A stretch of 64,000 nucleotides of DNA from Centroscyllium fabricii (lineage: Eukaryota): NCBI GenBank assembly GCA_051313645.2, contig JBNRSN020000027.1:41168001-41232000 (forward strand), given 5' to 3'. Below are positions 1 to 64,000 of the stretch, piece after piece. The position numbers were made by a program, and so were the translations under genes. The first letter of the stretch is position 1. Each line of letters opens with the position of its first letter. The notes beneath the pieces were generated by a model. The model was not told the DNA's origin. It was given only the letters and a program-made list of their open reading frames with translations, and ran no database searches.

Positions 1-431
1 ACAATTTAAAATTGGAGGGGAAAATATATGGAGCCTGTATGTATGAAGAAATTATAAAAAAATAAAAGAATGAAAGAAATTAAGGAAAGAGGTTAAGAGA
101 GGAATAAGAACAAAGAGGGGGTATGCAGAGTAAAGCTCAAAATATATTAAATACACTAAAGTATTCTTCAAAAATATCAGTAAATAAGAGCATTGTTAAA
201 TGTGAAGTGAGTCCCTGGAGAGGAGAGGCTGGTGAGTTAGTAGGGGATAAATGAAAATATTTAGCAAACCGTTCATATTTTGCTTTTAACTACTTCAGGA
301 TTTACCCAATATACTTCTCTTTTATAAACAATTGGGGAGAAGTCAAATCCTAAATTGGTTAAAAGCAAGAATGAGAGATATTAAATAAAAGGAGAGTATT
401 AGAGAGGTTAGTTGTTTAACTCTGGACTTAC

Positions 432-567
432 CACAGTGGCTCCTGTGCTGGTTTGCCCACTTCCTAGCCAAGGCATCGAAGGAGAAGTAGAAAGCTGGCT
501 GGATCCAAAATGAGTTGTACTAGTTTGGCTAGTGCTCAGTGTTGAGCGATGCTCAAGATCGTCGGAA
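432..567 (-). CDS. DMXL2: DMXL2 coding exon (SDDLEHRST...MPWLGSGQTSTGATV)
   Basis: tag/gtaagt boundaries, 136 nt. Confidence 0.92.
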
Positions 568-698
568 CTATAAGAGATCACCACTAATGTGTTACAATAT
601 TTGCGTTACCCAAAGTTGTACTTAAAATTTAAATGCAAAGGCATCTGGATACGTGCTACACTTAAAAGCATTTCAATTGATTAAATAAAGTTTAGTAC

Positions 699-820
699 CT
701 TCTAGAGTCTCTGTCTGACTCTTCACCAATCCAGGTATATGGCTGAGCAGCTAGAATTGCAGATACATCAAGTTCTTGCACATCATGAGTAGAGGCCAAA
801 ACTATCTCATTGGAATTTGC
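699..820 (-). CDS. DMXL2: DMXL2 coding exon (ANSNEIVLASTHDVQELDV...WIGEESDRDSR)
   Basis: aag/gtacta boundaries, 122 nt. Confidence 0.92.
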
Positions 821-1015
821 CTTTTATAGGGGGGAAAAAAGAACTAAATTTAAACAAAAAGAAACCAAAATGAAAGCACAGAAGAAAGTAGACTATAATG
901 AACTACTGGTATGAGCAGTTATATTTAATATTACAGGCAGAGTAATCAAAATACGAAAAAGAATAAACTGCAAAGGGTAGTAATCTGAAACAAAACAGAA
1001 AATGCTGAAAATACA

Positions 1016-1722
1016 GGGTTGGATATTAGCTCGGAGGGCGAGAGTTGCTCCCCTTTGAGTTCAAGAAGCCCCGTCTTTAATTTTCTCTCTCTAGGTTTCT
1101 CGCCCACAGCCAGGCTGATTGACAAGCTGTCTGCTTTTCGGACGGGAAATCCTACACCACAAGGCCGCAGCCAAGCTGGGCTCAGAGCAGGTAGGTGTGG
1201 GGGGTGGGGGCAGTGTGAGAGAGATTATGGGGGGGGTTTGGTCTGAGGGTGGGGGTTGGCAATTGCGTGTGGGTAGAGGATCCGCAGGTGGGAGAGCAGA
1301 TGGTGATCCGGGGGGGGTGAGAAAAGAGAGCAGCTGGCAGTCGGGGAGAAGCAGGGTTTACTGGCAAGTTTGTTGGGCTTGGACGAAACACTACTGCTCC
1401 TCCTGGCCCACAAGCAGTGCTGTAAAGGCACTTACCTTATGGATTCAGCCCTTCTTGCCTCCTTTAACCTGCCGGGTTTCCCAAAGCCTGGGAGACCCAG
1501 CCGGCTGGTTAAAAATAGAATCGCTGTTAAAATGAAGGCACGCAGCCCGACTAAAATATTTAAATGACTAACATGCCTTCTGCAAGCCGATTGGTCATCT
1601 GCCTCTCCTCCCACCTCCGCTAAACCAGAAGTGGGCGGGTTGGGTTCCTGGTTCAGATTTCTGGCTTTTCAACCAACCCACCCAAACCAAACCCACCTAT
1701 TTTTAGGGGTTAAAATTGCCCC
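1016..1722. mobile_element. Old Harbinger-like MITE inserted in a Penelope-like 3' tail
   Basis: Degenerate GGG..ATTTTA-type termini, ACA on both flanks; related segments near 9080-9597 and 48750-49172. Confidence 0.55.
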
Positions 1723-1919
1723 ACAGAGTTGATCAGTCAGCATCTGTAATGTGAAGCGGCAGGTTAACATTTTGGTTATGAACCTTCATCGGAATTGAAA
1801 AATGAAAGATAAGCAAGCCCTTTATGTAGAGTTGGAACAGATAATACAATCACAGATAACTGAAGTTGATGATTGAATGATCTACAAACTGCTTACAAGA
1901 AAACAGTTAGATGATATAA

Positions 1920-2483
1920 AGGCCCTGTCACACCTTGACGTTTTAGCTTGCGTATGCAAATTTGGCCGATACGCTGGTATACGTTGGACAAGTTATGGGT
2001 ACGTTATGCATACGTTAAGAGCACGCTGGCATACGCTGGCCATAAGTTGTATAAGTCGTATAAGTCGTGATTTTTTGTGCATGCACAAAAAATCACGACG
2101 TATAAATGTTACGATTTATACGTTCCGCATACGCTGGACATACGTTGTAGGCACGTTAGGCGATCGTTAAACACACATTACCTTGCACCTGTCATGCCCT
2201 GTCACACCTTGACGATTTAAAGCTAGCGTTTTCCAATTTTTTCTAAATTTATCTAAAACGTCGGTGATACGCTGCCGCGCGCTATGCATACGTTAGACTA
2301 TCGTTGGGCATAAGTTGTGAACGCTAAGCATTCGTTATTGATACGCTCTGTGTACGTTACTAATACGTTACGCATACGTTATGCATACGTCCAATACTCC
2401 AAAAATTGAACAAAGTGTCAAAAGTTCAGCGTTTTAGCCTCATTTGCATAGGCTGGCTAAAACGTCTAGGTGTGACAGGGCCT
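1920..2483. mobile_element. PIF/Harbinger-like MITE, TIR AGGCCCTGTCACACCTWGACGTTTTAGC, TSD TAA
   Basis: About 28-bp TIR with one mismatch, TAA duplication, highly similar copy at 63724. Confidence 0.85.
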
Positions 2484-2984
2484 TAAAAGACCATCTCAGC
2501 GAGGCAACAGAAAAACATTAAAACAAAAGAACATGCAAATAGCCAAGACATGTAAAGGTATGGGAGAGGTCCAGCGGGAAAAAAACAAGAAAATAGGGGA
2601 AATTGGGAAATGAAGACAAAAATACAGGAGGACTGAAATGAAAACAGAAAGTGCTGAAAACACAAAGTAGGATCCCCAGTACCAAAAGCAGAAAACAGAT
2701 CAACACCTTAGCCTCAAAAGGGGGAAAAAATTCAGTATCGCCCATTTGGGGCGCCATAATCAGCTGTGCGCAATGTTTAGCGCCTGGCGCTAATTATCGC
2801 CTCGGACAGCAAACTTGGCTTTTATCGCCCCTAGAGGTGATTGGAGCGCTAAATCAGGCGCTTCACACCTGTCTTAAGGCGCAAAGGCCAAGGAGTGAGG
2901 CGTTACCTCACAGCGCTGGCGAAGCTCATGTGATGTCAGTCAGCAATGGAACACAGACACACTGGCACCGTCCAATTCTTAAAG

Positions 2985-3025
2985 GGGAGTTCTGACGAAT
3001 GGTCATCGACCTGAAACATTAACTC
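2985..3025 (+). ncRNA. Minimal hammerhead ribozyme motif (degenerate) in a 95-bp Penelope-like insertion
   Basis: gagtt-CTGACGA-atggtc atc gacct-GAAAcatt-aactc; 13-bp TSD tcttaaaggggag. Confidence 0.6.
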
Positions 3026-3250
3026 GGTTTCTCTCTTCACAGATGCTGCTTGACCTGCTGAGTTTCTCCAGCATTTTGTTTTTATCTTAAAGGGGAGGGT
3101 CGATCTTGCTCTCCATCCACATCCTGCTTATTGCAGCCTTGAATCTCGGCCTGGAGAGACAAGTACATCAAATCTGCTGGAAAGAACAATGGAGCGACCC
3201 AGGGAAAGAGCGGAGAGTGCAGCCCCCACATTCTCTTCTAAATCAATAAA

Positions 3251-3352
3251 TGATGTGGAGGTGCCGGTGTTGGACTGGGGTGGACAAATGCAAGAAGTCA
3301 CACAACACCAGGTTATAGTCCAACAGTTTTATTTTAAATCACAAGCTTTCGG
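3251..3352 (-). mobile_element. Penelope-like element 3' end, 5'-truncated
   Basis: Same tail as 28588, 39834 and 61153; atcaata on both flanks. Confidence 0.75.
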
Positions 3353-3949
3353 ATCAATACAAGGAAGGACAAATCAAAATGAACCTGCAAAGAGCTGCTC
3401 AGTAGCCAAAACTCCTTCACCCAGTGTTGAATCTCTCCAGAAGTCTCTCTCTCTCACTCTCTAAGAATGCATGGTGCTAAAAAAGGCAGGAAACAGTCAC
3501 CTTTAAATAGCGCTCCCCCAGTCCCTTTCTGACTGCAAAATGCTCCCCTCAACCTATCATTGTTAGCGGCAGGCTTGGTAAGGCAGGGGACGTCACTCAA
3601 TATCCGGTCCGGGGCGTTGCGCACTCGAATGACGTCACCATCGGCCGGCGCAGGAGATCGTGGCGGTAGTGTTTAGCACCGCCGCAAAATGTCTAGTTAA
3701 TTTCGCGAGCGGCACGAACATCGCCGCGCCCGGGCGCTAATTGCTTTGCGCCCCATTAGCGCACGCTTAAGGCGCTAACGGGAGGCAGAAACAACGGAAA
3801 TTTCCCCCCAAAGTGTCTCCTCCCCTCAGAAATATGTTCTGAAAAAGGGTCTACATCCAAAATCAACCTGCCTTTCCTTCTCCCAGAGCCCGATGGACCC
3901 ACAGTAACCTATGCTTGAAAGAAAATGACAGATGTTAAGGTCTGAAGTT

Positions 3950-4200
3950 ACCTCATATTCTCCTTCCATGTGAGAAAGCAGTTTACATCTACTACCCCCA
4001 ATTTGGTCACAATGTGCTGTCCTCTATATTGGGGAGACCAAATGCATATTACTGAATACCTCCACTGCCTGACCTTGTAACCTGTGATCTCTCACTCACA
4101 TTCCCATTTTGACATCTCCATCTTATGCCTCCTCCAATGTTCCAAACAGGCTCAATGCAACCTTCAAGAACAATACCATTATCTTTCTCCTGGACACTTT
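3950..4200 (+). mobile_element. Degenerate Penelope-like GIY-YIG fragment
   Basis: ctctatattggggagaccaaa (LYIGETK); same family as 44612-45215. Confidence 0.6.
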
Positions 4201-4588
4201 AGAAACTTAATCAGTCTCTGTAATGTTACATACAAGTCTGGACATTACCAAATGTTAAAAATCTACCACTTGGGAGAGCCGAGTTCGGTGCACAAGCCTA
4301 AGCAAAATATGGAGGGTTCTCTTGGTCATGCAAGATCCAGCAAAATGTGCACTGCAGTGCAATAATTGTTTGGGATACACATCACAATTTATACCTACTG
4401 GTAGTTGAATTTTAACGGCCACGGTGTTGCAACGTGCCAAGAGGAGAATAGAACGCATACAAAAAGAACAAGACTGATTCCAAGTGCAAAGGGGATGACA
4501 TTTTGTTGTAAAGTATTTCATCTGATGGGTTAAAAAGGTCTGAGAGGGGAAATGTGCTCAGCATTGATAAGCCACTTAATGTTCTTAC

Positions 4589-4675
4589 CTTATTAATTGC
4601 AAACGCCATTATGGCATCAGAATCCTTATGAATAATCTTTGCTTTTCTACCTGGATAGCCCATGTCTGCCTCAAC
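4589..4675 (-). CDS. DMXL2: DMXL2 coding exon (VEADMGYPGRKAKIIHKDSDAIMAFAINK)
   Basis: tag/gtaaga boundaries, 87 nt. Confidence 0.92.
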
Positions 4676-5053
4676 CTAAAAGATTGTATTACATGTATTA
4701 GAGTACTCATCAAGGCTATTAATACATCTATACACCTTAAAAGTTCTGTACCAATGACATTTAAAGTGGAAATAAAAATATGCAACAAAAAATTTAAAAA
4801 CACCAGCCTAAGTATTTGTTTAATGGTTTTAACACTGCAGCAAAAAGCTGTGTATAAATTAGCAATGTAATCCTTTTGAATGAACACAGAATGACACATT
4901 TGCGCTTGCGCTGCATCGTCCACAGGCATGACTATGAGGTGGACTCTGCACGTGGACAATTATTGACTGTCACACGCCATTAAACAAGATGTTGAAGCTG
5001 GTGCATTTACAACAGCTGCTAAAGGGGAGGGGTTGGGTAAGGGATGCTACTAC

Positions 5054-5119
5054 CTTGTTGTTTCCACGATGTTCCGCTACGCAGTTTTGTTTGACTTGGT
5101 CCACATGGTCTTCTACTGA
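5054..5119 (-). CDS. DMXL2: DMXL2 66-nt symmetric (phase 0-0) probable cassette exon SVEDHVDQVKQNCVAEHRGNNK
   Basis: tgtgtag acceptor, gtagta donor, no stop, frame-preserving; resembles an optional DMXL2 insert I recall between KQSE and VEAD. Confidence 0.75.
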
Positions 5120-6106
5120 CTACACAACACAGCACACAGTCACAGCACATTACACATGCACAGAAATAAAAAAAAACGAAAATGAATAAAAATGTTTTTA
5201 CTGAAGTAAAAAATGAAACCCTGGCAGTATTACTTTGGCAAAAACAGCTACTTTATTGCGTTGAGAAAATTGATTGATTTCTTGCCTATGAATTTCATTC
5301 ATTGAATTTTGCCATCTCTTTTCATACCAATAGGGTTTCAACCTTTTTCTTATGCAAATGAGGCACATTTACCAAACTGTTGTGCATCAAATAATTTAAT
5401 ACATATGGGGCATTAATCCAGGTGATGGGTTGCTACATTTAGATTTGTGGCTCGCCAATTAGAACCAGCAGTGGTAGTTCAAAATATCCAAATTGCAGAG
5501 ATCGTGGTAGTTGCATTCAATAAGAGGAATGGAATTAACGCCACATGAAGAACTTTATTGTGCAACACCCACAAGGATGACTTTGCAAAAAGGGGGAAAT
5601 GGGGAGTGAGGGGGAGAGGGAAGAGGGGGCAGGAGAGGATGGAAGTGGGAAGAACATGCGTCCATCTGACTCCCACACCCAAGACCAAAACAGGGAAATG
5701 AAAATTGGCATGGTGAACCAAGTAAGACAAGCGTGCCATCATCCATAAAGCAGAAATCAGTTCCAAAATCAAACTTGCTTCCCTATAAGGAAAAGAAAGG
5801 ATTCAAAGAACTGAATCTGGTAAAACTACAGAAGCCAAACTAATACCAGTAAACATCAATGGAATCCCATTATAGGAGAAGCAAAAAGACAAGCCAAGGC
5901 CATTGTAGATGTATATCGTCCTTTAACAGTATATCCCAAAGGGATCAATCAACAAAAAACCCTCCCAAATAGGCTTAACAATCCTAATGGCTCCCAAGAA
6001 AAGCACTTGTCTGACAGAGAAAAGGTCAACTACCATTTAACAATGCCGCAAAAAGACATCCAAATGAGGGACAAGACCCAATAAATGTTTGTACTGTACT
6101 ACACTA

Positions 6107-6398
6107 CAGGTTGGACACCATTAATCCGGCAGGGTCGGGACCAGCACCCTACCGGATTCTTGAAAACGCCGACTGATTGAAGCCACGGCGGCGCATGCGC
6201 AGATCATTCAAAACTTCCGGCGGCCATTTTGAATGATCTGCGCATGCGCTCGCCGTTCAGCGGCGCATGCACAGATCATTCGCCGAAGCATCAATCGCGG
6301 TGGCCATTTTGCACATGCGTAGGGCAGTCGGGGCAATTTATGCTGGACGACTGAAGCTGCCGGCTTTTCAGTTACCGGATTAAAGGTCTTCAACGCTG
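6107..6398. mobile_element. Tc1/pogo (Tigger-like) MITE, TA TSD
   Basis: TA-CAGGTTGGACACCATTAATCCGG...CCGGATTAAAGGTCTTCAACGCTG-TA; relatives at 35577, 56784, 59769. Confidence 0.75.
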
Positions 6399-6590
6399 TA
6401 GTAGCTTTTGCAGCAATGCAGCCACTTTCAAATATTAAACTGGACATGGGGAAAATGTTCCCAATCTCACTATGCTCAATAAAATGGACATCTAGCAGAG
6501 CAGGTAACACTATTGGAAACACGATAGAGTATAAAATTGCTAGGAGTGAAGGATGGCCCTTGCATAATGCCTTGACAGAGAAAACACAAA

Positions 6591-7324
6591 GGGCGCAAAA
6601 TTGGCGCTCTAGTGCCGGCCCGTTTGCGCCCAGTGCTCTAATCGGGCGCTACACAATTAGCGCTAGGGATCGCGCCCAGCGCTAAATTCAGCTGGGCGCT
6701 TAGTTGGGGGCTAACTAGTAGCGCCCCAATGAATTTAGCGCCCAGCTGGACGTCGTGACTGACGTCATCAGGGCGCCCAGCGCCCGTGATTGAAATTGGG
6801 CAGCGCCCGCCGATTTATCGCTGGGCACTGCCTGCGCCAGCTTTCTCCGGCCGTAACAGTAGCGCTGGAGCGCTGCTTAAAGGGGAGTGCGGCAGTCGGC
6901 CATTTTTATTGCTGGCCGACCGCCAGCACCTTCCCCCTCGGCCTCCCCTGCTGCTCCCCCGGCGGGGTCAGGCCTCTGGCAACTGAGCCCGGCACTTCCC
7001 TCTAGTACCAGGCTCCTTCTCCCGCTCCTAGTCCCATGGCGGCCCCGCGGGGCTGCAGCCGCAGCCGCACTAGGCCCCTCCGCTTTAATCGGGGAGGAAG
7101 GCCTGCCGTACCTTGGGCCACCGCTACGCGCTCGATCGCGCAGCGCTGCGCCAACGCCCCAATATTCGGCCGCTTCACACCAAGAGTGAGGCGACCCGGC
7201 GGATTTTGCGCCTGCCCCCCATAATGGGCGATGCCGGCCAATTTTGCCGCTATTAGCGGCAGCAATGTGCTGGCGCTAAAAATAGTGCATCGCCTGAAAA
7301 CGTGCGCTGACGAATTTAGCCCCC
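6591..7324. mobile_element. GC/CpG-rich Harbinger-like MITE
   Basis: GGGCGCAAAATT...AATTTAGCCCCC termini, sharp GC jump, many GGGCGC/GCGCCC repeats; TSD not matched. Confidence 0.6.
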
Positions 7325-8379
7325 GCAGATTCTTAACCATCCCAGATGTCATCACACTACTGGTGGCAGTGGTAGGGATTGGGAGAGACATAACAATCAT
7401 TAGTTGTTGGGACTAGTGACTAGTAAGTTAAAATTGTCAGCACACCTCTTACAGAAGTTAAAGGCGTGGTCAGTCGCCAATGTATGAGAGAAGTGTTCAT
7501 AATATAAATGGAGAAGTTGATTTCATTTCCAAGTAGGAAAACCCTGGGCCTGCTAAGTGAAGAATGCAGTGGTTTATTCTGGAGGTGGTACAAGTGGCTA
7601 AGAATGGTCTATAATGGTGATCATGATCATCTTCCATTAAACAAAATCTGAATTGCTTCATACTAATCATTGCTGATCAACCCTTCTAACTTTGCCACCA
7701 GGCAAAATGTGCAAAACTTTGATGGAATAAAAAATTAATAAAAATAAAATCTGAAGTAAATACTGTTCCCAAAAATAGACTGCAACCAAGTCGTTCTGTG
7801 AAGTTAGAGGAAGAAATTTCATGAGAACCAGAACTCTTGCGAAGTCATAGTGAAGTCACAAACAGCACCAAAGTGCATTTTGCATTGTAAAACTTTTGTG
7901 GGAAAACTTGCAGTTTGCAGAGAAATTGGAAGATGGATGATTTTTTTGTAGAATGAAAATTATCTACAGCCGTACTGTTACAAGATTCAAATCGTAATGT
8001 GATTTGGGAACAATAGAATATTTATTTTTTGATTTCTGAAGAGACTTCTCACATTTGGAAATCCCAGTGTTACGTGAAGAGAAGGCAAAAAGGAAGCAAG
8101 CCACAATTCAGAATAAAATGACACGATATAGGCCTAAATGAACACTACTGCCAGAGCTATAAAACAAGGAGGCAAGCAGTAAATTGATGATGTGCCTAAC
8201 TTATTCAAGGTATGGAAATCAATTCCAATTCAGCGTGCATTTCCTTATGCTAATATTAAACCAAATTGAAGATTAACATTTAAGAAGTAATAAAGTTGAT
8301 ATGGTTTCTTGATAATACATTTTTAAAAAGGTGTTTTCCTTCCAGTGTAGTTGGCATGGGATACTAAATTTGTATGTTT

Positions 8380-8995
8380 TTTTTAAAATCCATTGATGGG
8401 ATGTGGGTGTCACTGGCTGGCTAGGCCTGCATTTAGTGCCCATGTCTAATTGCCCTCGAGAAGATGGTGGTGAGCCAGCTTCTTGAACCGCTGCAGTCCA
8501 TATGGTGTAGGTACATCCACAATGTTGTTAGGAAGGGAGTTCCAGGATTTTGGCCCAGTGACAGTGAAGGAGCGGCGGTACAGGTCCAAGTCAGGATAGT
8601 GTGTGGCTTGGAGGGGAACTTGTAGATGGTGCTGTTCCCATGCGTCTGCTGCCCTTGTCCTTCTAAGTGGTAGAGGTCGCGGGTTTGGAAGGTGCTGTTG
8701 AAGGAGCTTTGGCGAGTTGTTGCAGAGCATCTTGTAGATGGTACACACTGCAGCCACAGTGGAGGGAGTGAATGTTGAAGGTTGTGGATGGAGTGCCAAT
8801 CAAGCGGCCTGCTTTATCCTGAATGGTGTCGAGCTTCTTGAGTGTTGTTGGAGCTGCACTCATCCAGGCAAGTGGAGAGTATTCCATCACACTCCTGACT
8901 TGTGCCTTGTAGATGGTGGAAAGGCTTTGGGGAGTCAGGAGGTGAGACACTCGCCGCAGAATTCCCAGCCTCTGGCCTGCTCTTGTAGCCACAGT
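8380..8995 (-). mobile_element. CR1/L2-group LINE 3' end
   Basis: AGQRLGILRRVSHLLTPQSLSTIYKAQVRSVMEYSPLAW...SFTVTGPKSWNSLP, typical post-RT LINE ORF2 C-terminus, followed by A-rich tail. Confidence 0.8.
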
Positions 8996-9800
8996 ACTGC
9001 AACAACTGAGATTATTCAATAATATGTAATTCCCATGCCCTTTTTTTCCTGATTTTCAAGTGTGACGTGGTTAGTTATGTTCAAAGCTTGGGTTGTAAAT
9101 CAGGCATGGGAAGGCCCAATTACATCGCCAGCATGAGGCCTGGGCAATTCGAATGCCTGGAGCTCATTTTAATGCAGGAAGTCAGGTACATGGGGGTGGG
9201 GGGTCGGTCTGGAGTTGATTGCGGTCAAAAGAGGGGGAGGGTAGGGGAGGCCCAAAGTTTCCTTGTGAGGCTCAAGAAGCACTCCTGCTCTTCGTGGCCC
9301 ACAAGGAAGCCATAAAAACAGTAAAATACTGTCATTCCTGGGCCTCTTACGGATTGCTTGACTTGCACGATCCAGAGTAACTGCACTGGGAGTCCTAATC
9401 GCCTCATAGGACCCCAACATTTCAATGTTAATGAGACCTTGCCTGCCTGCAGTGGATGCCCCAATGCTGCCGAAAAAACAGCAGTTAAAATGGTGGTGGG
9501 CGAGAGTGCATCAGAAACGCAGCAGGAAGCACCCAACCATCATTTTAACCAACCGTCCGCCCCATTCCCGCCAGATGGCCAGGGTTAAAATCAAGCCTTC
9601 TAAACATACGATATTATAGTTAATACTAAATTGATTTCTTCAACTGAATTAATACAAGTTGACACATCATCATTAGCATCATTTGTGTTAAGCTTTAAAC
9701 AGTCATGTCAAATATGTATCAGATCATTAAACCTAAAATACCAATTCCAGATGTAACTTTTTTTTAAATGGCAACAATGTTTGTCTTTAGCCTCATTTAC

Positions 9801-9918
9801 CTCACTTTGCTTTCTTTTCTTTGTGAATATAAATCTTATAAATGTGTCTTGCAGAATTTCTTGTTTGACCAAGAAGTACCACAGCCTTTTAACAGGAAAA
9901 GTGGAATAATGTCTTGAC
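9801..9918 (-). CDS. DMXL2: DMXL2 coding exon (SRHYSTFPVKRLWYFLVKQE...KKRKQSE)
   Basis: cag/gtaaat boundaries, 118 nt. Confidence 0.92.
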
Positions 9919-10348
9919 CTGAAGTAAAATAAACAATTAGTGAATTTTGTACTAATCATAACCAAGCCATTAAATTCAAAGATCTATTTTTAGTCAATAT
10001 AATTTATCACCTGCTATCAGTAATTTTATTTTAGCTGGAAGTTCATATTAAGAAGTGAATTGCAAGATATCTGACTAAACATTTTGTGTTAACACATCAT
10101 CATTTGTGTTAAGCTTTAAACAGTCAGGACCAGCCCATCTTATTTTCCCTTCCCTAACCCAGGACTCTAAGGCCAGTTGTAGCACTCCTACAACCACCAG
10201 GCTGAGATCAACTAACTCAGTACAGACCAGGATCAAACCTGGGGTTTTCTGATCTGTATGGCTCAGACAATCATTGGATAAACTCACCGAGCCATTAGGG
10301 AACCATTACTTTAATTCTTGAAGCGTTACTTTATGTAGATTACATATT

Positions 10349-11115
10349 GGCCCGGAATTTGCGGCCAGTGGGAAAGCGAAGGCTGCTGGCCCCGAAGTGC
10401 GCTGCGCACAAGGATCTCGCAATCTCGTGTGTCGAGAACTTCGGGTTTTCCGAACTTCAATTAAATTCAACAGAACTTAATGGGGATCCCCTTGTTTGAA
10501 CTGCTGTGATGTCAACAGGGTGTCTAAGCAGCCAATCAAAAGGCAGAATTTTCAGACAGCGAACAAGGAAGTGAGTAAGCCCTTAATATTCTAACTTTTT
10601 AGAGAGAGCAAAAGAAAGATTGGGGCTCACGCATGGGGGGGGGGGGGGGGGGGTTAAAGGCAAATCTGAAAAGGTGAACAAACTTAAACAAATTTATTTT
10701 GCAAAGTTTATTCAAAATGTTAATTTTTATTAAAATGGACAAGTTTCACACTGCACAAAATTAAAATTAGCCAGGCCCTTAGCATTTGTTTAGCAGTCAA
10801 TACGCTGTTAATACCCCAGTTACACCGAATCCCTTTGGGTCTAACTTTTAGCGGGGAATTTAACAGCGTAATTACTGCGGAAGAGCCGATGTTATCGTCA
10901 GTTTCAATGATTTACGAGATTTCTCCGATTGCCGGCTGGGTGGCGGGGGAGGGGGTGGCACATCGCAGCCTGTTTTGGTGGGGTCATTGACAGACCGCAA
11001 CTTCAGGATTTCCACACGCACCTGCGCCAAATTCCGAAGTTGCGCTCAGTTTCAAAGGCGGAATAACGGCGAAACGCTGCCAGTTCGCCATCTGCCTGAC
11101 CAAATATACCGGGCC
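10349..11115. mobile_element. Harbinger-like MITE, TIR GGCCCGGAATTTG, TSD ATT
   Basis: TIR and TSD visible; inverted copy at 36195-36977. Confidence 0.8.
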
Positions 11116-11129
11116 ATTAAACAGTGCTC

Positions 11130-11650
11130 AAATTAACAAATCAGGAAAGAGATCTGGGAGCTTTTGGTGGATAAGTCATTAAAATGGCCTGTTCACTGTT
11201 AACAGGTCGTGAAGAAATCAAACAAAATGTTGGGTTGCATAGCTAAAGGTGTGATTCATAATTCTAAGGAGGTGCTGTTGAAGGTGTATCTGACTGTGGT
11301 AAGATTGCAACTGGTGTTCAGCTTTGGCCTCTGTATTTCAGGTATGTATGCAATTTGCATGTAATTTATTTATTTTATTTGCACTACTCTCGGGAGAGTC
11401 GAGTCTTCGTCTCGTTGTATTGTACTAGTACTCTGCAATGACAATAAAACTTGAATTGAATTGAATTGAATTGAGATATGGAATTATTAGAAGTCTCGAG
11501 GAGGGCTATGAGGGTGATTCCTGAACTGAGAGGACTGAGTTATGAGGAAAGATTGTCTTCCCTGGGACAGACTCTCTGGAGAAGAGGAGAATGACTTGAT
11601 AGATGACTAAAATTTTCATGGGTATGGGGAAGTGGGATCCAGCAAATTAA
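11130..11650 (+). mobile_element. Degenerate CR1 fragment with nested LINE 3' tail ending (TTGAA)n at 11341-11473
   Basis: CR1-like RT C-terminal sequence; AATAAA then ttgaa repeats. Confidence 0.6.
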
Positions 11651-11961
11651 ACTCAGACTTTAACTAGAACTGTCATCGAGAGGTTACTCTTTTGATATTT
11701 CATAAGCTATTCTAGCAACTTTCTTCTATGGTGAAACAGTTTTTGGCAAGGAGTTTGTATCTTTGTGACCTTTGTTTCTTTTTCCAAGGGATTTAGGACA
11801 GTAAAATTTGACTCTCGAACAGCTTGCTTGTTTTGAAAATATCTGGCGCATTTATACTATGGAGATATTTTCAGGATACACACTGAAGACAGAGGTAATC
11901 ACAGAGTTACCAAAATGCTTATTTGACCTTCTCAATTTATCTTTTCTGTTTGTTCCCTTAC

Positions 11962-12163
11962 TTGAATGGTGTGTTTTCCGGTTCAAGCATTGCTTTGTGT
12001 CGCAGAATGGCTGGTCCACCAGCTGCAGAGAGGTCACTAGGATAGGTGTTAATGTAGTTTGGAGGTGGGCCTTCAAATTGCTCCATTTTCGCCTGAAGTA
12101 ATTGTTGCCAGTTTTCCAAGGTTTTAATAACAGCATTACCCAATGGTGAAGTTACTGGGAGAT
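11962..12163 (-). CDS. DMXL2: DMXL2 coding exon (LPVTSPLGNAVIKTLENW...AMLEPENTPF)
   Basis: cag/gtaagg boundaries, 202 nt. Confidence 0.93.
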
Positions 12164-12441
12164 CTGTGAACAAAGACAGACATTTATTTTGAGGAATACA
12201 AAACTAATGACATTATTGGATTAATCAGCAAAATTGAAAGCCACTTTTTAAAATGTTTTCACTTCCTTCCAAAATGTAAACCTTAGTCTAACAATATTCT
12301 GCTTTTCAAAATCAAAGTGAACACTGTTAGGGTGAAAAGACCAGTTATTCCTACTTTTTGCATGTGATTTGACTTTTTGATGAGCAGTGAAATCTACACT
12401 TTTTAAAATTACATTTTTATTACCAAAGCAATTAACAACTA

Positions 12442-12957
12442 CAGGAAACTCTTTATCCAGCACTGCCGGGACCGGCGTGGTGCCGGTTGATCAAAAGTCC
12501 AGATTAGAGAGAGGTATACTTACCAAGGTAAGATCCCTGTACAGGTGCAGGAGCCCCGGTTACACGGCACTTGTGCAGGAGCCCCGGTTGCACGGCCACA
12601 GGTCCAGGAGTCCCTGTTGCACGGCCACAGGTCCAGGAGCCCCGGTTGCACGGCCACAGGTCCAGGAGTCCCGGTTGCACGGCCACAGGTCCAGGAGTCC
12701 CTAGTTGCACGGCCACAGGTCCAGGAGTCCCTGTTGCACGGCCACAGGTCCAGGAGTCCCTGTTGCACGGCACTTGTGCAGGAGCCCCGGTTGCACGGCC
12801 ACAGGTGCAGGAACCCCGGTTGCACGGCCACAGGTGCAGGAACCCCAGTTACACGGCCACTAACAGATAGTAAACCTTACCTGAACCTACTCCTGAATTT
12901 TGCCGGTTAAGAGAGATTTCCGGATATTTTAGGTGTCGGTTAAGAGAGAGTTTCCTG
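12442..12957. mobile_element. TA-TSD MITE (TIR CAGGAAACTCT) with internal 29-bp minisatellite
   Basis: TA-CAGGAAACTCT...AGAGTTTCCTG-TA; inverted relative at 22232-22568. Confidence 0.8.
12543..12860. repeat. 29-bp tandem repeat (gttgcacggccacaggtccaggagtccct), about 11 copies
   Basis: Directly visible. Confidence 0.9.
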
Positions 12958-13137
12958 TATTGAGTTTCCTTTTTAATTTTGCACATTTCATAAATTTCTT
13001 GAGTAAATGCCAAAGAATTTCACCATAGTATTAGTTTATATTGAATAAAAGTCTTCCCAGCCAGTTCAACCTAGGAGATCATCCACAATTGTTGTTTACA
13101 TCAAAACCAACACACACACATACACAAATACAAACAG

Positions 13138-14008
13138 AGTGTAGTAAACAGTGAGGAAGATAGTAATAGGCTTGAAGAGGACACAGACAGGCTGGTGGAA
13201 TGGGCGGACACATGGCAGATGAAATTCAACTCAGAAAAGTGTGAGGTGATACATTTTGGTGGGAGGAATGAGAGACAAACAATACATGTTAAATGGTACA
13301 ATTTTAAACTGGGTGAAAAAATAGAGACACCTGGGGGTGCTTGTGCACAAATCTTTGAAGGCGGCAGGACAGGTTGACAAAGCAGTTAATAAAGTATATG
13401 GGATCCTGGGCTTTACAAATAAAAGGCAGAGTACAAAAGCCAGGAAGCTATGCTAATCCAATATAAAACACCAGTTCGGCCCCAGTTGGAGTATTGTGTC
13501 CAATTCTGGATACCACACTTGAGGGCTTTGGAGAGGGTACAGGAGAGATTTACTAGACTGGTTCCAGGGATGAGGGACTTCAGTTACGTGGATAGACTGG
13601 AGAAGCTGGGTGTTTAGAAGAGAAGGCCAGGAGGAGATTTGATAGCGGTGCTTATTTACTTTATCGAAACTCATCATCATTTTAAAGAGAAACTGTTTCC
13701 AACGGCTGAAGGGTCGATAACGAAAGGGCACAGATTGGTGACTGGCAAAAGAACCAGAGGCGACATGAGGGAAAACTTTTTAATGCAATGAGAGGTTCGG
13801 GTTCGGAACGCGCTGCCTGATAGGGTGGTGGATACAGATTCAGGAGTCGCCTTCAAAAGGGAATTGGAGAAATACTTGAGAAAAAAATGCAGGGATTTGG
13901 GGAAAGAGCGGGGGAGTGGGACTAACTGGATCGCTCTTCGAAGGAGCCGGCGTAGACTCGATGGGCCGAATGGCCTCCTTCTGTGCTGTACTATTTTATG
14001 AATCTATA
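13138..14008 (+). mobile_element. CR1 LINE 3' fragment
   Basis: EWADTWQMKFNSEKCEVIHFG; 3' UTR gggccgaatggcctccttctgtgctgta. Confidence 0.85.
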
Positions 14009-14405
14009 CAAAATAAGGTATGGTATCAACCATCATTCTTTTGAACAGCTCAAAGGTCAATTTAATGTGTGTACAATTACTAGATCACTGTGCAAATATG
14101 AAATCGTAATTGGAACAAATTTGTCAGAAGTAGATATTTTATTAAAATTTTACTTGGTTTTCAGAACACTGATTGTACATCATCATGGGACAAATTTGCA
14201 TTTCCCCCAGAAGAAAACATTTCAGGGAAGTCATATTTTTCTCAAAGGTCGCATTATAAGAAAGTTTGAAGAAAAACTGTTGCTGCTCACACCTGATTGG
14301 ATACTTTTCCCCCTTTCGCACTAACATCCCCCTTTAGCACTGTCAATGGAAGATATGGATGGGCAGAACCACAGGCTTCAGTCTGTTAGTAGCTTATTAT
14401 CACAG

Positions 14406-14614
14406 TGTGGCGGTACGCCCACGGGGACATCGAATCCGCCACGGGGACTCCGCGGAGCAAAGCCCCGCTCATCCGGGTGATGCGACTGCGTCATCACGTC
14501 GGCCGACGCTTGTCTCGAGTGGTTCTGCCTCTTTCTTGTTTTGTACTTGTTAGTAAAGCTGTGTTTTTCTTTAGCTCTGGCTCACGTGTGGTTCTTGGGC
14601 CTGCCGGCGCTACA
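14406..14614 (+). repeat. 5' LTR (209 bp)
   Basis: tgtggcggta...ggcgctaca, direct repeat of 18573-18804. Confidence 0.92.
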
Positions 14615-14615
14615 G

Positions 14616-14627
14616 TGGTGACCCCGA
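14616..14627 (+). promoter_or_regulatory. Primer binding site complementary to tRNA-Trp 3' end
   Basis: TGGTGACCCCGA equals the first 12 nt of the tRNA-Trp PBS TGGTGACCCCGACGTGAT, 1 nt after the LTR. Confidence 0.85.
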
Positions 14628-14702
14628 ACTGGAACGACTTCCAGTGAAGAAAAAGCTGCCACAGGATCTGGGACCACCAGCCAAAGACTTTTAACAGAAA
14701 GC

Positions 14703-16028
14703 ATGGTTAACCCAAGAAACCAAGCTCCACGATCGCAAGGAGCTGGACAGAACACCGGGCGTGGATTGACTCTACCCGAGTTCTGGGAGCAATGGCCAGC
14801 GGCCTGGTTCGTCTGCATCGAGGCCAGCTGCCGCACACATGGCATCAACGGGGACGACCGCTACGACCTGGTGTTCACAGCCCTACCACAGACGACGATT
14901 GATCGGATGTGGTCAAAAATCCAGCGCGTGCCCAGCGCAGGCAGGTATGAAACGCTTAAGGCCGCGCTCATCAAAAAATTTACCCCCTCCCAATTTGAGC
15001 ACGACTGCCAGCTCCTCGACCTCCCCGAACTCGGGGACGTAGACCCATCGGACCTCTTAGGTCAGATGCAAGCTCTCACACCCAACCCGGCCTCCCTCTT
15101 CCGCACCGTCTTCCTCCTCAAACTGCCCCGCGCCATCAGACCGGCCTTGGCGGCCCTTGGCCACTGGAGCGATGACGAACTCGGAGAGGAGGCCGACAGG
15201 CTCATGGAGGCCCAGCGCACCCGCTCAACCACGTGCGACCCTAACTCCGCATCGGTAGAGCGCAGCCAATCACCCCCCAGGCACAACTTTACGCCTGAAC
15301 CTAGGGCCCCGCGCCCGCCCAGACAACCGCGTCCCTCTAGCACCGGCTGGTGCTATTACCACACGCGGTTCGAACACAAAGCGCACCGCTGCGTCCAGCC
15401 ATGCGCGTTCAAGCCACGGCCCAACTCAGCCCCCACCATGTCTGTAGGCCACACAGGAGCACTGCTCTTCACCACAGACAGCGGTACAGGCCTCAGGTTC
15501 CTCTGCGACACAGGCGCGCAGCACAGCATTGTGCCAGCCTCCCCTGCAGAAACCAAACGAGGTACCCGGGGCCCGCCACTAGCGGCAGCCAACGGCTCTA
15601 ATATAAAAACGTACGGTACCCGCAAGCTAACCATAACCCTTGCAAGCCACGTGTACACCTGGGATTTCGTAACGGCCCAGGTCACTTCTCCCCTCCTCGG
15701 GGCAGACTTCCTCTGCGCCTACGGCCTACTGGTCGATGTAACTCGGCGCCGCCTGGTGAATTTAAACACCATGACGACCATCCCATGCTCCACAGGGCCC
15801 GCACTCGTGGCCCACGCGGCAGCCCAATGCCGCTCCAGGAACTCCGATGCCTACGGCACGCTCCTGGCAGAGTTCCCCGCCCTTACCAACCCCACGTTCA
15901 CCGCCCGCAAGGCCAAACACGGGGTGGAACATTTTATTACCACCACAGGCCCGCCCGTCCATGCCCACGCCCGTAGGCTCAACCCGGCCAAGCAGGAGAT
16001 CGCGCGCACCGAGTTCCACACCATGTAG
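14703..16028 (+). CDS. gag: Gypsy Gag + aspartic protease + start of RT, ended by premature TAG
   Basis: LPEFW...AWF Gag start, CYYH..C..PC (CHCC) motif, FLCDTGAQHS protease motif. Confidence 0.9.
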   Translation: MVNPRNQAPRSQGAGQNTGRGLTLPEFWEQWPAAWFVCIEASCRTHGINGDDRYDLVFTALPQTTIDRMWSKIQRVPSAGRYETLKAALIKKFTPSQFEHDCQLLDLPELGDVDPSDLLGQMQALTPNPASLFRTVFLLKLPRAIRPALAALGHWSDDELGEEADRLMEAQRTRSTTCDPNSASVERSQSPPRHNFTPEPRAPRPPRQPRPSSTGWCYYHTRFEHKAHRCVQPCAFKPRPNSAPTMSVGHTGALLFTTDSGTGLRFLCDTGAQHSIVPASPAETKRGTRGPPLAAANGSNIKTYGTRKLTITLASHVYTWDFVTAQVTSPLLGADFLCAYGLLVDVTRRRLVNLNTMTTIPCSTGPALVAHAAAQCRSRNSDAYGTLLAEFPALTNPTFTARKAKHGVEHFITTTGPPVHAHARRLNPAKQEIARTEFHTM

Positions 16029-18530
16029 CAACTCGGTATAATCCGCCGCTCCAACAGCCCCTGGTCCTCTCCGCTCCACATAGCCCCCAAGCTCGACGGA
16101 GGCTGGCGCCCCTGCGGCGACTACCGCCGCCTTAATAACGCCACCACCCCGGATAGGTACCCCGTACCCCACATCCAGGATTTTTCCGCCAGATTAGCGG
16201 GTTGTACGATCTTCTCTAAGATCGACCTGGTGCGTGGCTATCACCAGGTTCCGGTGCACCCGGCGGATATCCCCAAAACGGCCGTAATTACCCCCTTCGG
16301 ACTCTTCGAGTTTCTTAGGATGCCCTTCGGCCTTAAAAACGCGGCCCAGGCCTTCCAGCGCCTCATGGACTCGGTCCTACGGGACTTGAAGTTCATCTTC
16401 GTCTACTTAGACGACATCCTCGTGGCCAGCACCTCCCCCCAGGAACACCTCCTGCACCTCAGGACCCTGTTCCAACGCCTTACTGAACACGGCCTTATAT
16501 TAAGCCCCACCAAATGTAAATTCGGCCTCGGGACCATTGACTTCCTCGGCCACCGCATCTCCCAAACCGGGGCCATACCCCTGCCCTCGAAGGTCCAGGC
16601 GGTACAAGAATTTCCCCGCCCGCACTCCATTAAAGGGCTGCAGGAATTTCTGGGGATGGTTAATTTTTATAACCGCTTTATCCCTGGAGCAGCCGCTCTC
16701 ATGGCCCCCTTTTACCAGGCCACCCGCGGGCAGTCCAATAAGGCTGCGGTCGAGTGGACGGCCGAAGCCGCCACCGCCTTTATCGCAACTAAAGCCGCCC
16801 TGGCAAACGCCACCCTCCTAGCCCACCCTAGGCCCAACGCCAGAGTAGCCCTCACCACCGACGCCTCCGACCATGCGGTCGGGGCCGTATTTGAACAGTG
16901 GACCGGCAACTCATGGCAGCCCTTGGCCTTTTTTAGCCGGCAACTCCGGCCCCCAGAGGTTAAATACAGCGCCTTTGATAGAGAGCTGCTCGCTCTCCAT
17001 CTGGCGGTGCGACATTTTCGTTTCCTCTTGGAGGGCCGCCACTTTACAGCCTTCAGCGACCACAAGCCACTCACATTTGCGATGGCTAAGGTCGCTGAAC
17101 CCTGGTCGGCCAGGCAGCAGCGCCAACTCGCGGCCATGTCGGAATTCACAACCGACATACAGCACATTTCCGGCCGCGACAACGTGGTTGCTGACTGCCT
17201 CTCACGACCCACCATTAACGCCGCCCAAATGGCGGTCGATTACGCCCAGCTGGCCGCTGACCAGCTGGCCGACCCTGACCTACTTAACGCAGCAACTAAT
17301 CTTCCCGGCCTACACTTGGCCAATATCGCGCACGGCCCCGCTGCCACCGTCGTCTGCTGCGACGTTTCGTTACCGCAACCCAGGCCCATCGTGCCCCACG
17401 CTTGGAGGCAACATATCTTTAGGACCCTCCACGACCTGTCCCACCCCGGCGCCCGCGCGTCCATTAAGCTAATATTGGCCCGTTTCGTATGGCGCGGCCT
17501 GCGCAAAGACGTCCGCGCCTGGGCCAGCTCCTGCATAGCCTGCCAGCGCTCCAAAGTGCATAAGCACATCAGGGCACCGCTGGAAAATTTTAAAGTACCG
17601 GCCAGGCGTTTTGACCACGTCCACATAGATCTCGTCGGGCCACTACCGCCATCCCGGGGCCACACGCACCTAATGACCATGGTCGACCGCAACACCCGCT
17701 GGCCAGAAGCAGTCCCCCTCACTGCCACCGGCACCACGGACTTGGCCAGGGCGTTCATCGCCACCTGGGTCGCCCGATTTGGCGTGCCCACAGACATCAC
17801 CTCCGACAGAGGACCCCAGTTTACGTCGGCATTATGGGCGGCCATCGCCCGCGACCTCGGGGTAATGCTACACCGAACCACCGCATACCACCCACAGGCG
17901 AACGGCCTATGCGAACGGTTCCACCGCTTGATGAAGGCATCACTACGGGCCACGCTAAAGGACGCATCGTGGACCGACCGCCTTCCATGGGTCCTCCTCG
18001 GGCTGCGCTCGGCAGTCAAAGAAGACCTCAACGCCTCGGCAGCGGAGCTCGTCTACGGCCAAACTTTAACGGTGCCGGACGAGTTCCTGGCTGAGCCCAA
18101 CGCTCCCTGGTCAGCCGACCAGTATTTAAAAGATTTTGCTAACCCGGCACGAGCTTTCCAACCACTACCAGTGGCCCGGCATGGAGAGCCGGCGGCTCGG
18201 GTGCCGGGCAACATAAAAAATGCCAAATTTGTGTTCGTTCGGCGCGACGGACACCGTTCTCCACTACAGCCACCTTACGATGGCCCCTACAGAGTGCTTC
18301 GGGCGGGAGCGAAAGCTTTCGAATTACAATTGGGTAACAGGACTGAAACTGTAACAATAGACCGGCTCAAGCCGGCACATGTGATAGCAGGCGAGACCAC
18401 GGTCCCCGCACAACCACCTCAACGCGGTCGCCCTCCCGCAACAAAACCCGCCCACACTCCACCGCAGAACCAGAGACTACTAGCAACACGGTCCGGCCGC
18501 ATCATCCGGCCACCCCAACAGCACACATAG
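16029..18530 (+). CDS. pol: Gypsy Pol (RT, RNase H, integrase), same frame as the upstream ORF
   Basis: [45 protein letters not shown] residues, GPY motif. Confidence 0.93.
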
Positions 18531-18572
18531 ACACTGTCACTATTCCTCCCGGACGGATTCTGGGGGGAGCTG

Positions 18573-18804
18573 TGTGGCGGTACGCCCACGGGGACATCGA
18601 ATCCGCCACGGGGACTCCGCGGAGCAAAGCCCCGCTCATCTGGGTGACCACGTCGGCCGACGCGATGACGTCACCAACCGCGGGACCGTTTAAATATGCT
18701 TGTCTCGAGTGGTTCTGCCTCTTTCTTGTTTTGTACTTGTTAGTAAAGCTGTGTTTTTCTTTAGCTCTGGCTCACGTGTGGTTCTTGGGCCTGCCGGCGC
18801 TGCA
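18573..18804 (+). repeat. 3' LTR (232 bp)
   Basis: Follows PPT; tgtggcggta...ggcgctgca. Confidence 0.92.
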
Positions 18805-19106
18805 CCAGCCATATAAACCAGACTTTACTGGATTTCCTTAGACAGAATTAAACATTTTCAAGTTACAACAGTTTTGCAATTCTTTAGAACTAATGAAGGC
18901 TGTGAAGGAATCAGGCACCGAAGATTAACACTTGCAGCTGCTTTATGGATTGGAAATGTTTGCTACATCAGTGTGAAATAAGCACCAGTTTAAATCTGTT
19001 CCTAGTATTTCAAATCAGTTTACTAAAAAGTATTAAATGTCAAAACTTTTACAACTATCCCTAAATTTATAAGAAAATAATGATGTAATAAAACCACAGA
19101 TACAAA

Positions 19107-19898
19107 GGGCTGGATTTTCATTGAGGAGGCGGGACTACAACTTTCGGGGTTCTAGTCCCGCCTCCATCGAGTTCTAGCCAACCCGCGGGATTTTGACTTG
19201 ATTGACCTTGTTGAGCTCGCCCAGCGGACTCAGCAGGCCAATTAAGGGCCACCCAGCAACAGGTGACATCACAGATTGATATTTCATCTGCCAAGACCTT
19301 TTGACAGGTGAAATATCAGCGTTTCACAGTTGTTTGAAGCTGTCAAACACTGAGTCTGTACTCCAAGTTAATTCCTTCTTCTCAGGATGATTTAGAGATC
19401 TCTCCGGAACCGAAAGCTGAATGCTGCAACTTTTGACAGCTGGCGGCCATTCTGCTTTCTGTGCCGGTGAGATGAGGGACTCCCGAGACCTGAAAGAAGG
19501 AAGGCTGTAAATGTAAGTAAAACTTCTTTAAACACTTTAAAACACACCAAACACACTTACCTCTGCACTCATGCACCCATCACTCACCTGAACACCGGAC
19601 ATCTCGACCCCTCCAAGCCCTTTAGCCCGCCTCGCTAGCTTGCCGTGGTTTGGAGCTGTCGGGAATCCCACATTTCAGCAATGAAAATAGGGATTAAGCT
19701 AAAAACTGCCCGTTAGCTCGCAATTAATTGGCACTAATCCCCTTCCCGCCTCGGGGAGGTGGGTTCCAGTGCGGGTCGGGTACCTGCCTCCTTTGAAACT
19801 GGCATGGAGGCGGGTTGGGGGCAGGATGAGTTCGTGCCCCCCGATTTCGGGATGTTAAATCCCCCACACGCCTCCACGGCCCAATGAAAATCCTGCCC
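19107..19898. mobile_element. Harbinger-like MITE, TIR GGGCWGGATTTTCATTG, TSD AAA
   Basis: 17-bp TIR with one mismatch; copies at 30074, 47883, 58355. Confidence 0.85.
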
Positions 19899-20120
19899 AA
19901 AGTATTTGAAACCTTCTAACAGTTAACAACTGCCTCCACGAAAGGCTCCTTTTTATAAAATGGGTCAAAAAGTTAAACATTAGTTATTCAATAATTACAA
20001 AGAATAAACTATGAAAGCCTTTTCGAATTCCAGATTATGGTTTTGTTTCAAATGCAAGGTGACTTGTTTTAATTTTCACACAATAATTCAAATAATAACT
20101 TCAATAGAAAAGTACCATAC

Positions 20121-20206
20121 CTGCAAACTCCAATCCTACAACAGGAAAGAAGTTTTTCACATTGTTCAGTGCAAGCTTAACCATTCCTAAACGAATCAGA
20201 GCCCAA
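20121..20206 (-). CDS. DMXL2: DMXL2 coding exon (WALIRLGMVKLALNNVKNFFPVVGLEFA)
   Basis: cag/gtatgg boundaries, 86 nt. Confidence 0.92.
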
Positions 20207-20404
20207 CTGTAAAATAAATGCAAACGGCATTAGCAGACACTTCAACATTGTTTTTTACAAACATCAACATTAGGGGCTAAATTGGAGATTCCCAACTAGA
20301 GCCATCCTCCCTGCTAGGTAACTCTAATGAAATAATTATGGGGAACTTCTTTACAGCTCCACTGCAAACAACAGGAGGACACAGGTGTGTCTTTAGACCC
20401 GTCT

Positions 20405-20790
20405 GGGCGGCACGGTGGCATAGTGGTTAGCACTGTTGCCTCACAGCACTGGAGACCCGGGTTCAAATCCAGCCTCGGGTACTATCTGTGTGGAGTTTGC
20501 ACATTCTCCCCGTGTCTGCGTGGGTTTCCTCCGGGTGCTCCGGTTTCCTCCCACAGCCCAAAGATGTATGGGTTAGGTTGATTGGCCAAGATAAATTGAC
20601 CCTTAGTGTTAGGGGGATTGAATATGTGGGGTTACGAGGATAGGGTGGGATATGTGTCGGTGCAGGCTCGAGAGGGATATGGGGAGAGGGCAGGGGCGGG
20701 GTACTGGGTTTGGATGATCAGCCATGATCTCATTGAATGGCTCGAAGGGCCGAACGGCCTACTCCTGCTCCTAGTTTCTATGTCTATGTC
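20405..20790 (+). mobile_element. tRNA-derived V-SINE (HE1-like) with CR1-derived tail
   Basis: A box tggcatagtggtt, B box ggttcaaatcc, V-domain gtggagtttgcacattctcccc, tail shared with CR1 3' UTR. Confidence 0.88.
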
Positions 20791-21394
20791 TCTATATCTG
20801 AGATCCGGGTCGGCCCAGCCGAAGCCATCTGGCCCTGGGAATCGTTTTTATAGCTTTGCAAATTCTTCTTTGGCACAAGCCAGCATTTATAAGTTTCTGA
20901 CTCCAGCTCTATCAACCTTCCTGGTGGCCCGGTCAAGTCATAGTAGTGGTGCATAACCTTGCAGCTGTGTTCAATAACAGGATGGCCTCGTTACCCAAAT
21001 CCAGTCATGAAACCTAGTTTTCACTCCAGAACATGGTCTGCTCATGTCCCTATATTCTTCTCCCTTCGCTGCCGAAACCGGAATTGCGATCAGTGAAGAT
21101 GCCGAGGAAATAGGGAGCCTACCAAGAATCACCAGATTAGTGATAAAACTGACATCTGGAGAGAGCATCATTTACTTGTATAAAAAGGGGGAAATACTTT
21201 GAATAGAAAGAATGGAATAAAAAGAACTCCCCCTACACTTTATCCCCCTCAAAACTGAATTATACACTGCCAATTTTATAAAATATACACATACTAAAGC
21301 CTCTTAAAACAGCTAGGTTTAAACAAACAATTCTGCAAATGACTTTTGTCTATTGGCTTTTTATATGTAGATTTAAATATTGCATGACGCGATT

Positions 21395-21792
21395 GGGCGA
21401 CACGGTGGCACAGTGGGTAGCACTGTTGCCTCACAGCACTGGAGACCCGGGTTCAAATCCGGCCTCGGGTACTATCTGTGTGGAGTTTGCACATTCTCCT
21501 CGTGTCTGCGTGGGTTTCCTCCGGGTGCTCCGGTTTCCTCCCACAGTCCAAAGATGTGCGGGTTAGGTTGATTGGCCAGGATAAATTGACCATTAGTGTT
21601 AGGGGGATTAAATATGTGGGGTTACGGGGATAGGGTGGGATATGTTTCGGTGCAGGCTCGATAGGGATCGAGGGATATGGGGAGAGGGCAGGGGTGCTGG
21701 GTTTGGATGATCAGCCATGATCTCATTGAATGGCGGAGCAGGCTCGAAGGGCTGAATGGCCTACTCCTGCTCCTATCTTCTATGTTTCTATG
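21395..21792 (+). mobile_element. V-SINE (HE1-like), second copy, ending about 35 bp from an exon
   Basis: Highly similar to the 20405 copy. Confidence 0.88.
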
Positions 21793-21825
21793 ATTGTTAT
21801 TGCAACAAAGATCCTTGTAACTAAC

Positions 21826-21965
21826 CTGTAAGAGTTAGCATCTGAATGCTCTTGCAGCTGAGTGTCAGAAATAAAAGCATCATCGTCGTCCTCGTCATCA
21901 TCATCACTAGGGATACTTTCATCTGAGTCATACAGAAAGCCACTCTCAGATGCAGGTAGGAACGG
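21826..21965 (-). CDS. DMXL2: DMXL2 coding exon (PFLPASESGFLYDSDESIPSDDDD...DANSY)
   Basis: aag/gttagt boundaries, 140 nt. Confidence 0.9.
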
Positions 21966-22231
21966 CTTAAAGCACAAATACAACAACAGATTAAAATGAG
22001 ATCAGGTGAAGAATTTCAAAAATATATGGCTGTTGACAAGGTTTATGCTTTCCTGGTTAAATTCAATAATGATGCAATGTGTTCAATGAGCACTTTGCTC
22101 CACTATTCTGCAGCTGTTTATGTACAGAATTTGTCAGATGTGTTATTTTCTATGTTAACAAAATTGTCATAAAAGTTGATCATTGTACAGTAACTGGATT
22201 TTATAAGCTTTATGGTTACAAGTACATAATA

Positions 22232-22568
22232 CAGGAAACTCTTGATTTACCGGCACCTAAATAACCGGAAATCTCTGTTAACCAGCAAAATTCAGGAGTA
22301 GGTTCAGGTAAGCTTTACTTCGTATTAGTGGCCGTTCCTGCATGTGTGGCTGTGTAACTGGGGCTCCTGCACCCGTTGCTAAGCAACAGGGAAGCCTGAA
22401 TTTGTGGCCGTGGTTCTTGCACCTGTTGTTAAGCAACAGGGAAGCCTGGATTTGTTGCCGTGTGCAGGGCTCTTGTACCTTTTAACTATACCTCTCTGTA
22501 ATTCGGACCTTTTGATAAACCGACACCATGCCGGTCCTGTCGGTGCCAGATAAAAAAAGAGTTTCCTG
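22232..22568. mobile_element. TA-TSD MITE (TIR CAGGAAACTCT), inverted relative of 12442
   Basis: TA-CAGGAAACTCTT...AAGAGTTTCCTG-TA. Confidence 0.8.
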
Positions 22569-22732
22569 TATATTCATGGTGCAAGAAAAACTAAACTTTG
22601 GAATTCAGCAACATCCATTAAATCAAGCAAAATGCTACAAGAAGATTGAAACACATTCAAGATATGACTGAATTAAACAAAATATTAGTGGAATAAAATA
22701 ACTACATTACATTTTAAATATACCGTTCTCAC

Positions 22733-22905
22733 CTTGGCTACAAAATAATCCCACATACTGAGCTCAGGTGGAATAAATTTTTCTTTGTACGACGGTCTCT
22801 CTGCAGGCACAGGTGGGGGTGTTGAAGGCTCTTTTACAGGTCTACCAGGAACCAACATCTTCATGTTAAATCGGCGTCGATATCGGTCAATGTCCTCTGG
22901 AGGAA
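22733..22905 (-). CDS. DMXL2: DMXL2 coding exon (PPEDIDRYRRRFNMKMLVPGRPVK...SMWDYFVAK)
   Basis: cag/gtgaga boundaries, 173 nt; acceptor position slightly less certain. Confidence 0.88.
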
Positions 22906-23126
22906 CTGTTCAGAGCAATGTGACAGATATGCTGCGAGAAATCTTTGGCGGTGTAGTTGCATATATAGATAATAATGGTTGACCTAAACCTAAATAGCTC
23001 AGTTTAGTATCTGCCCAAGATCCTTAGATTGATAGTCCAAACAAAGACTGGTAGCTCTGTACCAGACATTCAAGAGGCATCAACTAAACTTGACCAGCAT
23101 CATACTCAAATATAGCACAAAAGGTC

Positions 23127-23348
23127 TGATGTAATAAAGACTTACTACGCCCTTGGTTGACTATAAAGCAAGGCTTTAATTGACTTATAACAAAACATAG
23201 AGAGCGAGTTAGCAGTCACTAGCTTCATGGTTCCAGATTGTCTCTGGCCAAGTTGGGCCTACGCCCGAGTATTTATACTCCTTGGACGGCGCCCTCAGCT
23301 GGCCGTCCAGTAGCACTTAGAGTTATTCTACAGTAGTGATTTATGACA
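23127..23348 (-). mobile_element. Solo LTR, 222 bp, 5-bp TSD AGGTC
   Basis: aggtc-TG...CA-aggtc; TATAAATA then ATTAAA on the minus strand. Confidence 0.7.
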
Positions 23349-24978
23349 AGGTCTATAGTGTCCTAATTATTAATACTGTTTGTTTCAATCACCATAAACA
23401 CAGAATATATTTTAAATTAATCTAAAACTTTAAATATGCTTTCAAATGAAAAGCAAGAGAGTCATCACTGATTCCACACAAATCTTTGTTTAGGTGAGAA
23501 AGGGGATCATACACTGATCAGCTGATCCGAAAGCTGATAATCAATTGAAGTTCAATTAAAATCCTTATTTTGTACAAACTCAAATACTATTCAATTACAT
23601 AGGAAATTCATTTTCTAGCTGATGAGTGCAGTCCCAAAATTTATTTCAGTTTAAAACAAAACTTGCAGAAGCTCTATCAACAGTCCAAGTTGAAATCAGC
23701 ATTACATCAGTAGTTACACATTAAATAAATGGTGAGTAAATTCGGATGAGCCGTCAAATCTGTGCTCGACCCGATCCGGTCAATTTTCCGCTGACAAGTT
23801 GTGTTAAAATTACCCCCGGTGAATTTAAGTTTACAGCTAACAGTCAAATAGCATGCCTTGCAAAACAGCAGGGTTAGATAATTTTGTTCATTCACTATAG
23901 TTTTGCGATTATGATCAGACACCACTGAACCTCTCAATTATGTCAGCCTTGCACTATACCCCAAATTATGTTGTTTTTAATCTCAGTGTTAGTTACAAAG
24001 TGATATCCTTTTCCAAAATGTTTAGTGAAATATTAAAAGCTAATCAATAAAGTGTATTCTTACAATACAATGCACGTTTGAGATTGGACAGCAGCTTTAG
24101 GGAAGTTTAAATCTGCTACCATTTTCCTGAAACGTAGCTTTATTTACAGATCTATGGAATTTTTGGGAAGAGGAGAAGGAAGAAGAAAGTTACACACAGG
24201 GCAGGAAAAGTGCAAAACTAAGAAATGCACACAAAACTCCACAGCAGCCAACACTGTCACTCACCATCGAGTCCTGGTGTGTGTTGTGCCCCAGTCTCAC
24301 AGCTGGGGGAGACAGACACAGCTACTGGTTCTGTCTTCAAGGAAACATTTTGCTCCAAATTTGGTACAGTTGAAACATTTGGTTTACCTGCACCATAAAT
24401 TAGGATTTTGTTTAAAACTACCTGCTGCTCAAATTTAAATGGCAGCTCATTCTGCAATGGTTGATGCTGGAAAGATACTTCTGCAATGGACTTTATATTT
24501 ACCAAACTCAAATACTTGGTGAAATGAAGATTATTGTTTTTAAATGACAATTTTATCCAATAACAGAGCATATGGGTATAGGAAGCTGTTAAGGTTTTTC
24601 ACAAAGAATTTCATAACAGGCAAAATAAGGTTTACAGCTTGCAAACCAGAAGAGGGGAGAAAATAATTCCCAAATGTGATGAAAGATACAATTTTAAAAC
24701 ATCCAGCGCTGTCAATAGCAATGCAACAAATGAGACCTAATAAAAGGCGTAAAATAATTTTGAAAGTAGCAACATTCATGGATCTCCATACTGACAGCGC
24801 ATCAAGGGAGTACAGAAGTAGGCTGAACACGACCAATGTATATCTGGCTGTGGTGCCAGACTCAAAACCTACCAATTCAGGACAGAATCTCGTGTGAAGC
24901 TCCTTGGGATGTTGTACTATGTTAAATGCGCTATATAAATGCAAGCTGTTGCTGCTGTTTTACAGGAAATTGACCTAC

Positions 24979-25227
24979 CTGGCGTAAGTTCTGGCCGTTT
25001 TTTAGGTTTTATTATAGTTTTTGCACCTCCTCCAAATACTGCAGCCCAAGTTCGATTATTTAGTGGATGAGCAACTAATCGAAAGAGCTCGTTACTATCT
25101 TGAGTAGCAAGACCATGGATCAAAAGGCTTAGATAGACACCAATCACTGCCTCACAAAGCAACACATTCAATTTAGGTTGATCATCTTCCTGAGCTGTTC
25201 CAAGGAGATTAATCAGTGATGAAACAC
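24979..25227 (-). CDS. DMXL2: DMXL2 coding exon (VSSLINLLGTAQEDDQPKLNVLLCEAV...WAAVFGGG...ELTP)
   Basis: cag/gtaggt boundaries, 249 nt. Confidence 0.92.
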
Positions 25228-25400
25228 CTGGAAGAAACAAATGGGATACTTTATTAACTAGTCAAGCAGGAAGAAAACATTCTTGTAGCTTAAGTGAGTT
25301 GTTGACATCTTGTCCATACATAACCAGTCATCAAGAAGAAAAAATACAAGGTTTATATTTGATTAGATTTTAATCTTACAACCATATTCTTCCATCTTAC

Positions 25401-25528
25401 CAGGCCAATGTGACGGTGAAGAGTTTGGAGTTACATGCTCTTCAATGCTTTCAGTCCGCAGTCTACGTCTTTCACCCAACAGAAGTCCCTGATAAACCAT
25501 TCCTGTAAACAGGTTTGTAGCGGTTTGA
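25401..25528 (-). CDS. DMXL2: DMXL2 coding exon (QTATNLFTGMVYQGLLLGERRRLRTESIEEH...HWP)
   Basis: cag/gtaaga boundaries, 128 nt. Confidence 0.92.
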
Positions 25529-25821
25529 CTGTTAACAGAAAACATTTTTTTTAAAGTCCTTTCTATAAATTGAACACAAACTTTTGTTGCTTCTTGGACA
25601 AACTGACCACTCCAGAATTACTACTATATAGAAACCAATGTGGAGATATTCATTTAAGTCTGGCTATAAATTCATTTTTGATTTATTATAAAATAGCTGG
25701 ATCAGTCAATTGGATCTCAAGCACCATTTTTCTTTGTGAAGACATCTTACTGTAAAACTGATTGAACCATTCTATCCCCACTACACAGTTTGAAGAATGT
25801 CATTATAATGAATAAATTTAC

Positions 25822-25898
25822 CTGTAGCTGTGGCTGTCACACAGAGATTGGTAAATGCAGGCGGAGAGTGAAGCTGCCAAAGTGTGCAGAATGAAAAC
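25822..25898 (-). CDS. DMXL2: DMXL2 coding exon (VFILHTLAASLSACIYQSLCDSHSY)
   Basis: tag/gtaaat boundaries, 77 nt. Confidence 0.92.
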
Positions 25899-26473
25899 CT
25901 AATAAGGAAAGCGATACATTCAAAAGTGAAAGGATAGCTGGGGGAAACACCTCAGATCAATCTAAATATGGTCTGTATTGCCTCATCCTTTCATCAGATA
26001 GTGCTTTAATTACTAAATACAATGCTTAAAAACAATGTTTGGCACATATTGGAAAAGCCAAGGGTTAACGATCCCTAAGTATGCACAGGGGTACTTGCTG
26101 GAATTTAACCAGCTAAAACCGTACAGTCTGCGGCTCGTTTAGTTGGGAACCTACATATTAAAGCAGTGTATTTTTTTTTAAAGAGCTAACTGGAGCCAAG
26201 TGGGAAGAATGCCAGTCCGCAGTGATAAGACTGCCTTTCTCAGTCCCACTAATGAGCCAAACTGGTTGGACAGACATCAACCGTGCCCTGAAGTACTGTC
26301 AATGATGTGTCATCTTCGACCCAAGAAAACTATCTTCTCCTTCCCTCAAAGGAGGATATGAACTCCACTGGCAGGTTTCTATTTTCCTAAAGATGAGCTT
26401 CACAAGTAAACTAACCACTGTAACCAATACTATTAGCGTTTTCAAAGACAGCAAGCCATAATAAAAGTGTTAC

Positions 26474-26665
26474 CTTTTCATCCTTAAGACCTGGAAGAGG
26501 TGGAAAACTCATTTGTACCACTGTGTACAAGACATCATGGATGTGGTTACTCAAATGCATGACAGGGTTGGCTATCACAGTTTTGGTTGAAGCAATGCTT
26601 GCAGAAAGGAGGGGCAAAGTGGTCGGTAAAGGAAGAGGAGACTGAAGCTGTTTCACAGTAGTTTC
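26474..26665 (-). CDS. DMXL2: DMXL2 coding exon (ETTVKQLQSPLPLPTTLPLLSASIA...KDEK)
   Basis: tag/gtaaca boundaries, 192 nt. Confidence 0.92.
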
Positions 26666-28587
26666 CTATCAGGTGAGTAAAATCAATATTAGGCATAATC
26701 ATAAGTGCAGCTGTATAATGGATTAACATTGTACAATGCTGTAAAAGCTTCCTGGTGATAGACAGGACAACCTGTTCCTGGTGAAGAAAACACATTGATG
26801 GAATACAGATCCTTTACTGATAACCTGCTTAATAAATTCTACGTTGTACAAATGTGACATAAAATTTGTTGCAAAATATCATGCATGTGGAAAAAGAGAT
26901 TGGATGTTGACAGCCCCAAAAAAGTACAATTGAAAAACAGCCCTGAGTACAGGTCTATGACTAATGCCACTGCTCCAAGGCAACTGAATAAGTTAGATTC
27001 CTTTTTATTACATTGTATTTCAGTGTTTATTAGTGTCTTGGGATCACATTCCAAATTCTTTTTTTCTCTATGAAGACTGAAACCAATTGGCCTCACATAC
27101 GGCATGTAAAAGTAGTTACAATGGGTGTGTGGTGAGCTCTGAACTTCTCAGGGCTTAAGCAGCAGTTAAAAGTCAATATTCATCAGTTGTATTCTAGTTT
27201 GTTTTTTAAAGTACACAAAAGTGGATTTATACAATTTTTGATGGGTGAAGTGAGAAAGGTGCGGTACATAAAAGTGAAACTAAGATAATTGTAGGGATCT
27301 TTCTGCAATGCCTGATATGTTCAAGAAGAATATCTTGCTTTAAAAAAAATTACACACAACGCCAAGGAATATCCAGGGTGGCGGAAGTTATAGCCCCATC
27401 TCCATCATCCTCATGAACTGCAAAATCTTCACTAACTTGCTGCAGAGGTGATGATTGTTCTATTTTGTACAGAGTGGTGATCGATGGCATGCAGGAAGCC
27501 CAATGTCACCATGAACATCTATAAGCAATGACATGATAACAGTTTCCTACATTACAACAGTGACTACACTTTAAAAAGTGCTTCATTGGCTGTAAAGCGC
27601 TTTGGGTCGTCCAGAGGTCGTGAAAGCCGCTATATAAATGCACGGCTTTCTTTTTATTTCTTTCATGGCCGGTCTAAACTAATATCCTAAAATAATTAAT
27701 GGTAACTTAAATTATTAGATCAAGTAGAAGGAAGCAGCCAAGCCCCTCCAATGCCCACTAGTCGCGGATGTTACCTGTAAATCGGGGGATACTGTGTCTG
27801 ACTGTCTTTCCTAGATGCAACCACACGAAAACTTTTGATGAAGCACTAGTGCACTCACGGGACTGTATCCCATCGTGAGTTAACACCTTCAGGATAGAAG
27901 GGAGGCAAAAGAATGTGGGGGGGGGGGGGGGGAGGGGAGTGGGTAGCAAGAATGTTGAGTGGAAGGGTATTTTAAATATGAAGACTATTTTGCCAGCGAC
28001 AGGATTATCGATTTCCAAAAATCAGTTCCAGTGAGTTTAGCGAGCAATACAAACCAAACCTCAGTGCTCTCACTCCAACATATACTGTTCAGATGCCAGA
28101 TGTCAAAATCCCCATTTACTGTCTGCAGTGACGTTTAAAACCCTGGTTAAGAACTGAAATAAATGTCAACATAAAATTGAAAAATGTATTTATAACATCG
28201 GACAAAGTTGGTTTAGTTTTGCTTTATGGAAGTAACTGCGATATGCAGCATCTAAGATCTGGCTATCTGATTAATTTAGGTAAACGAGGTCATTCCGGAA
28301 TCATTTGTCGCCACCATTCTAATTGAATTTGAATGCCACATACATTTCCCACTGATTGGCCAGACAGGTTTCTGATTTTAGCAGCTTGTGATTCTTAAAG
28401 GACAGGACCTGCAGATGTACCTGAAAGGCAGAGTGTTGGTTGGAATTGAGGGAAACAAATGCTATCTGTGCCAAGATGCTCTACTGGGAGAGCAATGTAG
28501 GGATAAAGATGGTGAATTTACCTTCAAGAGATTGCATAATAGCACAAACATTCTGCAGGATGCAATGCCAGACCCAAAGACAATTTG

Positions 28588-28824
28588 TGGAGGTGCCAGT
28601 GTTGGACTGGGGTGGACAAATGCAAGAAGTCACACAACACCAGATTATAGTCCAACGGTTTTATTTTAAATCACAAGCTCCTTCCTCAGGTGAAAGAGAC
28701 TGACTTAAAGAACGCACATGTGTGATGAAGAGAGAAATCTGATATCTCCCACATCTCACCTCCGTAGAGCTAGACACATAAAGGCTTATTAACATATTTT
28801 AAGTGTTACATTTAAACATTATAC

Positions 28825-28862
<38 letters not shown>

Positions 28863-29601
28863 GAGATAACAATGTGGTCTCTCCAGTTGTTTCACATCAC
28901 ACCTCAGCTGAGGGACATCAAAGCAGTCAAAGATTTTCCAACATATCAAAGGTTGCAGTCACAAAGGGTCAAATGTTAGTCTGCTTTAAATCCCACATCA
29001 TGATTTTTTTAAAAACAGGATTTTTCTTACTTAAAATCGCAGAGCAAGCCGAGGATGGTTCGAGTCTGGATGATAGCCAAGTTCCGCACCCATGAGCACG
29101 GCCTCAACCGTGATATTGGGTTTATGTCACGCTACATGTGACCCCGCCTGACGTAGAGTCATCCAGACTCGAACCATCTTCGGCTTGCTCTGCGATTTTA
29201 AGTAAGAAAAATCCTGGTTTTTAAAAAATCATGATGTGGGATTTAAAGCAGACTAACATTTGACCCTTTGTGACTGCAACCTTTGATATGTTGGAAAATC
29301 TTTGACTGCTTTGATGTCCCTCAGCTGAGGTGTGATGTGAAACAACTGGAGAGACCACATTGTTGTCTCTCTCTATATATGCTATGTTTAAATGTAACAC
29401 TTAAAATATGTTAATATAAGCCTTTATGTGTCTAGCTCTACGGAGGTGAGATGTGGGAGATATCAGATTTCTCTCTTCATCGCACATGTGCGTTCTATAA
29501 GTCAGTCTCTCTTTCACCTGAGGAAGGAGCAGACACTCCGAAAGCTTGTGATTTAAAATAAAACCATTGGACTATAATCTGGTGTTGTGTGATTTCTTGC
29601 C
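28588..29601. mobile_element. Penelope-like insertion with ~450-bp inverted arms
   Basis: Arms 28622-29073 and 29159-29600; spacer encodes GIY-YIG C-terminus IAKFRTHEHGLNRDIGFMSRYM*; TSD aagacaatttg. Confidence 0.88.
29514..29551 (+). ncRNA. Minimal hammerhead ribozyme motif
   Basis: tcac-CTGAGGA-aggag cagaca ctcc-GAAA-gcTT-gtga; stems I and II pair, palindromic AAGCTT in place of stem III. Confidence 0.75.
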
Positions 29602-30073
29602 AAGACAATTTGACATTATACCAGCGCACAAGAGTGATCCTGGGTGTTTCCCCTCTATATCAATGGATGCTTATTTTTTTTTAAAGAGACTTTGTGGTTT
29701 CTCAGTATTAGCATATAGCCACATACTACAGGAGAGGTATTGGGTCTGATTTGCATTTTCGGTGTGCAACCGCCACCCCCCCCTCCCCACCACCCGAGGC
29801 ATTTTGATGGATGGGCCTCATCTGCATAATATTGGTGAATTGCGACTGCTGAACGAGCACTCACAGGCAGGCCCCCTTTCCAGTGGGGGGGGGGGGGGGG
29901 GGGGTACGATAATCCAACAGTTCCTCCATAGAACCAAACTGTAAGTTTGGACTTAAAGGAGGAGTTCCTGTCAGCAGAGGCCATGAACAGCAGCGCCGTT
30001 CTTCTCTCTTTTTGGGGATGGGGAATATAATTCAAGAGCAAAGAGAAAAAAGTGGAAATTAGGAAGACACAAA

Positions 30074-30903
30074 GGGGGTGATTTTCATTCCAGAGTCAGG
30101 TAGGAGGCGGGACTACAACTTTTGGGGTTGTAGTCCCGCCTCCAATCGAGGTGCGGCCAATCCACGTGATTTTAACTTGATTGTCCTTGTTGAGACCGCC
30201 CAGTGGGCTCAGCAGGCCATTTAAGGGCCACCCGGCAACAGGTGATGTCACAGACTGAAATTTCATCTGTCAAGTCGTTTTGACAGATGAAACATCAGTG
30301 TTTCGCAGCTGTTTGAAGCTGTCAAATACTGACAGTCTGACTTCTAACCCGAGTCCTTCTCCACAGACTCAGTTAGAAATCTTTCCTGCACAGAAAGCTG
30401 AATGCTGTCACTTTTGACGGTTCGCAGCCATTCTGCTTTCTGTGCCGGTGAGATGAGGGACTCCCGAGACCTGAAGGAAGGAAGGCTGAAAAGGTAAGAA
30501 AAGGTATGTTAAACTTATTCAATCACTTTAGACACACCAAACACACTTACCTTTGCACTCATGCACACATCACTCACCTGAACACTGACATCTCGACCCC
30601 TCCAAGTCCTTCAACCCGATGGCCCACCTCGCAAACTTGCCGTGGTTTGGAGCCGTCGAGAATCCCACACTTCAGCATTAAAAATAGGGCTTAGACTAGA
30701 AACTGCCTGTTAACTACCTGTTAACAGGCAGTTAATTGGCACTAATCCCTTCCAGCCTCAGGTAGGCAGGTCCCAGTGCGGGGTGGGTACACCCCGCCTT
30801 TGAAACTGGCATGGAGGCGGGTTAGGGTCGGGACCCCGATTTCGGGATTTTAACCCCCCCCCACCCCCAATCCCTACTCCACGGCTCAATGATAATCCAG
30901 GCC
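30074..30903. mobile_element. Harbinger-like MITE (19107 family), TSD AAA
   Basis: Similar along its length to the 19107 copy. Confidence 0.85.
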
Positions 30904-31040
30904 AAAATGTCTAATGGTATGAAGTATAATATGTCACTTCATCATATACATCAGTGAGTAGGACTTGTAGATTCTCACAATTAAAACCTTATGGCTGCAT
31001 TTCACGGCTTTATTTACTAAGCAGCTCCTGAGTACTTTAC

Positions 31041-32137
31041 CTGCTGTGATTCTTGTAATAGAAAGATAAGTTCCATTCTGACTGAGGCTAAGCCGCCACC
31101 CTGAGCTCCATGCAAGCTGCAGTAGCTTAGAAACACTCGGAGCAGAGCTTGATTTTTCCGCAGCCACCGTTTCCGTCTTTCTGCATGTTCTTGCTTCGCC
31201 TGCAGTCTCCGCCGATCAATCTGATGCCTCTCATATGAAGCTCCTTCTGTATTCTCAGTTAATTCTTCCTGGTCAAATGAGCCACTGATATTTTTATCTA
31301 TTTCAACAGCAGAGTCTACTTCAGTTTTATAATTGCAGATTTGATGCATAGCATAGATCTCTTTTTCTAACCAGTTGTACAGTTGAAATCGGAGTTTCCC
31401 TCCATCTACTTCATAGCCTGTAGCCAATGTCCTAAGTTCAGTCATTAGGATTTTCAAGCACGCCCTGAACTTTAACTGCTCTGCTATTACATCAACCCGA
31501 GAGTCAGCAGAAGTGGAATCCTGTCTCGGAAGAGTTCGAGACTCTTCAGGAACACCTTTTGTCTCATCTTTAGCTATATGCTCGATTTCTGCAACTTTCA
31601 TGGTCAACCCACCTGCATCCTCCTCTTCAAATTCATCTTCTTTATCATCCCATTCAAGTTTTAGTGGTTCTTCAGCAAATGTCACTACTGGCGCACTCCA
31701 GTCAAAGCCAGCAGAATTACTGGTTTCCCGGTCCAGACCAGATGAACCTGTTACAGTCTGTGACCAGTCAGCATCTTCAGTGCTTCCTCCTTGTACTGCT
31801 GCACATACAGGTTTTGCACCATTTTGGCCTTGGACACTCAACCTGCAGTTTTCACTTTTGAAGGAGGTTTTTGATTTTTTCATCACCTTTGGGATTTTAG
31901 ACAGCACCTCAAGAGCCAAGACAGGGCAACCGACTTTAAAATGAGCATTTGCTGTGGTGAAAAATAATTTCCTCTCAATGAGGTTGATTTCATCTTCACT
32001 GCTTTTCTCTGTTGCAAGTCCTAAAGTAGCCAAGGAGTCTTCGGGGGAAGCAAAATGTCTTCGCATCAGCAAGGGGTGGGCACGGAGATAATTGTAAAAA
32101 CTGAACACTACTGGATTGCAAGATTTTATGAGGACTC
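31041..32137 (-). CDS. DMXL2: DMXL2 coding exon (VLIKSCNPVVFSFYNYLR...LLQESQQ)
   Basis: cag/gtaaag boundaries, 1097 nt within ORF 31017..32162. Confidence 0.95.
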
Positions 32138-33023
32138 CTGAAACATAATAATAGGAAAACATGCTTAGTGATTACTACCAACAAGGTTAGACATAATCGG
32201 CTCGACATTCAGTAGTGATCCACCTTGCAGGGACAGTTACCCTGCGCACAAATGATGAGGTCCGAGGAGCCCCGGATATCGAGGCTCGGACTTCATTCCT
32301 ATAGAGACTGCGCTGCAGGAGGAGCTCCAATCAGGTAAGTGAAGAAAGTTTGGAACGCTGAAACGCAATGGTAAGTAATGGCCTTGGGGGAAAGTGCAGG
32401 TCTCGTGCGGTGGGTGTGTCGCCGGGGAGCGATCGGTGGCGGGAAGTGATAGCGTCAGCGACCCACAGGATTGGGATCTGGAGGTTGGGGATATTGGTGT
32501 GGAGGGAGGGAGGTCGGTCGGTCGGGGGGCTATGCTTCATGGGGCTGGGGGAGCCAGGCGCATCAGCGAGCGGGATGATGCTTTTTTTTTTGTTGCATGT
32601 GATCTTTAGGGTTGGTTTCTCAGAGTGCAGCCCGTGATGGCACTGGCTGCCTCAGGGTAAACCAATTTTGCAGCAGGGACCTGAAGCAGGCATTTGGCCT
32701 CTGATTTGCATATGGTTAAAGGACACCTCTTGTTTGTCTTCACCAAATATGGCAGGCTGCGCACTTCCGGTCGATAGTATGCGCGTGCTTCCAGACCGCC
32801 ATTTTGGGGACTTAGGAGGCCACACAGTGCCTGAATAAAGGGAGCAATGCGACCCAATTTCTAGGGCTACATGACTAAAGCCTAGAAACAAAAAACAAAT
32901 TACCCAAAATATGCAGGTATCATTATTATCAATTTGACTGTAAGCGTATAGTTTTAAACTGTGAGCGTAATACTGGACATTCAACTGATTAATATTGAAT
33001 ACTCTTCACTTGATTCTGCATAC

Positions 33024-33288
33024 CTGGATGCTCTTCACTACCCTTTGTAGGCTGTTCCAGTAGAGTATCCAATGCCTTAGAGTAATCCTTCAGAGTCCAA
33101 TATGCAATGCTTCGCAGGAATGGATCTGGGTGTAGTTGGCTAGGTACAAATTCAGACCCATCTGCCTTACAGCCAAGAACCTTGCCATAAAGGATGGATT
33201 TACAAGTAGAGGATGTTTCATAGTCGGATTCATACAGACGTGCAATAACCATGGCCAACTGGATATCATCCATTTTTTCTAGACATAC
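33024..33288 (-). CDS. DMXL2: DMXL2 coding exon (VCLEKMDDIQLAMVIARLYE...HPDPFLRSIAYW...EHP)
   Basis: tag/gtatgc boundaries, 265 nt. Confidence 0.93.
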
Positions 33289-33373
33289 CTATCAGGACAT
33301 GGACAAAAACACCATATTTGAGTATATTCAATAAAAGTCAGAAAAACATGCGCCAGCCTGATTAAACAATCGT

Positions 33374-33745
33374 GGATGACACGGTGGCGCAGTGGTTAGC
33401 ACTGCTGCCTCGCAATAAGGAGCTCCTGGGTTTGAATCCTGCTTGGTCCGGGACCTCCCTGCGTGGAGTTTGCATGTTCTCCCCGTGTTCATGTGGGTTT
33501 CCTCCGGGTACTCCGGTTTCCTCCCACCACCCAAAGACATGCAGGTTAGGTGAATTGGAGATACTAAAAATTGCCCATGAGTATGTGTGTGAGATATAGT
33601 TCTTGGAGTTGGGGGTGTCGGGGGATATGGGGAGAGGGTAGGAGGGAGGTGCTGGGTTTGGATGATCAGCCATGATCTCATCAAAAATGGCGGAGCAGGC
33701 TCAAAGGGCCGAATGGCTGACTCCTGCTCCTGTGTTTGTGTGTGT
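33374..33745 (+). mobile_element. V-SINE, second subfamily
   Basis: tRNA-like head, V-domain, CR1 tail; 3' half repeated at 44013-44180. Confidence 0.85.
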
Positions 33746-34100
33746 AAATTATTGTACAGGAAAAATAATATTGTACTCTGTATTGCAACATGTGAATCTC
33801 TGGATATTAAAAATAAGGAAAACCACATTTCCCCCACTCCCCCCAGAAACAAAAAATGACAACTAACCATTTTAACATTAAATGTTATTGAAAGTTAAGA
33901 AATAAATGCTGTATCTATTAGTTTAATAATCTTGGCCCTTTAAACACATACCCTTACAACGTTGCAAAATACTTCACAGCTTTATCTCTGAAGGAGTATC
34001 AATTGCAGCAATTAAAATATTAAAAGCTAAAATGCTGTTTTGACTAGATGTTACCTTGAAAAAAGTCAATTATGATTTGAACAAGGAAGAGCAACATTAC

Positions 34101-34266
34101 CTCAATAGCGTCCTTTAACGAACCAGCCAAAAGGAAAAACGCTGCAGATTGTTCAAAGCGCTGTTTACCCAGCAAAGCAAATGCATTTTTCAAAGCTGCT
34201 TTACGCCATCTGTCTTCACTAAAATTGTGTTTGAAAAACTCAGTCATCTTTTTATCGTGCTGAGAC
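34101..34266 (-). CDS. DMXL2: DMXL2 coding exon (SQHDKKMTEFF...WRKAALKNAFALLGKQRFEQ...DAIE)
   Basis: cag/gtaatg boundaries, 166 nt. Confidence 0.93.
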
Positions 34267-34470
34267 CTGAGAAAAAATACACACAACTTTGAGTTGTATT
34301 CCTGCTGCAGGTGCTAAATTGGTAAATATGCAGTTGCATCAATGCCAGTAATTGGATAAGTAAAAGACAGATTATCTACTTTGTATGCTCCTCTTCATTC
34401 TTCAAATGTTATGCATTTCAAAACATCTTTGGAGTGAATTGAAAAGTTTTATTGGTTCTGCAGAAACCAT

Positions 34471-35156
34471 GGGGGAAAAAAATTGAGTCGCGCCCCCTAC
34501 AGGGCACAAACTTCGCCAGGGCGCTACTTTTAGCGCCGTGAAAAAATTAGCGGCCCCGCGGGTAAAATTCATTGGTAGCACCCAAAGAGGGAAGCGGGGC
34601 GCTACTGGAAGCACCCCGCCTCCCTCTTGGGGCACTGCGAGGCAATATCGCGGCATGTCACACCGCGGTACTGCAGGCCTTCCTCCTCTTCTTAAAGGGG
34701 AGGGGCCTTGTGCAGCGCGACCTGGGGCCCAGCTGGACCACCAGGGATCGGAGTGCCGGCAAAAGCGCACTCCGCGGGGTTGGGGGGTGTCTGGTCAGGA
34801 GGCCGGGGACGGTAACGGGGGCAGGTGCTGGCACGCGGCCAGCAACAAAAATGGCCGCCCGGCACCGCGTCTTTAATTAGCGCCGTCCCAGCCGCAGATA
34901 GGTCCCCTTGACCCCGTCGGACATAGCGTCCGGCAGTAAGTCAGGGGGCGCTACACTGAAGATATCGCCCGGGGCGCTGCACACGACGATGTCATCGCCG
35001 GCGGTGCAGCACCGTGGGACACTAGCAGTTGCCGCCACCGCTAACCTCCCGCTGAATTTTGCGGGAGGCGTTGGTGGCGCCGCGCCCGGGCGCTAGTTGC
35101 TTTGCACCCCTCTTAGGGCGCTAACGGGAGGCGCAAAGCAACCGAACTTTTAGGCC
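34471..35156. mobile_element. GC-rich Harbinger-like MITE
   Basis: GGGGGAAAAAAATT start, flanks cat/gat; inverted relative at 41322-42020. Confidence 0.7.
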
Positions 35157-35576
35157 GATGTCCTTTAACACATGCATGAAAATCTTTTCAAATGTTGTAG
35201 GTAGGTGGCACAGATCATTAAATATAATTCTGCCAGTTCTTTTTTGCCCAGTAACACATAGCTACTGGAAGCACCTCGCCTCCCTCTTGGGGCACTGCAA
35301 GGCAATATCGCGGCATGTCACACCGCGGTACTAAGTTATTTTGTGGTATAAAAATTGTACCTTCTTGTTCAGGTTAGGTCCAGACTTTTACTGATGGACT
35401 CTCAAAACAAATTATTGATGGTGGTTGTAGTTGGTTTCAGACTGCCTCCTCCAGTATAACTTGATCAACTAAGTCAGTGTATCTGTTTTATTTGTTTACA
35501 AAAATGTAATCCACAGGAGGAATTTTAAAAATAATTAAATGAATAGTCAATCAATCCTTTAATACATCTACGTATA

Positions 35577-35981
35577 CAGGTCCGACACCATTAATCCGGA
35601 ACCGGCGGGACCAGGCCGGTGCCGGACTAGTGAAAAATCCGAACGATTGAGGCTTCGGCGAGCGCATGCGCAGACCATTCAAAATGGCCGCCACGCAGGC
35701 CGGTGGCCATTTTGAATGGTCTGCGCATGCCGAAGCATCAATCGTTCGGCGAGGCGCCCGGGCATGCACAGCCAAGCGTGGTGGCCATTTTGCGCATGTG
35801 CAGACAAGCGCGGCAGCCATTTTGCGCATGCGCAGACGTGTCCGACAGTCGGGGAGAGGCCCGGACATGCGCAGCCAAGCGCGGCGGCCATTTTGCGCAT
35901 GCGCAGACCAGTCGGCCGGATTCGTTCCGGCCGATTGATGTTGCCGGATTATCGGTGTCCGGATCAACGGTGCCAGACCTG
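35577..35981. mobile_element. Tigger-like TA-TSD MITE with GCGCATGCGC/GCCATTTTG arrays
   Basis: TA-CAGGTCCGACACC...GGTGCCAGACCTG-TA. Confidence 0.8.
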
Positions 35982-36194
35982 TATTTCCTTCCACCCAGTA
36001 TCTGGGTCAGCTGGAATGAAACATTGTAGTGAACCCACCAACCCGGTCACTGTACCACATACTAACTTAGAAACAGGATCAGCTCTGAATTTGGGCGGGA
36101 TGGGGGGGGATGAGAACAAATCTACACATTCTGAATGAGGCAGATTTTTAGGGGGTTTTGGGGAGCTTGTAATTACACCATTCCAAATTTTAAT

Positions 36195-36977
36195 GGCCCA
36201 GAATTTGCAGTCCAGATGATGGCGAACTGGCAGTGTTCGCTGTTATTCCGCCCTTGAAACTGACCGCAACATTGGGATTTGGTGCATGCGTATGTGGAAA
36301 TCCTGAAGTTGCGGCCTGTCTTTCATAGCTTCGACACAGGCTGCACTGTGACCCCCATCACCACCACCGCCCACCCCCCGCCAACCCCACAGAGCCAGCA
36401 ATCTGTGTAATCACCCAAATCAGGGAAACTGACAAAAACTTTGGCTCTTCCGCAGTAATTACAGTTAAATTCCCCACTAAAAGTTAGACCCAAAGGGATT
36501 AGGTGTAACTGGGGTTTTAACAGCGTACTGACGGCTAAACAAAGGTTATGGCCCTGAAAAACCTAATTTAAATTTTGTGCAGTGTGAAATTTATCAATTT
36601 TAATAAGAATTAACATTTTTAAGAAACTTTTAAAAATATTTTTAAAAGTTTGTTTATCTTTATTTCAATTTTTCCTTTTACCCATCTGAGAGCCCCAATC
36701 TTTGTTTTGCTCTCTAGCATTTTCACAAAGTTGGAATGTAAGAGCTTACCCACTTCCTTGTTCACGGTCGAAGAATTCTACATTTTGAATGGCTGCTCAG
36801 GCAGCTTGCTGACATCACAGCAGTTCGCACAAGGGGATCCCCAGTAAACTCCGCTGATTCGAATTGAACGTCAGAAAACCCGAAGTTCTCGACAGAGTCG
36901 CGAGATCTTTGTGCAGCGTGTACTTCGGGGCCAGGGACGAATGCCTTCGCTTCGCCGCTGACCGCAAATTCCGGGCC
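36195..36977. mobile_element. Harbinger-like MITE, TSD AAT (inverse of 10349 copy)
   Basis: GGCCCAGAATTTGC...GCAAATTCCGGGCC. Confidence 0.85.
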
Positions 36978-37923
36978 AATGTTTATATAGGCTTCTGTCA
37001 GTAATAGTATGAGCTGCATGTTGTTGGAGTACGGTGCTTAGTAGGGTCTTCCGGAGCAACCAAAAGCTAACAGGGTTCACCTCTGAAGACTCGAGAAAGA
37101 CAAAAGCTTTCATCCAGACAGCAAAATTTCTTCATCTCTCTACCATGTCCCATGAGGTTTATTCCTTGAACTCTGCTGGGGTACGCTTCCAAAAGTGCCA
37201 GTTACTATCCAAGACCTCGCCCAACTGTCATTTATTTATGCGTGAACATTACAACGAATTCTGTCTAGCTATTGAACTTCAGTAATCATCACTACCAAGT
37301 CCAAGTATGTCCACAACTGGACATCTATCCACAAAGACAAACACTTCTAGCCAGGATCTTTGGATCACAGGTAGGACCCCAGCTGGGTTTCCCACCTCAA
37401 GGTCAGTTAGTACACCCCCCCCCCCCCCCCCTTCTGTTGCCTCGGCTGAAAATCAGCTAACTTAGCACGACTGCTATAGAAGGTTTGTAGCTGTTATGAA
37501 GCAGCTGCAGTGTTAAAACTCAATCCTGGGAACTTCCTAATCTATATGGTTAAGCTGCACACTGGATAAACATGCTAATCAATCAACAAAATCCTGCTTG
37601 GCTTTCATAATAAATTTCCCAATGCCACTTTGACTCTGTTGATGGTCTTGATTTGTGAATATTGGTGTAACTAATACATGTGGCATTTCCGGGTTCCCTA
37701 ATATTTTTAACCAACTATAAATCATTCTGGTCCTCAGTGCTTCATGTACAATTCCAAACCTTTCACAAAGGTGAATATGCAAAACAGTAACCCAAGGCCC
37801 AATTTGTCAAAATTAGAATTGCTTAAGCATGTTCCTCCATTCTGCAACTATGCCAACACTTCAGTCTAAAATAATACTGACTTGTTGTGCCTGGAGAGCA
37901 GAAGTAAAGTGAATATAGGATAT

Positions 37924-38175
37924 TGCAGGAGTCGCTGGAAATAAACAGACTGCGAGACTTGTAGCAGCTAAAGACAATGCGTGTTGGCTTTATTAACTCT
38001 CCGCATGGACCGAGGGACTAGGCCTCGTCACAGGTATGATATCATCACCCATCGACGACTCTTAAAGGGGCCCTGCCCCGATAACCCAAGCAAGTTCGGT
38101 ACATAACGTGGAGCGATAACAACATTGGCTATACATAGTCAATTGTGTTACTGTCCCTATGTGGTCTCCGCCACA
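37924..38175 (-). mobile_element. Solo LTR, 252 bp, 4-bp TSD ATAT
   Basis: atat-TG...CA-atat; minus strand starts TGTGGCGGAGACCACATAGGGACA and carries AATAAA. Confidence 0.7.
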
Positions 38176-39046
38176 ATATCATTGAACCCAGCCTCCTTTA
38201 ACAGGGCTTTCAGGAGTCTGAGGTGACAGCCACCTAATTCAAGGCAAAATGTTTTGAGTGTCCTTCTAATAATCGCGCTGGAGCACAACTTGAGACAAAA
38301 ATACAGTAGCAATGAATTTTTCAATATTTACTTATACCTACATCAGAGGATCTTGCCTAAAACAATAAAAATAAACTTCTGTTGGACTCTCGAAAAGTGT
38401 CGACATTGAAAAGCAATTTAGTGCAGCTGGTGTCAAAGGGAAGAATACAAGTTCTATAGAAATATTCAAACTAGCTGAAGGACAGCAAAGGCTGGAAAAT
38501 TTGTGAAAAATGATCATGTAGGAGTACATGAAAAGCAGTCAGCACCATGAAGCGTATCACTGAGGATTTAATGTTAACTGTGCCAGAATCACCCACATGA
38601 CCCAAACAACCATCATGGGCTGACGGTGGAAGCTTGGGATAGCACGAGCAACATAAAAGACTCACTCATTCTTTCAAATGAACTAAAGTAAGGAGAAGAT
38701 CCTAATGTTTGAGCAGAAGATAAGAGAAACTAAAATACCCTTCCATACCAAAAGACAACTTTGATGAAACAAAGACGAGACATCACTAAACATTAAATAA
38801 TTCTCAGACCAACTTAGTCAAATCAGTTATAGAAGAAATACAAACAGACAGCCTTATCATTGGGGATTACGTAAGGAAGATGTTTTTGCACAAGAGGTAT
38901 CTTGCATGTGATTCTCAATCTTCAGGGTTAGCTCTGATCGCTTGTGAAAAACACAACTTGGAGAAGAATTAATATTAACGACAAAGCTTCACAGTATTCC
39001 ATTTATACTAACTGACCTTAGTGAGCATTTTCTCTACTGGTCTTAC

Positions 39047-39144
39047 CTGAATAAACCCCAGAGTACAGCCTTTTTCTTTATAGCAAGATAAAATAACGCA
39101 GCATCCAATGCATCATTGTTTCTTTGGAAAGCAGCTTTTGCAAC
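39047..39144 (-). CDS. DMXL2: DMXL2 coding exon (VAKAAFQRNNDALDAALFYLAIRKKAVLWGLF)
   Basis: cag/gtaaga boundaries, 98 nt; not in ORF track. Confidence 0.92.
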
Positions 39145-39569
39145 CTGTGTGAAAAGAGAAAACAAACATTTTTTACAATTCTGTCCTCTCATTTTTGTTC
39201 AATTGGAAACTAGTCATTTGATTAAAATAGATTTTTTTTGACATAATACAGGGGTAGCTACAACTAAAATATGATTGCAGCTGAGTCAGGATGAAATATA
39301 ACTGGGTCTCGAACTTTCAAATGGGAAATATAAGAGTAGTTGTAATAATTACAGATGATAACATAGCACTAAAGCATAAAGAATTCAATAGACAGGTGGT
39401 CCAAATAGAATCCCTTTGGACGGAGCTGAGAATAGCAAGAGGTCAGTTGCACTGCTTGGAGCATATTATGGGCTGCCAAATAGTGGAAAAGAAATTTAGG
39501 ATAAATCTGTAAACAGATTGGTAAATAGAACTGCAGATTAGTAATGTGAAATATATAGAAAAGAGACAG

Positions 39570-40625
39570 AAAGGATATACTTGCTGTCGAGGCAGTTCAG
39601 AGAAGATTCACTCGGTTGATTCCGGAGATGAGGGGGTTGACTTATGAGGAAAGGTTGAGTCAGTTGGGCCTCTACTCATTGGAATTCAGAAGAATGAGAG
39701 GCGATCTTATCGAAACATATAAGATTGTGAGGGGGCTTGATTGGGTGGATGCGGTGAGGATGTTTCCACTGATGGGTGAGACTAGAACTAGGGGGGCATA
39801 ATCTTAGAATAAGGGGCTGCCCTTTCAAAACTGTGATGTGGAGGTGCCGGTGTTGGACTCGGGGTGGACAAATGTAAGAAGTCACACAACACCAGGTTAT
39901 AGTCCAACAGTTTTATTTGAAATCACAAGCTTTCGGAGCGTTGCCAGACTCGAGTCGTCTATGGCTTGTCCTCACCACGCAGATGCGGCTGTACCGGCTG
40001 CGATATCCAGCAAGAAACATTTTTTTTTTTTTTTTTTTTTTTTTAAATTGTTCTGTGTGGGTTTTCACAGACCCCAGACTGCAACATTTGACCCTTTGTG
40101 ACTGCACCTCATTGTTCCCAGGGTGGTGCCTGCTTGACCTGTTTGAACACCATTCACACCTTTGATTGCTATGAATGTCTCTCTGCCGAGGTGTGATGCA
40201 GGGCAGTTGGAAAGATTACATTGTTCTCCATCTATATATGCTGTGTTTAAATGTATCTCTCTTACGCCTGATGAAGGAGCAACGCTCCGAAAGCTTGTGA
40301 TTTCAAATAAAACTGTTGGACTATAACCTGGTGTTGTGTGGCTTCTTACATTAATCTTTCAAAACTGAGATGAGGAGGAATTTCTTCACTCAGAGGGTGG
40401 TGAGTCTGTGGAATTTGCTGCCTCAGCGAGCTGTGGAAGCTGCAACATTAAATAAACTTAAATCGGAAATTGACAGCTTCCTAGCTGATAAGGGAATAAG
40501 GGGTTACGGGGAACGGGCAGGGAAGTGGACTTGAATCTAAGTTCGGATCAGCCATGATCCTATTGAATGGCGGAGCAGGCACGAGGGGCCGTATGGCATA
40601 CTCCTGCTCCTACTTCCTATGTTCC
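39570..40625 (+). mobile_element. CR1 LINE 3' end interrupted by a Penelope-like insertion (39834-40355)
   Basis: IPEMRGLTYEERLSQLGLYSLEFRRMRGDLIETYKI; insertion TSD ctttcaaaactg. Confidence 0.88.
40265..40299 (+). ncRNA. Minimal hammerhead ribozyme motif
   Basis: cgc-CTGATGA-aggagc aac gctcc-GAAA-gcTT-gtg. Confidence 0.75.
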
Positions 40626-40644
40626 AGTAAGGAGAAAATATAAT

Positions 40645-40910
40645 GGCCCATATTTTCTGATCCCTACGAGCTGTGTACATGCCCATAAGGAGCTCGCAAG
40701 TGCCGATTTCAAGCATTCGAAGCGCATGCGCTGAAAACCGGCACTTCCAATCTGTCAAGAATCCCCTGGGATACCTGGGCCCTGTACATTTCGTAAAGCA
40801 GAGGCCCAGGAGCGGAAATGTCTGGACCTCTGGAGCCCACAAGGGCGTAGATTTTTTTCCAGATCGGAAGCATCCGCACGCTGGAAGCCTCTGATCGGAA
40901 AATACAGGCC
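40645..40910. mobile_element. Short Harbinger-like MITE, TSD AAT
   Basis: GGCCCATATTTTCTGATC...GATCGGAAAATACAGGCC. Confidence 0.75.
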
Positions 40911-41321
40911 AATGAGTGGGCTGAAGACTGGAACGATTAATCAATTTGAAACTTAGAAAAAGCATTTAGTGCTTCTATAACAGATAATAAAAATGAAAGC
41001 CAAGACGAACATAAATATACAGGAAAACTACAAAAGTGGATAATGACAGCAATGATAGCAAAACAACAAAAACTTATATTTATATGATGCCTTTAACATA
41101 GAAAAAAGTTGCAGGGCGTTTCAGAGTGGTGTAAGGAAAACAGACCCTGAACTAAAGGAGAAATTCATAAACGTTACTGATAAACTTGATCAAAGACGTG
41201 GGTTTTAAAGAGGAGAGCAGAGTGAGATGGAGAGACTGGGATTTGGGGAGGAAGTTCCAGAGAGTGGGACCTAAGCGGCTGAAAGCACAGCTTCCAATGA
41301 TAGGACAAAAAGAGGAACATA

Positions 41322-42020
41322 GGGGGAAACATTGGGTGGCTTGCGCCAGCTGTTAGCACCCTAAGAGGGGTGCTAATGGGGCGCAAGGCACCTTTGCGCC
41401 TGGGCTGGCGCCTCCTGCGATATTCAGCGGGCGATGGCGGCAGCAGTTAGCGCCTCGTGGTGCTGCGCCACTGGTGATGATGTCATCGCCGTGCGCAGCG
41501 CCTTGCTCGCGCCCCGGCCACGAATTTCAGTCGCGCCCCCTGACTTAGCGCCGAACACGGACTCCGGGGGACGCAGTTGCAGCGCTATTTAAAGGGGGGG
41601 GGGGTGGGGGGAGGAGGAGGAGGTGCCGGGCGGCCATTTTTCTTGCTGGCCGCCTGCCAGCACCTGCCCCCTCTGCCGTCCCCGGCCTTCCCCGATGCCC
41701 CCCCGCGGAGTGTTGGCTGTGCTCCATGAGCTCGGCACTTCCATTGAGTGCCGGGCTCCTTTGCCAGCACTCCGATCCCCGACGGTCCAGCGGGGCTCTG
41801 GGCTGCGCCTCGCTAGGGTACTCCCCTTTAAGAAGGGGAGGGAGGCCTGCAGTACCGCGGCGCGGCGTGCTGCAGTGCGTGGCGCAGTGACCCGAAATTC
41901 ATTTGTTGCGCCCAAGGAACGAGGTGGGGCGCTTGCAGTAGCGCCCCACCTCCTACTTGGGGCGCTAAAACCCAATTAAGGCGGAACGGCGCTAACTTTT
42001 TCAGGGCGCTACTTTCCGAG
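41322..42020. mobile_element. GC-rich Harbinger-like MITE (inverse of 34471), in an L2-like remnant
   Basis: Reverse-complement similarity to 34471-35156; right end unclear. Confidence 0.65.
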
Positions 42021-43051
42021 GTTAGGGGGTTAAATGGACAGGGAAGGGTGAGGCCATGGAGGGATTTGAGCACAAGAATAATTCTAAATTGGAGGACTGG
42101 GAGCCGATGTATGGCCAGTGTGATGGGTGATCGGGACTTGAGGACCAATTTTAACTCGGCTCATCCAGCGGAAACGGACCGGTACTGGCGTTAAAATCAC
42201 CATAGAGCACTTGCTGCTCCATTACCACTCTGCCACCATATTTACTGCGGCCTTCCACGAGGCGGCCCAGGAGCCCACCTGATTTACGAGTTAAGTCAAG
42301 AGTTCCTGGTTCATCTGTGCCTGTAGTAATTTTAATTCATACTTTACGGTTGGTCATTGTACCAGTGATGATTCCATAAAAACAATTTAACAAACACAAA
42401 AAGGATATACTATAGAGCAGCAAAGAATGTAATATAATTCCTGAGTGAACAACCCTCAGAAGTAGTGATTTTCTTTTCAATTTTCTTTTCTGAAGGAAGC
42501 AATTCCTGCTGGGGTATCATGCAGCCCGCCAATACCTCGCCCAAGTGATATGTTTCATGTATAAGTCTAGACAGCGAGCTCCAGCAGGTTATTCAATCAT
42601 AGCAGGAATCACAGACCAGCTCATCCTTGTGTTCACCCAACAGTGAAACAAACACACTTTTCACCATTAGTAATTTGCAGTAATTAAGAGCTACATCATC
42701 CCCCCATCCCACCAACCAATTTCCATTTAGAGTGCTCCTACTGACACTCTAACTGAGACGAGGTAAGACAACACAGACTAAAATCAATAAAGGTACCATC
42801 TTGGTCTATATAGCTCTACCCCACATTATGGGCTGTATATGCCACCATCCCAAGGCAGCTTAAAAAAAAAATCTGTTGGTAGTTTAACACTGAAGACAGT
42901 TAATCTTTTCACTGGCAAATGCTACGTAAATTTTGCAAACAAAGTGAATGAAATTTAGCAAGAATGCTACAAAAACAAAAATATTAGCTACTTACTAAGA
43001 AACCAAGGCAGAATTTCAAAAGAACCAGAATTAAGTGCAATAATGAAAGGA

Positions 43052-43117
43052 CCTGCATTAACTACAACTAGTTCCTGCATTAACTACAACTGGTTCCTGC
43101 ATTAACTACAACTAGTT
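43052..43117. repeat. 22-bp tandem repeat x3 (cctgcattaactacaactagtt)
   Basis: Directly visible, one substitution. Confidence 0.9.
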
Positions 43118-43419
43118 CACGTGTGATCAGGTAATGACAAAATATCATAAAATAGTGATATTTTCATTTTGAACTGAGATTTATCAGCTTACATTTCACT
43201 GGCACAAAACCTTCCTTAATAAAGTAAAACGTTTAAGACGGATTGCAAAAAAAAAAATCCTCTTTCATCTGAAAACTGGAGCTCATTTGTAACATTTCCC
43301 TCCATGCCCCCACACCCAAGGTTTATGGACGTTCTATTTCATCTTAAGAATGGTGGATAAACACATGCATTATGTACTCTTGTTTGCGAATTCCTAAAAT
43401 GAAGTTATAATTAGAATAC

Positions 43420-43589
43420 CTTCTCAATGCTCTTGCGGAGGGTGTTAATGTTTCGAACCCACCAGCCTACTCCCAAGGCTTTCAGCTCAGACCACTGAGG
43501 GTCTCCTTTCTGCATGGCAGGAATCATCTTGAGCAATTCTTCCTCAGCTTCAGAATGAAAGGCCCAGGCAAAGTGGCACGTAGACAAGC
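43420..43589 (-). CDS. DMXL2: DMXL2 coding exon (LSTCHFAWAFHSEAEEELL...GWWVRNINTLRKSIEK)
   Basis: tag/gtattc boundaries, 170 nt. Confidence 0.92.
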
Positions 43590-44611
43590 CTACAAAATAC
43601 AACAACAGTTTCTGTGAAAAATGAAACGTTATACCCTGTACTGCCTCAAATAGAAATTTGAACACATCAAGCATAATCATATATTAAAAATTTGCAAAAA
43701 TACTAGACCGGATACATCATTGCATAACTGTGAACAGCTTAAAAGCAACAAATAACATGACTAAATGATCTAGATGGGGAAGATAAATCTTAAGAGTATA
43801 AATACATTTTCTCCCAATTATATTTAAGAGTTCTGATTTAGATATAAATTAAAATCTACTTAACATATATATTCATAGACAGAGGAATGAAAGTCAATCC
43901 CCTGCTCCATTACTTCTTATAACTCAAATAAGTGCTCACCTTTCGCACAATTTCCTATTCATAACCTATCAGTCTGCCTTTTATCCTGCCCATAGGAACA
44001 AGACATAGGATTATGTGAGATATAGTTCTTAGAGTTGGGGGTGTCTGGGGATATGGGGAGAGGGGGGGGGGGGGGGGGGGGTGGGTGCTGGGTTTGGATG
44101 ACCAGCCATGATCTCGTCAAAATGGCGGAGCAGGCTCGAAGGGCCGAATGGCTTACTCCTATTCCTATCTTCTGTGTTTCTGGGATTACGATGATCAAAT
44201 CCTCTGACTGCAACCATGTCCTCCTCAACTTCCCTGTGGTGTTCAACACGGTCCACCACTCCATCCTTCTCCACTACCTTTTCTCTGTGGTCCTCCGCCA
44301 CAGAAATGTCTTTGCTTGGTCCCACTTCCACCTGTTCCAACATAGCCAGCACAGATCAACAATGGTTTCTCCTCCTGCCCCTGCATGCATAGTGGCCCCT
44401 GGACTGGAGTACCCCAAGATTTCATCGTTGCCCCCTCAGAGATGTAATCCATAGGCACTGGCTCGGTTTCCACATACATTAGAAGGGCTCCCATTATTCG
44501 ACCCAATGGCCACCTGTGCCATTACACTGCTTACCTAACATCAATTCACAGTTGAATCGGAATCTGCTCCAACTACACACTGGGAAAACTGAAGCCAGCT
44601 TATTCAGCTCT

Positions 44612-45215
44612 TAAAACAACAGAAAATGCTGGATAAACTCAGCAGTTCAGGCAGCATCGGAGGAGAGAAACACAGAGTCAACGTTTCGGGGAGTTCCCTT
44701 TATCGAGACTGATGAAACAGCCGAGAGGGCTGAGAGAACACAAAGGGGCGAGAAGAGACAATGAGAGTTATTCAGAACGGGACAAGGTGCAATAGGACAG
44801 AAGACAACTCTAGATTAGGTGTGAAATGCACTGGCTGAATATGAGACAGCTGCCGTGTGGGAAAGAGAAAAATGGGAGGGGGGGGCGGGGGAGGGCTGAG
44901 GCAAAGGTGTGGATAATGTAAAAAAAGGTAAAAATGAAAAGGGTTATGGTCTGAAATTGTTGAACTTGATATTGAGTCCGGACGGCTGTAAAGTGCCTAA
45001 TCGGAAGATGAGGTGCTGTTCCTGGAGCTTACGCTGAGCTTCAGTGGAACAATGCAAGAGGCCGAGGACAGAGAGATCAGAGTGGGTGTGAAGCGGAGAA
45101 TTGAAGTGACCGGCGACCGGAAGCTCAGGGTCCCCCTTACGAACTGAACGGAGGTGTTCCGCAAAGCGGTCACCCAATCTGCGTTTGGTCTCCCCGATGT
45201 AGAGGAGGCCACATC
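44612..45215 (-). mobile_element. Penelope-like element 3' end with GIY-YIG endonuclease C-terminus
   Basis: CGLLYIGETKRRLGDRFAEHLRSV...PVAGHFNS...LQPSGLN; degenerate hammerhead at 44676-44710. Confidence 0.85.
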
Positions 45216-46881
45216 GTGAGCAGCTCTGACACGGACTCCATTTCCCTCCCTAGTTTTCGGTCATCTCTAATTCTTCTGCTGCTGATCACTATCTTTTTCT
45301 CCTCTTTGAAGCAATTTGGGACACTTCCTAAATTCACGTTACTATAATTTAGCCAACAATTTACTAATTGTTCCAATAGCTTCTGGACAATCGAGGTTAA
45401 AACAGGTTATTTTGTGGAGTTTTTCATAATTAATGCTATCTTATAAAGTCACAACAGTTCCACAAAGAATAGTCTGTTTCATTTGGGAATAAATGGCTCA
45501 GTGGAAGAATGCACTGCTCAGTATGCTGGTAAGCTATCGAGAATAGAAGACCCTAGGTTGATCCTTATTTATTCTGAGTTAGCAGAACTCAGCTGTGGAA
45601 TAACCCATGGTGCCACAACGGGCCTCTGGGCTAAGAGAGGGGACACTGCTGACTGTAAGTGCACATTTTGACAGTGGACAAGAACATGGTTAAGCTTTGC
45701 TATGATGCCCTCATTATTTAGGCACAGACATAAAGACCAGTTGGGTAAGAAACTGGAGGATTTTAGTGCATACAGAGCAATCCCTAAGCACAAGTTAGCA
45801 CCGTCAGAAAAAGGAGAAAATTGTATAGAAAAAGAATGAAGCATTTTTGTTATTAAACCACTGCTGATGTTCTCCATTATTCGCATTTGTGAACAAATTA
45901 ATGGTTTAAAGTTAAGCACAGCACAGCCTATATTGATTTAACAAAATATTTTTACCATAGACCTGGCACTATGATAGTTTTAAAAAAAATCTTGCTGCTA
46001 TCAATTGTTTTTCCAAGATTAATTGTGTTTCAAAGAACATCCAGAACTTAAAGCATTTTATTTTAGACAAAACATTTTCAATTGCCATAGTCCTAATTTT
46101 TCCACTTTGTAGCTCCCAACTGCAGCAGCTTCTTCCTTCCGCTGGACAACACGATGACCTGCGGCAATCACCATATCTTCCCAGCTGAAAAGAAGTGGTT
46201 CACTGTGTTTTCTCTTTGTGCAGCGCTCTACACATAGCCTGATTAAGTTGGGACAACAACTTATCAGTAATGCTAATTACATATGAAGAATAGATACAGA
46301 ATGGACATTGATCAGGATGGGGGAAAAAAAAGAGGGTGAGGAGGGGACAAAGGTACAAAGACAAGAGTCTTAGAGGCTTTTGAAGGCAAGGAGGGAGATG
46401 CAGACAGAGATGGCGAGGAAGTTCTAGAGGCCAAGGGCAAGATGGTTGCAGGAGTCGTAGGCTGGAGGACCAGAGGGTGCACACAGGAGTGGAGGGCTGG
46501 TTAAGGTCCAGGAGTTAGGGAGACCAAGAAGGGAACTGTTGGTGACAAAGAGAATCTGAAAGTTGATTCACTGGAACACAGGAAGCCAGTGGAGCTTGGT
46601 GAGGACAGGGGCAATGGGATTTCAGCCTTAGGGCTGACAAGAATTAGTCTCAGTGGAACTACAGCTTCATGTGTTCTGGGTTAGAATCCAGTGCTCAAGT
46701 TGAGAACAATGGCTTGTTTTTTTCTGAGGGGGAATTTAAAACTAAATGACAGAACTCATTACTAGTTTAATAAAATAACTTTGAATGCAGTCTTAATTAT
46801 AATTATTATGGGAGTTATCCAAATAAGTGGAATAAAGCTCACTATTAAATGACCCAATGATACTTTGCCCAAACCTCATAC

Positions 46882-46992
46882 CTTGATGCAAGAGTTGAAG
46901 TCTATAGACCAGAGGCAGAGATGTCAGGAGGCATGTATGCAAGCGCATGGCAAGCAAATAACGTACACCACACTCATCCAAAGTCTCACCTC
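46882..46992 (-). CDS. DMXL2: DMXL2 coding exon (GETLDECGVRYLLAMRLH...LLHQ)
   Basis: tag/gtatga boundaries, 111 nt. Confidence 0.92.
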
Positions 46993-47882
46993 CTACAAAA
47001 GAGAAGGACAAAGAAATCAAGAAACATTCAATTAGATTTTACTTGAGCTGGCAATAAACAAGACAAACTAACAGAGATGCTTCCTTTGAAGTTTCACTCT
47101 GCTTACTATTACATTAGCTTTCATTTCAAATTATGTCTGCACCAGAAATATTAGTAATTATTTGTTTTAAACTGGTGCCATGGTGCCTACAATTAGCGAG
47201 CTTTTTTAAAGTTCAAATATGATTCGTTTTTGTGAAACAAGTGTGATTGCACAGGTGTTTAATGTTACTACAATTTCAGCCATGTTAACATTTGTACTAT
47301 TTAAAGGCAATTCTATTTCTTGCATGCAGGTAAAGATGGTTAAAAATAATGTTGTAGTCAACATTACAAGTATATAACACTGACTATGTCCAACGTTGAA
47401 GGAGGAATTACACACATCACACTGAAGTGTCACAGTGGGGAGAGAGAAACAATTCAGATATTGAGGACTGTCATAAAAATAATTTACATCAAGTACAAGT
47501 TAAAAATGTAAAAGGTTTACAGACACTCCTTAGATTCACACTGATGTGTTTAATTTTAAAAGTACAGCATCACTCAAAATATTTATTTACCCAGATGGAA
47601 GAGAATAATCATATTAGGGAATATGAACTATTTGACCTAGCAGGGATTTTCAGTTAAAGCTATAATATATTCCTGATATGAACTCGGGTTCAGAATTTTT
47701 AATACTTAATTCTAAAAGATCCAGCATTATTTCTGTCATCTTAATAGAGGGAGGCAGACTGGTGCCAGAGAGAATTGATATGTTAATGAGCACATCCAGA
47801 AATTAATGAGCCAGGCGAAGAAACTGTTATCCATAATGATCGGGCACAAAAGATCATTTGTTATTTCATTTCAGACACTTCA

Positions 47883-48702
47883 GGGATGATTTTAACTCTG
47901 GAGTCGGGTCTACAACTTTCAGGGTTGTAGTCCCGCCTCCATCAAGATGCGGCCAACCCACGCGATTTTAACTTGATTGACCTTCTTGAGCCTGCCCAGC
48001 GAGCTCAGGCCGGCCAATTAAGGGCCACCTGGCAACAGGTAACGTCACAGACTGAAATATCATCTGTCAAGAGGTCTTGACAGATGAAACATCAGTGTTT
48101 CACAGCTGTTTGAAGCTGTCCATCACTGACAGCCTTACTTCTAACCCGAGTCCTTCTCCACAGGCTCAGTTCGAAATCTTACTGGCACAGAAAGCTGCAG
48201 GCTGTCACTTTTGAAAGATCGCAGCAATTCTGCTTTCTGTGCCGGTGAGATGAGGCACTCCCGAAGCCGAAAGGAAGGCTGGAAAGGTAAGAAAAGGTAT
48301 GTTAAACTCATTTAATCACTTTACACACACCAAACACACTCACCTTTGCACTTATGCACACATCACTCACCTGAACACTGACATCTCGACCCCTCCAAGT
48401 CTTTCAACCCGACTCCTCCAACCTGCCGTGGTTTGGAGCCGTTGGGAAACTCACAGTTCAGCGTTTAAAATAGGGATTAGGTTAAAAACTGCCTCTTAAC
48501 TACCTGTTAACAGGCTGTTAATTGGCACTAATCCTGTCCCTGCTCGGGTAGGCGGGTCCCAGTGCGGGGCGGGTAACCGCCTCCTTTGAAACTGACATGG
48601 AGGCGGATTTGGGTGCGGGATGGGTCGGGACCTCTGATTTCGGGATTTTAACCCCCCGCACGCCTCCAATCCCGACTCCACGGCTCAGATAAAATCGACC
48701 CC
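47883..48702. mobile_element. Harbinger-like MITE (19107 family)
   Basis: Similar along its length to the 30074 copy; termini degenerate. Confidence 0.8.
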
Positions 48703-49440
48703 TTCCAGTCGGCATTCACACGCAATAATGTAAGAAAGTATACAGCCAAAGCCAACAAGTGGCGGGAATTTGGGCGGCCCTCGGAAATTGTTAAACTTGG
48801 GCGATTTTAATTCCTGGACCTCATTTGCATACCCGAACACTGACACATGCCTGAAATTGACAGGAATTACGTCACTGCTAGTAGGTGGCAAATCAAAAGT
48901 GATGAGGGGATGGGGGGGGGGGGGGGTCAAATTTAGATTTGGAGGGAAGGGGGATGCAAGTACGGATTTGGGAGGAGGGGGCAAGTCCACAATCAGGCAG
49001 CAGGGGAGGCACTCTTGCTCCTCCTGCCCCACAAGGAACCTTAAAAAAATTATTCTGGCCGATATTACTTTCCATTGACTTCAATAGATAGCAAAGTCGG
49101 GCAGGGTGGGAAAGAGGCAGCTGATCCGATCCAGTCAGATTCTCACTAGGCAGGTTAGTTAAAAATTGCCCCTCTCTCTTTTCTCCCCCATATCAAAAAA
49201 TTACATTATAAATGTATTTAGCATTCCAGATATTACAAAGAGTTTAATAATCTGGAGCTATTCCATGAAAGTGAACAATGAACCAATCATCTGATGTATT
49301 ACAATCTTTAATTGTTGTTCTTCTAAAGCAAATAAATGATGCTTACAAAGCAAAATTATTGGTAAAACCCTCTTCCATTGCTACTGTATAAATTGTGCCA
49401 TCACTATTGAAAAAGCATATCAAAGTTATTATATACATAC

Positions 49441-51132
49441 CAGAGTAGTTTTTGTCCCTATTTTCATTCACTTCTGCGCTTGTGGTAGCCACTGTGTCGG
49501 CCAAAGCTACAAGGAACATCTGTTCTAGTCGTGTCAGTCCTGGCAAACTTGAGTGCATCAGGTGACTGGAAAGCACACGGGCATGTTCTGGCCCAAAGTA
49601 TGTCGGACCATACTGGGATAGATTTATGACTTTAGATCTCGATTCCTTCTTTTCAATTACAAAGTCAACAAAGTCATCTGTGGTTACACTTGGAGACTGA
49701 AACAAATCAGCATACTGATCCTCCATTTTCTTTTTACTTTGAGTTCGTGAACCTTTGTCTGCTTTAGCGGTTTCCTCAGCAATTTTATAGGACGCGTCCT
49801 GATCTGCAGACAGCAATGCATAAAGTGGCAGTGGTGGAACTGAGTCTATCTCAGTATAATCACGGGTACCTTCTCTTCCAGCTATAATGGTATCTTTTCC
49901 TGTACTTCCACTTACACTGATGGTTCGAGAAAGGTGACGTCTAGGTCCTCCTCCCTCTCCCGGGTCTCTATCCCTAAAAACTGCAACTTCTCCTGCAATA
50001 CACTTGACCAAATGTGAAAGAATTGCCTTAGCTCTGCGCACCTTGCCCAAATCCATAAGCTCCAATAGCTGAGTGGGGTGATATTGAGGAAGAGTAGGAG
50101 AAAGAATGTGAGCAGCTTCGAACAAGCCACCATCTTGAACCATTCCTGGGACTCCAAACACATCATCGACACCAGTCGGTCCGTCAGCAACAACACTGTG
50201 CCGCTTTGAAAGTACTTTAGTCTCAAATGTGGAAGCATCAGCGAAATCTTCAAAAGATGACAAGCTCCCACTCTCAGTATCTTTTAATGGTTTTGTAGAA
50301 TGCTTCCACTGTGCATACACATGCATTTCACAGTCCATCCCAATTACCAGGATGCCATCTCTCACCCAGGACAGAGAAACTGGAAGTGAAGGTGTTCCAT
50401 CTACTGAAGACATCAACTCCACACATCTGAGCAATACCCATTTTGACTTGGTTCCTTGTTTAATGCTTCCCCCTAGTGGCAAAGTAATAACAGCCAGTCC
50501 ATCTTTGCTACCCGCTTGTTCAGTTACAATCCCCGACAGTCTTCCATACATGAGAATTTTGGAACCGACTCCCACTGTAAGAACATGAGAGCCATCTTCT
50601 TTTGATACCCAGTCCAAATGCACTAAATGTTTTATGTTAGACGTCATGTGGTTGCCTTTAAGATAAAGGTCTGATTTATTATATACAAATAAATTGCTGT
50701 CTACACTAACCCTAGAGTCCAGGACACCTCCAACCTTTCCTAAATCATCTAAATGAATTGTCTGCTCCAAAACCCACTCTGATCCTCCAGTAGATTCACA
50801 CTCAAATATGGAGACATGCATCGAGAACTCTTTTGACGTAATGCCATTAGGCTGTACAGGCTCTTTATAAGCTATAGCCAACCGTCCCGTATAAGAACAG
50901 CTCACAGCCACTGGCCGTCCACTAACACTCACTGCACTGTTACTGTGGTCACCTTCCTCATTCATCAAAGGCCAGGTTTCCCACTGATAAGCACGGACTT
51001 CCTCTAAGTTTTCAGAGCTTGAATTTTTATCCACAGTACATCGCCAGAATCTCACTTTACCATCAGAGCACGATGTCACTATTAGGTAAGGTGCAAGGCA
51101 GACTGGGTAGATTGAAGATGAACTCAAGTGAC
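49441..51132 (-). CDS. DMXL2: DMXL2 large exon (WD40 repeats and start of Rav1p_C-like region)
   Basis: 1692 nt within ORF 49343..51127; HLSSSSIYPVCLAPY...RDKNYS; tag/gtatgt. Confidence 0.95.
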
Positions 51133-51229
51133 CTAAAAGAAAGAAAAAACTGTATTATAACAGTGAGACATTCTAGGTTAAATTTGTAAAAAGAAAATCT
51201 ATCCCTGCTCTGTGACAACTAAATTTATG

Positions 51230-51866
51230 GTATGTTGGCCTTCATAGCGAAAGGGTTTGAGTACAGGAACAAGCATGTCCTGCTGCAGTTGTACAGGGCC
51301 TTGGTGAGACCACACCTTGAGTACCGTGTGCAGTTTTGGTCGCCTTATCAGAGGAAGGGTGTTCTTGACATAGGAGTTCAGCGAAGATTCACAAGGCTGA
51401 TACCTGGGATGGCAGGAATGACGTATGAGGAGAGATTGGGTCGATTAGGCTTATACCCGCTGGAGTTTAGAAGAATGAGAGGGGATCTCATCAAAACTTA
51501 TAAAATTCTGACAGGTCTGGACAAACTAGACGCAGGAAGAATGTTCCCGATGGTCGGGGAGTCCAGAACCAGGGGTCATAGTCTAAGGATAAGAGGTTGG
51601 CCATTCAGGACAGAGATGAGGAAGAATTTCTTCACCCAGAGAGTGGTGAACCTGTGGAATTCTCTACCACAGAATGTAGTTGAGGCCAAGTCATTAAGTA
51701 TATTCAAGAAGGAGTTAGATATAGTTCTAAGAGCTGAAGGTATCGAGGGATATGGGGAGAAGGCAGGGACAGGGTACTGAGTTTGGATGATCAGCCAGGA
51801 TCTCATCGAATGGCGGCGCAGGCTCGAGGGGTCGAATGGCCTACTCCTGCTCCTATCTTCTATGTA
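51230..51866 (+). mobile_element. Young CR1 LINE 3' end
   Basis: Open frame LQLYRALVRPHLEYRVQFWSP...FFTQRVVNLWNSLP plus CR1 3' UTR. Confidence 0.9.
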
Positions 51867-52164
51867 TCACAGACAGGGTGGTACGGGAGTGTTACTAGTG
51901 GCCTCGGTGTCCCCTGGTTAAGGTGTGGGGGCATGAGAGGGAAACCAGCCAGAGTTGCTCCTCCTGAACACGATCTAGTAACCCTTGCTGGACGGTTCAG
52001 ATGTGTGCCTCTCAATTTGACCTTTGCATAACAACTGGTTGAGTTTTCAAAATGTCAATGAAATAGTTTTATATATATCAACTGTTTTGTGTATGTACAT
52101 GTTGCACATACATTTTTACAAGTTTTAAAAAAAAAGACAGAACAGCTAATATAGAAATTAAAAT

Positions 52165-52580
52165 ATAAACAGAAAATGCTGCAAATGCACAGCAGGTTCA
52201 GACTCAACGTTGAGTTCAACAATCAGATCATAACCACGACTCCCATTCTTTCCCCTGCTGCTGCTGGTGAGGATTCTGCTCTGGCCATTTACTCCTCCTC
52301 TAGACCCATCGTTTGTTACTTTACTCGTCCCATCAGCATCCTCTTTCGCCTCATCATCCTTTTTGTCATTTAATCTCTCCTGCCCTCCACCCTATCAGAC
52401 TTTCCCTTTTCTTTTTTGCTCCCCTCCCCTGCCTCTGTCCTTGCTTAAAACCAGTTACAGCTCTAACTTTTTCCAGTTCTGATAAAATTCTGTTCCCCTC
52501 TCCACAGATGTTGCCTGACCAGTGTATTTCCAGAATTTTCTGTTTGGATTTCAGATTTCCAGCCTCCGCAGTATTTTAAT
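52165..52580 (+). mobile_element. Penelope-like 3' end with short inverted tail
   Basis: gactcaacgttgagttcaacaat ORF end and cagatg..cctgacc tail as in the 44612 family. Confidence 0.6.
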
Positions 52581-52889
52581 TTTGAACGTAGAAATCAAAA
52601 TTGGTTTAGATCTGTACGCTGGCAGTTCTTGCCTTTTGATTGCAATGACACCCCAGGGCAAAAGCCAAGGGTGACTATATCAGGATCTTGACCAGACTAT
52701 TAACCAGGACATGAGGCCTCAATATTTGCATGTTCCATGACCCAAGGGTAATAAAACACCCAACAATGTTAACCTCAGCAAGAATTAGACAACGTAAGCT
52801 TGTTTTTAAAATGGTATAAAGAGATACAAAGTTTTACATAGAATGACACATGTTTCTAGACATACGACTCCGTGAACTACATAGTATTA

Positions 52890-53380
52890 CTGTACATAGA
52901 ATTTACAGCACGGAAACAGGCCACTCGGCCCAACAGGTCCATGCCAGTATTCATGCTCCACACGAGCCTCCTCCCACCCTTCTTCATCTAACCCCATCAA
53001 CATATCCTTCTATTCCTTTCTCTCTCGTGGTTATCTAGCTTCCCTTTAAATGCATTTATGCTAGTCACCTCAACTACTCCTTGTGGTAGCGAGTTCTATT
53101 ACCGCTCTCTGGGTAAACAAGTTTCTCCTGAATTCCCTATTGGATTTATTAGTGACAATCTTATATTTATAGCCCCTAGTTCTGGTCTCCACCACAAACA
53201 TCATCTCTATATCTACCCTATCGAACCCTTTCATAATCTTGAAGACCTCTTATCAGGTCACCCCTCAGTCTTCTCTTTTCTAGAGAAAAGATCCGCAGCC
53301 TGTTCAATCCTTCCTGAGTTCTGGTATCATTCTAGTCAATCTTTTTTGCTTTTTCTCCAGTGCCTCTATATCCTTTTTAT
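52890..53380 (-). mobile_element. CR1 LINE 3' fragment
   Basis: catagaatttacagcacggaaacaggccactcggccc is a reverse CR1 tail. Confidence 0.7.
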
Positions 53381-54096
53381 TATAGGAAAACTACGTGCAG
53401 AGTTCTGGTTTCAAGATGAATGTTTTGAAACAATAATAAATGTAGCTAATTCTCAGGCATACTACTGTCTCCAGCTTTTTAAATCGGTTATTAAAAAGGG
53501 TAAAGAAATTATCCCAACACATGCATCCTGTCAAGTAGCAGTTCCATTACTTCCTCCTGTCATGTTGATTTTCATCATGCTTTTCTGTCACAATTAAACT
53601 TGCTATTCATTGTACTTAACACCTCTGACTGAGTGTCTAAACTTGGTCTCCAAGTTGGTGGCATTGTTGCTTACCTACCCACTGAGGCCTCCTAGCTGCA
53701 TCTCCAAAATAGGTAGTGCTATTGCTCCCCACACCACCACAACCACCCACCTTGGACACACTACAATTTGGCTTGCTGTCTGCTCCCTCCTCACTGCCAC
53801 CTCCCGCATGCTTAACGACTCTTTCAACACCTGACCCAACCTCAAGCCCCTGCCATAGCCAACCCATTCTCCATCTGCATCAATCCCACCCAACCCAGCA
53901 TCAAGCTTTGAAGTCCCCTCCTCCTGCAGTGCTAAAAGCTGCATTCATGGCCATTACTGGGACCGTGACATACAACACCACTGGGGAGGAAGATGTGGCC
54001 TTGAAGTCATATTGGACATGCGTGCAGACTTATGGATTACTGAGAGGGGGGGGGGGAATTAAAACTTTCTGTACATTAAATACAAGAAACAATTAC

Positions 54097-54309
54097 CTGC
54101 AGAAGGAGTTGCTCGGATGACTTCCACTCCCTCAGGTAGGTTTAACTGCTGACTGTAGACTAATTCGGAGCTAAGTATCAGCTTGCTAGCAGTCTGAAGA
54201 TTAGCAACTGACGCAGAGCGTGGAAGAGAACTCAAAGTAGAAGTATTTGGAGATAGACTAAAGCCCTTTTCCTCTGGTACAGATAGCTGATTATCTGATG
54301 TGCTCACTT
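54097..54309 (-). CDS. DMXL2: DMXL2 coding exon (VSTSDNQLSVP...ANLQTASKLILSSELVYSQ...ATPSA)
   Basis: cag/gtaatt boundaries, 213 nt; overlaps ORF 54059..54307. Confidence 0.88.
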
Positions 54310-54799
54310 CTGTGATATTAGTTTTGTTGAGAGGAGAAAGAAAAACATAAAAAAGAAAAATTACAACTTTGAATTATTTTTCTAACAATCAGAGATGCTC
54401 CCTCAACAACCCAATATCAGTGAGGGTAAATGCACCACACTCTCTGATGCAAAGTCACACAGACCAAGATGTCTCGGGCTCAATTGTGAGTCTGTGCTGA
54501 GGGATCTAATCTCAGCCAGGGCAGTGCTTGGGACACGATAACTGCCCTCAGCATCCTGTAGTTGCTGGGGTGGGTGGAGATGGGAAATAATAGCTAGGGT
54601 TCCCACTTCTGATTGCTATCCAATCACCCTGCTGGAAAGTACATTTGTGTGACATCAGGCGAGGACAGCAATATGCTGTCTGTAATCCAACCTAGAGTAA
54701 AATAGCCTGGTGACATTTACTATCTATGCTTGTTTCGAAAGAACAGTCACTTGAGGAATTTATTGAAAACTGCTCCCAGTGGAATTGTACCCATACAAT

Positions 54800-55331
54800 G
54801 GGCCAGAATTTGCGGTCGGTCTGACAGCGCACTCTCAGTACAGCGTCATACCGCCTTTGAAACAGACAGCAAGTTTGGAATTTTCACATGTGCTTGCACT
54901 AAATCCTGAACTTACGATCTGTCAAGACAGATGATCCGCACTGACGGGGAAATCCTGATTTCAGGTGCAGAGTGGGGCTAATTGCCCAGCAATTACGTCT
55001 GAAAATTTTACGACTGGTGGAAACAGGCGCAGGGGAGACCTCCTGACAAATCCTCATTACTAGAGCCTTCCGGGATTTAATGTGAATAAACATCCATGTT
55101 ACAAATAACGAGAGGCCTCCCGTTTTCTGATTGGAGCACCGGCTCACGCGATCCCAGGTATAACTCCGCACATGGTGTGCCCCTGGGATCCGTGGGCCAC
55201 TACGCTGTCCTCTACTACACAGCGCCAAACAGCAAGTTCTCGAAGGAGGGTCCCCATCAGGTAAGTGCGCATTCTGTTTGGATGCCAGCGGCGTAATCCG
55301 TAGTTATGCCGCCAACTGCAAAATCAAGGCC
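54800..55331. mobile_element. Harbinger-like MITE
   Basis: GGGCCAGAATTTGCGGTCGG...CCAACTGCAAAATCAAGGCC, flanks aat/att. Confidence 0.65.
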
Positions 55332-55643
55332 ATTGTCATCAAGAAGGGATAAAAAATAACAAATTGGAAGACAATTATAAGAGTTTATATAAAAAGTTAC
55401 TTGTAAAGGAAAGTGTCGTTGGCTTGAAGCATCTTCAAGGAAGTTTATTTTACAATTATATACATATATAATATTCCTTGATGTGTAGAAACCCATTTTT
55501 CAACCTACTACTGAAGAGGTTTAAAAACATACAAAAATGTGCACTGAACATTAAACTGAAGCCAGGTAGTGCGATATAAACTTTATATATATTCTCTCAA
55601 GTTGAATCATAATTTACTGTTCCAACCAAGTAAGTATCATAAT

Positions 55644-56422
55644 GGCCCAGAAATTAGGGCCGCTTCGCGTGAGTACGGAGCGGGTACTCACGCGTGCGGC
55701 CCTTGGAATTGCAGGTAGACGCCATTTCCCGCGCATGCGTGGGATACCTGCAATTCCGATGAAGGGCGGGGGGGGGGGGGGGTGGTCGGGAGCTGCAGCG
55801 CGTTGGCCTGCGTACCAGGAGGTGCGCAGTGCACTTCTGATTTTTTTCCAAGTTTTTCATCGGGGTAAGTATCGGGAAAGTTACGGCTGAAAATATCAGC
55901 CGTAACGACCCCTTTTTAGCAGGCAAGTCTTTATTTTATTGAATTGAAGTATTTTTTTGTTTAAAAAAGATTTTTAATTTTTTTAAACTTTAAAGACAGG
56001 TAAGTATTTTTTTAGGGCAGTTAAAAACGTAAAATATTTTTACAAAATTTTTATTTTTAGTTTAAAATAGGTAATTTATGTTAGTTATAGTAATGTTAAA
56101 AAATGTGATGTTTTTTAAAAATTTATTTTACTGTTTACTGTGTTTTTGGGGCTCTTCCATTTCATAACTTTGACAGATCTCTCTGTCAAAGTTATGAATG
56201 GAGGATTCTTTCCAGTGATTGGCGTCCCGCGGACCACGTGGTCCCGCGGGGAGCTTCTCCACTAACTCTGACGCTGAGTTGCCTCAGCACGTCGCGTGGG
56301 GCCTGGAGCAAGACCTGGAATCGGGATTTCAAACCCCAGAAGAGGACAACGGCAGGTGCGCTCCGTAAGTGTGGGTTGGAGGCTTGCACTCGCAGGAAGC
56401 CTCCAACCCGAATTTCTGGGCC
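55644..56422. mobile_element. Harbinger-like MITE, perfect 12-bp TIR GGCCCAGAAATT, AT-rich core
   Basis: TIRs visible. Confidence 0.75.
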
Positions 56423-56783
56423 ATTAAAATATTCTGGGATGATCAGCGGGCTCCATATCTGTGGTTTATAATTTGAATCGCATAATCTTATGGTCAAAGC
56501 GAATTTATTAAATTCAGGTAGAATAGGTTTCAGCTAAAATACTTTACAGTATCTGTTCAAATTAAAAAGGCCCCTTAGCCCATTTGACTTCATCCATCCA
56601 GAATACCATCCTACTCTCTTACCATTACATCCTGTAGCTATTTCTTAAAGAGTCAAGTGTCCTAGCCTCAACCACTCTTGTTGGCTGTTGATCATCTTCT
56701 GTGTATAGAAATACTTTCTGACCTCTGACTCTATGACCTCTTCTTTTTAGGTAGCACATGAAAACTCTTGCTATTTGGTTATA

Positions 56784-57186
56784 CAGGCTGAGCACCGTTA
56801 ATTCGGCACGGTCGGGGCCAGGACCGTGCCGAATTTTTGAAAAATCCGAATAATTGAAGTTCGCCGAGCGCATGCGCAGCCCATTCAAAATGTCCGCCGC
56901 AAAATTTTGAATGGTCTGCGCATGCGCTTGCCGAGAGGCCCGGGCATGCGCAGCCAAGCGTGGCAGCCATTTTGCGCAAGCGCAGGGCAGTCGGGCAGAG
57001 GCCTTGGCATGCGCAGCCACACGCGGCGGCCATTTTGCGTATGCGCAGGGCAGTCGGGGAGAGGCCTGGGCATGCGCAGCCAAGCGCGGTGGCCATTTTG
57101 CGCGTGCGCGCACCAGTCGGCCAGATTCATGCCGGACTTTTGAAGTTGCCGGACAAACGATGTCCGGATTAACGGTGCTCAACCTG
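56784..57186. mobile_element. Tigger-like TA-TSD MITE with motif arrays
   Basis: TA-CAGGCTGAGCACCGTTAAT...ATTAACGGTGCTCAACCTG-TA. Confidence 0.85.
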
Positions 57187-57291
57187 TATAGTTACGTAGC
57201 ATAAACCTGCTAGTAAAAATTTCATCTATATTTTGTTCTTAAATGAAGGGTTCAGTAAGCCCACTTCAGTACTGTATTTGCAAATACCTAC

Positions 57292-57408
57292 CCACACGAG
57301 GCTGCACAGATTTCAAATGGAGATGCCACATGTGAAGAACAGATTGCCTCTTGTCTCTTTCTATCACCACAAGGTAGAACTTCTCAGAGAATGACGGTGC
57401 ACGATATC
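57292..57408 (-). CDS. DMXL2: DMXL2 coding exon (YRAPSFSEKFYLVVIE...HMWHLHLKSVQPRV)
   Basis: ag/gtaggt boundaries, 117 nt, phase 1-1. Confidence 0.9.
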
Positions 57409-57967
57409 CTTAAATAACAGAAGTTTAAATAACTCAAAAAGCAACCAAAATTACCACTGTAATCAAAGACAGTGTTACAATAAAATTCTGTGCCTGGCAA
57501 TCATTTATGAAAATCCAGCATAAGTGCAGAAGATTGAAAACAAAAAGAAAGAAATGTCATTTACATAGTGGTATATCATGTCCTCAGAGTGTCTCAAAGT
57601 GTTTCTGAAGTGTAGTCACGGTTAGCCAGGCAAACATGGCAGCCAATTGTGTACAGCAAATAAGATGAATGCCCAGTTGATGGAACAGTGTTGGGAAACT
57701 CCCTGCTCTTATTCGGAGTGGCGACATTGGATCTTTTACGACCACTTAACATTTCATCCAAACATCAGCACCTCAACAATGCAGTGTTCCCTCAGTATTG
57801 CACGATACATCAGTTTAGATTATATGCTTAAATCCTGGAATGCGGCTTGAACCCATCGCCATCAGACTCGGAGGCAAGACTGCTACCAACTAAGCCAAAG
57901 TGATATTATATATATGATTTAATCAAAGTGCACCATGTTAAAATCCCTTATAATTGATGTTGCATAC

Positions 57968-58085
57968 CTTGTGCAGGTTGAGTAAAAGGAAATTCTTGCT
58001 CCTTATTCATTTCTTCTTTCTGTGGTTTATATCCCAAAATAAAATCTTCTTGAAACACATGAAGTAGTTGTGTGTTTGAGCCACA
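57968..58085 (-). CDS. DMXL2: DMXL2 coding exon (CGSNTQLLHVFQEDFILGYKP...PAQ)
   Basis: ag/gtatgc boundaries, 118 nt, recognisable peptide. Confidence 0.9.
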
Positions 58086-58354
58086 CTGAAACAGGAATAT
58101 AGTAAGAAGTGGTGTTAGTCACACGCATGCATAATGAATAGTATAAAATGATCACTGAAAATTATTTGCAATTTTAATCGAACTGTCTTTATTAAACATG
58201 CTGTTATACTGTAGGTCCTAGCTGTCTCATGCCAGTACCTGTACAGCATGATGCGGGGCTGTTCCAAGTTATGCTGCCAGCTGTGCATCGCTTGCCCACC
58301 AGTGATAAAGAAGCCTGCTCACCAGTTAGTCAATTAGCTCTCTCCTAACACAAA

Positions 58355-59153
58355 GGGCTGGATTTTCACTGGTCCATGGAGTCAGGATTGGAGGCGTGTG
58401 GGAGTTTAAAATCCCGAATTCGGGGATCCTGACCCTATCCCACTCACAACCCACCTCCATGCCAGTTTCAAATGTGGCGGGTACCCGGCCCACACTGGGA
58501 CCCGCCTCCCCGAGACAGGAAGGGGATTAGTGCCAATTAACTGCCTATTAACAGGTAGTTTACAGGCAGTTTTTAGCCTAATCCCTATTTTCATATTTGA
58601 AATGTGGGATTCCCGACGGCTCCAGACCACGCCAAGTTAGCAAGGCAAGCCTTCGAGATGAAGGGCTTGGAGGGGTCGACATGTCCGGTGTTCAGGTGAG
58701 TGACAGGTAAAGTGTTTAAAGAAGTATTACTAACCTTTATAGCCTTCCTTCCTTCAGGTCTTGGGCGTCCCTCACCTCACCGGCACAGAAAGTAGAATGG
58801 CTGTGAACTGTCAAAAGTTCCAGCATTCAGCTTTCTGTTCCGGAGAGATCTCTAAATCATCCTGAGAGGAAGGAATTAACTTGGAGTACAGATTGTCAGT
58901 GTTTGACAGTTTCAAACAGCTGTGAAATGCGGATATGTCATCTGTCAAAAGGTCTTGACAGAGGAAATGTCAATCTGTGACGTCACCTGTTGCCGGGTGG
59001 CCCTTAATTGGCCTGCAGAGCCCACTGGGCGGTTCAACAAGGTCAATCAAGTGGAAATCGCGTGGGTTGGCTACAACTTGATGGAGGCGGGACTACAACC
59101 CTGAAAGTTGTAGTCCCGCCTCCTACCCAACTCCTCAAATAAAAATACAGCCC
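58355..59153. mobile_element. Harbinger-like MITE (19107 family, opposite orientation)
   Basis: GGGCTGGATTTT...AAAATACAGCCC. Confidence 0.85.
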
Positions 59154-59768
59154 AATGTCTGGGCAATTTTTAAACTTGGTTTGGATGGAGTTATTTTACA
59201 TACATTGTGAAGCCCAAATGGCGAGACTACAACCTGATTTTGGAGTTTTGCCCACATAGCAATAACTGCACTTCAAAAGAAATTCATTCGTTACAAAGCA
59301 CTCTGGGTTGTCCCAAGATAAGGCACTAAATAAATACAAGTTCTTTACTCATTTGTAACACTGCTGTTACGTTGCATCAACGCAAAACTGATGTAAAATG
59401 GCACATTAAATTTGGATTTACAAATACGATGGCATGACTATTATCTGCAATTTTGATTTAAAAAATGCACTTCTCATAGAATCATAGAATCCCTACAGCG
59501 CAGGTAGAGGCCATTTCGGGCCATCGAGCCTGCACCGACACAGATCCCACCCTATCCCCGTAACCCCACATATTTAATCCCCCGAACACTAAGGGTCAAT
59601 TTATCCTGGCCAATCAACCTAACCCACACATCTATTAAACAAGTTACAAAATAAAGAACACAAAGCAGCATGTCAAAAAAACCCCGAACCATCAAAATGA
59701 CATTGCATCTTCTAATATGCTGGTGGGTATTGTATAGCAACTGTAATAAATCATTCCTGAATCATATA

Positions 59769-60636
59769 CAAGTTGTGCACCTTTAATCCGCGCAGATCAT
59801 TCACCATGGCTGGCAAAGTTTTTAATGATCGGCGCATGCGCTGCCGAACGATCCCGGGCCGGGCCTTCCCGAGCCTCGCCTTACCGGGCCGGGGCTTCCC
59901 GAGCCAGGCCGGGGCTTCCCGAGCTGGGCCTCGCCTTACCAAGCCGGGGCTTCCCGAGCCAAGCCGAGCCTTACCGAGCCGGGGCTTCCCGAGCCGGGCC
60001 TCGCCTCTCCTTACCGAGCCTCGCCTTCCCGAGCCGGGCCAGGGCTTCCCGAGCCGGGCCTTGCCTCGCCTTACTGAGCCTTCCCGAGCCAGGCCGGGGC
60101 TTCCCGAGCCGGGCCTTGCCTCGCCTTACTGAGCCTTCCCGAGCCAAGCCGAGCCTTACCGAGCCGGGGCTTCCCGAGCCAGGCCTCGCCTCTCCTTACC
60201 GAGCTGGGGCTTCCCGAGCTGGGCCTCGCCTTACCAAGCCGGGGCTTCCCGAGCTGGGCCGAGCCTTACCAAGCCGGGGCTTCCCGAGCCGGGCCGAGCC
60301 TTACCAAGCCGGGGCTTCCCGAGCCAAGCCGAGCCTTACCAAGCCGGGGCTTCCCGAGCTGGGCCTCGCCTCTCCTTACCGAGCCGGGCCAGGGCTTCCC
60401 GAGCCGGGCCTTGCCTCGCCTTACTGAGCCTTCCCGAGCCAGGCCGGGGCTCTCCGAGCCAGGCCTTACCGAACGATAAGCGCATGCGCAGACCACTCAG
60501 AATGGTCGCCGGCCTTTTGCGGTGGCCATTTTGAATGGTCCACGCATGCGCTCGCCGAAGCTTCAATCGTTCGGGATTTTCACTTTCCCGGCATGGGCCT
60601 GGTCCTGCCCGTGCCGGATTAACGGTGCTCAACCTG
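59769..60636. mobile_element. Tigger-like TA-TSD MITE with expanded GC-rich minisatellite (about 59855-60470)
   Basis: TA-CAAGTTGTGCACCTTTAATCCG...CGGATTAACGGTGCTCAACCTG-TA; ccgagccggggcttc/ccttac units. Confidence 0.8.
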
Positions 60637-61152
60637 TATAAACAAACTAAGGAGAGAACCATAAATAAACTAGATTGGAGCATTATAATTAGTACCTAAT
60701 TAATAATGTTCAAATCTTTAGGAATAACCAGCCTTCCTTAGACACTGGAGCCACTTTGTCCAGAATTGCTACTTCCTGTACCATGCAAGTCCAGGTCACA
60801 AAATATGGAACATGGAAACAGGAGTAGGCCATTCTGTTCAGCATTTGTGCAGGACGTTTTCCAACTATTCAGAATACATTTTCTAAACAAGTATATACCG
60901 TTGAATGAAATAATCCAATCTGCAAAATCAAACTGGTCCCTTAAAATAGGCATAGCCAGGAGATAAAAGACAGATTTTTTTTAATCCCTTGAGGAAAGAA
61001 GAAAATGATTCCCATTAAGTAATCTAATCTACTTTTTTCCTTAGGTCTGTCCATTCAAACAATACTTGAGAGTTAGCTACCTTAGCATTTTATTCATTTA
61101 AAAAAAGTCCTCACAAATATGAAGTCAAATGATGCCTAAAGAAAGTTACCAT

Positions 61153-61995
61153 GATGTGGAGGTGCCGGTGTTGGACTGGGGTGGACAATTGTAAGAAGTC
61201 ACATGACACCAGGTTACAGTCCAACAGTTTTATTTGAAATCACAAGCTTTCGGAGCGCAGCTCCTTCATCAGGTGCATGTAAATATATTTAACTAGGGAG
61301 AGAACAATGTAGTCTCTCCAACTGTTCAACATCACACCTCAGCAGAAAGACATCAAAGCAATCAAAGGTGTTCTAACATATCAGTCAGGCATCAGCCTGA
61401 GATCAATGAGGTGCAGTCACAAAGGGTCAAATATTGCAGTCTGGTGTCTGTGTGAAAACCCACAGAATGGTTTATTAAAAAAAAAAGGATTTTTCTTACT
61501 GGAAATCGCAGCTGCATCCGTGTAGTGAGAACAAGCCAAAGACGACTCGAGTCTGGATGACTCTACGTCAGGCGGGGTCACATGTAGAGCGACATGAAGC
61601 CAATATCACGGTTGAGGCTATGCTCATGGGTGCGGAACTTGGCTATCAGCCTCTGCTCGACGATTTTGCATTGTGTGTCTCGAAGGCCGCCTTGGAGAAT
61701 GCTTACCCGAAGATCGGAGGCTGAATGTCCTTGACTGTTGAAGTGTTCCCCGACTGGGAGGGAACACTCCTGCCTGGCGATTGTTGTGCGGTGTTCGTTC
61801 ATCCGTTGTCATAGTGTCTGCATGGTCTCGACGATGTACCATGCTCCGGGGCATCCTTTCCTGCACCGTATGAGGTTGACAAACTCGACCAACATTGTCT
61901 ACCTCATACGTTGCAGGAAAGGATGCCCCGGAGCATGGTACATCGGCGAGACCATGCAGACACTACGACAATGGATGAACAGACACCGCACAACA
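61153..61995 (-). mobile_element. Penelope-like element 3' portion with GIY-YIG remnant and inverted segment
   Basis: IVYLIRCRKGCPGAWYIGET motif; ...LPVGEHFNSQGH...LNRDIGF; same tail as 28588. Confidence 0.88.
61241..61275 (-). ncRNA. Minimal hammerhead ribozyme motif, sense to DMXL2
   Basis: Reverse complement: cac-CTGATGA-aggagc tgc gctcc-GAAA-gcTT-gtg. Confidence 0.75.
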
Positions 61996-62386
61996 GTACA
62001 TTATTAGAACTTGGGCTACAAGTCACAGAGCAGATGCATGTGGAGAGAATCACCTTCAAATGTAATGACATGAATAAAAGGGACCATGTCCCATTAGTGG
62101 CAGAGTAACAATGCAAAATACATTCTACTAGCCAAAGGAATAGTCAATCCTTTAAAAATAAGCTTCCAGACTGTTTTCCCCTGCCTCCTTCCCCCGATTT
62201 CATAGAAAATACAAGTCAGATTGAAATTTATGAATTGTTTAGCCCATTTTTCATAGAATGAAAGTACCCTACAAATGTCCAAGTGATCAAATTTATACTT
62301 GACTGTGACAACGTAGAAAAATTGCTTTTAACAGAAGGAATTCATGTATGAAAATCTGAAAAAAATTACCTACTGACAAAGATTAA

Positions 62387-63140
62387 GGGCTGGATTTTAC
62401 CAGCCCTGAGGAGGCGGGATGCTGGGAAAATCAAAAAGAATGGGAACGGGTCCCGAACCCGCTTCCAACCAATCTTCCCGGGAGTCAGGTCCCCGATTTG
62501 CGCAGGGACGGGAAGCAGATTATAGCCACGTAACTGCCTGTTAACAGGCAGTTAAGAGGTTTTTTCCCATTTTGTGACTTCTGCTGCGGGCTTCCCAACG
62601 TCAGGGAACCCCGCCAGGGTAAGTGAGGCATGCTGTGGGTCTGTTGTAATGTTTGTGTATAGATGACAGCTGCAGGAGTGGCGTGAAGGATCCAATGGGA
62701 CACTGGTGAGTATCGGAGGTAAGGAAATGTTGGGAAAGTCATTTTTAATGTATTTACATTTTTCTGTAGGTGACGAGCTTTGAAGTGTTTGTGTGGCCTG
62801 GCCTCATTGGGGGAAGTGACAGATCGTTTCTGTACCCTCATCTGCAGCTGCCATCTGTTTTATCCCAAGGCGAGAGTCATTTGAGAGCCTCAATGCTGTC
62901 AAACCATCTGTCAAAAATAGATGGTTCATGTCCCTTTAAGAAAACCGGTAGATGAAGAGTGATCAACTGACGTCATCTGGCACCAGCTTGCCCTTAATTG
63001 GCCAGCAAGTCGGCAGGGCGGGCTTCACAAGGCCAATCGGAGAAAATAGCGTCTGTGCATCAACGTCGCTGGGGACGGGACTAGAACCCAGAAGGCAGCA
63101 GTCCTGCCCCCAATTTGTCTCGGTAAGTAAAATCCAGCCC
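62387..63140. mobile_element. Harbinger-like MITE, perfect 14-bp TIR GGGCTGGATTTTAC
   Basis: TIRs visible; flanks taa/gaa. Confidence 0.8.
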
Positions 63141-63292
63141 GAAGTGTTATTTTATCTATTAAAATCAACATTTCTGACTAAAAAGCTGCCACTTATATAG
63201 AGTGAACAAAATAAACTTAATTTTACACTGTTGAATGGGAATTCATCATTTGTTGGGGTCCATCATTTGGCCTCACTCTCCCTTTACACCAG

Positions 63293-63549
63293 ACAGTCCA
63301 AAGATGTGCGGGTTAGGTTGATTGGCCATGATAAATTGACCCATAGTGTCAGGGGGATTGAATATGTGGGGTTACGGGGATAGGGTGGGATATGTGTTGG
63401 TGCAGGCTCGATAGGGATCGAGGGATGTGGGGACAAGGCAGGGACATGGTATTGAGTTTGGATGATCAGCCATGAGCTCATTGAATGGCGGAGCAGGCTC
63501 GAAGGGCCGAATGGCCTACTCCTGCTCCTATCTTCTATGTTTCTATGTT
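63293..63549 (+). mobile_element. 5'-truncated V-SINE
   Basis: Matches the 3' part of the 21395 copy; another partial copy on the minus strand at 59475-59633. Confidence 0.8.
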
Positions 63550-63723
63550 TCAAACTCCTACGAATGATTATCTGGAAAGAGGAGGGGTAGCAGTAAAGTC
63601 AGGCGGGCTCCGTTACAGGTGTGTAGTCCTTTTCACAGAATTTTCCACTCATTCACTTTGCCCGGGCGATAAAGTTGAAAATCTCAATTCAAAGGCAAAA
63701 TTTAAAAACTGATGGGTTGCTAA

Positions 63724-64000
63724 AGGCCCTGTCACACCTTGACGTTTTAGCTTGCGTATGCAAATTTGGCCGATACGCTGGTATACGTTGGACAAGTTAT
63801 GGGTACGTTATGCATACGGTAAGAGCACGTTGCCATACGCTGGACATAAGCTGTATACGTCGTTTAAGTCGTGATTTTTTGTGCATGCACAAAAAATCAC
63901 GACGTATAAATGTAACTCTTTATACGCTCAGCATACGCTGAACATACGTTGCAGGCACGTTAGGCGATCGTTGACACACTTTAGTCATACGTCATAATAC
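63724..64000. mobile_element. Second copy of the 1920 MITE, cut by the window end
   Basis: TAA-AGGCCCTGTCACACCTTGACG..., highly similar to 1920-2175. Confidence 0.88.

What the first reader, a model, noticed from the sequence alone, without database searches (positions are those of the whole stretch)
28671..61275. Minimal hammerhead ribozymes with apparent bias against intact copies on the host-sense strand
Seen: intact CUGANGA/GAAA cores with palindromic AAGCUU at 29514 (+), 40265 (+) and 61241 (-). On the DMXL2-sense strand, the 28671-28693 copy has a 15-nt deletion removing GAAA and stem II while its mirror arm is intact; copies ending at 3352 and 39944 break inside stem II; the 44676 copy has TCGATAA instead of CTGATGA. 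Known: Penelope-like elements carry minimal hammerheads thought to cleave as dimers. Inference: selection against intronic self-cleavage, or the ribozyme fold sets truncation points. The sample is small and 61241 is a counter-example.
Basis: partly seen in the sequence, partly recalled or inferred. Interest (0 to 1): 0.7.

Follow-up and report, generated by a model that had tools for sequence, protein, structure and literature searches.

The report
Penelope hammerhead relics, no strand bias
These are real copies of the tiny self-cutting RNA motif carried by a common Penelope-type jumping gene in shark introns; intact copies sit about equally on both strands of host genes, and the breaks likely come from how the element inserts, not from selection by the host.

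Summary
The motifs and breaks are in the sequence. They are minimal hammerheads in the terminal repeat of a Penelope-like retroelement (likely Neptune/Nematis type) in DMXL2 introns of a shark; one exact pattern occurs 74,182 times genome-wide. The strand-bias idea failed its test: in 1.8 Mb from other gene bodies, intact motifs were 28 sense versus 34 antisense (p=0.53); family-1 arms intact 20/46 versus 24/51. A bias weaker than about twofold is not excluded. Likely cause: reverse-transcription stops and microhomology joining during insertion. Known kind of element; the scan reported a similar relic in another shark genome. Low interest, one modest mechanistic lead.

The parts
28586..29073 (-). 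Family-1 Penelope-like insertion, tailed arm (host-sense); hammerhead broken by a 15-nt deletion at 28671-28693
   Evidence: the same deletion junction occurs at 47 places genome-wide in several subfamily backgrounds
29068..29600 (+). Inverted tail-less arm of the same insertion; carries the last codons of the ORF and the intact hammerhead; 11-nt target-site duplication flanks 28586-29600
29514..29551 (+). Intact minimal type I hammerhead (C3 at 29518, predicted cut 29547|29548), antisense to DMXL2
39834..39944 (-). Family-1 tailed arm, 5'-truncated in stem-loop II at the inversion junction
39945..40352 (+). Inverted tail-less arm; 12-nt target-site duplication flanks 39834-40352
40264..40300 (+). 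Intact minimal hammerhead (C3 at 40268, predicted cut 40296|40297), 3-bp stem I, antisense to DMXL2
61150..61995 (-). Family-1 tailed arm with the endonuclease-coding 3' end of the ORF (in-frame stop at about 61810) and a short inverted piece at 61895-61995
61241..61275 (-). Intact minimal hammerhead (C3 at 61272, predicted cut 61244|61243), sense to DMXL2
3250..3353 (-). Family-1 solitary tailed arm, 5'-truncated inside stem II
44623..44712 (-). Family-2 copy, sense to DMXL2, with inherited UCGAUAA core (U3-A8 pair, C4); structurally complete
2988..3083 (+).
52420..52545 (+).
411..58106 (-). DMXL2 coding exons (22 matched stretches, residues about 810-2736); the gene continues beyond both ends of the window

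Best explanation
The motifs are minimal hammerheads in the terminal repeat of dead, 5'-truncated Penelope-like insertions, intact about equally often on both host strands, and their breaks likely arise during insertion or by later strand-blind decay rather than by selection against cutting the host RNA. Likely mechanism: the element's endonuclease nicks both target strands about 12 nt apart (shown: 8-17 nt duplications); reverse transcription starts from both nicks at two internal sites about 35 nt apart (shown in vitro for an anole element; here inferred from one tailed and one tail-less arm); each cDNA stops early, most often at the 5' edge of the ribozyme (pile-up shown; cause inferred: stall after the structure, or the RNA's start site); the two cDNA ends are then joined head to head, preferably where the ribozyme's own palindromes give microhomology (junction enrichment shown; timing inferred). 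The relics would be harmless in pre-mRNA because they lack helix III, need a same-strand partner and, in the anole element, the element's own protein, and because in an inverted pair the sense copy would be buried in a long duplex with its mirror arm (inferred).
For: No strand bias: strict intact 28 sense / 34 antisense, loose 39 / 45 in 180 tiles (90 from plus-strand, 90 from minus-strand genes); family-1 arms intact 18/41 versus 18/43 in the first 160 tiles and 20/46 versus 24/51 with the last 20 (p=0.84). Target-site duplications of 8 nt or more in 28 of 28 inverted pairs examined versus 1.6% at random. Truncation rate 1.61 per 100 nt at +5..-19 (C3=0) versus 0.38 at -20..-394, ratio 4.2. 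Fold-back on AAGCTT in 26 of the first 50 of 1,218 short pairs and 501 exact cases genome-wide versus 7/153 expected; perfect fold-back on the stem II AGCT in 18 of the first 50 of 2,408 pairs versus 5/442. Tail, inverted copy and junction palindromes are described PLE traits (PMC8557442, PMC3846280); two RT start sites, both-strand priming, protein-assisted cleavage and dispensable catalysis are in PMC11167929; no monomer and low dimer cleavage in PMC4209133.
Against: Every tally leans slightly antisense (28:34, 39:45, insertion level 9:13 by hand count), and family 2 with a loose core rule gave 20/47 versus 31/52 (p=0.11); a true sense share of 0.40 is not excluded (p=0.24). Gene strands outside DMXL2 rest on same-strand Pfam exon hits, not annotation. 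Hazard bins were chosen after seeing the data, arms of a pair are not independent, and 200 end points were read by eye. The peak at -19..+5 is not explained by a palindrome and may be a start site. Fold-backs could be post-insertion deletions between the palindromes of the two arms.
Confidence: 0.8

Rival explanations
1. Selection removes intact hammerheads from the sense strand of introns because they cut the pre-mRNA; the effect is real but weak (under twofold).
For: Window pattern 1/4 versus 2/2; all tile tallies lean antisense; tandem retrozymes in Xenopus are reported as depleted from introns (10.64898/2026.07.22.740005, passages; strand not analysed there).
Against: p=0.53, 0.59, 0.84 for the main tallies; point-mutated family-1 motifs were 6 sense versus 12 antisense, the wrong direction; 28 intact sense copies stand in gene bodies; the UCGAUAA core is inherited.
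Confidence: 0.1
2. The ribozyme cuts the template RNA in vivo, and 5' ends of insertions are fossils of that cut.
For: 5 of 84 tile arms start at +28..+32; one locus (G000:C1:18541206) has an upstream copy ending in an A run joined exactly to the first base after the cut.
Against: In 200 further arms only 3 of 26 ends in +13..+36 fall at +28..+30 (p=0.65); most arms run through the cut site; no read-start or read-end pile-up at the cut in two RNA runs of a related species (weak test); catalytic mutants insert normally in vitro (PMC11167929).
Confidence: 0.07
3. The pile-up of 5' ends has nothing to do with the fold: it marks the element's transcription start just upstream of the ribozyme, and the fold-backs are later deletions between palindromes in the two arms.
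For: The peak lies at the 5' edge rather than within the helices; many pairs end symmetrically at about -4 to -6; an initiator-like TCACT is reported in rotifer pLTRs (PMC3846280) and TCACTTC lies at -11..-5 in one subfamily; long inverted repeats are deletion-prone (general knowledge).
Against: Ends are spread over about 25 nt and the rate is also twofold raised inside the ribozyme (+6..+30, p=0.006); about half of the arms run far past this point, so their template extended beyond it.
Confidence: 0.3

Closest known systems
Minimal hammerheads (min-HHR) in pLTRs of metazoan Penelope-like elements (Cervera and De la Pena 2014, PMC4209133)
   Same: Type I core, extra base between 9 and 10.1, G10.1-C11.1, palindromic 15.2-16.2, no helix III, short helix I; mostly solitary or in opposite-strand pairs 100-700 bp apart; U3-A8 core variant
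   Different: Host is a shark (none named in the parts read); copy number 74,182 for one exact pattern versus about 4,000-9,000 reported for coelacanth and Xenopus (different search rules); a U3-A8 core with C4 as a mobile subfamily
Neptune/Nematis clades of endonuclease-bearing PLEs (Craig et al. 2021, PMC8557442)
   Same: RT followed by C-terminal GIY-YIG-type domain with internal Cys pair, CX4CxxC linker motif, inverted 5'-truncated copy, 30-40 nt tail at one end
   Different: Clade not confirmed by a tree; no full-length copy examined
Poseidon element of Anolis carolinensis (Frangieh et al. 2024, PMC11167929)
   Same: Two 3' end points about 35 nt apart downstream of the hammerhead; both target strands used; no RNA-seq ends at the cut site
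   Different: That element is Poseidon clade with the ORF starting in stem II; truncation hot zones and junction palindromes were not mentioned in the parts read
Non-LTR retrozymes (Li et al. 2026, 10.64898/2026.07.22.740005)
   Same: PLE-derived type I hammerheads in vertebrate genomes
   Different: Retrozymes are head-to-tail arrays; the window's copies are single or head-to-head
Conserved intronic hammerheads of amniotes (RECK type; PMC6155905, passages)
   Same: Type I hammerhead inside an intron, some in sense orientation
   Different: Those are conserved across species with canonical helices; these are interchangeable members of a high-copy repeat with target-site duplications

Membership tests
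Endonuclease-bearing Penelope-like element | Reverse transcriptase domain in the ORF | tested here: met
   A longer family copy (L011:7399-8991) has the YIDD motif and a Pfam RVT_1 hit at E=1e-4, below the curated cut-off
Endonuclease-bearing Penelope-like element | C-terminal GIY-YIG endonuclease with CCHH motif | tested here: inconclusive
   VYLIRCRKGCPGAWYIGET and the C-terminal end are seen directly (motif reading from PMC8557442 and recall), but Pfam gave no hit on 4 pieces covering it
Endonuclease-bearing Penelope-like element | Inverted 5'-truncated copy next to the insertion | tested here: met
   36 automatic pairs among 90 arms, one mispaired; 2 of 4 family-1 loci in the window
Endonuclease-bearing Penelope-like element | 30-40 nt tail at one end | tested here: met
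   Arms end at about +120 or about +85; 41 tailed and 43 tail-less of 84
Endonuclease-bearing Penelope-like element | Target-site duplication | tested here: met
   28 of 28 chosen pairs have 8-17 nt shared flanks, mostly 12-13; 1.6% at random; none found for the solitary 61150 and 3250 copies
Neptune/Nematis clades | CX2-5CxxC linker motif before the nuclease | tested here: met
   CHSNLCKTC in L011, CHGNLCKTC in L136; definition from PMC8557442
Neptune/Nematis clades | Placement in the RT phylogeny | not tested
   No reference PLE proteins were fetched
Minimal type I hammerhead | Core boxes, stem II, stem I, palindromic helix III remnant | tested here: met
   Structural scan; the monomer fold shows stems I and II for 29518 and 61272, an alternative fold for 40268, none more stable than shuffles; Rfam gave no hammerhead hit
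Minimal type I hammerhead | Self-cleavage as dimer or with protein help | not testable with these tools
   Co-folding two copies paired them through stem II, not helix III: uninformative
Non-LTR retrozyme | At least two head-to-tail units each with a hammerhead | tested here: not met
   All window copies are single or head-to-head
Domesticated intronic hammerhead (RECK type) | Canonical helix III | tested here: not met
   Only the AGCU remnant
Domesticated intronic hammerhead (RECK type) | Conserved at the orthologous position across species | not tested
   No related vertebrate genomes are held for this window

The most novel reading that the evidence does not exclude
The Penelope hammerhead is used as a structural device during integration: it halts reverse transcription at its 5' edge and its self-complementary helices anneal the two cDNAs primed from opposite target strands, which builds the head-to-head insertions and would explain why the fold is kept although cleavage is dispensable for insertion in vitro and core variants (UCGAUAA, CUUGACGA) still spread.
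Probability: 0.15. Interest if true: 0.55.

Novelty: new member of a known kind. Interest (0 to 1): 0.25.

Why it matters
The negative result says that intact minimal hammerheads are tolerated in sense orientation in shark introns, in line with their low or protein-dependent activity. The side result matters more: about 144,000 arms with a shared anchor make this genome a large fossil record of Penelope integration, a poorly understood process, and the junction map gives testable predictions (palindrome-guided joining, a stop zone at the ribozyme's 5' edge) for the existing in vitro system.

Tried and rejected
Strand bias: tested on 180 tiles and rejected as a strong effect. Rows dropped before the family-1 count: 9 of 99 BLAST arms (5 short fragments embedded in another repeat, 4 arms of one old pair carried by another repeat); two arms were reclassified by hand as intact (tile edge, internal deletion downstream); one automatic pair (L062) was wrong, so discordant pairs are 7:7, not the printed 8:7. 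Fossil of in vivo cleavage: first seen as 5 of 84 arms at +28..+32, not repeated in 200 further arms. Automatic end-mapping was confounded by the inverted partner and was replaced. Rfam found no hammerhead; its MIR6140 hit at 61816-61961 is the element's inverted repeat. Pfam did not recognise the nuclease pieces. Folding z-scores were uninformative, as was dimer co-folding. Run search: no RNA holder listed; two raw RNA runs from a related species, one study, gave 1,099 and 1,906 and 1,359 and 2,947 family reads in both mate directions with no begin or end peak at the cut; library strand and species mismatch make this weak. Control repeats in the same tiles also show no strand bias (164:155; an overlapping query 152:149; 10:11), so these introns may purge little in general. 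An intergenic comparison was not made. Twenty further planned tiles from giant genes were not obtained, so those genes are untested.
Full report
Setting. The window is G000:C789:41168001-41232000 of a 7.2-Gb genome. Its large exon matches shark DMXL2 at 92-93% identity. A shark DMXL2 protein maps 22 stretches on the minus strand from 58106 down to 411 and further exons on both sides of the window, so every locus discussed is intronic and the minus strand is host-sense.

Observation. The three intact motifs, the 15-nt deletion, the two truncations and the TCGATAA core are all present. A structural scan (core, stem II, palindrome, stem I) gave 57 hits in the window plus 160 tiles and 0 in the reversed control. 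Rfam does not model these minimal forms.

What they are. Family 1 (3250, 28586, 39834, 61150) is the 3' end of a Penelope-like element. The 61150 copy carries the nuclease-coding end of the ORF in the same sense as the ribozyme; a longer copy elsewhere (L011) carries RT motifs, a weak RVT_1 hit and a CX4CxxC linker, which PMC8557442 gives for Neptune/Nematis. Pfam did not recognise the nuclease. One exact ribozyme pattern has 74,182 matches and a downstream anchor 144,486. Most insertions are head-to-head pairs of one arm with a 35-nt tail and one without, flanked by a target-site duplication (28 of 28 pairs examined). These are published PLE traits (PMC8557442 and PMC3846280, passages); the tail is explained by two internal RT start sites with both target strands primed (PMC11167929, parts 1-2 of 4 and passages). 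Family 2 (2992, 44706, about 52479) is a second hammerhead-bearing repeat; its ORF was not examined.

The 44676 copy is not host-damaged. Its core UCGAUAA keeps the 3-8 pair as U3-A8 and is shared by 1,815 exact copies with several loop variants. U3-A8 is a known natural covariation and U4C lowers activity in vitro yet suffices in a viroid (PMC3088659, passages; PMC4209133, parts 1-2 of 4). The 28671 deletion joins two AGC triplets and the same junction occurs at 47 places.

Test of strand bias. Gene spans of known strand were taken from same-strand CUB, myosin-head and spectrin exon hits and from DMXL2's flanks; 180 tiles of 10 kb were fetched, 90 per gene strand. Strictly intact motifs: 28 sense, 34 antisense (p=0.53; 95% interval for the sense share 0.32-0.58); loose rule 39 and 45. 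Family-1 arms, after dropping 9 of 99 BLAST arms that lie in other repeats: intact 18/41 sense and 18/43 antisense in the first 160 tiles, 20/46 and 24/51 in all. Arms that span the motif but are defective: 6 sense, 12 antisense. Against my reading: all tallies lean antisense; insertions intact on one strand only were 9 sense and 13 antisense by hand count (p=0.52); family 2 gave 7/47 versus 10/52 strictly (p=0.60) and 20/47 versus 31/52 loosely (p=0.11). A twofold depletion is unlikely (p=0.035), a 40:60 split is not excluded (p=0.24). All four tailed arms in the window are sense, but outside it they are 16 sense and 25 antisense. Control repeats show no bias either. Gene strands outside DMXL2 are inferred, and expression was not checked.

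Where arms break. With C3 as 0 and the predicted cut between +28 and +29, 5' ends of 84 tile arms and 60 C1 arms occur at 1.61 per 100 nt at risk in +5..-19, 0.76 in +6..+30 and 0.38 in -20..-394 (ratios 4.2 and 2.0; bins chosen after the fact, pairs not independent). In 200 listed arms read by eye, 91 were truncated within view, 3 had internal deletions and 106 ran on; 48 ends fell in -12..+5 versus 26 in +13..+36 (p=1e-4), and only 3 of those 26 at +28..+30 (p=0.65). Among short inverted pairs, 26 of the first 50 of 1,218 with a gap up to 16 nt are perfect fold-backs on AAGCTT (501 exact cases; 4.6% expected if junction combinations were equal), and 18 of the first 50 of 2,408 with a gap of 17-33 nt fold back on the AGCT of stem II, with about 9 more sharing stem-loop II (1.1% expected). 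The window's own breaks (+18, +11) lie in the mildly raised zone and are not palindromic. Palindromes at PLE inversion junctions were noted in rotifers (PMC3846280); what is added here is that they are the ribozyme's helices.

Mechanism. Shown: element identity, paired arms, duplications, absence of a strong strand bias, hot zone, palindrome-centred junctions. Inferred: twin priming from both nicks, early stop near the ribozyme's 5' edge, microhomology joining. A start site at about -5 to -10 and post-insertion deletion between the arms' palindromes are open alternatives. The relics likely do not cut host RNA: a related minimal motif showed no monomer and low dimer cleavage (PMC4209133), the anole motif cleaves only with element protein (PMC11167929), arms of an inverted pair are on opposite strands and cannot form the dimer, and in pre-mRNA they would pair with each other (98% complementary over 216 nt). 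Two RNA runs from a related species show no read ends at the cut, a weak test.

Literature on the claim. Searches for hammerhead orientation in introns (2 papers listed, listing only, neither on this point), shark Penelope hammerheads (1 review, passages), truncation at the ribozyme (25 of 36 listed) and junction microhomology (15 of 23 listed) showed no report of either a strand bias or a truncation hot zone; the library lacks most subscription papers. The 2026 retrozyme preprint (part 1 of 5 and passages) reports intron depletion in Xenopus and has no mention of orientation or sharks in its main text; its supplements could not be seen and may list sharks.

Verdict. Real motifs, known kind, headline hypothesis not supported, secondary idea partly right in a non-catalytic sense. 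Interest 0.25.

Noticed in passing
L056:4408-4627, L062:2078-2176, L104:724-933; several C1 rows: A family-1 subfamily with an extra U in the core (CACCUUGACGA) recurs on both strands, so a non-canonical core spread as a mobile lineage.
   Followed up: no
G000:C1:18541206-18541292: An upstream copy ending in an A run just after the AATAAA region is joined exactly to the first base after the predicted cut; a possible single trace of a cleaved, polyadenylated template.
   Followed up: partly
L067:2833-3038 and L092:5591-5796: The same old inverted pair with identical flanks at two loci: a Penelope insertion carried inside another repeat.
   Followed up: no
L027:4198, L040:4726, L110:9928, L134:4131, L137:9694: A 30-50 nt piece of the family-1 terminal repeat is embedded in a different GC-rich repeat family.
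   Followed up: no
window 14622-18527 (+): Long gag/pol-like open frames of an LTR-retrotransposon-like insertion in a DMXL2 intron, antisense to the gene (label from recall of the motifs).
   Followed up: no
window 61782-61995: Short inversion at the 5' end of the Penelope copy forms a 101-nt hairpin that Rfam scores as MIR6140 below threshold; not a microRNA call.
   Followed up: partly
180 gene-body tiles: LINE-like 3' ends show no antisense preference in these introns (164 sense, 155 antisense), unlike the bias recalled for mammalian introns.
   Followed up: partly
window 59789-60507 and 12541-12860: Tandem arrays (5-nt-based unit; 29-nt unit).
   Followed up: no
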